64,000 nt of DNA, from NCBI GenBank assembly GCA_964036045.1, contig OZ038379.1:17546001-17610000 (forward strand), in the 5' to 3' direction. Shown piece after piece: positions 1 through 64,000 of the stretch. The DNA is from Eutreptiella sp. 'Long Island Sound 2002'. Taxonomy: Eukaryota > Protista > Euglenida. Position numbers and translations under genes: made by a program. Every line of letters begins with the position of its first letter. Positions within the stretch are counted from its first letter, which is position 1. Below the pieces are notes generated by a model. That model made no database searches. It was given only the letters and a program-made list of their open reading frames with translations, and was not told the DNA's origin.

Positions 1-14
1 CCGGGTGGTTTTAT

Positions 15-762
15 GCCTACTTCTAAGGAAATAAAACCACCCCTTTGGGGGGATACAACCACCCCCCTTGTTAAAACCACCACGGTGGCTTTATGCCCCC
101 AAAGCAACAAATGACACAACACAGCAAACAAAGCAGTCTAAGCAATGCTGCCACAAAAGCAAGGCATGTCGAACTGGATGAATAGTAAACCTAAACCATG
201 TCTGAAATCCCATCTCAGACCCTATTTGTAAAATTGTCCCCAGCCAGGTCACACATCCTATAACACACAACAAAGAGCAATATGAAGCAAAACGCTGAGT
301 GTAAAACCATATGTCGTTCCCTTACCCTCCATCACCTCTCCTACCTCCATACCCGAAATGGAAATGGGGCAAGCCCCCGCCCCCATCCCCAAGGGTGTTC
401 TCCTTACAGCACAACATATAGACCTAAGGCAACCTGTCTTTCAGTACTGTGGTTCTAGGTTAACATAGAGATGGGCCATACCCCTAAAAGGGTGACAACC
501 CCCCCCCCCCCCCCCCGCCCAATAGATGGATAAAATCACCGAAAAGGGGGGATAAAACCACCCCAAAGGGGTGATACCCCTCCCAAAAAATGACCAAATG
601 GGGGGGGGGGGGATACACCCACCCCCATTGGGGGGGAAAAACCACCCCTAGGTGGCACAAAACCACCCCATGAGTCAAAAATGGCCAAAAAGGGGGGTTG
701 GGGGTGGTTGTATCCCCCATTTGGGGGTGGTTTTATACCCACGACCACCAGTAGAAGTGGGC
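15..762. mobile_element. MITE-like segment bounded by imperfect inverted repeats
   Basis: 31-66 (ataaaaccacccc..gggggatacaaccaccccc) matches the reverse complement of 700-736, and 15-25 matches the reverse complement of 752-762. No TSD could be assessed. Confidence 0.5.
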
Positions 763-934
763 CCAAGGCCCCCAAAGGGGGGGGGGGGGGAGGCTAGCCG
801 CCGAGGAGGGCTTCTCTGGGGAAATGGCTAGTCGCTAAGGAGGGGGGGGGGGGGCGGGTGAGAGGGTTAGCACAGACGCGGTGGCCTACAGGGTTACTCT
901 ACAACAACAAAGGGCCGTACCCCTCACCAGTGTG

Positions 935-2003
935 GGGTTAGGGTTAGGGTTAGGGTTAACCCTAATCACCGAGCTGGTGGAACCAGTCTTGGTTTTACAA
1001 CCCTCTTTGGGGTCTAGGGTGGACCTACCAGGTTTAGCAAGCAAGCAGCAAGCAAGCAGCACGCGCGAAATGGGTAAAGATCAGAATTCCGCCTTGGTGC
1101 TTTGGATTCGAGTGAAATTTTGGTGGATGATACCTATGGGTGTGAAGTACAATCACAAAAACTTTGAGCAAGAAACTCAACGGTGGCGGCCGGCAACGGG
1201 ATTCGCAGGTGGCGGACCTCAGTTTCAAAAACTGCAGTTTAAGGCCAAAAACAACCATTTTTGGGCCAAAAAAGCCCCGGAACACATTCAAAACGGCCAA
1301 ACGAAGGGAAACGGTGGGTGCACTTCACGTGCGGCTTGACTTCCCGGTGTCAACGAGCTCTTTGTGGCCCTCTAACTCAATGATATGTCCCGGAAACGGC
1401 CCAAAAAGGCCCCCAGAAGCTCCAAATGCCGACAGCCACAAACCAAGAATAGGCCATATCTTTGGCTACATGGCTCAAAATGCGATTCTGAGGGCACCTA
1501 CTCCACCTGCAACCCCCCACTTTTTGTGGTTTCCACCCCTCAGAATTGCCCAAACGGACGCCTAGACCCCAATACCTAGGCCCACTAGGCTGCGGCAAGC
1601 TGCAAGCTCAAGCCCAAACAGGTGGGTGCCCAAATGGGTCAACAGGGTCCAATAGGGGCAAAAAGATGACTTTTCTCAAAAATGATCCTACACCATGTGC
1701 GACGCTAAAACAAGTGTTTTTGGACCGTTTTGAGCTTGTGGTGGCCCATTTTGGTCCTCTGAAAATCCCAAAATGCCTTGAAAATGGGCTGTTTTGGGAC
1801 CAAAAATGGGTCAAAAACGCATTTTTCCAAACTTCATCCTAGACCATTTGGGGTGCATCAACGGGTGAAATGAGCCCATTTTGAGCCCATTTTGGGGCAT
1901 TTTGGCCCCTCAGAAGTCCAAAAAGACCACCCTAGACACTAAAGAGGGTTATAAAACCAAGACTGGTTCCACCAGCTCGGTGACAATAACCCTAACCCTA
2001 ACC
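935..2003. mobile_element. Non-autonomous TIR element capped by telomeric repeats
   Basis: 57-bp inverted repeats at 966-1022 and 1927-1983 (3 mismatches), with (GGGTTA)4 outside on the left and (TAACCC)n outside on the right. Confidence 0.7.
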
Positions 2004-5000
2004 TGGGCAAGGGGGGGTGCCTCCCATCCACGCTCAAGCGCCTGGGCAGGCAGGGGTGCCACGTGGGCAAGGGGAATGAAAAGAATTTTTCGGGTACCTT
2101 CGGCGCCACATATTTATGGCCGGTAGCTGTTGACCCTTGGCAACTAAGTGGGTCTGGAGGGCAAGGAGGGGGGGGGGGGGAGGGGGGTGTCGCTTACCAG
2201 AACTGAGGAGACGCCCCCCCCCCCCGTGACCATCCAATGTCCAGACAGTGCCGCCAGGCGCCAACATGATTTTGTTCAAAAGGAACCCACAGGCGCCAAC
2301 ACAGCTTTGCTCAATGACAGGCGCCAACCACCCTCCCTGGATCGATCGGGGCGTGCTTTGAAGCATCTCAAAACTCTCGTCTTGAATAGCCCTCCCCTGC
2401 CCGCTCACTGCCCCCGTGTCCAAGAGACGTCCTTGTCCAAGGGTTACTCGGATGGGGACAGTGAGTCACCGGGCAGCAGCGAGGGGAGAGGGTTATAGCA
2501 CTGAGGTCAGCGAAACCCGCTTATGGCGCCGGATCCCACAGGTGTCATGGGACTCCTCCGGGTTCTGCACCGATGTCAGTGACACGTGCAAGTGAAATTG
2601 TGGGAGGCACCACTTGTATGCCGGCATGCATTCCAGGTGGGGGGTCACACCTATCCACCAGTGCGGCGGCATTCTGGAGGGGAAGCCATCTCTACAACCA
2701 GCATCAATCTCCCCGTGCACCTTGGCAGAGTGGCAAACCAGGGTACTGGTAGATTGAGGTGTTGCTGCACCTGTTGGGCGACGTCACTTCGCACTCTTGT
2801 GCAGTTGTGCTCTTTGAGGACAGCCCGACTGGTGCATTGAGGGGGAGTCTATAAGAAGTCGAGTAAGCCGAGGGGCTGATGTATGAACTTGAACAGAAGC
2901 GGCATACGACGCTGGGGTTCTGGCAACAGCAAGCGAATCAGCCTATGCCTTGGAAAAACGCATCTCATGTGCACATGTAAGAACAGCGAATGGCAAATAT
3001 AGTCTGTTGGGTACAGAGCAAAATACAGCATGCACGAGACTAATAAAAAAAGTCTTAAATGCAAACTTAACTTATTCACCAAGGTGTTTAATTCCTGCAC
3101 AAGCGGTCACACACGGCATCTCCATGCATCACTAAACTTGGTGCTGAAAGAAAATTGGACCCAAATTAACAATGACCAGACATCTATTGTACCTTGCACA
3201 AGAGCGTATCTTGGACAAGAAGGCAGGGCGCTGGTTGGCTATTTCACCATATCATGAACGTGGGCATGAACCAGACAGATGGGCGACCCCCTATGCCCCA
3301 CAACCCCCGGTCCAACAACCAGGTTCGTGCTGCACCAGTGTCTGGGAGGACGCCACCACTCATTAGCCAACGTGATCCCACAGCATGCTGATCATTCTTC
3401 GCGGGATATGATGGGGTGAAACTGTTCCCAAAAGACTGCGCTGCTATCTAGGGTGAATATTTTCACCCGGGACTGTGACAGGTATCCTGTACTGTGTTTT
3501 CTGAATTATGTGGTGCGTTGGAAAATCACCATAATTCAGCCTGGCCACTTTTATCTTGGTTGATCCAGGAAATTGTCGTCAGAGGAGAATTTCATTGCCA
3601 GGCAGGTGGCGTATGTTCCTCCTGGATACATTTTAAGCCACTGCACAACAAACACATGTACAGCATGAATGAATGAAGAACGAATGGCTGTTCAATTGTA
3701 CATCTGCTAAGGGCGCTCTTGAGTGAGAAAACAAAAGGGAGCAATGTGCTTTGAGGAGATGGATGTAAAGTAATATTATGTAACTGAATTCCCTTGTGTA
3801 CTTGGTGCACGAGTCTACAGCAATCTCGTCAGTGTCTTAGCCTCTCTGCTCTGGCCTAGAGCGGCCCACACCACTACATGTGTACAGAATGTGGCTACGC
3901 GGTCGTAAACATGTATGTGTTCTCACCACTCACAAACACAGCTTCATTTATTCTGTGATGCTTGTGCGACGACAAATGCTTCGTGTATCGCATTGCGAAG
4001 GGGATCAAGTATGGGTCAGTGAGAAGTCACGGGTGTCTGAGATGGGATGCGGTGGAGGCACACCAGCAAGGCCAGTGGGCAGCGCCCCCCCACACACCAT
4101 CCCTTCCCTCACCTTGGTTAGCACCTCTCTGGACGCGAGGTCTGGTCACTGCCTCCGTGGCTCGTCCATGTAGCAGGGCTACCAATTCATTATAGCCCCC
4201 CCCGTGTCTAAGAACCAGCAATGTTTTGTCACGGAACCAGGGGGTGGTTCTTGCGCATGGCCATGGCCCCACTCCGGAGAATTGGGTATGACAGGAATGA
4301 GACGGGAGAGATTGGCAATTGAAGCAGCTGGGTGTTTCATCAGACGCTCATTGTGTTTGTACTCAATCTGCACTGTGTCCAACTGAGCACCAGGACCCAA
4401 CACAGTGGCCGGAACAAGAGTGTCATCAGATCGCCGGTAGAAGACAACCTCATCGGCAGTGTACATGAGAATGGTGCATAAAAAACAAACATCTATGGTG
4501 CATAACAAGGAATGGAATAGATGGCACAAAAAAAAAGCAAATGTGTCCTTGCAGATACCTCAAATTCGCTCCCATGTGCCTCAATTTGCGTTCCAAACGT
4601 ATGTATTGCCATGCAACACACATGAAATGTTGTCCTGCATACCTGAATACCTGCCCTGCATCCACCACACCCATGAAAAACCCAATTCTATGGGGAACAA
4701 AAGTAGTGTGGGAAAGGTGCCGCGGAACCACGGGGTGGTTCTTGCACAAGGCCGTTCCTAGACACAGGGGGGTACTTGGTGGCATTGGTTGATGTGTGTT
4801 TGTGTGGGTTCCTTATCCACGCCCACGGTGCGTGACAACCACCAAAGTCCCCAGACAACGTAGGGCGCGGTCTACATTCACTTCAGCTTCTGCAGCCTGG
4901 CACAGGGGAACCCTGATGCCTGAGCTCCGTAATGCGCTTTCCTTCTGTTCATCATTCCCCAAATCACAAACATCGCTAATTTTGCCTGGAGGAACAGAGG

Positions 5001-6756
5001 CACCACAGATTTGTTGTATGTGCTATGTCAGGGGGGCGTCTCCAGTGGCGAAGGGAAAATGTTGCACTGCTATTCCTGGGCCCTCAAAGGGGCCCCACAA
5101 GCTCTTGTGCGCTGTGCATTTTCACACTGGCACACAGCCTCTGGAGGGTCTGTCCTGACATGGGAGGGGTAGGCCCCTGGAGTTAACTGTACGCGTACGG
5201 CTGCGTAGGGCTGGGCCCTTTTTCAGTGCACGACCATACTTGTGTACTGCTGTGTACCACTAGAGGTGGCTACCGTGTACAGCTATGCACGGCTGGGGTC
5301 GATGCTTGTATACGGCTGTAACCACAGGTCTGAGGAGCGGTTTGGCTAGGCCAGCGCTGAGCTGGGGAAGCTCTGGGTTTTCGGTTTCCGGTGGGCCAGC
5401 CGGAGGTTTTCTGTCCAGCAGTTTGTTCTATGCCCCCGCCCCCCCCTCGGCCCCCTGGAACTCTGCAGTGGCGTACCGCAGGGCAGCGTGTGATTTACAA
5501 AAGCCGTGGGTGCACCAAACTGCACTGAAATTCAGTCATAGCTTGTTGCTCGAAGACTCCCAGCCATCCGGCTGGGGCCTCCCGGAAATTCAGTCTTGGC
5601 TTACGAGGCCTTGGAACAGGACAACACCATGAGTCGGAGTGTGGCGTTTGACCTGAGCCCACTGTCTCTGCAGCGCACAAGGGTCTCACAGCCCATGACA
5701 GCACAGATCTGTGCTGTTGCGGGTTGTGAAAGTATCCAATGTATGCATCCGCAGACAGACCGGGCGGGGAGACGTCTGACGGGACGCAGGGGCGGTGTTG
5801 CCACATTCGTCCATCTTCCAGCCACGCCTCGCAGAAAACAGTCAAGCATTCACCGTATTCACCGCAATACGGGTCCGCGGCTGCAGGTTGAGTGCATGAA
5901 GTCCGGCCGCACGCGGGGGAGGGGGCGGGGGGGGGGGCTGAGCCCTTCCCACTCAACTGCCCAAAACGGACCGTTGGTGGTGCAGTGAAGGGCCAACAGC
6001 AAACGCTACCAATGTGCTGCTGTGGATTCCAAAGTCGCGGACTTATCGATGGCAATCGAGAACTTGGACCGCACCGCGCAGGCCATCCCTCGATGACATT
6101 GACTGTGCGCGCGACGTGCCGCCGGTCCCGACTCCTGCGCCCATACAGATCACGGCCACAGCACAGGGCAGCAACAGTCGAAGGCTTCGATGTGCTTTTA
6201 CTCGGACCGTCGCAATTCCGTGCCGTTGTGCAGTCCTGCTGCAGTTGCGGTGCATTCTCATGGGGGCTTCTTCGTTAGCAGGTGCACTTCGGTCCACCAT
6301 TTGCCAAACTCAAGACTTCGTGCTCCATCGCCCTGCAATCTTCAGAGCACCCAGGCAATCCGCTGGCCTTCCCTCGTCTTTGCTCTGCGTCTTGGCCCAT
6401 CGTTTGGATCAGGCAAATCAAATGTCAAATTAGCAGCCCCTCGCCCCCCCCCCCCCCGCATTTGTGAGGCTGTCGTTTCATCAGGGAACAAGGAACGGGG
6501 GGCAACGGGCCAGGAGTGCACAACCACGTGTGATGTGCAGGCACACCATCGCCCCAGACCACCAGACCAGCAGTGGCATGCACGCCCCCCCCCCCCGGCC
6601 CCCCAAAAGATAATGCCTCAAGCTGCATCGTAGCCGATTGCACACGATGGGGACGGAGCCTCCAGCTGACGTCCCCTGCAGTGTGCTGGTGCTCCCTCAG
6701 CCTGTTCACTGCAATGTGCCAGTGCCCCCTAGAAACACCCTTACCCTCTCACGCAT

Positions 6757-6993
<237 letters not shown>

Positions 6994-7027
6994 CATGGAA
7001 ACCGCAAGAACCGTGGCAATGAGTGCC

Positions 7028-7945
7028 TTACAAACGGGGCTTGACCATCTTCGCCAGATCCTGAACGGCGCCCTGCGGCGACTTGGAGCTCTGGGGGGAC
7101 AGCGGAGTCGAAGAACCCCCGTCCGTTGGCGGGGTGGCCGGGAGGCTCAGAGGAGGGGGCGTCCTCCGTCCCTCCGGGGCAGGCCCCAGCCCAGGGCTAA
7201 GGGGGGGCTTGCCACTCCAGGGCGACTGCACCTCCTTTCCACTGGCCGTCCCGTGTCGGGGCGACTTCACAGTGAAGGACAGGGACAGCTCCGCGGAGAG
7301 CGGCGACAGGTGCGCGAGGGGGCGCCGGCGCCCGGCGGGCGCGACGGGGGTCAGCAGGCGGTGGCCCGCGGGGCTGCCCGGGGACAGCGGGCCCAAGTTG
7401 TCGCCGGACTCCGGACTCGGGACCCACCAGGGGGTCCCGCCGGTGGAGAAGTCGTAGCTGCCGCTGCGGACCATCGCGATGTCGTTCAGGTCCAGGGCCT
7501 TCAGGTCCAGCGCCGAGACCACCTCCCGCGGGGACGGCAGCATCGGGGCGTCGCCGTCCAAAAGCGTGGGGACCATGCGCACCCTCGCGATCTGGCGCTG
7601 GCCCTGGTCCTCGTACGTGTGCAGGTCGTCCACCGCCAGCTCCGTGAGGTTGGCGCACGTGGACAGGAACGGGTGCACCCACTTGCGCGGGACCTCCACG
7701 ATGACCACCCCCGTGTCCGGGTCGCAGTCGGGGAAGCTGAGCTCCGGGAGCAGCCCCCCGGTCAGCGACGTCCTCCGCCGCTGGATCGAGCCGAGGGAGG
7801 CGGCGGCGGTGGGCGGCCCCTGGGCGGTCGCGGCCGTCAGCTCCACCATCGAAATGTTGTCGATGTCCGAATAGAACTGGCCGATGTCGGAGGTGCCGTA
7901 CAGCGTCGACGTGATCTCGAAGGTGGTGTTCGGGCGGAACAGCAC
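7028..7945 (-). CDS. Exon 25 (terminal): end of the ART domain (VLFRPNTTFEI), unknown domain and Pro/Ser-rich tail
   Basis: ttttcag acceptor after a poly-C tract. Completes EAEVLF.P...F.I and ends at TAA. Confidence 0.9.
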   Translation of the reverse strand: MLFRPNTTFEITSTLYGTSDIGQFYSDIDNISMVELTAATAQGPPTAAASLGSIQRRRTSLTGGLLPELSFPDCDPDTGVVIVEVPRKWVHPFLSTCANLTELAVDDLHTYEDQGQRQIARVRMVPTLLDGDAPMLPSPREVVSALDLKALDLNDIAMVRSGSYDFSTGGTPWWVPSPESGDNLGPLSPGSPAGHRLLTPVAPAGRRRPLAHLSPLSAELSLSFTVKSPRHGTASGKEVQSPWSGKPPLSPGLGPAPEGRRTPPPLSLPATPPTDGGSSTPLSPQSSKSPQGAVQDLAKMVKPRL

Positions 7946-10900
7946 CTGAAAAGACGAGGGTTTGGCGGGGGGGGGGGGGGGGGCGAGGGGAAGTCGGATC
8001 ACCGCACTTTACTTGGACATGCAAAGGAGGGGACTCAAGGGGCGAGGGGGTGAGGGAGGGGGAGGGACCTCCAGAAAGGCGAGTTGGGTACGATGCAAAT
8101 GTCCGCCCACATCTGTCCAATTGTACTTGTGGGGGCGGGAGGGGGGGTACCATAAAGGCTGCTGCATTGCCTTGCAGTATGTCGGGTGTCCCGTGCAAAG
8201 TCTTCTGTGTCTTTTGCTTGTTCGGGGGCTTTGTGGGTGATGGTGGACCGTCTGGCGCACTGCTCATAATTGCCGCACGCTGCCCCCCCCCCCCCCCCCA
8301 CGGCGTCCACCCCTAACCAGGGCTGACAGGTTTCACATGCAGTCATTCCCAGCCCGTGATGTTGGGAAGGGGCTCTCCACCACCGATGTGGGCGGGGGCG
8401 GGGGGCGGAAGATCCACACGGGTACAAGGGGCAGCCAGGCACAACCACATGCGCAATCAAATCAGGGGAGACACGTGCGGCTGGCAGACAGACGGTGTGC
8501 ATGAGAGGACTGACTTCGTTTAACAGATCCGGGTCTCGTTGCGCCGAGCAGGCCCCATCAGCCCCCACCCATCTCCACTACACCCCCAACGCTTTGCTGG
8601 GCCCAGCCCTGAACTAAAAGGGGGGTGGGATACCTGTCAAAACCGGCGAATCACCCCACCCAACCCCACCCCAGAAGATGGTAAGAAGAAGATAAATGGA
8701 GGAACAAGAGCAGCATGAGCAACAGGACTCCAGCCCCCCCCCCTCCAAACACATGACTGGCAACTTGGACCTGAGAAAGATCAAAAGAAACCAAAGAACT
8801 TTCCTTGATCACTAAACTGCCATTGTCCATACTCAAGAGGGGAGTGGATCGTGAACACATGTGGGGTACGTTTCTCCCTCTGAATATTGCACATAAGAGC
8901 CAGCCCTGACCACTATGATCCACAAGAGTGCACGTGACCTCCCCGCTCCCAACACACAAAACCACCTCCGAGCAAAAGCACATCACAAAAAAGACAAAGC
9001 CCTGGACACCAGTCGTACTGCAAGGTGCCTGACAACCCCCTGCCCTATGGAACACCCCCCTGCCTTGGCATCCCAGGGGGCCCCCAGGGTGCTAACAGCC
9101 GTCCCCCAGAGATATGATCGGCCCAGGCTCATGGAGCACGCATCCCCTCGACTCAGCTCTACGAAACATTCCTTCGTCTGAAAAACTTCGCCGACAACGC
9201 GCCACTCCGTGTATTGCAGCAGATGTCCATATGACAAAGGGGACAAAAAAAGTCCAGACCAAGACCAATTGCCCAGACCAAAAATTCGGGAAAGGGAATG
9301 ACGAAAATAATAGCATATCGCAAATAACAAATACAAATAACATATAATAAAAAGAATAACAAATGGCAAAGAATAAACCGATGGATCGAAACAAAAATGT
9401 TAGTGGACAGTCGGTTGCTCGGGTCGGCGGATTCTTCCAGGCTGCGGTTTGCAGCGGAGATTAAATGGACCACCAGGGAATTCATGCCTTCACCCTCAGC
9501 TAGACGCATGGCGGCGGATCCATTGGCATGGTCCGTTGTCAATGTTTGGTGGTTGACCGATGGTTGATGGCTGTCCCCCCCCTGATCTACCCTCTCAAAT
9601 ACCTCAGCCTCGTCCGGGAACTTGGAAAAGCGGCCGATGGCCTTGCCTCCGGTGCACTGGATAAAGAACAGCGAGCCCTCGTCCCCCTTCACAAACTCTT
9701 TCGCCACGGTCTGCTCCGCGGAGGCGCTGGAAAAGGCAGGCCAGCAGACCGTCTGCCCCGTTCGGTACTCCCTCTCGCTGAAGCGGACGTTGATCCCGCG
9801 GTAGAGCTTGCCCTTGTGCGGCGGCAGCACCTGCAACGCCCGGTCCACCTGCAAAGAAGGAAGCCAGAGAGCACAGACTCAGGCACACCCCATCTCCGCC
9901 CCCCCCATCTCTACACACACCCTCTCTACGCACCTCAGCACCACACCCCTCCCACCCACACCCATACCCCACAGACACCTCGGCACAGTGCCCCACCTCG
10001 CCCACATCCTCACATATCCCATTCTCCCTGATCTCATCCCCACAGAGTTCCCAAGGCCCAGCGCTTTCATTTGGTCGCTTGGCAGTTGGAGGGTAACCGC
10101 CGGCGGTTGAAAGCCCTATTCTTGAACACCACTCGCTGACACGCTACAAACGACTGCGTGTGTTGCCAACCATCGGTGTCAGGCCCCGTGTTCGAACCCA
10201 CGACCTCTGGGCAGGCTTTCGGGCAGTGTTCAAGGCCTTTGGCATTTCTCCCGGCAGAATATTTGTGCCCTCCCTAAGGCTCCCTAGGAGCCTGGGGTCT
10301 TGGCTGTAGGGGCAGGGCACTAGAAGCATTCAATCAGCCGGAGTCTACCGACGGCTGGTTGGTTGAGCAGAGCAGGCGTTGGGGGTGTTCCCGCAAAGCA
10401 CCCATTTTCAGGGTGACTTTACGGGAACCAACCTCTCGTAGAGCACTCACCCCAAACCCCCGCATGCACAGGCCCAACGCTGCTCATAAACGTCACGAAG
10501 TAGCACACCATCGCTGTGCACACTGTCTTTGAGCATAGCCCTTGGGAACACAGCCCTTGGGCTGATGACGTTGTCAAGCCCAAGGGCCGCCGGAGGTCCT
10601 TAGCCCACGAATCCCATCTTTGGCTACATCCCGTGCAACGTTAGGCCAGGACATCACCATGTACACCCACACACCAGACGACACACTGGTCATGGGGACG
10701 CCGGTCAGCAGTCAAGCAGCCAACGGCCACGTATCTACAGTAAGTTTACCTCCACTGAAAAGCATCACAGACAGACTCCAAGCGGATCGCATCAGTGCCC
10801 ACCGGAATGCGAGATGCAAAATTGGGGTGAGTGGACGTGGAGGGCATGAAGCAAAATGGCACGGTGATTGATGCACCAAAATGCACTTGTGGTGGCAAAG

Positions 10901-13900
10901 GCTCCCGGTGCTCTGCATCTGCCTTCTGGTTGGGGGGTCCAAAACGGCCGGTTTCGTGCGCCGCGCGCGCACAGTCCACAGTGCGGCCCCTGGAACGGCG
11001 ATCTCTACCACAAGAGACAACAACACTGCCGAATGCCGATCAAATGTCATGTCTCAGCACCAGCACACGGCACAGGCGCATGCAAACAGGACGTCACTGC
11101 TCCAGGGACCCGTTAGCTCTGGGCAGAGGATTGGAACTTTGGGTCGAGACCAAAAAGTGGGTTGACCTGGACTGAAAAGCCGTTGCAAAAGGGTTCAGTG
11201 ACGGCGAAGAACCAAAAACGGAACAATGAAGCGGGGCAAAAACTCGGTTGCCCGGGTCTTCCGTGGAGGAGGGATTGGCAGAGACGCGCTTGAAGGGGCG
11301 GGGGGGGGGGGAGCCCCCCCCCCGCCCTTTCAGGGCCGGTCAGTTCCGTCCCACCTGCTTTCAACTGCCCCCGGCTGCCCTCCAACCGTTTTGTAACCGC
11401 CAGCACTTGCCCAGCACAGCCGCCTCTCCAACCGCCAATAACTGCTTTTGCCGGTGCTCTGGAAACAACCCTCTTGCCTCTCTGCCCCTCGACCGCATCT
11501 CTGTGCGTGGCCATAAATCAGCGATGGTTGCTACCCTCCAGAATCACTCTCGCATCCACAATAGTACCTCATGGTACTACAAGTAACTTCATCTCTGTGC
11601 GTGCGTGGGTGGGGGGCTGGGGTAAGCATTCCATGGACAACACTGTGAATCATCAACGCTCTGACCTTCAGCAACACACAACACAACACCTGCGCAATGA
11701 GCGGGCGCCAGAACGCAATGGCCTCCGGGTCCTGCGTCCGCATGGCCCTGTTCATGGCGCTGTAGATCTGGTCGGCCTCGCCGTCCAATTCGTAGGTGTA
11801 GACGTGGATGGGCACGATGTGCAGGGGGCTGAGCGTCACGCGCTGCCGCCGCAGCTCGTACACCTTCATGACGCTCTCCCCGCACATCTCCACCAGCGGC
11901 CCGTCGGTGAAGGCGAAGCCCAGCGGCGCGGCCGTCTGCGGCAGCGCCATGGCAAACGGCAGCGTTCCCACGTCCGAGCGGTAGCCCGCGTCGTAGAACG
12001 CGCTGCCGGGGCTGCCGCTGGTGGGCGCCGCCAGCCCATCCGCAAACCGGCTCTGCACCGCCTCGTACCGGCCCGGCAGCGCCCGGTCTGGGCCGGTCGC
12101 GCGCTCCGCCACCCTCTGCCGACCCAGCGCCCCGATATCCCGGGAGACCCCGTCCGGCACTCCGAAGGCCGGGGCCAGGAACTCGTCCAGCGCATCGCCG
12201 AACCACTGCTCATCGACGCTCTCCGGCAGCGTCATCCCCCGGCACTCCGGGTTCTTGCACGCCGGCATCCAGAGCGACGGGTCAACGATCCGCTTCCGGA
12301 CGAGCAGCGAAAGGGTGACCGGGTCCCACACGGCGGTCGCGATCGGCCCGGCGGCGACGCTCACGAACGCCTGGTCCCACTCCGCCACCTCGTCCAAAAC
12401 CGTCGTAACTGCCCAACCGCCATCGCCGATCCGGTACTGAATCATCGTCTGCATGTGGCAGCGCAGGGCCTGGGCCTCTTCACCCGCTCGGCGTTGCTGC
12501 AGCTCCACGAGGTCCAGGAACGTGGGCTCCTGGTCCATCTGCACGGTGACGTGCGACGCCCCGTGCCTCAGCCCCTGCGCAATCTGCTGCTGCACGAAGT
12601 TGGGGTACGTGTGCCACAGGCCGTCCCCCACGTGGGTCTGCCACCGCAGACACTGAGGGTGGCGGAGCGTGTACGCCTGGGCCACGAACTCGATGGTGGG
12701 CTCGTCGCCAGAAATGGCGGCGGCCTGCATCAGCGACAGGGCTTGCGGGATCGGCTGCACACGCACCTCCTGACGGGGGAGACGAAGGGACAGAAGGTCG
12801 GATGGCAGTCAATGAAATGCGGTCATGGCAAGCGGAAGAGCAGAACAGCATCTAAAGCGACCCCAGGGATGCTTTGACCCCCCCCCCCCGCCAGACCCCC
12901 CTCTTGGTGCACCTGCACGGGTGGGGGGGGTGGGGGGGTCCCCAGATCCCAGCGACAGAAGAGGGACCAAATTACAGATGCCCTGGCTGTCCTGCTTCAC
13001 CCAGGCAACAGGCCGCTGCACTGCCACGGTCAGGAGATCGAACATGTGTCGGTGCTACTGCGATCACCGCCCACAATCGACTCTGCTGCTGCCGCTGCCA
13101 CCACCACTACCAGTACGACGGCCGCCACCACTGTCACCCAGTGCCACCGCTTCCACACACAACGGGCATCAATCTGATCAGGTCGCGCCGCATTGGACTC
13201 CAACCGTGCTTGCTCCCCGCGGCCTTCATTGTCTACGGTCCAGGCAACTGCCGTTCGTCCGGCGACCATCACTGCCATCAATGCACTTTGTCGTCTCCCC
13301 TGGCCCCTCCCGTGGCTACACAGGGCAGAGGGGGGCTCATGGAAATCGGTACCTCCAGCGATGCAAGCAAATGACGCAAAACCATGCGATTGGAAAAAAA
13401 AAAAGAAAATGCAGCAGAGCCATGCATGGCCTGCTGGGCGCAGAGGCACCGTCCAAAGCCAAAACGGCTGTGGTCCGATGGTGTGGTGTTGGGAAGGCTG
13501 CCGTTACCCAGGACTCCGTGCCCCCGTCCCTGGGAACACCGCCAGCAGTCAGCAGGAGGCACCGGTGGTGGGCCCGGGGGCACCACCGTAGATCGACCAT
13601 CACCACGGCAATGCCGCTGCCAACGCCGGCATCAGGGCCAAGCAACGAGGGGGGCTGAGGAAGGGCCACCTCCCGCAGATCGAAGTAGACCGCATCCTCA
13701 ACGTCACCGCGCGAGTCCGCCGAGGGGCGGGCTTCGTCCGCGATGGCGCTCAGTGACAGAGGGTTGATGACCGAGGCGCTGCCCTTGTCCTTGCCACGTC
13801 TGCGGGGGCGGTATTTTGTGATGGTCTTCAGGCCCCTGGTCTTGCTCTTCAGCAGTTGCTTCCAGGTCCGAGTGGTGTCCGCAGGCGTGTCTCCGTCTCT

Positions 13901-16900
13901 GGTCAGGCTTGGGGCCAGGGCGTCTGAGTCCGGGAGCATCACACGGGAGGTCGTGTCCCCGTTGCCGAGGTAGTCTGACACGCACCACCCGACGGTGTAC
14001 CGTTTCTTGTCCTTTGGCTGGGGCGTGTAGTAGTACAAGTAGCTGCCGCGGCTGTGCCCTGCAGCAACAATGTAGGAGTGGGGGGGGCAAGGGGGATGGC
14101 CGCGGGTCAGGGGTGGGCTCATGGCTTTGCCCCACCCATGCCTGCCACAATCGCGCGTACCCTCATCACCATGAGGCCCAACAGCCCCCCCCCCCCCTCC
14201 GCAGCCGAGGACAGACGTACATGCATGGCCACGCACGCATCGGCGCATTGCCATGTGTGTCAATGTGTTGACATGCGGCGTCAACGGTCACACACAACTT
14301 AACAGTGACACGTTGACCTGCGCGTTGACATGTGCGTGATGTGCACATTGACATGACATGTGTATTAACATGTGCATGAAAGTTAACGCACCGTTGGCAT
14401 GTGTTAACCAAAAACTGACCAAAATCAATAGCTTTGAAGAAAAATGAGGAACATCAATGTTTGTGACCAAAAAGACCAACAGACGTGAAGAAAAGAGGCA
14501 AAATGAAGGACCGAGTGTGTGTGGGATTGCTGCTTTTGGGATGGATACGCGGTATTGCAGGGGCTGTCACTTAGCCCTCCAAAATGGTTGGCAGTTGATG
14601 CTGAGTGGCACACCATCCGGGCTGCTCACTGTGCGTGCGATGCGCGCTGTGTTGCTGAGCTGCATTGGGTGTCTGTGTCTGTGTGAGGGGGGTCCATGGC
14701 GGTGGCAGGCGGCCGTGTAGTACAATTGGTGCCGGATTGCTTTGTCTTTCTTGATATGACCCGCTTGTTGGCTAAGGTCAGGTCTGGGGCGTACTCTGTG
14801 GGGGGGCAGGGGGAGGCTGGGCTGGATAGACGCATTGCGCTGCGCCGTCACGCACGCGTTTAATTGACACCCCGTTCACGTACATGTCAACGCGCCGTTA
14901 CCACACCTTTAACACTCCCCTGCACATGCATATCATCCACAGTGCAAGTGTCGTCTGTAGACAGTGTGCATAGGTGTTGTACAATTTGCACATGTTGTGG
15001 ACACTGTGTCTCGCATCAATATTTTCCACCCGCGTATGCCCCCCCCGCCCCCTCACCCACCCACCCACCCACCACCAACTTCCCATCCAGTCGTTGCAAT
15101 GCATTCCACGCCAAATGGAAGTGGAGTCCAACCAGCGCATGTTTTGCAGGAAGCTGCGGTTTGGTTCCCATGTGTTGTCTGTTGTCTGTTCGTGGAGGCT
15201 GGGTCGGGCTGCACACGGAGATGTGATGGGCCATGTGGGAGGCTCCAGGGGGGCCGAGGCTTTCGGGGCAGGTGTGGGGGGGGGGGAGGCCATGACAAAG
15301 GACATACCGACATACACCGGGCGGCAGTTGTAGGACAGCGGGGGCTGCCGCACGTAGAGGTCGTCCTGGTGCCCCAGGCCCTGGACGAGGAAGCAGTCGT
15401 GCTCCTCCTCGTACTCCGGCCACACATCCAAGTGGGTGCCGCGCCGCTGCAGCAGCGCCCGCAGCTGCGGCAGGTTCCCGGCCGCCGCCGCGCAGTGCCA
15501 CGCCGTGGGGGCCCCGGGCAGGGGCCGGAGGTCGAGGTCGGGCCAGAGGTCGAGCAGGGCCCGCATGGCGTCTGGGCTCTGGCCCTTGATGGTGGCGGCG
15601 AGGAGGTGCACCAGCTCCACGTCGCTTGGGTCCTGCGCGCACCACGCGGCCAGCCCCGCCAGGTCCGTGCACACCGCGGCGCAGTGCTCGGCCCAGCAGC
15701 GGTCGTGGTACGGCCGGTGGGCCGGGCCCTCCGCCCAGCGCTCCACGACCACCGGCCGCCGGCACCGGCAGCACCGCAGGCACCGCGTGTGCGCCTTCAG
15801 GGGGGGGCCGTCCGAGGGCAGGTACGTGCCCACGACGCGCCACGGGGCCACCGCGCGCTCGCAAATGGGGCAGCGGTACGGCGCGTGCCGCATGTCGTCG
15901 CGCAGGGCCCAGACGGCGGCGGCGGCGAGGAGGGCGGCGCCGAGGGCGGCGAGGGCGAGGCCGAGGAGGGCCACGGGGAAGGAGGGGTCGGCGCCGTCGG
16001 TCATGGCGCCGAGGGCCAGGTACCAGACCAGGCCCCCAGCGATCAGGTGCAGGCCCACGAGGAGGCCCACCTGCTTCCAGGGGTTGGCCCAGCGCGGGTG
16101 CTTGACCCGCCACTTGCTCGGGTGCCGCAGCCAGTACGCCTTCGTCAGGGGGTGCGCCGCTTTGTGGAGGGCGTGGCGCCGGCCGCAGTACACGCAGCAC
16201 GGCAGCGGCGAGAGAGCGCCCAGGGCCACCAGCAGCACGACCAGGAACGACGGGGAGTGCACGACGTACAGGTCCACGTCGAGCCCGGCGGCGGGCGTGA
16301 GCCGGTCCTTGGCAGCGCTTGGGAGGGGCCCGCGGCGGCGGGCGGCGGTGGGAAGGGGCTCGTAGATGAAGAGGAGGTTGATTGGGGCGGCGCCCGCCGG
16401 GAGTACGACCCGCCGTCCCACGTCCTGCGACGTGTACTGGAGACCGCATGCCTCACCGGCCTGTGGATTGAGAGAGTGGGGACTGAGAGAGATACAGAGA
16501 GCGGGGGGACGGGGGGGGGGAGGGCTGGTTGGTCCTGGACAATCTGCAGCGGTGTGGATCACTGCCGCAAGGCATCAATTACGTCATCCGGTGTTTTCTC
16601 ATCATGTCACAACACTTCAGGGAAGGGAACTGGCGCGGTAGTAGGGGCTGGTGGAAGGCCTGCGAGTGAAGAGAGGGGCCCAAAGGGTAGTGAGACAAAC
16701 ACTTTAGAAAACGGTTGGGTTACGGTTGAGAGAGGGTTGGGAAGCAGGAGGCGGCGGTTACAAAACCGTTGGGGCCGCAGTTGAAGCAGGAAGGATGCGG
16801 TTGGAGCGCAACTGACAGTCACCGTTCTTTTTGGGGGGGAGGGGCGGGGTGCCCTCGGGGGCATCTGCTGGAGTGAGGCAGGCTGCAGGGACAAGGGTAG

Positions 16901-19900
16901 GGAAATCACGTGAGACCGCATGAATCATTGCGCATATGGGAAAGGAAGATGCAGAAGGTATACCGTTTACCCCACCAAGATAGACACCCCCCCAGGGGTT
17001 GAGAGATACGTCACGGTGGGCCACATCTAAGCCGGGCCCGGCGGCCTGGGCCCCATCCAATCGGACATTCTTCAGTGGAGCCTGTCTGCAACTCTACCCA
17101 ATCACCTGGTCGGAGCCCATTGAGAGCCCTACCCAAGCACATCCCTGTAGTGAAGTCATCGCTATCATTCTCACCGTGTACCTTCCGCACCAGCTCATTC
17201 AACCCATGCCTACCCTCGGCCTCACCCTGGCTTCACTCTCAGCCCGAGAACGGCCAAGAAACGGAGCACGGGGTTGGTTTGAAGGGGACCAGGGAGGCAG
17301 GTTCGATGAAACTTGGGAGGTACTGTGCCGCTCAGGTCCCCCTCCCCCTCCCCCCAGGTTCAGGCTCAGGCTCGGCAAGAACAACGGTAACAGCACTGAC
17401 AATGGCGGCAACAACGCCTCCTGTTGTTCTGACAAGGGCGTTGGTTACGTGTGCCGTGCAACGACACAAGCAGCAAAGCAACGCATCAATGAGGCCCAGA
17501 CAGCCATGTCTATGGGGGTGCATCAAAATCATGGGAGGGGCAACAAGTAGCAGGACAGTAATCAGCATCCCTGAAATACCATCCCCAGCCCTGAATCACA
17601 GGGAATATCTTCGCGGACCACCGGAAATGCAACCGCCCAATTCCGCGGTTCCAAAATTGCACAAACAACGCCTCATGTTGGTCTGACATGGGCGTTCTCC
17701 CACGGGGGCGGGGGTGCTCGGGCGCCATACTCACAGGGGTCTGCCAAGGAATCAGACACATCGGCCGCTAGCCCCCCCTTGGCACCCAGGTTAGGGTTAG
17801 GTCCACCGCCCCTCAGCTCAAGCACAGAATTGTCGGGAACCGCCTGATGTATGGCACAAGTGGCACACTCAGATCCCCCAAATCTGGGGTATTGATCCAA
17901 CATCCGGATCAGAACCCAAAATCCGGTGTATTGGTCACACAGCTGGATCACAACCCCAAAAATCTGGGGTATGCCGGCGACACGGGAAAAATGCCTGGAA
18001 CTGCAGCGGCCCACTGATGTGTCACACTTGGTAATCCCAAACTTCCTGCTCCATGTGCCAGAGAGAGACAGAGAGACAGAGAGACAGAGAGAGAATAGGG
18101 GGGAGAGAGGGCTGAAAGTGCTTCCGAGGGTGAGGCTGATTCACAACGCATGAGAGCGATTGGCGAAAGAAGAGGCTGGGGCGTTTCGGCGAGGGTGAGG
18201 ACATTGGGTCGGCAGGTCGGATGAAAGGGAAGGCTGACCTGGCAGTCAGACGCCAGCGCCACAGTGATGTTCCCATCCAGTTGCACGATGCTGACCACAA
18301 CCTTCCGTTGCTGAAGCGCCGAAGAGCCAGCGCCCATCCAAAGCGACTGTATGCACTTGTAGCCCCCCGCCTGAAGCGAAAGCCTGGGGGTTGTGGCCCC
18401 TGCTGCCACCTGCTTCTCCGGGGCGCAGAGAGCAAACTCCAACGTCTGCGACGGGCTGGCGGTGGCGGTGGGCACCGTTGTGGCCGTGCTTGACGCACTG
18501 GCCGTGGACGAGATACTTTGCGTTTGGGGGAGAGACAAGGTAGAGCTCGTTGTGGGGGGGACGGTGAGTGTTGGAGTCGTGGAGTGGGTCCCCATGGAGG
18601 TTGCGGTGCATGAGGGACTGGGCACGGGTGTTTGGGACAGAGTACTGGTGGGTGTGAACATCCGACTGGGCGTTGGGGTGACAGAGGGAGAGCTTGAGGG
18701 GGTGAAGAGGCTGCTGGCCGTTGGAGTGCTTGTTGGAGTGCTTGTGATTGTGAACAAGCGACTGAGTGTTGGTGTGTTCGATGGGCTACTGGTGGCGGTG
18801 TATACCCGACTGCGTGTGGGGGTGCTTGAGGCGGTGCTGGTGACAGTGTACACACGACTGGGCGAGAGGGTGTCCGATGGTGTGTTGGTGATTGTGTACA
18901 GGCGACTGGCAGTCGGAGTTTGTGATGCAGTGCTGGAGATTGTGTACAAGCGACTGGCGGTGGGGGTGTTCGATGGAGTGCTGGAGATTGTGTACACGCG
19001 ACTGGCGGTGGGGGTGTTCGATGCACTGCTGGAAGCCGTGTACAAACGGCTGCCGGTTTGCGTGTCGGATGTTGTGCCAGTAATCGTGTACAGCCGACTG
19101 GGCGTTAGGGTGCTTGAGGGAGTGCTGGTGACCGTGTACAACCGGCTGGACGTGGGGGTATTGGAGGTGGTGCCAGTGAGTGTGTGTAAACCACTGGGCG
19201 TTGGGGTGCTGGATAGAGTGCTGGAGCTCGTGTGCAATGGGCTCGCCGTTGGGGTATGTGATGCGCTGCTGCTGACCGTGTACCACCGGCTGGGGGAAGG
19301 AGTGGTGGTTGGAGTGGTCGTAATCGTGTAGAGACGGCTGAGGGACGGAGAGCTTGAGGGGGTGGTGGTGCTTGTGCGGGAACGACTGGGTGACAGAGTG
19401 CCTGTTGCAGTTCCAGTGACAGTATAGAAGCGGCTGGGGGTTGGTGTGCTCGATGAAGTAATGGTGTTGGTATACACACGACTCGGCGTGGGCGTGTCGG
19501 ACAAAGTGCTGGTCAGAGTCAATACGTGACTGCACGTGGGAGTCTGTGATGGCGTGCTGGTCAAAGTGAAAACCTTACTGAGCGTTGGACTATGTGAGGA
19601 AGTGGCGGTGAGGGTTGATGAGAAGCTCAGCGTGTGTATGGCCGTCGGGGTGTTGGTGAGCGTCACAAACGGGCTGGGTGTGGAGGTTGTGGATGCGGTT
19701 CTGGTGCAAGTACAGGAATGGCTGGGCGTTTGGGTGCGGGATGATGTCGCAGTGACGGTGGAATGGGCACTTGGTGTGTGAGATCTGGATGCGGTGGTGG
19801 TAACAGTGAAGGTGGCGCTGACTGTGTGACTGCAGGTTGCTGTGCTGGTAATAGCGGAACTGACAGTGGGAGTACCGGATAGGGTAGCGGTGACGGTCAA

Positions 19901-22900
19901 AGAAGGGCTGGAGGTGCGTGTGCAAGAAGTGGTGAGAGTGGCAGAAGTGCTGGGTGTGTTGGTGCTGGATGGGGGGGTGGTCTCAGTTAACGACGAGCTG
20001 GGTGTTCGAGTCTCTGTCGTTGTGTGACTGGTGGAGCGGGTGGGTGTATGCGTGAGCGATGAGGTTGTGGTCAGAGTGCGGGAGCCACTGGGGGTGAGAG
20101 TGCTCGACGGGGCGCTGGTGGGCGTGCAGGAGACACTGGGCGTACGGGTGTTCGATGGCGTTGCTGTGAGAGTGGAAGACATACTGGGTGTATTTGTGCT
20201 TGATGGAGTCGCGGTGAGGGTGGCGGAAGAGCTGGGTGCATTACTGCTGGTGGGCGTGGTGGTCGCGGTGCAGGATGCACCACATGTGTTCGATGGCGTT
20301 GCTGTGAGAGTGGAAGACATACTGGGTGTATTTGTGCTTGATAGAGTTGCGGTGAGGGTGGCGGAAGAGCTGGGTGCATTACTGCTGGTGGGCGTGGTGG
20401 TCGCGGTGCAGGATGCACCACATGTGTATGTGGCAGACGGCGTGCTGGTAAGGGTAACGCAAGTGCTGGGCGTATGTGTGCCAGAAGTGCTGGCTGTGCC
20501 AGAAGTGCTGGCTGTGGCAGAAGGGGTGTTGCTGCTGGTTGACGTTGGGGATGGAGTGACAGAGGGCCTGGGGGTCAAACTCGGGCTTGCAGTGAGGGTC
20601 TTGGAACGCGTGTTTGTGCAAGTGCAGGATGTAGTCATGGTACCCGATGGAGTACTGGTGCGAGTGCAGGACATGCTCCGTGTCGCAGTTCTCGATGGAG
20701 TACTGGTCAGAGTGACGGACGGACTGAGAGTATGAGTGATGGATGGGGCACTTGTGAGCGATGGGGACGAGCTACGGGTATGAGTGGGTGTTTGGGTAGC
20801 AGCAACAGTGCAAGAGGCAGTGGAGGTGCGGGTGTTGGATGGGGATGCTGTCAGTCTGCTGGATTGCGTGCTTGTCGTGGAAACAGACAATGTGGCAGTA
20901 CCCGATGGAGTGCTGGTGGGAGTGATAGACGAGCTGGGTGTTCGAGTCTCTGTCGTTGTGTGACTGGTGGAGCGGGTGGGTGTATGTGTGAGCGATGAGG
21001 TTGTGGTCAGAGTGTGGGAGCCACTGTGGGTGAGGGTGCTCGACGGGGTACTGGTGGGCGTGCAGGAGACACTGGGTGTACGGGTGTTCGATGGCGTTGC
21101 TGTGAGAGTGGAAGACATACTGGGTGTATTAGTAGTCGATGGAGTGGTGGTTTGGGTAATGAAGAGGCTGGGAGTATGAGTGCTCGATGGGGTGGTCGTC
21201 AGAGTGAAAGCAGTGCTTTGCGTGTCAGTGTACGACGAAGTAATGGTGCGAGTGTATGACATGCTCGGTGTCGGAGTGCTCGATGGAGTGGAGGTCAAGG
21301 TAAACGACGGCCCGGGTGTAAGGGTGACGGATGGGGTAGCTGTGAGCGTGGAGGGCAGGCTGCAGGTATGAGTGCGGGATGGGGTAGCCGTGGGAGTGGG
21401 AGAGGCAGTGGCGGTACGGGTGCGGGATGTCGTTGTGGTGGGCGTGCCAGAGCGGCTGGCTGTCAAGGTATTGGATTGGGTGCCGGTAGTGGAGCCGGAC
21501 CCTGTGCACGTACATGTGCGTGTCGGGCTCGAAGTGGCAGTCTCAGTGATGGTGTATGTTCCAGTTTGAGAAGAACTGGTGGTGCGCGTTGTGCTTCGGG
21601 TGAAACTCCTGGTCCCAGTGGGCGTTGCACTTAATGAGGCGTCAGGCGTCACGGTTGGGCTGGGACTCGCGGTTGCGGAAGGGGTCGCTGTAGGGGTGAC
21701 TGTTGTGACGGCCGTGAACGCAGAGTGGAACCAGCCCAGCGCGATGCTGTCGATGGCGTAGCCATTGGGGGACTCCAAAATTTGTGGAGTCGGCTGATCG
21801 TCGTAGAGCCCCAGCCCTAATTGGCCATTGGAGTTCAGCCCCATCACGTAGCACACCCGGCCGGCTATGAACGCGGTGGAGTCCGCCCCCACCGCAACGA
21901 AGGTGACCACTGCACCGTTGGGGACCTCCAAGCGCTGAGGAGAGAATTGCGGCCCGGGACCGGCGCCCGGCAACCCAAGTTGGCCGTGCTGATTGGAGCC
22001 CATGACGTAAAGCAACCCGCCCGCTATGAACACGGTGTGCTCGTGGCCCGCCTGAATGGCCGTGATCTCCGCGGCATTCGGGGCCACCAGTTGCTGTGGA
22101 GTTAGATACTCCGGCCGGCTGGTCCCCTGGCCCAGCTGGCCCTGCTGGTTGCTGCCGAATACATAACACTCCCCGCCAGCGAGGAATGCGGTGTGCTGCC
22201 GACCCAATGAAAGGGAGGTGATCTCAGACCCCTGCGGCGGGATCAGAAGCTGCGGAGTGTGCCGGTTGACTTGATCCCCGAGCCCTAGCGTGCCACGAGA
22301 ATTCCATCCCATGATGTAGGCCTGGGACCCTGTTGCGGATGAAACACTATGCGACACAACACAACACAACACAGCACAACACAACACAACACAATACAGT
22401 ACAGCACAGCACGGCACGGCATAGTTGCTCGTAAAACATTGCGACACAGCGCAATACAGTACAGCACGACATGACACTGTGAAGCACAACACCAACACCA
22501 GTGCAACAGGCATGGAAGGGTCATCATACGCCTTTGCGAGAACAGAAGCGCGACCAGAAGAAGGAGAGGCATCCTCGATCGTCGTGCTTAGCACTGCACG
22601 ACACACAGTGAGATATACATGGAGTGCGTGCGCATCACAGGGCACACACATCATACGTACGCATCACAGAGCACACAGGGGGTGAATGGGACTGGCAGAG
22701 TTATCCATATCCATGGGATTGTACCATCGCCAAATTACCGGGGCCGCTATTCTGATGAGCATCCATGTGGTTCTCATGTGAGAGGTAAACGCCGGACGGG
22801 AGACGACACAGGGGGCGGGGGTGGGGGGTAGCCATACACGCAACATAGCAGCAGTCCATTTCCAGGCCCTTGGCTACTTGTCATAGCGGTGCGTTCAGGA

Positions 22901-25143
22901 AGGGATACGGACCCAGCCATTCCCTGGCCAGCATATACTTGACAGCAGAGCCAAGTGCGCTGAGCCAGGCGCACGCCATGTGTGCGCACATGCCGCTCGC
23001 ATGTCCGGGCCCTCCCAGTCGTATCAGTCCCACACCTGTCAACCGCTGCCGAATCTCATAGCACCAATGTCTGGGCGATGTATCTTCATAGCCCGTGATT
23101 CCCGACAGCTCCTGAAGCTGCCCACCGCAGGTGACATTGAACGGTTTCGGCAGCCGGTTGTTTAGACCAGCCGCGCAACCCCCAGCCGCTTCGTAACACT
23201 GGGTACCGTCCAGTGACATGCACTGCGGGTCCCCATCAGAAGTCAGCCGCACGGCAAAGTCGACGCCGGGGATGCAGCGGTATTGTCCTCCGGCGCCCGG
23301 CACAAAGTCGGGCCCGGCCTCGGTGATGAACGCCGTGTGGAACGACCCCGCGGCAACGGCCCGGATCTTCGCGCCCGTGGGGGCGACACACGGACGCGGG
23401 GTGTCAGTCCATAGGACCGCCGGGGGGAGGCCCAACTGCCCCATGCGGTTCGCGCCCATGCCGAACATCGCGCCCCCCGCCAAGAACACGGTGTGCGAGT
23501 TGCCGGTCGCGATCGCGGTGATGACGGCCCCGTCCGGCGCCTCCAGGCGCTGCGGGGTACTGTAGCTCACGCCGGCGCCGACGGGCAGGCCCAACTGCCC
23601 GTGCCGGTTGGACCCCATGACGTACGCCGCGGACTCGGTAAGAAACGCGCTGTGCCAGCCCGCCACCGCGACGGTGTAGATGGCCTCCTGGTTCGGGGCG
23701 TGCAACGGCTGCGGCGTGCCCTCGTCGTGGGTGCTGCGGATGCCCAACTGTCCGTTGGAGTTGAACCCGGTCATGAAGCACGTGGCAACGGCGTCGCACG
23801 TGCCCCCGTACTCCCACTCGCCGTTCGTGCGACATTTTGCGGTGGGGAACCCGGCGTACGGCTGTGTGCACTGCGGGTTGCAGATCCCGTGCGACGTCCA
23901 GTCGTTGCAGTTCGCGAAGTCGAAGTTGAGGTGTTCCGGCGGACCGCACGACACGGCGAAGGCGGCGTCGAACAAAGCCTGGTCGGCGACCAGCAGCCTC
24001 ACAATTTGAATGTCAAAGTCTGCGCCGAAGCCGCAGGCGCTGCAGAGGCCACCGCACTGCCCACTGCACATTTGACCGCTGGTGTCGCAGGATGCCCCAC
24101 TGCTGGCGCCTGGATGGGCAGTGGGCATGAGTTGTGCACAGGAACGGGTCCAGAAATAGGGAAGGGGTGGAGATTCCGGGTGGAATCGGGATGCGGGTGG
24201 GGGTGGGGGAGTGGGGATGGGCATGGGCATAGGGATGGGGTGAGGCCTGGGGTTTGTCGAGTAGCAATCAGGAGAACTGTTGTAAGAGGGTATGTTCTGA
24301 ATTGGTACGTGTCTAAGAATTTTTAACACGCCGTCCAATACGATGCCTCCCAGTTACACGTCGATGCCTACAAACTGCAGATCACCGTCTACTTGCGACA
24401 GATCAATGTCCACCGAATACTCTGTAATTTTGAGGTGGGATCCTTCAGCCCCGCACAGCAAAATCACCCCACAGCACACGACTCAATAATACTCGACATC
24501 TCACAGCCCGAGACAACACAGTACGACGTGGCACGACACAACACAACACCACCTTGAATGAAGAGCGGTTGCGCTGGCTCCCCGGGCTCGACACGAAACG
24601 GAGTCCCAACCAAGCTCAGCCGGTAGCCACTCGTGTAAGGGATGCCTCGGCAATCCTTCGCAACGCCCCATTTCATGTAGGTCCATCCATCCGCAGCGCT
24701 TACGCGGCCGTTGCTCGTAGTGTAGGTGGTGTCCGTCTGGTCGACGTAGACGTGCTGCTGCCCCCGCCCGACTGCACCAATGATTCGCAGCTTCTGCCAC
24801 GTGGTTATCAGCGGGTACGACTCGGACCAGTTGTCCACCGCTGGAAGGTTGATATACTGCCGGCCATCTTCTTCGTAGAGCCAATTCTGGGTGCATGGCA
24901 TGCGATGCAAAATAGTAATGGAAATAGCAGGAAAAAGACGGACTGGAACATTCTACTGGACCATGTCACAGCACAACGAAAGCACAACAGTGCAAAACAT
25001 AGAGCTGCGACAGAAGCCCGGATCTCAAAACACTACACTTGCACTTACACTTGCGCGTACATGCACGTTACACATGCACGGACACGTATGCGCAAACATA
25101 GACGCACACGTGCACTGCACTGCGCTGACGCAAAACAACATAG

Positions 25144-25235
<92 letters not shown>

Positions 25236-28200
25236 CAACAGAACGCAAACACAAACCTAAACACAACACAACACAATACAACACAACACAACAGAATACA
25301 ACATGACACAACACAACGCAACAAAACGCAGCACGACGTATCACATCCCATCCCATCCCATCGGGTCACATCACACATCACACATCACACATCACAGCAC
25401 ATCACATCACACATCACACATCACACCACATATCACACATCACACCACATCATATTACATCACATCACATCACATCACATCACATCACATCACATCACAT
25501 CACATCACATCACATCACATCACATCACATCACATCACATCACATCACATCACATCACATCACATCACATCACATCACATCACATCACATCACATCACAT
25601 CACATCACATCACACCACACCACACCACATCACATCACATCACATCACATCACATCACATCACATCACATCACATCACATCACATCACATCACATCACAT
25701 CAGATATTCAGCTGCTATACTAGTCACAGCGCACCTTATGGAGAGGGGCCCAACCAACATTGATAATACACAAACGCCCTTGGTGATGTGCCGGTGTTGT
25801 GCATATTATGCACCAAGAAATGGCTCTTGCTAGAGCCAACACAAATCCACCGCAGCCAGCAGCGGGCATCACAACACAAAATAGCACAGCACGGGACGGT
25901 ATGACACCTCAGGCGTCAGGCTGGGCAGCTCCACCGGGACATTGAAGGGCACTTTAAGGCCGAACTCGATGACCTCTGTACTGCGAATGAGCGGGTCGAG
26001 CAGGCCATCCAGCCCGATGCTGAAAGTGCCCCCCCGCCAGCCATCCCCGTAGCGGGCCGTGGCCACGAAGGTGTACGCGCCGGCGGCGAGACACACCGTG
26101 AGAGTCTCGTTGCCTGTGACTACGGGGCACGTGCCCTCGACGGCGAAGTCTGTCGCCGTCCCGTTGCGTTCAGTGACGTTGATGGCCACGGACAGACAGC
26201 CCTTGACGTCCACGTTCGGCGCCATCGGGTCGCAGTGGGCGGTGGGGGCCGGCACCGTGAAGGCGACGTTGGCGCGGTCCCGCTTCGCCGCCACCGCGGG
26301 GACGACAGGGGCCGTGGAGCCGTCCAGCAGCGCCAGCGTGACGGTGCCGCCGGCGGAGCCGGAGACGTGGTCCCCGAACGCCGCAAGCTGATAGTCCCCG
26401 GGGGCCAGGCACGTGAGGGTGGAGTAGAAGGCGGAGGGGGCCAGCGCCCCCGGCTCGACCCGCAGCGCCGGGCACGCACCCCCGATGGCCCAGCCCATGG
26501 CAGCGGCCGCAGTGGTGGTGCGCACGTTGACCACCACCGGCCGGCACCCCATCACATCTACCGTGGGCTGAAAGCACTCGTCCACTCTCGAGAACACCTC
26601 CACCTCCGCGAGCGCGAGCGCGGCCGATCCGCCTTTGCGGACGCGCACGTGCGACCCGAAGACCGCGCACGCGAAGGCGAAGCTCTCGGAGCGCCGCACG
26701 GAGGCCGGGACGGCCCCGGTCCCGCACTGCCGCCACCCCTGCCGGGTCAGCACCTCCACGACGGCGCCGGCCATGCCAATGGGGACGGGCTCGGCGCGGT
26801 GCAGTGTGCAGCGCGGCCAGAGCCGCACCTCCCGCACGCACCGGGATCCGCCGAGGGAGAGTTCCACTTGGGGGTCGGGTTCAGTGGGGCAGGACTCCCA
26901 ATACCCGGTGTCCGTGGGGTGGCAGGGGTAGTCCCCGTCGGTGAGGGCCTGTCGAGGCTCGGGGCAGGAGCTGGGGACCGGGGCCAATCCCAACGCGATG
27001 TTGGTGACACCCACGTCCCCGAGGCCGCAGCGCGACTCCTCGTTGCCGACACTGAACGCGGTGGCGGAGCCGCTGCCAAAGACTTCGACGGGGCCGAGGA
27101 GGCGCTGGCCGTTGCGGGACAGCGAAAACGTGCCGCCGCTCCAGCCATCGTTTTCCTGTGGCGGGTGTGATGGGGGCTGGAGGCAGCTGAAGGGGGTATG
27201 GGGCAGGGATGGGGCCCATGGTCCATGGCAACCCCATCCCAAGAGGATGAGAGGGTGGGGGGGGGGGGGGTTGGGTTGGGTTGGGTGAAGGCCTCACCTG
27301 GTCGCCTACCCACGGTCCGCGCCGCCTTCCCTGCCGGACCCGACCGGGCGGCTGTACCAGGGTGTCCGGTCACAAGGCCTACCGGACTGCTGACCGCCCC
27401 CAGACCCCGCGGTGGCGCTCGCGGGCGGGAGATGCCGCCGTGCCTGTGTGTATGTGCCCTTGTGTGTTTGTGGAGGGGGGGGGGGGGGGGGCTGTGGCAC
27501 ACCTGCTTGCTCCATTGTTGTTCGGCGTTGGCGCACATGGTGCGGGGAAGTGTGTGCCTGGTGCTCCAGGCCCCGGCAGGGAGGCTGGAGAGCCTGACTC
27601 TGAGCCCGCCGGGGGAGATGTGGGCCTGGGCTCGCAACCTCCACGTCACTAGGACATGCTACCCAACCACTCCACGACTGCCTGTTGGCACGGGAAGGCG
27701 GTGGTACGTGGCACGACTGGGGTCAGACCCGCACTCCTTGACTGCCTTAGGCACAGGTGGTGCTGCCACGCGGGCTGGGTCCGGCTCCCCACGGCCGAGG
27801 GCGTACCGCGGGCAGGTGGAGGGGCACCAGGGCGCAAAGAGTGCTTCCCTGCCCTGGGTGCCACCGGTGCTGGCTGCACTGGCTGCGGCGCTACAGCCCG
27901 CGTAGACGAGGGGGCCCAGAGGGCACCACACCCGAATGGCCTCTCCGTTGGGGGGGGGGGGGGGGGGGCGTCACCCCCAGTCTTGACAGCCCCTGAAGCG
28001 CCTTCCCCAGGGGTACTGTGGCAGACCTGTCAGGTCGTCCCAGGCTCCCCCGCGTTGGACCCGGAGCTACAAGGCCACCGCAGACCCTGGACGACCCAGG
28101 CACAGTGAAGCCCGACGCACGCCAGGGCTTCTTTTGAGCAGGGGGGGGAGGGGGGGAGGGGTTTTTGGACCCAAAACTTGGTGTACCAAAAATGGCCTGA

Positions 28201-31200
28201 CCAGATTTTCCCTATTGTAAATTTCGTTTTTTCCCACTATGGTCACTTTGGTCTGGGGAGGGGGGGAGTGGGTTTTGGGGGAGCCCCCCCCCCTCCCCTT
28301 GGTTTTTAATTATTCTAAAAGAAGCCCTGACGCACGCCCATGCACACGACATGCACACATTCACAACCACGACAATTCATGGTCCTGACCGGGGGCACCG
28401 GGGCCCCACGCAAAGCAGTCAGTGGCATATCTGCGCTCGCCCGCAGGCAGTGGCAGCCACTGCAGGTCCCACAATGTGCCACGGTGCCGGAGACACACGG
28501 GCAGCGGTACACAGTCCGAGACATGATGCACGAGGTCGGGCCGTGCCACCAGACCACAGGACCAGGTCTGCAGATCTTGAGGCGGGTGAGGGCTGCCAGA
28601 GGACATCACTCACCACAGCCCCTCTCAGGGGGGGGGGGGGGGTGACAAAGCCCTCAGATGTTGCTGCTCTCCTGGAAATGGGCGGCATCAATCGACCTCT
28701 CGCCACTTGCGAAGGTCCACCAAGCCGCTGTGTTGGCCACGGATTCTCCGTTGCAGCGGGTTGTGTGTGGTACCGACATATTAAAGACCCACACGGCAAT
28801 AATTTTCAGTGCGGAATGCAAACACTCTTCCGTGGCGGCTTCCATTGGGGGGGGCGGGGGCTTCGAGCCGGGGTGAATGAGCGGGGCTACTCCACCACCC
28901 CATGATTGAGGTGGGGCTTGTGGAACTCCATCTGTGCGTCTCGGAGCGGTCTCTTGATGTATTCGGGGGCGGCTTGTGGGGGTGAGCGCAGTGCATGCGC
29001 AATGCAACCATTCGGCCACTGGGGCAGACAAAGCAGCGATTTCCAACTAAGTCATTGAGCTCAAGCCTCTCCTCAAGCTCAGCAACTCTCTGCCGCATAT
29101 GCGCGGTCTCTTGCTCCCACTCCGCATGCGGTCGGTCCTTGTCGGCCAGCTGCATCCGTACCTACGAGTATTGGCTTTGTTGCGATTGCAGCGTCCCTTG
29201 TAGACGTCCTGCTGTCCTTTTGGTAGGCCCGGCCCTGGCGGCCTACACCCCTAACATTGATCCCCGTCGTGCACTAATCATTTTGAGGTGGGTGCCATAG
29301 GGAACAGTCTTTTCAAAAAGGAAATCTGCCTCACAGCTCAATCTACGGGCCAGTGCCATGGCTTTTGCGTGCCCCGTGTTCGTCGATCGAAGGTGGTGTG
29401 TGCTTATTGGGACCGGGGGAGAGGCACAGTCGAATACCGGCCCCACTGCTTCCCAGTGCAGTATACTGCCCCCGGGGCGTCCGCTCCGCTGCCGGCGCCA
29501 GCAGGCTTCACATGCACTCCCCGGACTGTGAAGAGGGGCGGCCACATCTGAAGTGTAGGGAAGCGCCGAGCAAGTGTAGGGAGGCGTCAGGGAGGTGTCG
29601 TGAGGGGGGTGGGGGGGGTGTTAGACAGCGGCAGGAGGTTCCAAGTGTGAATGTATGCTACTGCCAACAACATGCGCTCCCAGTGCACGGCTCGCTGTAA
29701 GGGCTAGGCGAGTCATCCAATACTCGCGAGCATCCGAGTATTCGGCAATTCAAAATCAAATCAACCGTGATGACTAAAATTTCTCACATTTCATAGTTAT
29801 TCTGTTCTCGTTGTGGCTAATGCCTTAACGGCCGCAACACCACATCGGCGAAAGCGGGCGAACCTCGCAAAGCCGATTTCTCGAGATCTGCGAAAAATTG
29901 AATGCTAACAATTGGTACATGGATCATCAGACACTACATCTAACAGCCTGTGCAACCGGTTATGAGTGCAGCTGGATTTCAGGGATGGCGATCGGTCGCA
30001 TTCGAAAAAAAAAAGAGGGCGGCCCGCAGCACACCGAGTCGGTTGCATAAAAGATGTAGTCGCCGCCAGGCAGACAGAACTCTACCCGATTGACCGTGTT
30101 GTCCTGGTACGTCTGGGAGAACATTCGGTACGGGGGCTTGACCCCCACGAGGGCCCAGCCGACTTCTGCCGCAAAGTCCTTCGTGACGATCTCCAGGACC
30201 GTCTCGCTGCCGTCACACGTCTCGTCCGAAGAGGCCGCATCCACGCCGCTATCAACGACCATCAGACTGCCGATGACGCCGCGCAGGCGGCCCGTGCCGT
30301 CCGCGGCGCAGCCGATCCAGCCCCCCGCGATCCCCACGACGCCGGCGGTGCTGTCGTACCGCAGCGTCTGGATCTGCTCCCCATTGACCAGCAGCCGGGC
30401 GCTCGCCCCTGCGACGGCGTAGTGCAGGTCGATGGCGTACTCGACGCCGATCTGGAACGCGTAGTCGAACCACACGGCCTCCGGTGCATTCCCCCTGACC
30501 GCCAGCCCCAAGCGGGCGGACCGCCCTGACGCACCGAACCCCACCACAAAGTCCCCCTTGTCCGCGAAGCTCGCGCCGCGGACGTACGCGCTCAGGCCCG
30601 GCCCGGCGGTCGGGTCGAGCGCGGTCAGCCGCACCGTCGCATTAATCGAGAGGCCGGGGACGTCCATGCGGTCGGCCCGGGGGTCCGGCACGCACACGTC
30701 CACTGCGCTGTCGTACGCGGCGGCCGCGTCGCGCTGCAGGTACAGCCCGACCTCGTCCACCGTCGCCAGCGCCGAGGAGACCACGAGGCGCATGGCCGTC
30801 ATGGGCACCGGAGGCCGCAGCTCGAACACGTGCGTTGCGGCGGACGCCAGCGTGAAGGCCCCCGCGTAGTCCTGCCACGCCACCGCGTCCTGCCACGTCA
30901 CGTCGGAGAGGTCGCCGGGGGGCAGCGGCGACAGGGGGTCCGCGGTGTACTGGAGGGTGAACACCACCCCCTCCCACCCGCCTTTCGGGAAGCGCCCCGT
31001 GGCGTCCCGCCCCCACGCGACGTACTGGACCGGCGCGGCGCCCGCCAGCCGGATGCCCACGAACCTCCGGCCACCGTGCGGCGCCCCCGGGGCCCAGCCG
31101 CGCTCGTCGGCCCGGACCCCGTCGTTGACGTTGTTCCAGCAGCGCGGCCCGGCGACGTCGGGGGCGGTCCCGGTGTGCGGGCCGGGCTCGGGGCAGAGCC

Positions 31201-34200
31201 CGGGGAGGGAGCTGGAGGCGAAGGGGATGCCGCCTGCGCTCTGGGCCGCCATGTTGTGGGTGCGGTGGAGCGGGCTCGTGTGCGGCTGGACGAACATCAT
31301 CGGGCCCACGCCCGCGCCTGCAGAGGGTGTGAGGGGGGGCGGACACGGTCCTCCGGAATGGGGAGGGCCTCCAAACAGGCCAAGAAAGGAGGCCACTGTG
31401 TGCTCTCCTCGGGTCCCAAAATGGAGGTGACCACTGGACAGTCCCAGTGTTCTACGAATTTGTTTGTGAATTGTGACCTGTCCTGATTCTGGAACCCTCG
31501 GGCCATGTGGTACAACTGCCCACGCCATCGGTGGTGGATGACTGGGATGACTGGGAGGCCTTCTACACTGGCAGGCTGGTGGACGCCACAGTGGGACAAG
31601 CATTCCACTATCACCCCCTCCCCCCCTGCTCTACCCACAAATGACCTCAACCAACAAGCAGATCACACAGTCGTACCCCTCGGTTGGGTCTAGTTAACAA
31701 GCAACAAGCAATAACAAGCACTTCACGTTTCCAGTTGGCCAGTATCTCTGTCCCAGCGCTTCGGGCTCCACTCTACTCTCGCCATGTTTTGCATTGATAC
31801 ATGCCGTTCCCAAATCTGGAGCAGCAATGGTGGCGCTGCGGGGCGAAGGTGCCAAGATCGGAGGTCATCCTGTGCAGCGTGTTCGCAAAGGCACAAGCAC
31901 ACCAGGACATCCGACCATCGAACATGCAATACGCAACATGTGTGGACGGCATGGGGTTTGGGCCAGAACCTCCTCCTCTAAAAAGTACATAGCTGCAGAT
32001 CCATGACATCCAAACCTTCCGGCGCACGGGGCGCAGTTCCCGCCCTTGTGGAGTATGTGGGCACCTTGCAGAGGGAGGGGGGGGGGGGTTTGCCCCCCCC
32101 CACCCCCGAGCCGCTTGTTATCCAGACAGGGCTAGGGGGGGTTCTCATAAAGGCGGCAGGCGGCAGTAGGTTTTGGGGGGGTTTGGCACAAGGCCTCGGT
32201 ATCTGCTCGTTTGCCTTTGGTGGCGCCTATTGGCCTCTCGCCACTGCTTATTCTGACCCTCTGTGGGTCCGAACGTTTTTTGGTTGTGTCAACGGAGCCC
32301 CTGGATGACTGGTCCTGTATGACTACTCCAGGGTCGGCTGTCCCGGAGACGGGCTGTTGCCCGTGCCGTTGACCAGGTGCATCCAGATGCACACTCCGAG
32401 TCCATGCTGGGTTTGCTGACTCCAGCACTGACTTGAGCACGCTGGGGTGTGCATCTACAGGATAATTTTCCTGACAGGGGCTCCTAACAACCACAATTAT
32501 CCTTTCCCGTTTTTCCTTTCCTTCTTCTCCTTCTGCGCTCTGCACCGTTTTCGGTGAGCGGCGGTCTGCCCTGTCCTGTTACCCTCCTTGGTTTGTCCCT
32601 TTCCCCCTGCCCTGTTTCTTCCCCGCCCTCTCCATTCTTTCTGCCCTGGGGGGCATTGGGTGGCGGGGGTGCATGTTGCTGTAGGGAGGGGGTAGAGGAG
32701 GGGGCGGGGGAGGGGGAGTGGGAGTGGGTTCGTCTCGTTTTGAAGCGGGGGGGGGGGGCTGGTGAGGGTCGGGGCGGGTCGGACAGAAGGGGGGCGTACC
32801 CGTCCCCATGATTACGATCTTTCCGGGAAAGAATCGCTTGAACCGGATTTCAGACGCAGCGAAGATGTCGACGTCCCCCTCCGGCACCGACACCGTGGGC
32901 CCAGTGAGGGCGGTGTCCACGGCCCATCCTTCTGCCGCGATCCAAGGCCGGTCCGAGTCATGCGCGCTGTGCGTGCCCGGGAACACCAGGAACACGGTGC
33001 AGGACATGGTGCAGGTGACTTCGAGCTGGACGACAGAGGGCGGCTGCGGGGGCTCGTGGGATGGCCGGGAGACGTAGAGGTACCCGGCGCCAGCCACGAA
33101 GCTGCCGAGGGTCACGAAGCGCCAGTCGCGATCCACGTACACGCGGTCGGAGACCCAGGGCATGCCCACGTGGTACGGCAGGCCGGACGTCACGGTTGTG
33201 ACCTGCACCCCCGCGAAGGCGATCACATACTCCGGGAGGGCGGTCTCGAAGGTGTACGTCTGCACTGGCCAGTCCTCCATCACGCCCTTGATCCCCATTT
33301 GCCTGGAACAGTGGGGTCGGGCACGGCAGCCACGGAAAAGCAGAGCAGCAAAGTGGAGGAGACTGTGGGCATGAGGATAAGGTTTGAGGGGGATGGGGAT
33401 GACAGGGTAGTGCATGAGGGATGGGCAGATCGGGCATGAAGGGCACCAACCCTCCCGCCCCCCCCCCCCCCCGTACGGGGCAAATGTTTTCCACGGTATG
33501 GGCCACGGTATGGGGTGGACCGTTTTTGTAAAAAAAAAAAACCCTCAGTCCCTCAGACCTTGGACTCAAAGATGATATGCATTGGACACAATTGCAAACA
33601 CAAGACACGGACTGGGCACCACAAATCATTGCATTCAGCCACGTAACTGCTTGATAATATCCCCAGAGGCACGAATTGCAGTGCTAGACAAGGGCCCAAT
33701 TGTGGGATGCGGTTATTGACATACCCATTCGCCATTGCCAAAAGGTACCCAATCTGCGTGCCATGAGACATGCTCCTGCGGTCAGCCGTCAGGAGCCCCT
33801 TCATGATGATTCGGAACGATCCCTGCACGACAGTGCTGGGTACTGGCAAAGTCAAAGCAGTATTTGAACAGTCAGCCAAATCAGGCATAACCATATAAAG
33901 GGAGGCATCAAAAACATTCTTGTAAGAACTTAGGTCCAGCGACATACCTGACCGTTGCCTGGGGTCCAGCACCCACAGCTCATCAAAAAACGGCAACTGT
34001 TTGTCCTTGTATTTGGCAATCAGAGCAAGAACAGTGATGACAGTGGGCCGCACGTATGTCTCTGCTTGGTTCTTGCCACACATGAGGCCACCAACTGCAC
34101 TACAAACACAAAACACAAGGCGCAATTCGTCCATCAGGGCCCAACTTCGGCCCTTTGATAGAAAAACCAAGGCATCTGATAATGTTCAGGGATCCCTCCG

Positions 34201-37200
34201 AGGTAGGGTTTTTTGATTGGAGTCCGCAAGCAGTGTCACATCAGAGCCATCTCAAAAAGCCTCACATTTTGTACGGTTCAACATCACCAGATCAGCCCTA
34301 TATTTCTTGTCCCGCTCCTAGTCCCATGGTTGGGTGCTGTGGCCAGGATCGCTCTGTTTTTCTGTTCGTTCTTTGGCCTGTGTTGCCTTGCGTTGTTGTA
34401 CTTTTTCTTTCTTCAATGTGTTCGGTTTCTTTTGTTTGTTGTACTAGCAGCAGCAGTAGTAGCAGTAGTAGTACTAGTTGCAGCTGCCAACGGGCCGGAC
34501 TTTGAACCCAAAAAGGGGGGCTTGGACAGGCTTGGCGGACACACAGTTCACAAAATAGCCCAATCCTCTGCACAGTCAGGACGCTTCTGTCGAAGGGCAC
34601 AACAGTCCGCCTTGCCCAAAGACAAAAACAATAGTTTCAGCATTCTTGGAGTGGCATACATTGCAAGGCATGGTCTGGTCAAGAATACACGGGAAGGCAG
34701 GAACGAGAGACAAATGGGTGTCTAATATTGCCTGTTTCTGTGTTATGGTTCCGAGAACCCACTGTACGGGCCACTGTACAGGACAAAACGGGGAATCCGG
34801 GTTACCGTTCGGGAGGGGGGCGGGGGGGGGGGATGTTGGGAGACGGGGACGGCAGGGTCCTGCGCGAGGGGCATACCTGACGCGCACCGTCAGGGCACAG
34901 CCAACCAGCAGAGAGCTGTCCTGCACGCTGTTCCAGAGCTTGACGACCGCCGGCATTGCACCCCCGTCCGCCAGCACCCACTCCACCCAGCGCTCCCCGG
35001 GGCCCTCCGAGTGGTTGCTGTGGTACTGCGTGTCGTAGTCCCCATCGATGGTGCGCTCGGGGCCCTGCCCCGCCGCGGCGCCGTGCGGGTCGGTGGGGGG
35101 CGCGGCCAGTGCGAGGGGCCGCCTCTCCCCCGTTCCGCTGTAGGCCTCGATCTCACGGATGTGGAGGTGGTGGGGGCCGGGGCCGGAGGGCCGTGTGAGC
35201 CGGAGGACGTACTGCCCCGAGCAAACGCAGGGGTTTGTCAAGGTGCAGGAGGTGCTTGGCTCAGGAGGGGCATTGAAGTGCACGAGTTTCTCTGCCCCGC
35301 CCTCCACGATGGAGCAGTAGGCCATGCTGCCGGGGGCGGTCCCCGCGGGCGTGCCCGCGAGGCCCAGGCGGTGCCCCGCCTGCGCGCACCCCTCCTCCGT
35401 CGGGATGGGGTAGTACGCGTTCGTCGCGCAGGTGCCGGACGTGAACACCGCGACCGCCGGCCCCCCTTCGTTGTAGAAGCGGCACGTCCCGTCCTGGACC
35501 ACCTCGATGGTCCTCAGGTGCCCGAGGCGGTCCGGGACCGGGTCCGTGTGCCGCGACTGGCGGTAGTGGACCTTCCAGCCCGTGAACAGCGGGTCGGGCC
35601 AGGCGCACTGGTGGCAGCCGGGCTCACTGGACAGGCCGTAGAACGTACCCGCCGCGTACGCGCCGCTTCGCAGCCGCGCAGGGCCGGCGGGCTCCGCCAC
35701 GGCGTAGCACCGGGGGTCGCTCTGGCAGGCGGCCTTGGCGGCGGCGAGGGTGCTCGCGACGATGCGGTTGCGCCGGCAGGCCCACTCCCCGGGCCCGCGA
35801 TCCGCGACCGCGATCCAGTCTCTTTGGATGCACAGCTCCCATGACCCGGAAGCCCCAGGGCCCGTCATGGGCACCACCTGGAGGCAGGGGAAAGGGATGG
35901 AGAGGTACAGAGGGCGCTTCCTGTGCGCCACAGCCCCGTCGGACCCCTCTGCCCTTGGGGGGCCCTTCCGGCGGACCACAGGCGTGTGTGCCAACGTGCG
36001 GCAAAATGTGTCAACACAAACGCATGAATGTACTGCATGGGCCCCGTGATGGGAAAGGATGAGGGGACAGGGGCATGTGCCTCGCAGTCCGTCAAATGGG
36101 ACACGTGCTCCATATTGCGCTGTCCTCAAAACGCAGCAGAGCCCCAAATCCACTGGAAGCCCCGTGCCGTAGGGACAAAAGCATGTGCCACGAAAGGTCA
36201 ATCCTCCGTCACGTGTCCATCCGTGCGGGTGTTGGTGATCCCATGACCCCGCACCAAAACATAAATTGGCCGGAGGGGTCCACGCAGGAGTGCTCCGTCC
36301 TGAAGGCAGTATCAACAGCGTGGCCGTAGCCCTGCCCCAATCCCCACATGTGACCTTGCACAACAGCCCCACAATGTTGAAACGAGCCAGCAGCACTGAG
36401 CTGTGGGCATCCCCACGTGCAGAAACCCCCCGCCCACACCACTGCACTACTGGTCCTCCCTCCCCCCACCTTTGCCCCACCGCCCCATCCGCCACGGTCG
36501 GGAGGCACGCCTCTACCAAACGACCACCAAGTGCGTGGAATGGGAAGGACCAGCCGGCAAACATACCCTACCTTCATGGTGCACCCGATACTTTCGGGCC
36601 AAGCCTTTCACACAGGGATGCTGCTGAGGTCGCTCTTCATGGCACACCACAGGCGTGCCACGCGTTGCGATGTAGAGGCACGGGGACAAGGGGCATGAGG
36701 GGGGGGGGGGGGGCACAAAATTGCAGGGGCACAGGGCAAAGGGGCCGAGGACCTCCGTAATCACGAGGGGATCGGCGTCGGTCCAAGACATCCACTCGTT
36801 GTCGCCCACGGCCTTGCCCGCTCCGACGCTCAGCGTTCCGGTGCGGGTGTACACCAGCCACATCTGCGTCCAGGAGCTCTGGGCAAGCGCCGTGCCGACA
36901 CGCTCCGCCACGGCCGGCCCGCCGTGCGACCTCCGAAGGACCGATCGGGTGTTGCCCCAGCCCCCGATCACAAACTCGTACATTGTGGCGTTGTCACGCG
37001 CCGCAGTGAACAGCCCCAAGTGCGCATTGGTGAGGGCCTGCACCTCAAACGTGACGACGAGGGGGCCAGACTTCGGGGCAAAGTCTCTGCCTGCGGCTGC
37101 AATACGCAGGAGAAGAGGAATGGGGTGACCACTGTTGCCCTTCAGGTGTCAACAGAAGCACAGACCACAGGTTCACCAGTCATCTTGTGGCTGCCTCTTG

Positions 37201-40200
37201 TTGTGACTTGTTTGGTGCATGGGGGGGGGGGGGCACTCAGGCTCACGCCCTGACACCTACCCCCCCCCCCCCAAACGTTCTGGGCCCGTTGGGGTCGTGC
37301 TGATCATGTTGAACACACATACATGCGGTAAAATGTTTTTTTTGAAAAAAAAACGTTTGTACCCACGGGCTTGGGGGGGTCCGGTCCCAGCCGCCGTGCT
37401 TGGGGGGCTGGGAGGGGGAGGTCAGGGGTTTGGCATGTTTGGCAGGCATATTTGAATTCCCCAGAAAACGCTGAGCATTTGGAGCATACAGACTTGCGGT
37501 GAAAAACAAATCTTTCACCCCCTCCTGCGCCGCCGTCATTGGGGGCGCCTAAACATTTTGGCCACCTGAAGGGGGGGGGGGGGTCACCCGGGCCTGGGGT
37601 CCCCAACATACATCCCTCAAAATGATCCCGTCGCACTACTTCCCCGCCCCCCCACTGTAATCCTCCTCCCCATGGGCTGGGGGAACGGTCATGAAGCGAT
37701 GGTCCCCATTGCAATTTTGCAGCAAAGCACCGACTGCGACGAATGCGCGTGCCGGTCCACCGCTGGCCCTTCGACAACACTCATCAAAAAGCAAAATCCG
37801 TCAACAGGTGTACACAACGCACACCGCGCCAGGAGTTGCCCTGGGGCCCGGGTGCAACCCGCGTTCACAGGATGTTCCAGATGACCAGCATGAGCCTCAT
37901 CCCGTGCCAAACTCAAACAGCTCGCATTGGCTGTCACGCCCATTATTCGGGCCCTCATAGGGGGACCCTACGTTGGGGGCTGGGGTGGCGGGGGCATAAA
38001 GGCTGGACGGATGTGCCGGTAGGTGCTTCCGGGCGTACATACGTGTGCGCCTTTTGAGGAGGGAATCCTCCACTCGTGGATGGGTGGGTGGGTTGTCCAC
38101 CCGTTCGGTTGGGGGTGAAGAGGGGCAGCCCACTCGGCTACGCCTCAGAACCGGGGAACATTTACTTTGTGAGAGTGGGACACCACTCCTCACAAGTGCT
38201 GCTGCTGCCCCTCCATCCCATGCCAGCGCCGGCAATGCTCCACATAAAGCCTCTCCCAACGCAGCGGAGTTTGGAGTGTGCTCACTGCAAAAGATGTGGG
38301 AAATATACTACACACTGGGCGAGGGGGGGGGGGGGGGGCATACCACCCTCGTTGTATGTGCCCGTGTCCGCAGTGTGGGCAGTCCAGCACTGATCCTGGT
38401 TATCATGAGTGTACTGTCGACACGTCCCGTCCGGCGCGACCTCAACGATCCTGTTGGCCGGGGTCGGATCCACGTGCGACCGGTCCCGGTAGTGGAACCG
38501 CCACTGGGCGAACCCGGGGTCCATGACCGCGCACTGCGCGCAGGCACTCGACATCCCGTAGAACATCCCGGCCGTGTACGTGCCACTCCTCAGAGTCAGC
38601 CCGCTGCCGGCCTCCGCCACCGCAAAGCAGCCGGCGTCGCGCGCGCAGGCCTCCTTCGCGGCGGCCAGGCCAGGCTCCTGCACCTCCGTGCGGCAGGACC
38701 AGTAGCTCGGCCCCCGGCCCGGCACCATGATCCAGCCCGCGGACGGCCTGGCCCCCGTCTGACAGGCGCAGCAGGCGTCGCGCGCCGACAGCCCGTCCAC
38801 GGCGTAGTGCGCCACCCACGACTGATGGCACCAGCCCTCCCTCTCGTACGTCGCGCAGGTGCTGCCGTCGGCGTCGGCCCACCCCGCGACGTCCTGACAC
38901 GCGACGGGGCAGGCCTCGGGGGGGCCGAACACGTCGAAGGCCAGGCCATCCGTGACCCCGAGGGGGCTTTGCAGGCCCCCGGGCATCGTGAACCAGTGGT
39001 TAGGGGAGTAGCCGTTGTAGCCGCAGTCGCGGGGAAACCCAACGTCAGCGTCGCCGTAGTTGCAGTACCTCCACCTGAGGGAGCAGGGCGTTGTGGGGGG
39101 GGAGGGAGGGTGCAATAAAGGCTGCGCAGGGGTGCCCGTGGGTGCTCCCAAGTGCACGCATGGGTTTGAGTTTTCGGGAGGAAACTGTCCACATTGTTTT
39201 GCCCGTTGGCCGGTGAGAGCGGGGCAGTCGTCCCTCTGCTGCTTCTGCCCCTTGGCGTCCCTCCCACACGGGCGGCGGCAATGCTTCACATGCAGTCAGT
39301 CCCATTCATAAACGCAAATTTAGATCTGGGGGAGAGCACGGGGAGGGGCTGCGACTGAGGCGGGGAGCTGCCCTGCTCGACTTGAGGGCAACAGAGCCGC
39401 CTCCAACGACTGGGCGGCAATGGTGTTTGGACCAGTTGCACCAACACCCAAACGCTCGGAAAAAATTTCTCGGTTGTCCTTTTAATTTTCTGTGCTTTTC
39501 CTGTGTCATTTTCCTGTGCTCTTGATCTCATCATCTCAACAAAATTCATTGCCAAACAGCCCATTGCTTTGTGTCACACCCTACACCCGCGTGGTGAAAA
39601 AAACTCTCTTCCACAAAACGGATTGCGTTTCTGCGGTGAAAAATGGATCTTGTAGTCTCTAACAAATTGATTCCCTACGTGTCCCAACCACCCCATTGCG
39701 TTGATCCAATCGTATTTGTCCTTTCAATTTTCGGTGCTTTTCTCGTGTCAGTTTCCTGTGCTTTCTGACGCCGAGTTAAATTGATTTTAGTTGGATGGGG
39801 GGGAGGGCGAAGGGGAGGGAGCGATCATCGGGAGTCACCAGAGCGGGAGGCTGCCCTCCACGTCAGGCAGGCAAGACCGTCGCCCCCGAAGTCTGCATCT
39901 CAAAGACCTGCTGTGCGGAGGTCAAAGGAGGGTGGGCTTTGCCAGGGGGGCGGGGGGATGAGGTCAAGAAGGCTCAGAGGTCCGGCGCATGCCCACAGGC
40001 GTACATTCGTGTTTCTGTGCGTCAAAGCGATTCTGTGGGATTCAGGGCGCTGCACCAGCGACGGCCCGGCGCTCAGGCGCACAGCAGAGCGCAATGTACA
40101 TGCGCAGGGGCCATCCGTGGGCTGCCACGAAGCACTTGGCCACCACCTCAAGCTCCGCCACAACGTCCACAATGGCCGCCTTGGGCGGTGCTGGCGGTGT

Positions 40201-43200
40201 GCAGAACGGGGGGGGGGGGGCGGACCTCGTCTAAGTCCGGTGTGCCGAGGGTGGCCCGCAGCAGCTGTGGGACATATGGATGGAGCCCTGCGCAGGAGGC
40301 GATTGGACGGTGTCCTGCCCCCTGTGTGACATTCCGTCTGGTTGGTGTTCCTTTACGGGGCCCTGGACAGTCACCTGTTCTTCCCTTCGCATGTTGCGTC
40401 GGGTCGCTGCTTTCTGTCGGCCGCTGCGGCCGGTGCTCTTGCTGGTGTCGTTTCCGCATTCGCGGAGCCCAGTGGTTTTGTGCGTTGGGGCTGTGCTGGA
40501 TGTGGCATGGTGTGCCGTTTGCGTGTCAGTGGCGCCCAATAATTGGCGTATTGAGGATGTGCTGGTTGTTGCCGGGGTTGTTTGACTGTTTTTGCTGTCC
40601 ACGCGCCTCTGTCCTCAGGCCGTCCATAATCTGCCTCTCTGTGTTTCCGTGTGCGTGAGGCCCAGGTGCCCTGCCCCTCCAAGAGCCATGCAATCGCACA
40701 ACACACATCGCAGACGCATCGGCCCTTCAAGAGCCCCCCGAAATGGCAGACCATCGACACGAACACGGCCTTGGCCCTTTGCTGCACCGGCCCCCCCTTC
40801 AATCTCCAGCAGCTCCAAGGCCCCCCTCTCCGGTCAATGCGCACCCTCCCCCTGCAACGGATGGCCTTCCTCCGCGTTGCTCTACGGCGTCCAGACCGGA
40901 ACTCGGCTGCAAACACCACCACCGCATCTTCTTTGCCTCTAGACATCGGAACATCAACTCCACACCACTCCCTTTGAGGCTGGCCCAGCAGCGAACCACC
41001 ACTGCACAAAACCGGGCACAGAACCCATGTTCACCGCCAACCCAATCGCCAACCGGCGTCAACCGCCCTAGACCAACCGCTGCCGACATCGCTTGATCGC
41101 CAACCGCCGTTCGCCCGGCGCCAACCGCTCACGGTCCGATACCAACCACCAGAACCTGACCCCGGGACTTCCAAAGGGCCCTGTGCCTGACCGAGGGCCC
41201 TTGTCCGCGCTCACACCCGTTCATGTCCCACCACGCGTCGACCTCGGAGCCGTAGAGCGCGAAGTCCGTCCCCAGCACATTGGCCGTCGAGGACCAGAGG
41301 TAAGTGAAGAGCTGGTAGGCGTTGAAGGGCACCACGAGGGGGCTGAGGCGCGTGTAGATGGCGTACGTCCCCCCGTTCCGGCGGTACCTGACCACGGGGC
41401 ACCAGCGGAACGCCTCGTTGAAGGCGTCGGCCCCCACGTCCAGCGTCACCGCGTCGCCCGCGGCGCTCAGCTCGACGACGGTGCGCCACTGCCACGCGGC
41501 CTCGCAGGGCCCGCAGGACCCCCCGCAGTCGACCCCCGTCTCGTCGCCGTTCTGGACGGCGTCGTGGCACGTGGCCGCGGGGCAGCAGGGGGCCAGGCCC
41601 ACGAACAGCGCCGTGTTGCAGGGGCCCTTCAGGAGCGGGAGGAGGGCGGACTGCCCCGGGGGGACGTCGCGGTAGAAGATGGACCACCCGAGGGCGTTGG
41701 CGGGAAAGCCCTGCCGCCACGAGTCCCTTGGCGCTGATGACATCAGTATACCTGAGAGAGGGCCGGGCATTGCTCTATCTCCTCGTCTTTCCCTCGGGTC
41801 CGGGGCGATGGTGTAAACGATGGGGGTTTTGTGGGTGAAGGTGAACGACGGAGGTACCGGAGCTCACATTCTGCCCTCGTGGCGTGTGGGTGTGTTTTCC
41901 TTTGTTTTGGGGGGGGGGGAATGGCCAGGGACCCGCAACGCAATTGTCTCAACTCGAATCTGTACCCCTCAGCCCCGACGCAATTCGAACGGCTTCTCAC
42001 GGTTTGCCTCACGCGCTGCTGGTGCTGCTACGCCCTCGTCCGGGGGCCCCGAGGCAGAAGGGGGACCTGGGGCGTCCTTGCAACAGATTGACCCGGAGAG
42101 GTCGACGGTGATGCTGCAGCCCGGATTGTTTGTGAACAAGCGACCATCCCGCAGGCAGCTGTACTCGTCCGGTGCCGCATAGCCGCAGTCCCTCCCCATC
42201 CCGTGGAGGTCCGGGTCCGTAGGGCCCGCCACATCGCACCCTCTCCCATTGATGCTCGCACTCGCTGGCCCCTCGCGGCACGTGGGGAAGCACCCCTGGC
42301 AGTCGTTGTTGGAGTCGAAGGCGTAGCAGCCGGAGAAGCTGGTGGCTTCGGCGAAGGTGATGCTGAGCGCGAACACGTCCACTCCCGTGCAGACATGCCA
42401 GCCAGGGGCGCAGCGGGAGGCGTCCGACACGTGATGCCCCTTCACAGTGCCGGGGCAGGCAGCAATCGTGGGGTACTTGTTCACGGCGGTGAAGCCCGCG
42501 CGCGTGCCAGCGCTGCAGCCCACAGTGCTGGTGCCTGCGAAATCAAAACAGGGGAACATTGACACGAAGGGCACTGGACCCGCCAGTAGAGGAACCAGAT
42601 CCCATGGGGCCAGGGTGGCCGGGTGGCCCCCCAGCGTCACGTGTATGGCACGCCGGTGACAATGAGGGCCAAACGCTTTAGGCGTCGCTTGTGATCATGT
42701 CGCGTGGTCACAACATCAAAAGATCGACTTGACGGTGTTTGAGGTGACCTGCGCCCTCGCATCTTTGGTTGTTGTGCACGGGATCACCCCCCGGTCTGAC
42801 ATCACCCACCGTCCGCTTCGAGCTTCCAGCCCATCCTCGGCGCTGTTTCCAGTGTCGGCAGGCTTCGGCAGGCGTCACAAAAATTTTTCGAAGATTTCGG
42901 CAGGCGCCACCAATCTTTTTTGGCAGGTGTCGGGCGCGCACGCACACAGCTCACAAACTCACATACATGCACCCATACAGCGCAGTGACACGGACAGAAC
43001 ACGCTGGCCCCTGGCCGCATGGCCCAGGGAATGTCAGCAAACGCCCCGGCAGGTACAAGCGGGTGTCAGCAACTCTTTTGGCAGGTCCGTCCCGCGCCAC
43101 AGACCAACCACCGACAGAAGAAGAAACAGAAGGGCACGGGGACATGCAGAATGGCCAGTGCACAGACAGACCGTCCATTTGGGTGGCATCCATCGCCACG

Positions 43201-46200
43201 TACACCCGCGCCGTGTAGTCCCCCGCCGTGGAGGCGCCGGGCGTCACGACGATCATATTTGTGGAGGAGTGCGGCAGTTGGACCAGCCAACCGCCCTCGA
43301 TGAGCGGCGGGATGTGCGCGAGGGTATGCGGGTCATCGGCACAGGCCTGCACCCCGTCCACGGCGGGGACCAGCGTATACGCCGTGCCTGAGATCGTGGG
43401 GCGCGGCAGCACCTCCAGCAGCGTCACATCCGCCACAGCGGCATCGCCGGTGTACAAGCTGCCGGTGACCCCGACGAAGCGGACCTGCAGCACCGTCCCG
43501 GCGAACGGCACTTGGGCGGTGGACCAGGCGTCCGTGTGGCCCGCATGCTGCTGCCCGGTGCGGGTCCAAACCTCTGTCCATGTGCCAGTGCCGGCCCTCA
43601 CCTGAACTGACAGGGAGCCCATATCAGCCCCGTACATATGGTACCTGAACGAACGTGCAAAGCTCCCGCAGACAGTGAATGCCTCAGTCACTGGGGCAGC
43701 GGGCCGGGCACCACAGTACCGGGGACTGGGAGTCCTGCCATGCCGACTCTACTCCTGTACTCCCGAGGGGAGCTCTCCCTCGGCGGGTCCTGGGTCGTGC
43801 AGGACGTGCGGCTCTGGCTGCGCTGCACAGCGCAGCGTGTCGTGCTCATCCCCGTTGGGGTGGCAGGCAGAGTTGTGGAGGTGATGGTACAGCACGGGAG
43901 GCCACAGGGGCAAGGGCATCCACACGGTGTGGGTGTGTGAATGTGTGGGTGTGTGAATGTGTGGGTGTGTGAATGTGTGGGTGTGTGAATGTGTGGGTGT
44001 GTGAATGTGTGGGGGTGTGGGGGTGTGGGGGTGGGGGGTGCGGGTTGTCCACAGATGGATATGTGCATATGCGGGCGGGGGTGGATGTGTGGGTGCAAGG
44101 GTGCGCAGGTCTGTGGGGTTGTGCGGATGTGCGGGTTTGTGGTGGGTGTGTGGGTGCATGGATGCGTGGACGTGTGGATGTGTGGGACCCACGCATCCCA
44201 CATCCGCATGTATACACACCCACACACCCACACGTTCAAACATCCACACACATACTCACCCGCAGAACCACGCATCCACATCAGGTTCTGTGACCGTAGG
44301 TGGCATTGTCCAACCAAATTTATAGAACTAACATGGCACCCAAGGAATCGGGGTCTCACAATGGAGAGGAACAAAACAAGGTGGCTACATAACCACTGCA
44401 GATCAGGGTCTCCAGGGCAAGGAGGAATAAAATGGCTACATAACCTCCAGGGTCTCTAGAGCGGGGAGGAGCATCCAAAGCTTCTTCAGGTGCCTTTGGC
44501 ATACTACCTTTTGTTCTCTCATGCTTTGTGTGTTCTTACTGGTTCCTGCCCCTGTGTGGCCCACAAATGCACTTTGTTGACTTGATGGCAGATGAAGTTG
44601 TTGGTGATGACATATATGAAGCTACAACAGATCATGAAGATGATGGTGGCAGCGTGTCAGAAATGTCCTGTGACGCTAGGGTATCTCCGGAAAATCTAGA
44701 TGGTTGGTTGGACCCTCAATTCTGCCACCGCCCATCAATTCGGGATCTGTGCAAGCTGCCGATGGTGCTAGCCATCGGAAATGGACCCTGATGTGGCACA
44801 CAGGCATGCAAAGCCGCCTGCAAAACCAGTGCTCAGGCAACCGTCAGTGGCTGCATGTTTTAATTCAGAAGTAAGGGACAATGAATATGCAAAACTCGCA
44901 GTTTGCAGACCATCTGACTCGAGTGCTGACTTTGAGAAGGTGGACTGTGTAATCTTGTTGAGAAATAAATTTGAACAAGAGCATGCGTGCGTCTTCTTGT
45001 CGGGACAGATGCTGTTGTTTTTTTCGGGGGGTTTAGTCCCCTGCATCCCCGCCCCCCCCCCCCCCACATACACACCACGCACACTTGAGTAACGGCAAGG
45101 AGCGCTGTGAGAAGATGCCGAGTCAGGTCACCAAAATGGATCGGAATTTCACATTGCGCATTCACATTAACACTGACGATCGCACGTGCTGCCGTAACCA
45201 AGTCATCCGGCTCCCGGTACTCTCAACCACCCCCCCAATTCGGCGAAGAAATCCCAACAATTCGGCAGAACAATTCGGCGGGCCTATTTTTCGGCGAAAT
45301 GCTTCCCAGTCACCAGGATTATGGCCCTGGCCCCCCAAACACACTGTCCCTTTGGTTGCTGTGTTGTCAGAGACATGTGGAAACCCTTATTAGCTGAAAA
45401 AAAATTTGCATCCTGCTGATTGTATAAGACGAAAAATGGCATCTTGAAAGCGAAAATGCTTGGTTGAATGGTTGCAGTGTCGGGCGATAGCACGCCGAAA
45501 ACTGGGTTACCCTGGTTCAAACCCCTCTGGGGTCAATTTTCTGACCAATTTTCTGACCTGGACCCAGAGTCGAAGACAGGTTTTTGGAAGTGTTGGGGGG
45601 GGGGGGGGTAACTTGGTCCCACCGCTTCAGTTTGCGGCGCTTTTTTTTTTCATGTGCACGGGAAAACTGTGCACTTTCTGAATATCCAAGCGGCGTTGAT
45701 TGGTTCAACGATATTTTTGAAACCCGGGCCCGAGTCTGGACGGGGTCACCCAGAAAAATGATGAAACCTCCCCAGAGTCCAAAACAGGTTTTTGGAAGTG
45801 TCCTGGGGGTAACTTGGTCCCACCGTTTCAGTTTGTGGCGCTTTTTTTTTTCATGTGCACTCCCCAGACACAGCTACAGAATCCACTGCAGGCACCAGTA
45901 GCCCGGAATCCAGTGACTGGGGGCCTGATGATGAGCTGCCCGAAGAACGGCAGCTGAAGAACGCACTGGGCCGTGCAGAGCGAACACAAAATTCGCAAAC
46001 TGCCCCCTCACCGGCATCAGGATACTTGTCCCGAAGAAAAGCTTGATCAGCGGAGGACAACGAATCCCAGGGGACCAAAGACACGTTTTTTTGTGGACAG
46101 TAAAAACACTTCATGGTGCCAATCTGAACAACCAATATACAAAGAAAAGGTATTATGCAGTGTCCCAAAGTAAGTGACGCCTCCAACTCAGGTGACCCAG

Positions 46201-49200
46201 AACCCAGAAACCCCAACATGTCGGCAAAACGAGGCGGCAAAATCCCAGAAACCTAGTGATTCGGCAAAACAAATCGGCGAGATTCAGAAACCCAACAATT
46301 CGGCAGACCAATTCGGCAAAATCGGCCAAATTCGGCCGCCGAATTGGGGGGGGGGGGGGGTTGTACTCTGTGCCATGAAGGCACCGGGAACTCCCAAAAG
46401 GGGGAATGGGGGCTGGGGTGGGTGCGCTCAGGCCCTTCGCATGTTGCGTCAGGTTGCTGCTTTCTGTCGGCCGCTGCGGCCGGTGCTCTTGCTGGTGTCG
46501 TTTCCGCGTTCGCAGAGCCCAGTGGTTGGTGTGCTGGGGCTGTGCTGGATGTGGCATGGTGTGCCGTTTGCGCGTCAGCTGCGCCCAGTAGTTGGCGCAT
46601 TGAGGATGTGCTGGTTATTGCCGGGGTCGTTTGACTGTTTTTGCTGTCCACGCGCCTCTGTCCACAGGCCATCCATAACCTGCCTCTCTGTGTATCCGTG
46701 TGCGTGAGGCCCAGGTGCCCTGCTCCTCCACGCGTTGCCCCGATCATCGACCATATGTCCCTTTCCCCCTCACGGCTGGTCTGCCCCTGGTGGGCTCCCG
46801 CTCCTGTTGCGCAAACAGCCCCACTCCCCACTCGTGAACACAGGAGACCGCTGTGCACCAACACAGGGTACGGCACCTGAAAATGATTCCAGAAAACGTC
46901 GCAGAAGTGGACGTCAAGTACGCGGTTTTGGATGGATGGTTCGGGGAACTGGACTCCAGGTACACATACGTGGCCTCTCCCGTCTCGGGCCCAGTGCTGG
47001 AGGAGGGGGTGCCCCCAGCCCCCCGTGTCCACGTGAAATCGCCCCCGGAAGTGGTCCAGACCCCGTGGCAGAAGCTGCTGGTCCCCGACGCAAAGCGGCA
47101 TGTGTGACTCCCCGACAGGTACTGGTACACATTCCACTGGCTCTGGGATGGCCCCCCGTCCTGTCCGCCCCCGGCCCCACAGCAGCGACACCCGAGCGTT
47201 GGGGATGAGGGCGACCACATCAGGTATCCGTGGCAGTCGGCGTGCTGCACAGCAGCCATGAGGCACTGGGTCAGCTGCGACAGGCCCAGGTCGACGGACT
47301 GGGCCCCACACTCCTGCGCTGAGGCATAGACAACAGCACAGGGGAAGCAAGAGCCACCGCAGTCGGCCCCGGTCTCGTCGCCGTTCCGATAGCCGTCCAT
47401 ACAAGTTGGGGCTGAGAGAGAGACAATGCAGGCGGAACTACAAGTCTCACGGACCCCTGATCTGCACCAGTACATGCAAAAGGAGCGATCGTCCGTCATC
47501 TCTATGGACACGCCAGGTTGTGCACCATTCATGTGGAAGGCCCCCACCCAATGGGGGAATGTTTGCCCGGCGCGTGCCCGGCGCGCTATCTTTGTATTAA
47601 GTATCCTGGCTCTAGCCCCAAGTTTATCCTCACCTAGGGAAGTCCCCCAAGTAGACCGCACTGGACCGCAAATCTTCCCTGCAAAAGCAAGTTGCACAAG
47701 TCGAAATATGAGAATTCAACAACACAAAATGTCACTCCGAATGTGATTAACAAATAATAACATTATTCCCACAAGTGTGGGTGTCAAATACATTCAGGAC
47801 AATAGTGCTCCTTACACTCACCACAAACTGTGACAGTGGAGCGCTTGTGACAACACAACGCACACACTCCTACCTCATCCTCTTTCTCATCACCCCTGCC
47901 TTCTCCGGGGCCCAAAAATGGGTGGATTGGCTTCATAACCCCTGCCTTCTCGGGGGAGCCCAATAGAAGGGGACAAATTCAGAAGTGGCTACATCACCCC
48001 TGCGTTCTTGGGGATAGTTTGGTGGGGGGGGGGGGGGGGGAAGGCAGGGGTGGGGAATGGTCTAGATCTGAAACATGCTCCACACATGATGTTTGATGGT
48101 TGTGGGTGGTCACAGTATCAGAGCGGGAATTCCAAACAGAGGCAATGGGGTAAAAAAGATGTATTTTAATGCCCTTTGATGATGAAGGTTTGATGCATTT
48201 TAATGCATTTTAATCGAAGTACTTGTACTGGGGATGGTGATTTTCCTGATTGTGGCCTAATTAATCTCACATAGAAAAATGCCTACTTTTCAAATCTTTA
48301 TGCAGATACGCAGTCAAGCATGTCCGACATGTTGACTCCACAGTGGACGTCAGCCCCAAACCCACACACTGCTCCACATAAGAGGCAATTGGCCCCTTCA
48401 GTGGCACAGCTGTTGCTTTTGGAATAGGTTGGGGTGTATTTGGGTGCTGACAGAGAACTCAGAAGGGATTGGATTTAAGGGATGCCGCATTGCGCAGAAA
48501 AAAATCAGGAGCAACGCACACATTGCGGACCAGACCCAAATACAATGCCCCAGGGTTGCCACAAAAGCTGAGAAAGTGTGCCGGGTATGTGCCGGTGTCC
48601 GCACTAGCGTCAGTTTCCAGGAGGAAATTATTTACTTTGCGTTCTGCTTCATGGCTTCCAGCCATCCGGGTGGCGCCTGCTGGACTGCCTACATTGCTTG
48701 TGCCAAGCCAACGGGAAAAATATGTTTGGTGGGCGAGACCCCTGAATGCACTTACCAATGGGTCGCCAAAATGCAATACATTGTTCGACCGATGGGGCAC
48801 ATGGGTGTGAGAAACAGGCAAAGAAGTGGAGCCCACTGGTGGGAGCACCATGACTGTGGAAGAGAAACGTCTCAACGGCCTGAGGCACCTCTTTAGGAGG
48901 GCTGAGCCATAGAGGGAAACAAACGCACCGCGCGCACCGCGCATAGCACCGCGCGCTCGTTTTTGGGTTGCTGTTTTATGCACTTCTGGCTGATTTTCAG
49001 TGTGGCAGAAACACGGTGGCTTCAGGGGTTCACATACAACAACGGAGGCCTCCACTCCATCCTCCTCACCATTGCAATGGTGGTTGTAGCTGCCCACACC
49101 CCCTGCCGGGGGGGGGCGTTGAGCTCAAAGAGACCTCCTCGGCACGGCCCACCACCGAGGAGGGTGCCCCGCATGGGTGCCCAAACCTGCGGAGCATTCG

Positions 49201-52200
49201 TTTCGACACGTTTCGCGTTTCGAACCTCACGGGGTGCTCATTCCTGTGAGGTGCCCCATAGGGTGCCCAATCCTATGAAGCATTCGTTTCACAATGTTGG
49301 GGCATTGCACAAGAATAGCAAAAAAAGAGATGTGAGCTGTAATGCAAAGAACCAAAGGAGTGAAGGTAGCCAATCTGAAAAGTAGGATTCAGCACCTTGG
49401 TTTCTGCGGTGCTGGGCTCACAACTCCACACCCATCATCGTCAGGGGCGACGGTCTCCGGGTGTGCCTGCCCTTGCCGAAGGAGGTGGATGATCACAAAT
49501 TTTTGATCCCGCTGCCCTCCCACAAGCTGTACTTATGCTTGTGGGAGAGTGGTGTTTACAGCCCGCAGTGACTAAATGAAAAAATGGTGGGTTAATAAAA
49601 CAACGCGCGCCAAACCGTGCGCACCGCGCGCACACCGCGCATAGCACCGCGCGCACCGCGCGTTCGTTTCCCTCATAAAAGGGAGGGGGAATGGCAGCGA
49701 CAAAATCCGTATGGGTCCTGCTCCGTTTGTCTGTCCAGAGGACATCCCCAACGCTTGGCAATCGAGCCTGTAGACCGCCGGGTCTCGGTGGTGTGGAAGG
49801 CTTTTGCGGTGGACATTGGACAGCAGTACCGGGCGGCCCTTAACGGGAAAAAAAAAAGTTGGCGTTACACAGTTCTCCCAAAAAAGCCCGCGGGCACACC
49901 ATGTGTTGGCGGTGGGCGGTTGGCGGTTGGTGGCAGTTGGTGGTGGTTGGCGGCGGTTGGTGGTTGGGAATTGGTGGTTGATGGCAGTTGGCAGTGGTTG
50001 GCGGTTGGCGGTTGGCGGTTGGTCGCCGCTGGCGGTTGGCGGCGGTTGGCGGTTGGCGTTTGGTGGCGGTTGGCGGTTGGCGGTTGGCGGCGGTTGGTGG
50101 TTGGGGGTTGATGGTCCCTTGGGGCGGTCCCTAAGGGCGGTCCTGAATAAAAAAAATCTAGTTCCATAAGGACCCCCCTGCCAGTACCACGGCAGCATTC
50201 TGCCTCATGGCCTTCCCTCATAAACCAGGCTGGGAGGGCCGAGGCAGAGGGGGATGGGGGGGGGGGGGCACAACAAGGCTGCGGTGCACATCCGCTATTA
50301 TGGGCATTTGCACACAACCATATTGCTCGTCTTATTGGTATTCCTTCTTTTGGCGGGGTCTTCGGTGGTTCATGGTCGGAGTTCGGTTGATGTGCAATCT
50401 AGCGACGGGTTTTATCCTGCTCTCTGTTGTGGTCGGTGGTGGTTTTGTTTTTTTGCATTGGAGGCACTATTTCTATGTCCCGTTGTGGGGGTCGCGGCCA
50501 AAAGCTGCCGCAGGCAGACACATGGGTCAGGGGCCTCCCCACTCTGCGCACAGGGGGATGTGCTGCATACGCGCCGTCGGCTTCCGGAAGGCATGCCACC
50601 CAGCGAAGGGGGAGCAGTCCCATTTGGTCTTCGCCCAGATCGCCGTGGCGACACCCATGTCATCGCTGCCAGTCCACGTGTACCCAAGGCAACTGGCGTC
50701 GTTGCTGCAGATGAACTGAGCCTCCAAAGGGGTCATGGGTACGCCGCCATATCCTTCCAGATCACCCCCACCAGAGATGTAGCCTGGACAGTAGTCCCAC
50801 ACTGAAGCAAAACAGCAGAACGACGTTGGAGGCCAAGAAACTTGCCAATAAGACACGACTAAATGCAGTCCGCTGTGCTGAGTGCATGATCTGAGTCAAA
50901 GGCCAAGACAAGCAGATGGCCGGCTGGGCAGAGAGACCGTCGGTACACCAGAGAGACGGTTGGTTGGTCAGTCAAACCGTCGGTCGGTCAAGCAGGCAGC
51001 CGATTGAGCTGGTTGAGTCGGTTGAGTGTGCACAAATTCGGTTTGGTAGGAAACGCTTGTCAAAAGGTGAAAGAGCAATCAGGCTTGAGCCGTGATCGCC
51101 GTCACGGCCTTCCAAATGATGTTCAGCCTCCCAGACCTTCCTTCAACGCAACGACAGAATATTCGGGTGGGGCTGGGGTCAGCCAACAAGGGCCACTGGT
51201 CGCCAGCCGCAATAGCTACAGGGTTTATGGTCACCCAACATATCCGTGAGGGTGTAACACCCACGACACTTCCGGCTGTCCGCATGACAGAATCCATTGG
51301 GTGTCACCACCACCAGAGCCTGGCAGGCTACCGCCCAGACAAGTAGGTCTGCCCGTCATGAACTAAAGCGGCCCTGAACGGTTCCCCTTTCAGAAAACCA
51401 ACTCACCCACCAATGTCTCATTGGTATTTGCAGCATGCCAAGGGACGACCCCTGGCTGAAGGCTGGGTCTCCAGGTTGGATGCCAAAGTGTCGGGTCAAA
51501 TTGGCTTGTCCTTCCTGCAGGGGATAGGCTCATTTGAAGGGGGGATTCAGATCAGATCTAGCCCCCAACCCTTGCAGCGTGAGCAGTAAGATCCACAGGG
51601 AAGAGGGGGGGGGGTTCGGTTTGGGGGGCATTTTTGAATTCCCTGGTTCGTTCTTGAGCAATTTGAATACACACAAAAGAAATAGAATCTTCTGTTACCA
51701 TTCACAAGGAATGAAAAATCGTCCGGCATTCCAGCAGACGCACCAATGAACCGGCAAAAGCACCCAGCTCCCAGTGTCAGACATTTGTCAAGTGAACATG
51801 ACATGCCATCTCCAACATAGAGAGAAATGTAATGGCTACATAACCCCTACCTTCTCGGAGGCGAGGAATCAAAATGACTGCATAACCCCAGGCCCATTAG
51901 TCATATTTGAATTCTCCATTCAAACCTGAGCATTTCGGATGTAAACGCATCGGATGAAGAATTTTCTGCCCCTGTTCCTAAAAGCCAACAAAACTTTTCC
52001 GGTTGGTGGTTTCCCATCGTTCACCAGTGGTGTGGGGTGGGGGTTCGATTGGTGTAGGTTGTGGGGCCTGGAGGGATGGGGTGGGGTGGTGGGGGGGGCG
52101 GGGGGGTTCGGGCTCATTCTGACTCATCCCTATGGCATGTGTTGTCAAGGAGTAGGCACGAAAACATGTGACACTAGGTGCACATGGGCACATCAGCAGC

Positions 52201-55200
52201 TGGCGAACACGGGCGGCGGGCGGATAATAATTATGAGAGATGCACAAGTGCTGCAGATGGAAAATGACATGGGCCATGGACGGACGGACACGAGCGACGG
52301 TTACCCTCTCAACGCCGTCACCCACCACCCCACGGCCGTCGGTGATAACTTGAATATGACATATGTGTATGGTCACCCCCCCCCCCCACACACCCTTTTA
52401 TTAGGGAGTGCCCTGTCGCCATTGTCCATCCGCCGCCTCTGTCCATCTGCCGCCCACCCATGCCTGTCTGCTCTGCTCCTCTTGTTCCTCTTCTCCCTCC
52501 TCTCTGTCGTCCGGATGCCCCATGCGCCCGGACGGGGGAGGGGTTGGCACAAGGCCATGGAGGGGGGGGGGGGGGGTAAGTAGGCCGGACTGAGACCAGA
52601 TCCCCGTGACCTCCACATGTCCTTTTCTGGGCAGTGGGTGTGTGTCGAGAGGACACCAATGCTCCTGTAGTCACCTGTTCTCGCTTCCACGCCTCTGATT
52701 CGTGACTGCCGCATGGGACATGAAAGCCTCCAGAAGCCCCACAGCCGTGCCCCACACACATCCTGCGCAGTGCGTGTGAATGCAAACGAACAAAGAAAGA
52801 GGGACCTTCCAATAGCGTGACGTCCGCAATGGCAGCATCGCCTGTCCACGAGTCCCCCGTCCTGCCGACAAAGCGGACCTGCTGCGCTGCCGCAGGGAAA
52901 GCGAACCGCGCGTCAGACCAGGCGGCGGAGTCGGCAGTGTGCTGTGCCCCACTGCGGATCCAGACCTGATTGAGGAAATGGAGGTGCATGAGCCCCTGAG
53001 GGCAGCACCACTGGGGCAAGGCAAAACGACACTTTCTCCAACAAAGATGCCGGAAAGGCAAAGAGACAGCCTGCAGCTGCAGTACACATTGACAGTCCGC
53101 TGCCCCAAAACGGGGAGCTGACCGCCATCGGTCAGTGCAATCCAGGCGACCTACTACCTCAGGCCCTGCGGGGTAAAGGAAAACCAAAGTGCCCCACCGA
53201 TGGAGAGGGACGCATGCACGCCACACATGCACCGCGTGGGTTGGCCTACACTACGGAGGCCACCACTCTTCCTCCCCATATCACGTGGCACGGCAGCGTG
53301 GAACACAGGGCGGTAAAGAGCAGAACTGCACCCTTTTCAACCCTTGAAAGCGTCGACGCACACAGCCAATAGCCACTGGGACACCGCAAACAACCTGCGA
53401 CCACGAAGTAGCACCCGAAGGCTTCACCTCCACCTTCAGCGACCCAATAGAAGCTCCGTACATGTGGTACTTGAAGATCATCCCTGAGAACAACATGCCT
53501 GACAACGAAGTCAGGTACGCGGTTTTCTGAGGATAATTGGGAGAACTGGCCTCGAGGTAGACGTATGCGGACCCGGAAGGTCCTCCGCTGGGGCCAGTAG
53601 TACTTGATGGCGTGGATCCCGTTCGCCGCGTCCATGTGAAATCGCCTCCCGAGGTGGTCCAGGTGCCATTGCAGAAGGTGCCAGTCCCCGAGACAAAATA
53701 ACAGGTGCGAGAACCTGCACAGTGGGCACGTGTGGGTGGTGACGGCCCACCACCAACTCGCATACAAGTAGGGGACCCTCCACAGGCTGTGGCAACCCCT
53801 GATGGAGTATTTGTATCAATTAAAAACACACTGGCCGGTGCTGTAGCCAGCGCACAACCCGCCCAAAGAACTGGGAAAGAGTTTCAGGAGTAGCTGGTCC
53901 CGAATTTGTCACCCCCCCCAACCCCCACTGCAGTTCTCCACAAGGCTTGGTGTGTGTGGGGGGTTAGAGGTAGACACATGGAGGCGGTGCATTGGGTGAC
54001 AGGCAAAGGAAGGTGTGAAGTTTGAGAGACGTGTGAATGAAGCCCATGTCTTCCAGCTGTCTGACACAGACTAACTTGCTTACGCGTGATATGAGTTGGC
54101 ACATTGCTCCATGCAGCGCTCACCCGTTGCAGATTTGTGGTTCACCACACTGCACCCCCTGTAGGGGTTCGCAGCTGAGTAGCCGCCAAATGCTGCGGGA
54201 TCTGTTTGGCACAAGACGGTCCAACGGTCCACCCAAGGGTAGCAGTGCCCTACTCGCATCCCAGGGGCTCTCCCTCCGGCCGTACAAGGCACATGCAGAC
54301 GCTGGGAGGTCACAGCACTGGCACAGGCTGCAAGCCCGGCCGCCCCCATCCCCCATTCTCGGGCACAATTTTTCAAACCCTACATGGCGGCCACTGGGAC
54401 TACCGTGCCACTCGTGCAGGTGACTGTAGAGACGGGGGCTGCTAACCAGGAACCAGTTTGCAAATGCGGTTTTCAATATGCTACAATCCTGTCCCTCCTC
54501 TCGGGATGCAAGGCACTTGGGCACTGGCGTTGTTGCCTGGCATCCCCAGTGGCAACAATGCTCACACCTTTGCTTGTACACCCTTTTACACCCCTCACTC
54601 CACACCCTATGTTTGCTGATGTTATATTTCCGCCACTAGTAGTATCATATACCCTTGCATATCCCTGTCACCACCCCACATCCCAATTATGATTAAAATT
54701 GCTTTTAGTGTTGATGACCTTTTGCCATTGGGTCGTTCGTTCGCGCGGTAAGAATTCTCGATGCACGACTTTTTATTTATCCATTTTCATTCCTTTTGGC
54801 CAATCATTGTGGAAAAGATGTGGCGCTGTTTGGAACCATCAGCTTGGTACACCAGCAATCGTCCTGCACTTTCACGGTCAGGCCAAAAACAGGCCAAAAA
54901 CAGGCTGGTAGGTGCGTAAACCACTGGCTGTTGAAGGTATCGTACAGAACAAAGCCCCTGACAGGGCGACAAACATACCGCTGCAAACGAGTTGCGCTGC
55001 ACTTGCCTGTTGCCAGGATGAATCCCACCACTCTTCCCAAGTTGCATTTGTGAAATGAGCAGATGATCGAGCCGATGTGAAGGCGTAGCAGCCGCCCCCA
55101 AGATTCTTGTTCCAATCACCTTGCGAACCAATTCGGTATTTACTGAACTTCGAACACCAGTAGATGTAGTATCTCCCGCTTTTGTCCCAGAATGTTGTCT

Positions 55201-58200
55201 GCCCATTTAACTGCTGACTGTCCTCAACATACAGCGTGTTGAGCTCCGTCTTTTGAAAGCCACTCACAGACACAGAACTGCAACCTGTGAAATGACATGC
55301 AGAAACACCTGCCCTAAGAGCCGTGGGCGTGTGGGATCCGCTGGCTGCTTTGGGTGTGGACACAGTGGTAGCTGCTTGCACAAATGGCCGTTGTGGCCCA
55401 CTCAAATCGGCTGTGGCATTGAGCCTCAGCTTGGAATACAGCTCTTTGATGGGGAAACAGAGCCATTGGCGGCTTGTGCTTCTTTTTTTTTCCGAAACAG
55501 CACTGTGGAGAACTTTATTTAACATCTTGCTGAGCACTCGCAACCCAGGACGGAATTCTTATTGTGGCGACATGACCTTTTGGGCCCGTTGAGTTGGGTT
55601 TGTCCTTGTTCCAACCAATCGTTTTGGAATTGGACGTGCTTCGTTTGGAAGCACTAACTTGGCACACCACTCTCCGTCCCTTCTTCTGGGGATGAAACCA
55701 GCTGAAAGGGGGTCTCACTGAGAAAACAGCCATACCACCGGGGGAATAATTTGAGGGGTTTTTTTGGGGGGGGGGGGGCTAAAATGGGGGAGGGGGGGAT
55801 TTGGAACTGGTCCTTAGAACTGAAGGGAAATTTTGGTATAAGGTCCCTTGCTGTTGCTTCCTAGTGGATGGCTGCTGTTATTTCCTGATGGCCTCTGGAT
55901 GGTTGCTGTCCTTTGACACATCGCATCCTTAAAATTGAAGGAAATATTTGGTACGAGGTAGGGCTTCCAAATTTGTCCACATCAAATTTGTCCCTTTCTA
56001 AATTTTCCCCCGGTGGTAGCATAGGGCCACGGCTTGGATGACTGTTTTTTCCTTATTGATTTTGTGTATGCCCCCAATCACAGTGAAAAAGAATTGGATC
56101 CGCGCAGCAGAGTCCATCTTGAAATCTCAGGACAAAAAGGCCCAAACTGCCATTTTTGACTACCTTTTTGGCTGCTGAGGCACCAATGGCTCTGTTTGGG
56201 CAACCAATCAGCATTAAATTGCCTTTTGTCACAGGCTCCTCCTCCCCCAAGCCACTGTCCTCCTCCTGTCTCTGATTGGCTGTTGGATTCCGGTTTTATT
56301 TTACATGTGCATCCATCCCGGGAGCACAAATTGGAACCACCTTTGGTTGTACTAACGAACCACTCTGGGGTCCATGACACTGTGGGGATATGTATCAACT
56401 CGCCACTTTGGGGTCCCCGAAATGGTAGAGGTTATGTGGATATGTGGATCCCGTTCGCCGCGTCCATGTGAAATCGCCTCCCGAGGTGGTCCAGGTGCCA
56501 TTGCAGAAGGTGCCAGTCCCCGAGACAAAATAACAGGTGCGAGAACCTGCACAGTGGGCACGTGTGGGTGGTGACGGCCCACCACCAACTCGCATACAAG
56601 TAGGGGACCCTCCACAGGCTGTGGCAACCCCTGATGGAGTATTTGTATCAATTAAAAACACACTGGCCGGTGCTGTAGCCAGCGCACAACCCGCCCAAAG
56701 AACTGGGAAAGAGTTTCAGGAGTAGCTGGTCCCGAATTTGTCACCCCCCCCAACCCCCACTGCAGTTCTCCACAAGGCTTGGTGTGTGTGGGGGGTTAGA
56801 GGTAGACACATGGAGGCGGTGCATTGGGTGACAGGCAAAGGAAGGTGTGAAGTTTGAGAGACGTGTGAATGAAGCCCATGTCTTCCAGCTGTCTGACACA
56901 GACTAACTTGCTTACGCGTGATATGAGTTGGCACATTGCTCCATGCAGCGCTCACCCGTTGCAGATTTGTGGTTCACCACACTGCACCCCCTGTAGGGGT
57001 TCGCAGCTGAGTAGCCGCCAAATGCTGCGGGATCTGTTTGGCACAAGACGGTCCAACGGTCCACCCAAGGGTAGCAGTGCCCTACTCGCATCCCAGGGGC
57101 TCTCCCTCCGGCCGTACAAGGCACATGCAGACGCTGGGAGGTCACAGCACTGGCACAGGCTGCAAGCCCGGCCGCCCCCATCCCCCATTCTCGGGCACAA
57201 TTTTTCAAACCCTACATGGCGGCCACTGGGACTACCGTGCCACTCGTGCAGGTGACTGTAGAGACGGGGGCTGGTTACCAGGAACCAGTTTGCAAATGCG
57301 GTTTTCAATATGCTACAATCCTGTCCCTCCTCTCGGGATGCAAGGCACTTGGGCACTGGCGTTGTTGCCTGGCATCCCCAGTGGCAACAATGCTCACACC
57401 TTTGCTTGTACACCCTTTTACACCCCTCACTCCACACCCTATGTTTGCTGATGTTATATTTCCGCCACTAGTAGTATCATATACCCTTGCATATCCCTGT
57501 CACCACCCCACATCCCAATTGTGATTAAAATTGCTTTTAGTGTTGATGACCTTTTGCCATTGGGTCGTTCGTTCGCGCGGTAAGAATTCTCAATGCATGA
57601 CTTTTTATTTATCCATTTTCATTCCTTTTGGCCAATCATTGTGGAAAAGATGTGGCGCTGTTTGGAACCATCAGCTTGGTACACCAGCAATCGTCCTGCA
57701 CTTTCACGGTCAGGCCAAAAACAGGCCAAAAACAGGCTGGTAGGTGCGTAAACCACTGGCTGTTGAAGGTATCGTACAGAACAAAGCCCCTGACAGGGCG
57801 ACAAACATACCGCTGCAAACGACTTGCGCTGCACTTGCCTGTTGCCAGGATGAATCCCACCACTCTTCCCAATTTGCATTTGTGAAATGAGCAGATGATT
57901 GAGCCGATGCGAAGGCGTAGCAGCCGCCCCCAAGATTCTTGTTCCAATCACCTTGCGAACCAATTTGGTATTCACTGTTCCTCGAACACCAGTAGATGTA
58001 GTAAGTCCCGCTTTTGTCCCAGAATGTTGTCTGCCCATTTAACTGCTGACTGTCCTCAACATACAGCGTGTTGAGCTCCGTCTTTTGAAAGCCACTCACA
58101 GACACAAACCTGCAACCTGTGAAATGACATGCAGAAACACCCGCCCTAAGAGCCGTGGGCGTGTGGGATCCGCTGGCTGCTTTGGGTGTGGACACAGTGG

Positions 58201-61200
58201 TAGCTGCTTGCACAAATGGCCGTTGTGGCCCACTCAAATCGGCTGTGGCATTGAGCCTCAGCTTGGAATACAGCTCTTTGATGGGGAAACAGAGCCATTG
58301 GCGGCTTGTGCTTCTTTTTTTTTCCGAAACAGCACTGTGGAGAACTTTATTTAACATCTTGCTGAGCACTCGCAACCCAGGACGGAATTCTTATTGTGGC
58401 GACATGACCTTTTGGGCCCGTTGAGTTGGGTTTGTCCTTGTTCCAACCAATCGTTTTGGAATTGGACGTGCTTCGTTTGGAAGCACTAACTTGGCACACC
58501 ACTCTCCGTCCCTTCTTCTGGGGATGAAACCAGCTGAAAGGGGGTCTCACTGAGAAAACAGCCATACCACCGGGGGAATAATTTGAGGGGTTTTTTTGGG
58601 GGGGGGGGGGGCTAAAATGGGGGAGGGGGGGATTTGGAACTGGTCCTTAGAACTGAAGGGAAATTTTGGTATAAGGTCCCTTGCTGTTGCTTCCTAGTGG
58701 ATGGCTGCTGTTATTTCCTGATGGCCTCTGGATGGTTGCTGTCCTTTGACACATCGCATCCTTAAAATTGAAGGAAATATTTGGTACGAGGTAGGGCTTC
58801 CAAATTTGTCCACATCAAATTTGTCCCTTTCTAAATTTTCCCCCGGTGGTAGCATAGGGCCACGGCTTGGATGACTGTTTTTTCCTTATTGATTTTGTGT
58901 ATGCCCCCAATCACAGTGAAAAAGAATTGGATCCGCGCAGCAGAGTCCATCTTGAAATCTCAGGACAAAAAGGCCCAAACTGCCATTTTTGACTACCTTT
59001 TTGGCTGCTGAGGCACCAATGGCTCTGTTTGGGCAACCAATCAGCATTAAATTGCCTTTTGTCACAGGCTCCTCCTCCCCCAAGCCACTGTCCTCCTCCT
59101 GTCTCTGATTGGCTGTTGGATTCCAGTTTTATTTTACATGTGCATCCATCCCGGGAGCACAAATTGGAACCACCTTTGGTTGTAGTAACGAACCACTCTG
59201 GGGTCCGTGACACTGTGGGGATATGTATCAACTCGCCACTTTGGGGTCCCCGAGATGGTAGAGGTTATGTGGACACTTTGGTTTATCCCCGCTTTGGGGC
59301 CTTTGAGACGGCAGTGGGTATCCGCTTTCCATTTCATCCCCGCTTTCGGGTCCCCGAGACGAAAGTGGTTACAAAGACACTCTGGGTCATCCCTGCTGGG
59401 GGGTGCTTGAGGTCCTCCAATCGTAATAATAATCAGGTAGAACAATGACAACAACAACTGCAGCAACAACAACAAGTGCCAGGAAAAAAATTTCTCCCGA
59501 ATACCAGTATGATATTGGACGTTCAACCCTTTGTAGAATCATCATTATGGGAGATAAAAGTAACCCCCAATGACTTTTGTGAACTTTAATCAGCCCCCCC
59601 CCCCCCCCCCCGCCCGCCCCAGCTGGGTGCCGCTTTTTGGGGGGAGGGTGAGATGGGGGGGAGGGGGGTCAAACTTTGGTTGGCCTGTTGTGGCCAGTAT
59701 ACGTCGAGCCAAACCCAGGTCCCAATGCCTTTTCCTTCTGTATGGACCCCTGAACCGATGGTGGGGGTCCCGGGTTCCATGTCTGGGTAAATCAGCCCCA
59801 CTATATGGGGCCCCTCTAGCGAGGACAGCCGTCATGGGTTGTGCCATTGGCTAGGTACCTTGTGCGAGGCTCTGGGGGACAACAAATCTATGTGCACATG
59901 TTCAATTTGCCCGAAGCCTGGATACCATATATACCCGCCTTACACCCGCCTTACATATACCCGCCTTCAATGATGTTTCAGTAGCAATCTACGAAAAGCA
60001 CGGGCACTCAGAGCATACCACGGCACGCTGTGCAGGATCCTCCACAATCAACACCAGTCTCGTCGCCGTTTTGTACCGCATCAGTGCATGTTGTTGGAAC
60101 TGCACAACACGCCACAGGAGAATCCCAGTTAAAGCTCAGGGCACACACACACACACACAAATGGGGTTGAACGGTCACAGTTTAATTAGGAGCAGCAGAG
60201 TTGCACAAGTTGTTCACAGTGACGACTTGTTGCAACGGACAGGGATTTCCATTGATTGTCACGGTTGCTGAAACAGAACAATCCAACATACAATGCAACA
60301 TGCAATGCGGTAAACACAGAGTGGAATCTCCAATTGCCTGTGCACCAAGCAAAGATCTTACCGCCCAAACTTTTAAAATTTGCGAAACCTGCATTTTTGC
60401 GAAGGCCCCAACCTTGGAATTAATTTTTTTTGCGATTATTGTTTCAATTTGCGTTCACAAACAAAGCTAGTGCATCCAATTGAATTGTCCATGCATACAA
60501 ATGACACACTGCGGGCCCAGACATGAGCAATTCATCATCATGAACAATTGAATGAAATCAGTACATCCCAATTGACTTGTCTAGGCGTGCATGAAAGCAG
60601 GGGGTGGTCAGAATTTTGATGCCTGCCCAATATTTCTCGGGGACATTCAGAATATGCCAACTTTGTGGGTTTTGGCACTTTTCGGCATTTTCTACAAGTT
60701 TTGCTTCCATGTGCAAACATGTTGTCACCTGGGGGGGGGGGGGGGGTATGTGTATACTTTTTGAAATCTGCAAGAAAACGCCATTTCAGAAATTTATGGG
60801 TTCGGGGGGGGGTCACATTTCTCAGCGTAGCACAACACATTGGACGGCGCACACAAACATGGCACTGCACCGTTCATCCATTTTTACTCTGAATCACTGT
60901 CATCGTCAGCATTCCCTTTTTCAGGCAGGGCTGGGACCCCATTAGGGCAGACATCCCCATGTTTGTGGACAGGGACATATTTCTTCACTTTTTGCCAATC
61001 CTGCAACCTCCGTGCCTTCACTGGCACCCAGCCTTCGTCAAGGGGCATGGCCCACAGGCCATCGGTTGTGAGGTGCACGTTTCGTTGTTTGAGCAACCCG
61101 CTGTACGAGGCTTCTTGGCCTGCCTGGCAGGCTCCCGAGGCACCTTCCTCCAAGTTTCACCCCCAGAGCGTGCCCTTTTGCAAACCAAAGGCTTTTGTGG

Positions 61201-63132
61201 TGCAGCTGGGGAAGCAACAGCCCATGGAGTGAATTTGTATGTAGACATGGTAGCTGCCTGCTGACAAAAGGAGGCAGCAAGCAACACAGGCACCGTCCAA
61301 AACGGACGAAAATCTCAAACATGTTGTCAGTACAGCATGCAGACCCAGGGTGTTCCAAATAGCCCTTTCCAAGGGCTTTCCGAATATACCCCACATACCC
61401 CTACCTCCGGAACACTCAGTGGGCACAAATGAGGCAACAATGGCACCGACCCCCGAAAACCCACAAAGTTGGCATAATCAGCAACGTCCCCGAGAGATAT
61501 ATCAAAACCAGAAACTCAGAGCTCATAACTTGATGCGTAGAATTCATCAAGTTTTTGCGATTATTTGGAATTTTGCGTTGTCCTTGTTGATTGTACGGCT
61601 AGAATGTTTTTTTTTCGCAATCAACTTTTGTTTGCGTGGAACTAACTTTATACGCACGGCCTACCCCAGAATTAATCAGCTTTAACTTTCCTCAAGTTTG
61701 ACCGGTGATGTTCAATGTGTTCTGCAGTTCACAGTCCAAACGGGATCAGCTAACTTGATACCCGAAAATGATTGCAGTATTTCAAAAATGCCAGGCACTT
61801 CGAATTACCAAGCCGGCTTCAAACTTTCCGGGCAAGCTGTGCTCGGAGTGATTGTGGTGATCTTCTTCTATCACATCCTTCAAACACTTTTCCAGGCATA
61901 TGGGTAGGCTTGGCATTCGTTAGTTTCTTCAAACTTTACTATTGCAAAAGTGCCAGCGTCGAAAATCAGGCCCAACAAAGGAAATCCCAAGACAGTCTGG
62001 GACTCTGAGTACCACAAAAATCTCTGGGGTGTGGAATTTTATGAGCCTCAACCCCCCCAACCTCCAACCCCCCATTCGAGTGCTTTGGCCAAAGGGGATG
62101 ACGCCAATTGTCAAATGTCACAGTCGGTCCCTATCCCCAAGTTTTCTCCACCACACCAAAGGCCCCTGAAATACACAGCACCCCAAGCACCAAGCACACC
62201 AAGCACCCCCCCACCCAAGCCTTCCTCATCGCTTCTACACAACCCCTACCGTGGTTACCTTGTGTGCTGGTGTTGGTGTGTGATGAGATGCTACGGCATG
62301 TGCTGCACGTGCTTCTGACTTGCCCATTAGTTACCCCCAGTTGTTTGGTGCTTAATCTAGCCCCGCACAGTTGCGGCCTGCATCACTCTCTGCTGCTACA
62401 TCAGCGCTGGACCGTTGATGCCATGACACCAAGAAAAATGGCTACGGAATTTTATGTACCATGGCATAATTTGGCACACTTTTGCTGTGCGAAATTTTGT
62501 CGTCCCAAACTTTGCTTTTTCCAAATCCCCCCCCCCACGTACAACAGACACGTGTAATCTGCAAATCCAATGCTGCCCTAGAAGGCACCAAGAAGGGTGG
62601 GGCTGGAGGTTGGACTCCCCCCCCCCTGGGGATGCTTGTTAAATGGAGCTCTGGGGTCGGTGAGCGGTTCTAGTTGATCCCCACACCTCCTGTGGCCCAC
62701 CGCCCGGAGGGCTGGACGGGGATTCCCGTAAGAAACCCTGAGACATTGGACAAAAAAAAGGGGGGGTGGGGAGTGGGGGATGGCAAGGCTATGGGTGAGT
62801 GGTGGAGGGGATCGTGGGGGAAAGGCTGTGGCACCGTTCTAACAACAAAAGCATGGGCTCAACACAACGACCTGAGGCATCGACACATGGATCTCCACCA
62901 ACACATCCGTGGGCAGCTGCACAATTCAGTGCCTTCACGGTGGTGCTACCCGTCTGGAGGTTCAGTGTTGCGCAGGAAGTTGCATCCGTGCACTGGCATG
63001 CGCAGTCTGAGTAGCACATCGAAGTGCCCCCAGGGCATCCAGAGCAACACGCCCAGTCCACTGTGCTGCGCCCGTTGGGGTCGATTTTCCAGTACGCCGA
63101 GGGGCAATTTGATTGATTGCCAGCCGTAAATC
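7028..63132 (-). CDS. Giant multi-exon gene (25 exons traced, about 6,020 aa, 5'-incomplete): modular receptor with 3 TM helices and a cytoplasmic ADP-ribosyltransferase domain
   Basis: Open GC-rich exons are each flanked by ..AG acceptors and GT.. donors, and intron phases match at all 24 junctions. Domains read through junctions, e.g. DEAE|VLFRP, YATDS|ENDGW, IIF(R)|YHMYG, SWSQ|VWIR. Stop TAA at 7028-7030. Confidence 0.8.
9603..9848 (-). CDS. Exon 24: catalytic core of an R-S-E type mono-ADP-ribosyltransferase
   Basis: LYRG (R), WPAFSSAS (S-x-S) and FPDEAE (E-x-E). 246 nt, phase 0-0. Confidence 0.9.
11350..11450. repeat. Dispersed repeat with an inverted relative at about 16700-16800
   Basis: cctgctttcaactgc..ccaaccgttttgtaaccgcc is the approximate reverse complement of ggcggttacaaaaccgttgg..gcagttgaagcagg. 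Confidence 0.6.
11690..12769 (-). CDS. Exon 23: WWE-like domain, unknown region and the N-terminal helices of the ART domain
   Basis: WQTHVGDGLWHTYPNFVQQQIAQG..V..FLDLVELQQ; VYTYE..IYSAMNRAMR. 1080 nt, phase 0-0. Confidence 0.88.
13670..14058 (-). CDS. Exon 22: cytoplasmic linker (YLYYY..YTVGWCVSDYLG module and a basic segment)
   Basis: gctgcag acceptor, gtggcc donor, phase 1-0. Confidence 0.8.
15308..16460 (-). CDS. Exon 21: three TM helices, a LIM-like zinc finger and an ankyrin-like repeat
   Basis: Three hydrophobic stretches; Cx2Cx23Hx2Cx2Cx2Cx18Hx2C; TAWHCAAAAGNLPQLRALL. Phase 0-1. Confidence 0.88.
18239..22329 (-). CDS. Exon 20: four RCC1 repeats, a Ser/Thr mucin-like stalk of about 1,090 aa and a small juxtamembrane domain
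   Basis: 4091-nt open frame, gcaacag acceptor, gtcagc donor, phase 1-0. Confidence 0.88.
22352..22420. repeat. (CACAA/CACAG)n pentamer array next to the exon 20 acceptor
   Basis: Directly visible. Confidence 0.85.
23036..24109 (-). CDS. Exon 19: Cys-rich/sushi-like segment, three RCC1 repeats and a Cys-rich insert
   Basis: G.N..GQLG...TP..L...I..VA.G..HT.F occurs three times. Phase 1-1. Confidence 0.88.
24553..24886 (-). CDS. Exon 18: GON-like domain
   Basis: QYINLP..TTWQKLRI..VDQTDTTYTTSNG..WGVAKDC..YRLSLVGTPFRV resembles the ADAMTS9/20 GON core. Phase 0-1; the donor could be 3 nt further. Confidence 0.72.
25145..25234. repeat. (CAA)n microsatellite
   Basis: Directly visible. Confidence 0.97.
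25340..25701. repeat. (CACAT)n pentamer array, degenerate at the left end
   Basis: Directly visible. Confidence 0.95.
25908..27155 (-). CDS. Exon 17: discoidin/F-type-lectin-like domain and repeated CL..G.Y.F..DGW.GG beta-sandwich modules
   Basis: 1248 nt, phase 0-0. VREVRLWPR..LALAEVEVF; CLAAGAYTFVATARYGDGWRGG. Confidence 0.85.
28123..28329. mobile_element. hAT-like MITE, 207 bp
   Basis: Perfect 13-bp TIRs CAGGGCTTCTTTT / AAAAGAAGCCCTG and an exact 8-bp TSD ACGCACGC at 28115-28122 and 28330-28337. Confidence 0.88.
30035..31317 (-). CDS. Exon 16: discoidin-like and LamG/concanavalin-like domains, then start of a small beta-sandwich
   Basis: FVGIRL..VQYVAWGRD..FTLQYT..MRLVV; ARLLVNGEQ..WIG..LRGVIG. 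Phase 1-0. Confidence 0.85.
32800..33302 (-). CDS. Exon 15: unknown beta module (YVDRDWRFVTLG..PWIAAEGW)
   Basis: gttccag acceptor, gtacgc donor, phase 2-1. Confidence 0.78.
34877..35877 (-). CDS. Exon 14: copy 2 of the unnamed repeat, a Cys module and a discoidin/F-type-lectin-like domain
   Basis: HLHIREIEAY..RTIDGDYDTQYHS..WVEWVL..VKLWN. Phase 0-2. Confidence 0.82.
36753..37090 (-). CDS. Exon 13: farnesoic-acid-O-methyltransferase-like beta domain
   Basis: FEVQALTNAHLGL..YEFVIGGWGNTRSVLRR..W..G.LSVG..WMSW.D matches the Methyltransf_FA pattern. Phase 1-0. Confidence 0.8.
38344..39074 (-). CDS. Exon 12: end of the lectin-like module, a CQD..GW.D.DG..C..Y module, and copy 1 of an unnamed ~110-aa repeat
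   Basis: ccctcag acceptor, gtatgc donor (alternative donor 3 nt away), phase 2-1. Confidence 0.8.
40383..40680 (+). repeat. Dispersed ~300-bp repeat, copy 1
   Basis: Direct-orientation, highly similar copy at 46433-46729 (cccttcgcatgttgcgtc...cccaggtgccctgc). Confidence 0.88.
41217..41751 (-). CDS. Exon 11: NGDETGVDCGG module and start of a lectin-like module (NVLGTDFALY)
   Basis: Phase 1-2. Joins exon 12 to give DMNGWRYCNYGDADVGFPRDCG, a motif I recall from Aplysia egg-lectin-like sequences (unverified). Confidence 0.8.
42067..42534 (-). CDS. Exon 10: Cys-rich extracellular module (GCSAGTRAGF..IAAC..CAPGWHVC..)
   Basis: ttcgcag acceptor, gtcccc donor, 468 nt, phase 1-1. Confidence 0.8.
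43172..43644 (-). CDS. Exon 9: C-terminal part of MAM domain 2 plus an unknown module
   Basis: YHMYGADMGSLSV..W..AQV..VRFVGVTGSLYTGDAAVADV. Phase 2-1. Confidence 0.85.
43931..44010. repeat. Minisatellite, 5 perfect copies of GGGTGTGTGAATGTGT
   Basis: Directly visible, followed by degenerate GT-rich sequence. Confidence 0.95.
45224..46363. mobile_element. 1.14-kb TIR element with a 6-bp TSD and a zinc-finger ORF remnant
   Basis: TIRs CAACC..CCCCCCAATTCGGCG / CGCCGAATTGGGG..GGTTG, TSD TACTCT at 45218-45223 and 46364-46369, and AATTCGGC subterminal repeats at both ends. Confidence 0.72.
45461..45524 (+). promoter_or_regulatory. Possible tRNA-derived Pol III A/B box pair
   Basis: TGGTTGAATGG at 45461 (A-box-like) and GGTTCAAACCC at 45514 (B-box-like). 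No convincing cloverleaf. Confidence 0.35.
46433..46729 (+). repeat. Dispersed ~300-bp repeat, copy 2
   Basis: Matches 40383-40680. Confidence 0.88.
46877..47411 (-). CDS. Exon 8: NGDETGADCGG module, Cys module and N-terminal part of MAM domain 2
   Basis: ctctcag acceptor, gtgccg donor, phase 1-2. Contains the MAM motif TPSSSTGP..YVYLESS. Confidence 0.85.
47890..48010 (+). repeat. Short repeat family built from TGGCTACATAACCCCTGCCTTCTCGG subunits (also about 44380-44450 and 51830-51890)
   Basis: The same subunit motif recurs two to three times at each of three intronic sites. Confidence 0.65.
49907..50105. repeat. (GGCGGTT)n-like degenerate heptamer array; a more degenerate reverse-complement array lies at about 41030-41150
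   Basis: Directly visible. Confidence 0.88.
50571..50801 (-). CDS. Exon 7: PAN/apple-like Cys module (GYISGGGDL..MTPLEAQFICSNDASCLGYTW)
   Basis: gcttcag acceptor, gtatgc donor, 231 nt, phase 1-1. Confidence 0.7.
52806..52965 (-). CDS. Exon 6: MAM domain 1, C-terminal part
   Basis: VWIRSGAQH..WSDARF..QVRFVGRTGDSWTGDAAIADVTL. Phase 0-1. Confidence 0.85.
53395..53714 (-). CDS. Exon 5: MAM domain 1, N-terminal part
   Basis: WTRRTGSTPSSTTGPSGG..YVYLEASSP..FKYHMYGASIGSLKV matches the MAM consensus. Phase 1-0. Confidence 0.85.
54979..55284 (-). CDS. Exon 4: duplicated ectodomain module, copy X1
   Basis: ttcacag acceptor, gtatgt donor, 306 nt, phase 1-1. Lies 2832 bp from exon 3. Confidence 0.78.
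55735..56016. mobile_element. Tc1/mariner-like (TA-TSD) MITE; second copy at 58567-58849 created by the duplication
   Basis: TIR CCACCGGGGGAA / TTCCCCCGGTGG flanked by TA on both sides. Confidence 0.7.
56395..56546 (-). pseudogene. Truncated copy of the first MAM exon, cut by the duplication junction and running into a stop
   Basis: Identical to the start of exon 5 (GSRTCYF...WTRRTGS) with the acceptor intact, then reads TYPHNLYHFGDPKVAS* in non-homologous sequence. Confidence 0.75.
57811..58116 (-). CDS. Exon 3: duplicated ectodomain module, copy X2 (GCRFVSVSGFQKTELNTLY...WEEWWDSSWQQASAAQVVCS)
   Basis: ttcacag acceptor, gtatgt donor, 306 nt, phase 1-1, open frame. Confidence 0.7.
60019..60099 (-). 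CDS. Exon 2: 27-codon Cys-rich module PTTCTDAVQNGDETGVDCGGSCTACR (not in the supplied ORF track)
   Basis: gtgcag acceptor and gtatgc donor, phase 1-1. The same motif recurs in exons 8 and 11. Confidence 0.8.
60635..61495. mobile_element. Degenerate TIR element enclosing ORF fragments
   Basis: Perfect 21-bp inverted repeat at 60653-60673 and 61456-61476, plus a 10-bp inverted repeat at 60635-60644 and 61486-61495. True ends not resolved. Confidence 0.5.
62872..63132 (-). CDS. Exon 1 (most 5' exon found): Cys-rich module GFTAGNQSNCPSAYWKIDPNG...CCSGCPGGTSMCYSDCACQC
   Basis: Acceptor tctgcag at 63133-63135, phase 1. Donor gtcgtt at 62871 or gtagca at 62949, both phase 1, so the 3' boundary is uncertain. 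Confidence 0.55.
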
Positions 63133-64000
63133 CTGCAGACAACAACCGCGCTGCTGGTGGGGGTAGTCCAGGGGAGATGGTGCGGCGCTCTCAGAAATCA
63201 GCAGCAGCACTCCCTCGGCCGAACCCCACAGTGAAGCACCCAAATCCTCTCAGGTCAGCACCACCTAAACAGGCGGTGCACAACATTGTGCACCGCGGGT
63301 CCACCTCTAAAATAAAAAAAAAGGCCCCATGTCCCACGTGCAATCAAGTGGCGACACACAAGGCACTTCGGAACTTAGACAAAGTGCGGCGTGTCTGGAC
63401 GCACAACAACACCAACAGAGACAAAAAGGCCCCAGAACGCCCCCTTTCAAGAGTCTCCTTTGCTTGTCCCAAGCCACAAGGGAAAAGTATTTTTGGTATT
63501 TTCCTCTTTTCAACAAACCTGTTGGCGAAAGGCGCATAGTGCGATGGTTCTGATACCGCAGAATCCAACCAGCCACTCAGGGCCAGCCACAGGTAGCCAG
63601 CCATGCACTGCTACCCACCCTTTCACACAGTGTGCGCACAGCGCCAATTATTACGCTGCTTATCCCGGGAAGACCCCTGAAAACCACCCACCTACAGAAG
63701 CATACATGATCAATTCAAAACAGCACAGGGTGCAGAATTCAGGACCCTGGGACCCGTGGCTACCGGTGGTGGAAAACAGCCGACTTTTCGCACAGCGCGG
63801 GCACAGGGCGGGCACAGCGCACGGTGCGCCCCCAAAATCAAACCAGTGTGTACACCTAAGACGTACTTACTCACCCCATCTCCACACCATCAGGTTTGGT
63901 TCGCACGATGTGGGATGTGCCAAGAAGCACACTGTGGGATGTGCCAATGTGCATTGGTCTGTACTTGACTCAGGAACCTCTGAACAAAAGTCAGTTTTCA

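Follow-up and report, generated by a model that had tools for sequence, protein, structure and literature searches.

A predicted giant membrane protein of Eutreptiella with a cytoplasmic ADP-ribosyltransferase domain, from an expanded euglenid gene family

The window, the whole 64,000-nucleotide stretch of Eutreptiella DNA analysed here, carries on its minus strand a gene of 25 phase-compatible GT-AG exons that runs from position 63132 to 7028. Concatenation of the exons yields 5,909 codons and a stop, with no internal stops; the best-anchored subset, 20 exons from 53714 to 7028, accounts for 5,542 codons. A preliminary description of this DNA had counted 25 exons and about 6,020 amino acids. 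The exon count stands, with an open frame throughout, and the length is revised to 5,909 codons as a result of differing splice-site choice. From the N- to the C-terminus, the layout comprises Cys-rich and MAM modules, an RCC1 propeller, a stalk, three transmembrane (TM) helices, a Cys/His zinc module, ankyrin repeats, a WWE domain, an ADP-ribosyltransferase (ART) domain and an S/T-P-rich tail, of which the ectodomain takes up about 4,700 aa and the cytoplasmic module about 1,075 aa. The domain order proposed earlier is recovered by profile and fold matches for MAM, the Methyltransf_FA-like domain, RCC1, ankyrin, WWE and ART and from the sequence itself for stalk, TM helices and S/T-P tail, and what had been termed LIM-like reduces to a Cys/His spacing. 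The features, with the evidence for each, are as follows.

62872..63132, minus strand: exon 1, Cys-rich ectodomain module, starting at a phase-1 AG acceptor (tblastn to P0001, 50.6% identity, E 2.7e-22, and to P0026)
62157..62229, minus strand: candidate alternative first exon, ATG and signal-peptide-like MRKAWVGGCLVCLVLGVLCISGAF, with a phase-1 GT donor
60019..60099, minus strand: exon 2, small Cys motif QNGDETGVDCGGSC (tblastn to 5 paralogues)
57811..58116, minus strand: exon 3, upstream copy of a duplicated 306-nt exon, phase 1-1 (duplication, junctions)
56400..56546, minus strand: exon 4, MAM N-terminal fragment cut by the duplication breakpoint at 56444, use uncertain (tblastn)
54979..55284, minus strand: exon 5, downstream copy of the duplicated exon (duplication, junctions)
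53434..53714, minus strand: exon 6, N-terminal half of MAM domain 1 (Pfam MAM 1-89 of 158, E 1.9e-5; 69-73% identity to paralogues)
52806..52995, minus strand: exon 7, C-terminal half of MAM domain 1 (tblastn, 59-74% identity; junction score 481)
50543..50801, minus strand: exon 8, ectodomain module (tblastn, 69% identity to C12; 3' junction without guide protein)
46877..47437, minus strand: exon 9, Cys motif and N-terminal half of MAM domain 2 (tblastn)
43413..43644, minus strand: exon 10, C-terminal half of MAM domain 2 (Pfam MAM E 2.3e-7, 31.2 bits, cut-off 26.4)
41217..41650, minus strand: exon 11, Cys motif and a module without assigned fold (tblastn)
38286..39074, minus strand: exon 12, ectodomain module without assigned fold (tblastn to C21, C18 and C11; 3' junction without guide protein)
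36517..37086, minus strand: exon 13, Methyltransf_FA-like (lectin-like) domain (Pfam PF12248, E 3.7e-17; neither junction has a guide protein)
34882..35920, minus strand: exon 14, ectodomain module without assigned fold (tblastn to C21, 40% identity over 318 aa)
32800..33274, minus strand: exon 15, ectodomain module (tblastn to C20 and C21)
30035..31317, minus strand: exon 16, ectodomain module without assigned fold (tblastn, 42% identity over ~440 aa, E 9e-86)
25935..27155, minus strand: exon 17, ectodomain module (tblastn, 42-49% identity, E 6e-97)
24595..24886, minus strand: exon 18, ectodomain module (tblastn, 60-65% identity)
23044..24109, minus strand: exon 19, RCC1 repeats (Pfam RCC1 E 5.7e-28)
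18239..22427, minus strand: exon 20, RCC1 repeats to ~21707, stalk 21715-18443 and start of the juxtamembrane domain (Pfam RCC1 E 3.9e-38; composition; paralogue alignment)
15308..16424, minus strand: exon 21, rest of the juxtamembrane domain, TM cluster, Cys/His zinc module, ankyrin repeats and start of the beta domain (translation, genome matches, profiles)
16250-16188, 16070-16002 and 15980-15903, minus strand: TM1, TM2 and TM3, three hydrophobic helices in exon 21 (translation)
15878-15681, minus strand: Cys/His zinc module in exon 21 (Cys/His pattern)
15620-15441, minus strand: ankyrin repeats in exon 21 (profile, structure match)
13670..14058, minus strand: exon 22, rest of the beta domain and a disordered linker (tblastn to 5/5 paralogues; junction score 307)
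11690..12769, minus strand: exon 23, WWE domain 12652-12407, helical region and N-terminal helices of the ART (Pfam WWE E 0.0098; 44-50% identity to paralogues)
9603..9848, minus strand: exon 24, ART catalytic core (Pfam ART PF01129, 35.7 bits, cut-off 22.3, E 7.4e-9; 62-74% identity to paralogues)
9806-9795, 9731-9720 and 9611-9603, minus strand: catalytic residues in exon 24, namely Arg in LYRG, Ser-x-Ser (SSAS) and Glu-Ala-Glu
7028..7945, minus strand: exon 25, last ART strands (VLFRPNTTFEITS...), conserved post-ART segment, S/T-P-rich tail and stop at 7030-7028 (paralogue junction match)

The assignment of strand and order is based on homology. A tblastn search of five single-ORF paralogues against the window gave 164 HSPs, every one of them on the minus strand and in colinear order from ~60.2 kb to 7.5 kb, and 48 guide proteins gave 643 minus-strand HSPs. 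Exon junctions were rebuilt under the guidance of these homologues using GT-AG sites only; non-conventional introns also occur in euglenids. Six junctions have no bridging guide protein: exon 1-2, exon 2 to the duplicated region, 50543/47437, 38286/37086, 36517/35920, and a short gap within the modelled exon 9. The sequencing runs that cover the locus are genomic DNA. Between 12400 and 18399, the contigs of four such runs pass unspliced through the splice sites and are uninformative on splicing, and the 'joints' listed in them are 20-30-nt sides at short intronic repeats. Matches to the locus in the protein collection were ORF-level calls of the same DNA only (P0030, P0031, P0119 and P0128; 99.6-99.8% identity). 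A giant-protein search for a transcript product of the locus returned, besides the query, only four genomic ORF calls, all of them paralogues.

The 5' end of the gene is less well defined. Position 63132 is a phase-1 acceptor rather than a start codon. No start codon with a signal peptide of this copy was located in the 5' part of the window, and the 1.5 kb beyond the window contains neither family homology nor a spliced-leader relic. Joining the candidate exon at 62157..62229 to position 60099 gives an open frame of 5,847 codons; since the DNA is GT-rich, this candidate exon could be a chance occurrence. Signal peptides or signal-like N-termini are present in paralogues and in the Euglena gracilis transcript EG_transcript_4. 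Exons 3 to 5 lie within a tandem duplication that is 99.15% identical, which makes the use of each of them uncertain; 14 of the 23 differences between the two copies fall in a single 306-nt exon.

The ectodomain is built from modules of extracellular type, represented by MAM domains in the window gene and by SRCR, PAN and F5/8-C domains in paralogues. Exon 17 provides a weak lead to a galactose-binding or F5/8-type-C-like fold (Atlas feature score 0.85). RCC1 repeats are usually intracellular; here they sit between the extracellular-type modules and the stalk, a region of 1,091 aa of the O-glycosylation type, with 32% Thr, 24% Ser and 10.5% Pro. The modules are reshuffled within the family, as they occupy differing positions in P0001, P0026, C12 and C18.

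The membrane cluster is encoded by exon 21, which has an alternative acceptor at 16451, as exon 20 has an alternative donor at 18203. The three hydrophobic helices are accompanied by a marked charge bias: across 54 sequences, the median number of Lys and Arg residues is 8 in the TM1-TM2 loop and 1 in the TM2-TM3 loop, and the window gene has 10 and 0, respectively. This bias supports a predicted N-out, C-in topology with the ART on the cytoplasmic side, in keeping with the three helices and cytoplasmic ART proposed in the preliminary description. Paralogues have in common a PCC motif after TM1 and a WY pair in TM2. As an aside, the PCC motif of this three-TM anchor could be a site of lipidation.

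The joining of the ectodomain to the ART in one polypeptide is confirmed by paralogues and by other euglenids. The genome contains paralogues whose uninterrupted ORFs, 5,202-7,554 aa long, display the same layout colinearly, with a signal-like N-terminus, the three-TM cluster and a C-terminal ART. Transcripts of E. gracilis and E. longa hold the TM cluster and the ART together. Because it is founded on intron-free paralogues and on the transcripts of other species, this conclusion is independent of splicing assumptions. Within the window, the intron between stalk and TM cluster cuts through the conserved juxtamembrane domain, and both of its flanks therefore belong to one gene. The ORF calls of paralogues P0026 and P0001 end exactly at the window donors 15308 and 11690, implying shared intron positions.

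An alternative is that the model fuses two or more genes, or that the locus is an unexpressed pseudogene. The genomic nature of the runs over the locus, the start codon that was not found and the recent duplication of the 5' exons, one MAM exon being cut, are compatible with this explanation. Yet 5,909 codons stay open across 24 introns, the order of the exons follows that of single-ORF paralogues and of transcripts, and the critical intron splits a conserved domain. Moreover, the closest paralogue is only ~50% identical, and the open frame must therefore have been maintained for a long time. We regard a fusion or a pseudogene as highly improbable; judged from its sequence, the locus is one intact gene that is predicted to encode a single giant polypeptide.

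On the C-terminal side of TM3, the Cys/His module follows the spacing C-x2-C-x23-24-H-x2-C-x2-C-x2-C-x18-H-x2-C in the window and in the family consensus, and conservation in the family alignment reaches at least 90% at seven of its eight positions. The LIM spacing used for comparison, that of two zinc fingers, is C-x2-C-x16-23-H-x2-C-x2-C-x2-C-x16-21-C-x2-(C/H/D). The family profile matched LIM proteins non-significantly (E 0.12-2.7), no better than it matched eS26 zinc ribbons. The structural hit list for the exon 21 model was filled by ankyrin proteins, with none for the Cys/His module. The term LIM-like thus refers to this Cys/His pattern, and LIM identity is putative. Ankyrin membership, by contrast with that module, is shown both by the family profile (E 1.8e-23 to 1e-9 against ankyrin and DARPin chains) and by the structure predicted for the exon of the window gene itself (pLDDT 89.7, Z 8-9.8). 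The beta domain between the ankyrin repeats and the WWE domain had no credible profile match in the PDB; a CTLA-4-like assignment (E 0.003) was judged probably spurious and was set aside.

Single WWE sequences scored 16.7, 15.7 and 19.2 bits against Pfam PF02825, all under the cut-off of 21.1. A 47-sequence family profile matched the WWE domains of DTX1 (7.5e-9), TRIP12 (6e-8), Deltex (2.3e-7), HUWE1 (5.6e-5) and RNF146 (0.0016), and the fold superimposes on those of DTX1 (Z 9.7, rmsd 1.3 Å over 63 residues), HUWE1 (Z 9.6) and TRIP12 (Z 9.1). Membership of the WWE fold is thereby shown.

The ART fold alone spreads over three exons, and the Arg, Ser-x-Ser and Glu-x-Glu elements are all located on exon 24 (9848-9603). 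The intron begins straight after the second Glu of Glu-Ala-Glu, and the resulting junction PDEAE|VLFRPN agrees with the uninterrupted paralogues, which score 49-53 bits against the Pfam ART profile. Among 55 family sequences, Arg is conserved in 55/55, Ser-x-Ser in 51-55/55 and Glu-x-Glu in 54-55/55; these residues are near-invariant even though the family sequences are only 35-75% identical. The structural model was made for paralogue C21, whose core shares 72% identity with that of the window gene (AlphaFold, pLDDT 82.9, pTM 0.84). Its closest folds are HopU1 (Z 18.1), XopAI (17.6), Tre1 (17.5), rat ART2.2 (17.4) and Vis (14.0), and Foldseek gives E 4e-7. The earlier identification of an R-S-E ART thus holds in Pfam score, catalytic residues and fold. 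The domain is presumed to be enzymatically active, and the Glu-x-Glu motif and the closest folds point to specificity for arginine. The tail that follows contains 15 S/T-P motifs in 273 aa.

These features bear on a second explanation, in which the protein is mainly a structural or adhesive surface glycoprotein that anchors mucilage or the pellicle or attaches the cell to a substrate. The ART would then act constitutively on the cortical cytoskeleton or be a docking module, and no outside information would be passed. The mucin-type stalk of 1,091 aa, the MAM and lectin-like modules, the extreme size (the longest open frame in the family has 14,111 aa) and the three-TM anchor with its possibly lipidated PCC motif all suit such a role. 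The near-invariant catalytic residues and the conserved WWE domain, however, favour a regulated enzyme, and some 100 paralogues with varied ectodomains exceed structural need, so that we consider a mainly structural protein rather unlikely.

The gene is not unique in its genome. Counts of paralogues, which the preliminary description had called for, found the TM module (exon 21) matched at least 109 times and the ART at least 150 times above the cut-off. The search for TM plus ART proteins in other euglenids was likewise productive. In E. gracilis, EG_transcript_4 encodes 5,356 aa with a signal peptide, three TM helices at 4168-4276 and WWE/ART at 4625-5126; EG_transcript_47 and EG_transcript_79 have the same layout, and the best match of the latter in the Eutreptiella genome is 46% identical. 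In E. longa, transcript GGOE01024141 encodes three TM helices and an ART. These observations are best explained by a family that is specific to euglenids and numbers some 100 copies or more in this genome. Literature searches, which covered reviews of ART families in part, found no published description of the family, in line with the unfamiliarity claimed for the architecture at the outset.

Paralogue C12 is a retrocopy, its start being immediately preceded on the 5' side by a spliced-leader relic, and a mature mRNA must therefore once have contained the whole layout. The spliced-leader core occurs 5,458 times in the 2.28 Gb genome, from which the dinoflagellate spliced leader is absent. Separately, the ER-type HSP90 of the genome is 74% identical to that of E. 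gracilis, 78% to an MMETSP transcript and 72% to that of E. mutabilis.

Taken together, we consider it probable, with some reserve, that the locus encodes a receptor-enzyme of N-out/C-in topology, as one intact gene of a euglenid-specific family. The word receptor is suggested by the architecture; a location at the plasma membrane and a coupling of ectodomain to enzyme are presumed likewise. In the proposed mechanism, an event at the ectodomain (a ligand, contact with a surface or cell, possibly clustering) would change how active the cytoplasmic ART is or what surrounds it. The enzyme would use NAD+ and mono-ADP-ribosylate arginine on itself or on neighbouring cortical proteins. The WWE domain would read an ADP-ribose-type nucleotide moiety, which could allow docking of the product or feed-forward; substrates may be brought in by the ankyrin and zinc modules, and the S/T-P tail would be a site for kinase control.

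The large expansion could also reflect a role in innate immunity or self/non-self sensing, in which the ectodomains would detect pathogens, predators or other cells and the toxin-type ART would be the effector, causing, for instance, shutdown or death of the cell in place of an ordinary second-messenger-like signal. Several observations are in keeping with such a sensor: matches to the ART (at least 150) and to the TM module (at least 109) attest to a very large lineage-specific expansion, ectodomain modules are shuffled across paralogues, the differences between the 99.15% identical duplicates are concentrated (14 of 23) in one 306-nt exon, and the nearest ART folds are those of toxins and effectors. 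On the other hand, the WWE domain, ankyrin repeats, zinc module and S/T-P tail suit regulated signalling equally, and there is no link to a pathogen. The sensor would in any case be a special case of the receptor and not exclusive of it; we deem it unlikely. A more far-reaching form of the receptor-enzyme proposal is equally speculative and, in our judgement, doubtful. According to it, euglenids have a receptor class of their own with arginine mono-ADP-ribosylation as signalling or effector output, in which more than 100 members form a pattern-recognition or allorecognition repertoire with shuffled, fast-changing ectodomains, a toxin-type ART inside the cell and its own WWE reader.

With the receptor-enzyme as the preferred interpretation, the family places an ART and a reader of ADP-ribose type on the cytoplasmic face of giant modular surface proteins, and may be a cell-surface receptor of a new kind. 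Given a large, conserved and transcribed family of this sort, ADP-ribosylation would become a candidate for a primary transmembrane signalling output in one lineage of eukaryotes. The family would further explain some of the coding expansion of euglenid genomes that still lacks an explanation, and supplies natural pairs of WWE and R-S-E ART for biochemistry. Members of the family in E. gracilis are assembled as transcripts (EG_transcript_4, 47 and 79). Genome editing is reported to be established in that species (PMC13142649), and on that basis the idea of a receptor ART is directly testable.

R-S-E ADP-ribosyltransferases are mainly known as bacterial toxins and vertebrate ecto-enzymes. The vertebrate ART1-ART5 (PF01129) belong to the same Pfam family as the window ART and have the same R-S-E residues with Glu-x-Glu, the arginine-specific type, and rat ART2.2 (PDB code 1gxy) superimposes on the C21 model with a root mean square deviation of 3.2 Å over 202 residues (Z 17.4). 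They are, however, small, GPI-anchored or secreted, and extracellular, whereas here the domain is predicted at the cytoplasmic end of a three-TM protein of ~5,900 aa, behind zinc, ankyrin and WWE modules. The best structural matches, HopU1 (3u0j), XopAI (6k94), Tre1 (6drh) and Vis (4xzj), have the same R-S-E core, but are injected or secreted single-domain toxins that hit other cells. The euglenid protein, by contrast, is endogenous, membrane-tethered and predicted to act inside its own cell. Bacterial polymorphic toxins, giant surface or filamentous proteins such as those of the Rhs type (6aqk, Z 9.9), are likewise modular and diversified, with a C-terminal ART. Their C-terminal domain is exported into a target, whereas the TM cluster, the charge bias and the cytosolic-type domains would put the ART in the producing cell; no cleavage or release module was seen in the window gene.

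The WWE fold is common to the WWE PARPs (PARP7, 11, 12, 13 and 14) and to WWE E3 ligases (DTX1, RNF146, HUWE1 and TRIP12). In these PARPs, too, a WWE reader is combined with an ADP-ribosyl writer, but the proteins are soluble and their catalytic domains belong to the diphtheria-toxin-like H-Y-E clade, in contrast to the cholera-toxin-like R-S-E ART on a membrane protein found here.

To our knowledge, known receptor-enzymes signal via kinases, phosphatases or cyclases. The logic of the layout, a variable ectodomain linked across a membrane span to a conserved catalytic domain in the cytoplasm, is that of receptor tyrosine kinases, receptor guanylyl cyclases and receptor-type adenylate cyclases. 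Receptor-type adenylate cyclases occur in trypanosomatids and Euglena (Ebenezer et al. 2019, PMC6366073) and, like the ART family, form large lineage-specific families in Euglenozoa (PMC6366073). These receptor-enzymes have a kinase or cyclase output and one TM helix; the protein described here, known from sequence alone, would instead combine three TM helices with an ADP-ribosyltransferase.

Pfam scans of the minus-strand open frames of the window detected an ART domain (PF01129), RCC1 repeats, a Methyltransf_FA-like domain and MAM, while no comparable domains were found in the scans of the plus strand. A gene model was built from homology-guided GT-AG junctions, with phase-1 symmetric exons for the 5' part and GT-AG introns only. 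The resulting 25 exons comprise 5,909 codons without internal stops, 5,542 of them in the 20 best-anchored exons, and confirm the architecture observed in the preliminary description as a minus-strand frame that is open throughout. The relevant features are as follows:

63132-7028, minus strand: gene model
62229-62157, minus strand: candidate signal-peptide-like ATG exon
53612-56440 and 56444-59273: head-to-tail tandem duplication containing exons 3-5
22427-18239, minus strand: exon of the Thr/Ser/Pro stalk
16424-15308, minus strand: exon of the three transmembrane (TM) helices
9848-9603, minus strand: catalytic ART exon
6750-7027: (CA)n/(TG)n microsatellite of ~280 bp in the presumed 3' UTR, starting right past the stop codon

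The proposal that the ectodomain and ART exons belong to one gene is upheld by paralogues elsewhere in the genome. In a tblastn comparison of five paralogue ORFs with the window, 164 of 164 HSPs lie on the minus strand and are colinear from ~60.2 kb to 7.5 kb; the exon order thus reproduces a single polypeptide encoded elsewhere without introns. The intron between the stalk and TM exons interrupts a conserved juxtamembrane domain, and the ectodomain and TM/cytoplasmic exons therefore cannot be separate genes. ORF calls of two paralogues stop exactly at the window donors 15308 and 11690, implying that these intron positions are shared with the window. Splicing of the last two introns gives the peptides AFWRPLIAQ/VDRALQ and PDEAE/VLFRPNT (slash, junction), in agreement with an uninterrupted paralogue.

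The model is less constrained at its 5' end and at particular junctions. Its 5' limit, 63132, is a phase-1 acceptor without a start codon. The candidate ATG exon provides an equally open model of 5,847 codons and may be a chance occurrence, the surrounding DNA being GT-rich; nothing related to the family was found in the 1.5 kb further upstream. Six junctions have no bridging guide protein. The stalk-to-TM junction can be drawn from 18239 to 16424, with canonical-looking sites, or from 18203 to 16451 or 16424, with the best homology, and all three options are in phase. The duplicated units (2,830 bp, 99.15% identity) share a breakpoint that cuts one MAM exon short. Fourteen of their 23 mismatches fall in a 306-nt exon (55284-54979 and 58116-57811), which may reflect diversifying change, gene conversion or an assembly issue. 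Short intronic segments at 17400-17600, 16600-16800, 15000-15199, 14000-14199 and 12800-12999 have a contig word depth in DNA runs of 5-80x their surroundings; these are very high-copy short repeats that cause spurious joints when contigs are aligned.

The paralogue count envisaged in the preliminary description gave at least 150 PF01129 matches above cut-off in the genome, among 364 candidates, many of them inside open frames thousands of codons long. Uninterrupted ORFs of 5,202-7,554 aa occur in five of the six paralogue regions examined. In all five, a giant N-terminal portion precedes three clustered hydrophobic helices, and ~1,000-1,300 aa of C-terminal sequence follow them; four begin with a signal-like helix, and most carry PCC after TM1 and WY in TM2. 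The TM exon of the window is just 50-52% identical to its nearest paralogue, which indicates long-standing maintenance of the open frame. The TM module of one member (G000:C14:29355978-29356730, outside the window) lies ~7 kb from an ART match, inside a 14,111-codon open frame that may rank among the longest ORFs of the genome. Tandem arrays of family-related sequence are also present outside the window (G000:C20:17.8-19.1 Mb and C20:24.18-24.33 Mb), with ~20 near-identical TM-module matches and, in an array of their own, ART matches spaced ~24 kb. A small Cys motif, (A/C)xxQNGDETG(V/A)DCGGSCxxC, recurs before several ectodomain modules in the paralogues and in the window (60020-60097, 47300-47436 and 41500-41650); it has no Pfam match and resembles a spacer or linker module specific to the family.

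The loop between TM1 and TM2 contains a median of 8 Lys+Arg residues in 54 family sequences, versus 1 between TM2 and TM3 (10 versus 0 in the window). Extracellular-type domains precede the TM cluster, namely MAM in the window and SRCR, PAN and F5/8-C in paralogues. Together with the signal peptides, these features predict an N-out, C-in topology, which would place the zinc module, ankyrin repeats, WWE and ART in the cytoplasm.

The R-S-E residues of the ART (LYRG, SSAS and EAE) are all encoded by the catalytic exon. Of the 55 family sequences that cover the core, all retain the Arg, 51-55 the Ser positions and 54-55 the Glu positions. For paralogue C21, the cytoplasmic part, uninterrupted over 856 aa, was modelled with AlphaFold (107-row alignment; mean pLDDT 82.9, pTM 0.84); the C-terminal domain of this model has an ART fold (Foldseek E 4e-7), similar to HopU1 (Z 18.1), XopAI (17.6), Tre1 (17.5) and rat ART2.2 (17.4). 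Arginine specificity is a property of the enzymes HopU1, Tre1, ART2.2 and Vis, in keeping with the Glu-x-Glu motif of the family. Residues 409-476 of the model are of the WWE type (DTX1, Z 9.7, rmsd 1.3 Å; HUWE1, 9.6; TRIP12, 9.1); a profile of 47 family sequences matches the same WWE domains (E 7.5e-9 to 1.6e-3), single sequences scoring slightly below the Pfam cut-off. The ankyrin repeats are recognized by profile (E 1.8e-23) and in the modelled structure of the exon from the window itself (pLDDT 89.7, Z up to 9.8), and the tail carries 15 S/T-P motifs over 273 aa. The ART, ankyrin-like, WWE-like and S/T-P assignments are thus substantiated. The zinc module is LIM-like in its Cys/His spacing, with seven of eight positions at least 90% conserved, and had no significant profile match. 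No match was found for the beta domain following the ankyrin repeats.

The window DNA is GC-rich and eukaryotic, in a genome of 2.28 Gb. The euglenid spliced-leader core TTTCTGAGTGTCTATTTTTTTTCG occurs in 5,458 copies versus 0 for the reversed control, and the dinoflagellate leader was not found in the genome search, which identifies the organism as a euglenid. A single ORF of 724 codons encodes the ER-type HSP90 (G000:C16:42891667-42896247, region L034). Its identity is 74% with the protein of E. gracilis, 78% with an MMETSP transcript and 72% with the protein of E. mutabilis; JGI environmental contigs match it at 98% and 94%. These HSP90 values show that the organism is neither E. gracilis nor the MMETSP euglenid, and the exclusion of E. 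gracilis is borne out by a family transcript of that species, which reaches at most 46% identity anywhere in this genome. Paralogue C12 carries a leader relic (2 mismatches in 24 nt) immediately 5' of its start codon (region L019, ~2344-2368; G000:C12 ~47771344), and a more decayed relic lies upstream of the C18 ORF (region L022). From these sequence traces, the intronless paralogues resemble retrocopies of mature mRNAs that had been trans-spliced and encoded the complete layout. The joint occurrence of dispersed leader cores and relics 5' of giant intronless paralogues suggests that the family multiplied by large-scale retroposition of such mRNAs, as perhaps did many other genes.

When the cytoplasmic part of C21 was compared with 1.84 billion representative proteins, 113 of them matched at E <= 1e-30. 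The named matches are E. gracilis EG_transcript_4 (5,356 aa, with a signal peptide, three TM helices and WWE/ART), EG_transcript_47 and EG_transcript_79, E. longa GGOE01024141 (1,818 aa, three TM helices and ART) and a soluble protein with an ART from Ploeotia vitrea. The E. gracilis and E. longa transcripts indicate that the layout is transcribed in two other euglenids and is older than their split from this organism. For the window copy itself no RNA was found, the sequencing runs containing the locus being DNA, and the protein collection contains only ORF-level calls of the same DNA.

The architecture is real and conserved and apparently undescribed so far. A literature search combining Euglena or euglenid with ADP-ribosyltransferase or ADP-ribosylation found nothing relevant, and neither reviews nor a preprint from 2026 on ART architectures showed a receptor combining TM helices with an R-S-E ART. 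Expansion of the cyclase, kinase and REC families is described in the E. gracilis transcriptome paper, which never mentions ribosylation; the chromosome-level genome paper is likewise silent on it. A receptor function can reasonably be inferred for the family proteins; if this reading is true, they would constitute receptor-enzymes with a new output.

Follow-up and report, generated by a model that had tools for sequence, protein, structure and literature searches.

Tandem duplication of exons is known genome-wide in animals, where it leads to alternative and often mutually exclusive exons, as in arrays such as that of insect Dscam. Concerted evolution of tandem repeats, in which the selected sites escape the homogenisation, is known as well, for example from LRR or other repeat-exon arrays. 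The locus described here, which lies in a window of 64,000 nucleotides (the whole stretch of DNA analysed) from the euglenid Eutreptiella sp., adds one case to the first of these, a type of event that is already known. Like the tandem exons of animals and of Dscam, its exons A and B are neighbouring homologous exons of equal length (306 nt) and phase (1-1), with AG...GT borders and identical splice sites, each of them encodes one whole domain of extracellular type, and the exon sequence to which each has been seen joined downstream is the same. It differs from the classical arrays in that the duplicated unit includes, in truncated form, a copy of the exon that follows, from mutually exclusive exons in that a length divisible by 3 would allow A and B to be included jointly, and from the animal tandem-exon systems in having a euglenid as its host. 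As in concerted tandem repeats, the divergence is a mosaic, with nearly identical introns and differences at a few coding positions; unlike in those arrays, there are two copies only, the pattern being that of one pairwise comparison, and the variable positions are scattered across several strands and loops with no single obvious face.

The gene product that we propose is a secreted protein in which a signal peptide is followed by a Cys-rich module, by the domain of about 100 amino acids encoded by each 306-nt exon (hereafter the X domain) and by a MAM domain (Table 1). The MAM domain was recognised in the translation of 53281-53829 on the minus strand, which matches Pfam PF00629 over profile positions 3-99 of 158 (E=4.9e-7) and scores 30.2 bits, above the gathering cut-off of 26.4. 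The architecture resembles that of the extracellular MAM proteins of the meprin, A5/neuropilin and RPTPmu type, a signal peptide and Cys-rich modules standing before a Pfam-significant MAM domain; it departs from them in that no catalytic or phosphatase domain was found in the gene and no hydrophobic or transmembrane segment between the MAM domain and the next gene start. To our knowledge, the X domain belongs to no described MAM-protein architecture.

Table 1. Features of the duplicated locus (positions in the window; +, - or. for strand)
Feature	Position	Strand	Basis
Probable exon 1: ATG and signal-peptide-like hydrophobic stretch, phase-1 donor	62157..62229	-	inferred from sequence
Exon 2: 81-nt Cys-rich module with motif NGDETGVDCGGSC, phase 1-1	60019..60099	-	sequence
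Exon B (gene exon 3), 306 nt, phase 1-1	57811..58116	-	alignment; RNA contig X6 record 17
Exon A (gene exon 4), 306 nt, phase 1-1, one whole X domain	54979..55284	-	alignment; RNA contig X7 record 24
MAM domain exon 1, complete	53395..53714	-	Pfam PF00629
MAM domain exon 2, C-terminal part of MAM	52806..52965	-	reading frame, splice sites, paralogue match
Truncated MAM exon copy: intact acceptor and first 103 nt	56444..56546	-	sequence
Duplication copy A (downstream in gene order)	53612..56440	-	self-alignment
Duplication copy B (upstream in gene order)	56444..59273	-	self-alignment; layout repeated in ENA contig L010
Junction filler, 3 nt (TAT on the + strand)	56441..56443	-	flanked by 5-nt GTGGA microhomology
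High-copy genomic repeat in the duplicated intron (twin at 58500-58900)	55700..56100	.	summed X1 contig depth 10^4 to 10^5

The exact alignment of the two units confirmed a direct repeat (2,829 and 2,830 nt, 99.15% identity) with 23 substitutions and one single-base indel, at 58598. This 2.83-kb tandem duplication within a minus-strand gene is real. The initial annotation had considered that its reading would fail if two alleles of a single-copy region had been set in tandem by the assembly. The two assemblies in which the duplication is seen are not independent, since the window and L010 agree without a mismatch across 16 kb, and none of the read pieces listed covers the entire 5.7 kb; misassembly is nevertheless highly improbable. 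The junction is clean, with its microhomology and filler, and it cuts through an exon, the boundary at 53612 falling inside MAM exon 1; in the read-contig set X1, one contig stops exactly at this nucleotide and the contig graph branches there; the X1 depth is 41.3 within the repeat against 23.6 in the flank, about 1.75x, which is not what a collapsed allele pair would give, and these figures are compatible with a roughly single-copy junction contig; the unit of just 2.8 kb is well below the length of a single long read. Furthermore, X4, a run from a different study that bears a different organism label, has exon A exactly in record 9 and exon B exactly in records 13 and 14. The truncated MAM exon left by the duplication reads on into the intron of copy A, where a stop follows after 15 codons.

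By eye, the initial annotation had counted 13 nucleotide differences in 11 codons of the exon, none of them synonymous, and about 10 substitutions and one indel in the rest of the unit. The exact alignment returns the same figures: 13 of the 23 substitutions fall in the 306-nt exon, at 54991, 55041, 55068, 55078, 55134, 55141, 55146, 55147, 55149, 55172, 55173, 55275 and 55277, and the other 10, with the indel, fall in the remaining 2,523 nt. The 13 changes affect 11 codons and every one of them replaces an amino acid (S2R, S3F, R37T, K45R, F46N, K48E, R50Q, T69A, R72Q, T81N and L98V), in agreement with the replacements listed by the initial annotation. The Nei-Gojobori count is Nd 12.5 over 243 sites and Sd 0.5 over 60 sites, the half count being due to one of the paths that lead from AGA to ACT; there is no clean synonymous change. 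These are two sequences compared without an outgroup, and no change can be polarised; a metagenome scan for close orthologues that might serve this purpose gave no match. Five of the differences are packed in 16 nt. Two of the replacements are CpG-type changes of CGA to CAA, and the two adjacent double changes could each be a single mutational event. The net charge is 0 in exon A and -4 in exon B, the pI also differs, and a predicted N-glycosylation sequon, N79-A-T, is present in exon A and absent from exon B.

The X domain is a beta-rich, confidently folded and widespread protist domain without a family description. Each exon was searched singly. Pfam, with the threshold relaxed to an E of 10, returned no family for the exon, and Foldseek against the PDB gave no match at E<=0.001, no clear solved-structure relative being found. 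A wide VIA search gave no more than a middling Z of 7.3, to a segment of DNMT5, which was not taken as a homologue. The protein atlas, queried by features, returned unnamed clusters only, and the word-index protein search for transcript-derived fragments, with the exon and a 215-aa ORF as queries, returned the genomic ORF cluster only. Relatives of the domain combine it with EGF or with cytosolic calpain. Both exon copies have kept an open frame, the four cysteines and all the residues that are invariant in the family. The 11 replaced sites do not fall in the most variable columns of the family (p=0.45).

Both copies are transcribed and spliced, as contigs assembled from an environmental metatranscriptome attest. 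In X7 record 24, exon A is joined to the MAM exon without a difference; in X6 record 17, exon B is joined to MAM-exon sequence, the full and the truncated MAM exon being indistinguishable there. Such contigs could come from strains that have a single exon of A type or of B type. X7 record 25 extends 403 nt upstream of exon A, and in X7 the depth is zero on exon B and is not raised at the start of MAM, from which it follows that the upstream partner of exon A is neither exon B nor the truncated MAM exon. Exons A and B thus appear to be used, probably, at least partly as alternatives.

Set against all the rest of the unit, the exon carries a strong excess of substitutions (4.25% versus 0.4%; Fisher odds ratio 11.1, p=9e-8), and the tenfold contrast announced by the initial annotation is found in the raw counts. 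Averaged over the whole of the non-exon sequence, this figure would suit a very young duplication, with a neutral divergence of 0.4%, in which 13 substitutions went to fixation under very strong positive selection (omega about 13). We consider such a history improbable, as it leaves unexplained the clustering of the non-exon substitutions, which spare one tract of 830 nt and another of 981 nt entirely (top-two-gap p=0.003), and as sweeps at 11 of 101 codons would have had to take place while 10 of 2,523 neutral sites changed. The clustering points to homogenisation from copy to copy, and 0.4% would therefore underestimate the neutral divergence; it is probably this homogenisation that the tenfold contrast reflects. 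Outside the identical tracts, a fairer baseline, the non-exon divergence is 1.4%, and the contrast with the exon shrinks to about threefold (odds ratio 3.1, p=0.009; p=0.001 to 0.009 when it is dN that is compared); when the two non-coding patches that have diverged most are taken as the baseline, the excess is just 2.3-fold (p=0.07). It is in this graded manner that dN in the exon exceeds the linked non-exon divergence. The identity of introns is an unsafe neutral clock in tandem duplicates because conversion can erase divergence.

Could the exon have diverged by neutral drift, one copy being redundant, its random changes being about 80% nonsynonymous by chance and conversion having merely missed it? 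The comparison of nonsynonymous with synonymous changes within the exon, a check called for at the outset, is not significant on its own (p=0.057 counted by site and 0.089 counted by codon event), since 80% of the sites are nonsynonymous; if the neutral divergence were 4.25%, 12 nonsynonymous changes would be unremarkable (p=0.34) and the want of synonymous ones would have p=0.08; the mosaic indicates that conversion operates, and the truncated MAM exon that follows exon B could render B transcripts unproductive. We find drift rather unlikely all the same. No part of the unit has diverged more than the exon, and the other unconverted non-coding patches reach just 1.5 to 2.7%; at least 12 nonsynonymous changes would arise with a probability of 2e-4 to 0.036 at neutral rates of 1.4 to 2.7%. 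The limits of the diverged patch (54991-55310) lie within 12 and 26 nt of those of the exon, a near coincidence that would be rare by chance, and the integrity of frame, cysteines and invariant residues in both copies, together with their transcription and splicing, is not what redundancy predicts.

The differences might also have been imported, either by conversion from a third copy, unassembled or lost, or by the capture of two old, balanced alleles of a single-copy exon in an unequal crossing-over. The tight clustering of the five differences, together with the adjacent double changes, would fit an import, as would the restriction of the differences to exon sequence, where the homology with a diverged donor would last; the environmental RNA holds exons of A type and of B type, each joined directly to MAM sequence, and X7 holds the A type only, as if single-exon strains existed. 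However, the whole-genome DNA search of the 2.28-Gb assembly, with the exon and both 81-nt variable cores, found copies A and B only, without a third copy or a matching patch, and the best other match at the protein level in the same assembly is 29% identical, so that the patchwise conversion from a paralogue envisaged by the initial annotation lacks its donor. X1 and X4 show no alternative letters at the exon positions, though contigs drop rare variants, the metagenome scan was negative, and the capture of alleles would still require balancing selection for replacements without synonymous differences. We therefore hold an import to be unlikely.

The model to which we would give an even chance combines the real duplication, a later conversion from copy to copy, selection for two versions of the X domain and a partly alternative use of the exons. 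The triggering event would be a join of microhomology type within the euglenid gene, which made the tandem duplication and thereby doubled the exon carrying the whole X domain. Gene conversion between the units would afterwards have kept about two thirds of their length identical. Selection would most likely favour two functionally different X-domain versions, distinct in charge, either by driving the replacements or by rejecting the conversions that would erase them, and the density of mismatches would be an added obstacle to conversion across the exon. The replacement pattern probably does reflect selection for two domain versions, on evidence that is weaker than at first sight, since part of the DNA around the exon has been made uniform again. 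The diversifying selection proposed by the initial annotation thus keeps in its favour that the exon is the most diverged part, that its changes replace amino acids and spare the invariant residues, and that the two copies are intact and are both transcribed; the nonsynonymous excess taken alone is not significant. If this selection operates, the locus would be a very early snapshot of the birth of an alternative domain exon, in which one can still see where the break occurred, the half-exon that remained, the introns made uniform and the earliest functional differences, those of charge and glycosylation.

The comparison with immune or self/non-self receptors made by the initial annotation finds no direct backing: neither a membrane anchor after the MAM domain nor a recognised recognition domain (such as Ig, LRR or lectin) was found, the X domain has no Pfam match, and its relatives occur with EGF or with cytosolic calpain. 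Could the euglenid nonetheless diversify its secreted recognition proteins recurrently, by tandem cassettes of exon plus intron whose introns conversion keeps identical while a small number of residues on the surface are driven to differ, the exons being used alternatively? If so, the present duplication would show, at its youngest and with two copies, a protist counterpart to the variable-exon arrays of animals; we regard the idea as decidedly doubtful.

Elsewhere in the window, the motif NGDETGVDCGGSC of the Cys-rich module recurs at 47406-47338 and 41596-41501, and an Rfam search of the window gave no match. A dinoflagellate origin, to which the first-named relatives had pointed, was rejected in favour of a euglenid one: the dinoflagellate spliced leader had 0 matches and the PCP family none, and the Euglena-type spliced leader had 5,458 matches versus 0 for the control.

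Self-comparison of the window gives one long direct repeat and no further ones: copy A (53612-56440) and copy B (56444-59273), of 2,829 and 2,830 nt, are 99.15% identical. Exact alignment of the two shows 23 substitutions and, at 58598, a 1-nt indel; 13 of these substitutions lie inside a 306-nt minus-strand exon (exon A, 54979-55284; its twin, exon B, 57811-58116), the other 2,523 nt of the unit carrying 10 substitutions and the indel. The exon, of phase 1-1, is bordered by ...cag and gtatgt..., and its 13 changes alter 11 codons (S2R, S3F, R37T, K45R, F46N, K48E, R50Q, T69A, R72Q, T81N, L98V). Exact alignment and codon counts bear out the difference counts and replacement list of the initial annotation; by the Nei-Gojobori method, exon A against exon B gives Nd 12.5 over 243 sites and Sd 0.5 over 60 sites.

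The duplication is real and expressed. Its junction reads ...ATGTGGA / TAT / GTGGATCC..., with a 5-nt microhomology and a 3-nt filler, the mark left by a genuine rearrangement. The contigs of four public runs were aligned to 53300-59299. In the DNA run X1, one contig terminates exactly at 53612 and shares k-1 letters with a flank contig, so the contig graph branches at the edge of the repeat, and the depth is 41.3 within the repeat versus 23.6 in the flank. Two collapsed alleles would show equal depth, so the mis-assembly of alleles in tandem, envisaged in the initial annotation, is ruled against, and we hold an assembly artefact to be extremely improbable. X4, a run from another study under another organism label, contains the exact A-type exon sequence 54932-55103 and the exact B-type sequence 57855-58395. 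In the ENA contig L010 the arrangement recurs with 0 mismatches to the window over 16 kb; this contig is therefore not independent of the assembly of the window.

Modelled from the sequence, the minus-strand gene has junction phases of 1 throughout up to the first MAM exon and 0 between the two MAM exons. Copy B carries a truncated MAM exon because the downstream boundary of the duplication, 53612, falls within the first MAM exon; the truncated exon runs on into copy A intron sequence and meets a stop 15 codons further. From the MAM domain to the next gene start near 50850 no transmembrane segment was found, and the product may fairly be regarded as secreted or extracellular, a receptor ectodomain being the less supported reading. 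A second signal-peptide-like start (MHSAQRTAFSRVLL...) at about 50765-50880 on the minus strand, followed by a Cys-containing exon (50530-50895), probably marks the next gene downstream. The Cys-rich motif NGDETG-x-DCGGSC occurs three times on the minus strand (60019-60099, 47338-47406 and 41501-41596), each time before a different domain, a MAM domain following the first two; this recurrence reflects either several clustered genes for modular secreted proteins or a single modular gene of very large size.

Exons and modules of the gene carrying the duplicated exon
Feature	Coordinates	Strand	Remarks
Exon 1	62229-62157	minus	probable; ATG and signal-peptide-like stretch
Exon 2	60099-60019	minus	81-nt Cys-rich module
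Exon 3	58116-57811	minus	exon of copy B
Truncated MAM exon	56546-56444	minus	copy B; acceptor intact
Exon 4	55284-54979	minus	exon of copy A
MAM domain, two exons	53714-53395 and 52965-52806	minus	Pfam PF00629, E=4.9e-7, above cut-off

The duplicated exon encodes one complete domain, here called the X domain, for which Pfam holds no model. Searching 1.8 billion representatives without a profile returned 105 relatives at E<=1e-3, often with two or three copies per protein, one of them labelled as a dinoflagellate transcriptome and the rest environmental. In the closest relatives (about 40% identity) two copies are placed after EGF repeats, and in more distant ones the domain is attached to calpain proteases; TSP1 or EF-hand domains also accompany it among protist relatives. 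From a 42-sequence alignment, AlphaFold predicts a mostly beta fold with one helix (mean pLDDT 97.2). Foldseek found no solved structure resembling it at E<=0.001, the best match of a wide structural search was only a segment of DNMT5 (Z 7.3), and unnamed ESM Atlas clusters resemble it at TM 0.83. The X domain looks like an undescribed family, its relatives in protist data numbering over 100. Both exon copies retain its four cysteines and all the invariant or near-invariant residues (G8, F9, N15, W32, G63, W82, E84), the conserved residues being untouched by any of the exon changes.

The roughly tenfold excess of exon over intron divergence claimed initially stands for the exon against the rest of the unit (Fisher test, OR 11.1, p=9e-8; p=1.4e-6 with each adjacent doublet scored as one event), but its baseline is clustered. 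Five of the non-exon substitutions fall in 54442-54766, four in 56292-56421 and one at 55310, leaving substitution-free tracts at 53612-54441 (830 nt) and 55311-56291 (981 nt); when the substitutions were placed at random 200,000 times, two largest gaps of this size had p=0.003. Gene conversion from copy to copy yields mosaics of this sort, and so the 0.4% divergence outside the exon probably makes the duplication look younger than it is. Non-exon divergence is thus a flawed neutral yardstick: outside the two identical tracts it reaches 1.4%, which the 4.25% of the exon still exceeds (OR 3.1, p=0.009). With only the two most diverged patches as baseline, a choice made post hoc and conservative, p=0.07. 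A very young duplication under very strong selection, as first proposed, appears quite improbable. The duplicated intron also contains an element at 55700-56100 (twin 58500-58900) whose contig depth in the DNA run sums to 10^4 to 10^5, with many joints that go back 41-50; it is apparently a repeat of very high copy number, internally periodic at about 45 nt.

We give about an even chance to a duplication somewhat older than apparent, in which the introns of the two units would then have been homogenised while selection would maintain or drive two functionally distinct versions of the X domain, probably used as alternative exons. Several further features suggest that the coding sequence matters. 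The most diverged patch, 54991-55310, nearly coincides with the exon, and the exon changes spare the conserved residues. They also have a direction: copy A has a net charge of 0, a pI of 6.7 and an N-x-T sequon, and copy B a net charge of -4, a pI of 4.6 and no sequon. Residues 45-50 would make up the turn of a hairpin and one of its faces; in the predicted secondary structure residues 48 and 50 alternate with Y49 and I51, which correspond to conserved columns of inward type. The probability of at least 12 nonsynonymous changes is 2e-4, 0.003 and 0.036 at neutral rates of 1.4, 1.9 and 2.7%. Neutral divergence of a redundant copy we consider somewhat unlikely. The case for selection calls for caution: it is one pairwise comparison of copies A and B without an outgroup, nonsynonymous and synonymous change do not differ significantly inside the exon (p=0.057 to 0.089), the 11 replaced sites are not among the most variable columns of the family (p=0.45), and the exon changes include two of CpG type (CGA to CAA) and two adjacent doublets.

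Conversion from a paralogue, also suggested at first, found no donor: a search of the whole genome (2.28 Gb, 2,317 contigs) with the exon, both 81-nt variable cores and the protein gave only the two copies, and the best protein match after them, on a different chromosome, has 29% identity. Import from an unseen donor, or the capture of two old alleles, is unlikely.

As to alternative use, the RNA evidence consists of contigs assembled from two estuary metatranscriptomes, X6 and X7. In X7, record 24 has exon A spliced to the MAM exon with 0 mismatches, and record 25 extends 403 nt upstream beyond the exon A acceptor. X7 has zero depth on exon B and no extra depth at the MAM start, so what precedes exon A in the record 25 transcript is not exon B, nor is it the truncated MAM exon. 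In X6, exon B is followed in record 17 by 86 letters of MAM-exon sequence, which fit the full and truncated exons equally since they fall in the duplicated part; exon A contigs are also present at similar depth. These observations point to alternative use of exons A and B, a reading weakened by the loss of minor variants in contigs, and wild strains with only one exon type each would also give identical RNA contigs. Exons that duplicate in tandem, diverge and come into alternative use are of a known kind, of which this locus would be a new case in a euglenid.

A 24-nt sequence that we take to be the Euglena-type spliced leader occurs 5,458 times genome-wide, scattered over both strands of chromosome-scale contigs, and its reversed control 0 times; the dinoflagellate spliced leader has 0 matches in the genome. 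These counts bear out a euglenid genome. Downstream of two MAM-type modules lies a 300-nt direct repeat (40383-40681 and 46433-46730, 93% identity), probably a dispersed repeat. The minus-strand frames of 49575-50400 stay open over long stretches made up of heptad-like repeats rich in Pro/Thr/Ala/Asn (QPPTANR type), low-complexity repeat DNA that separates two genes.
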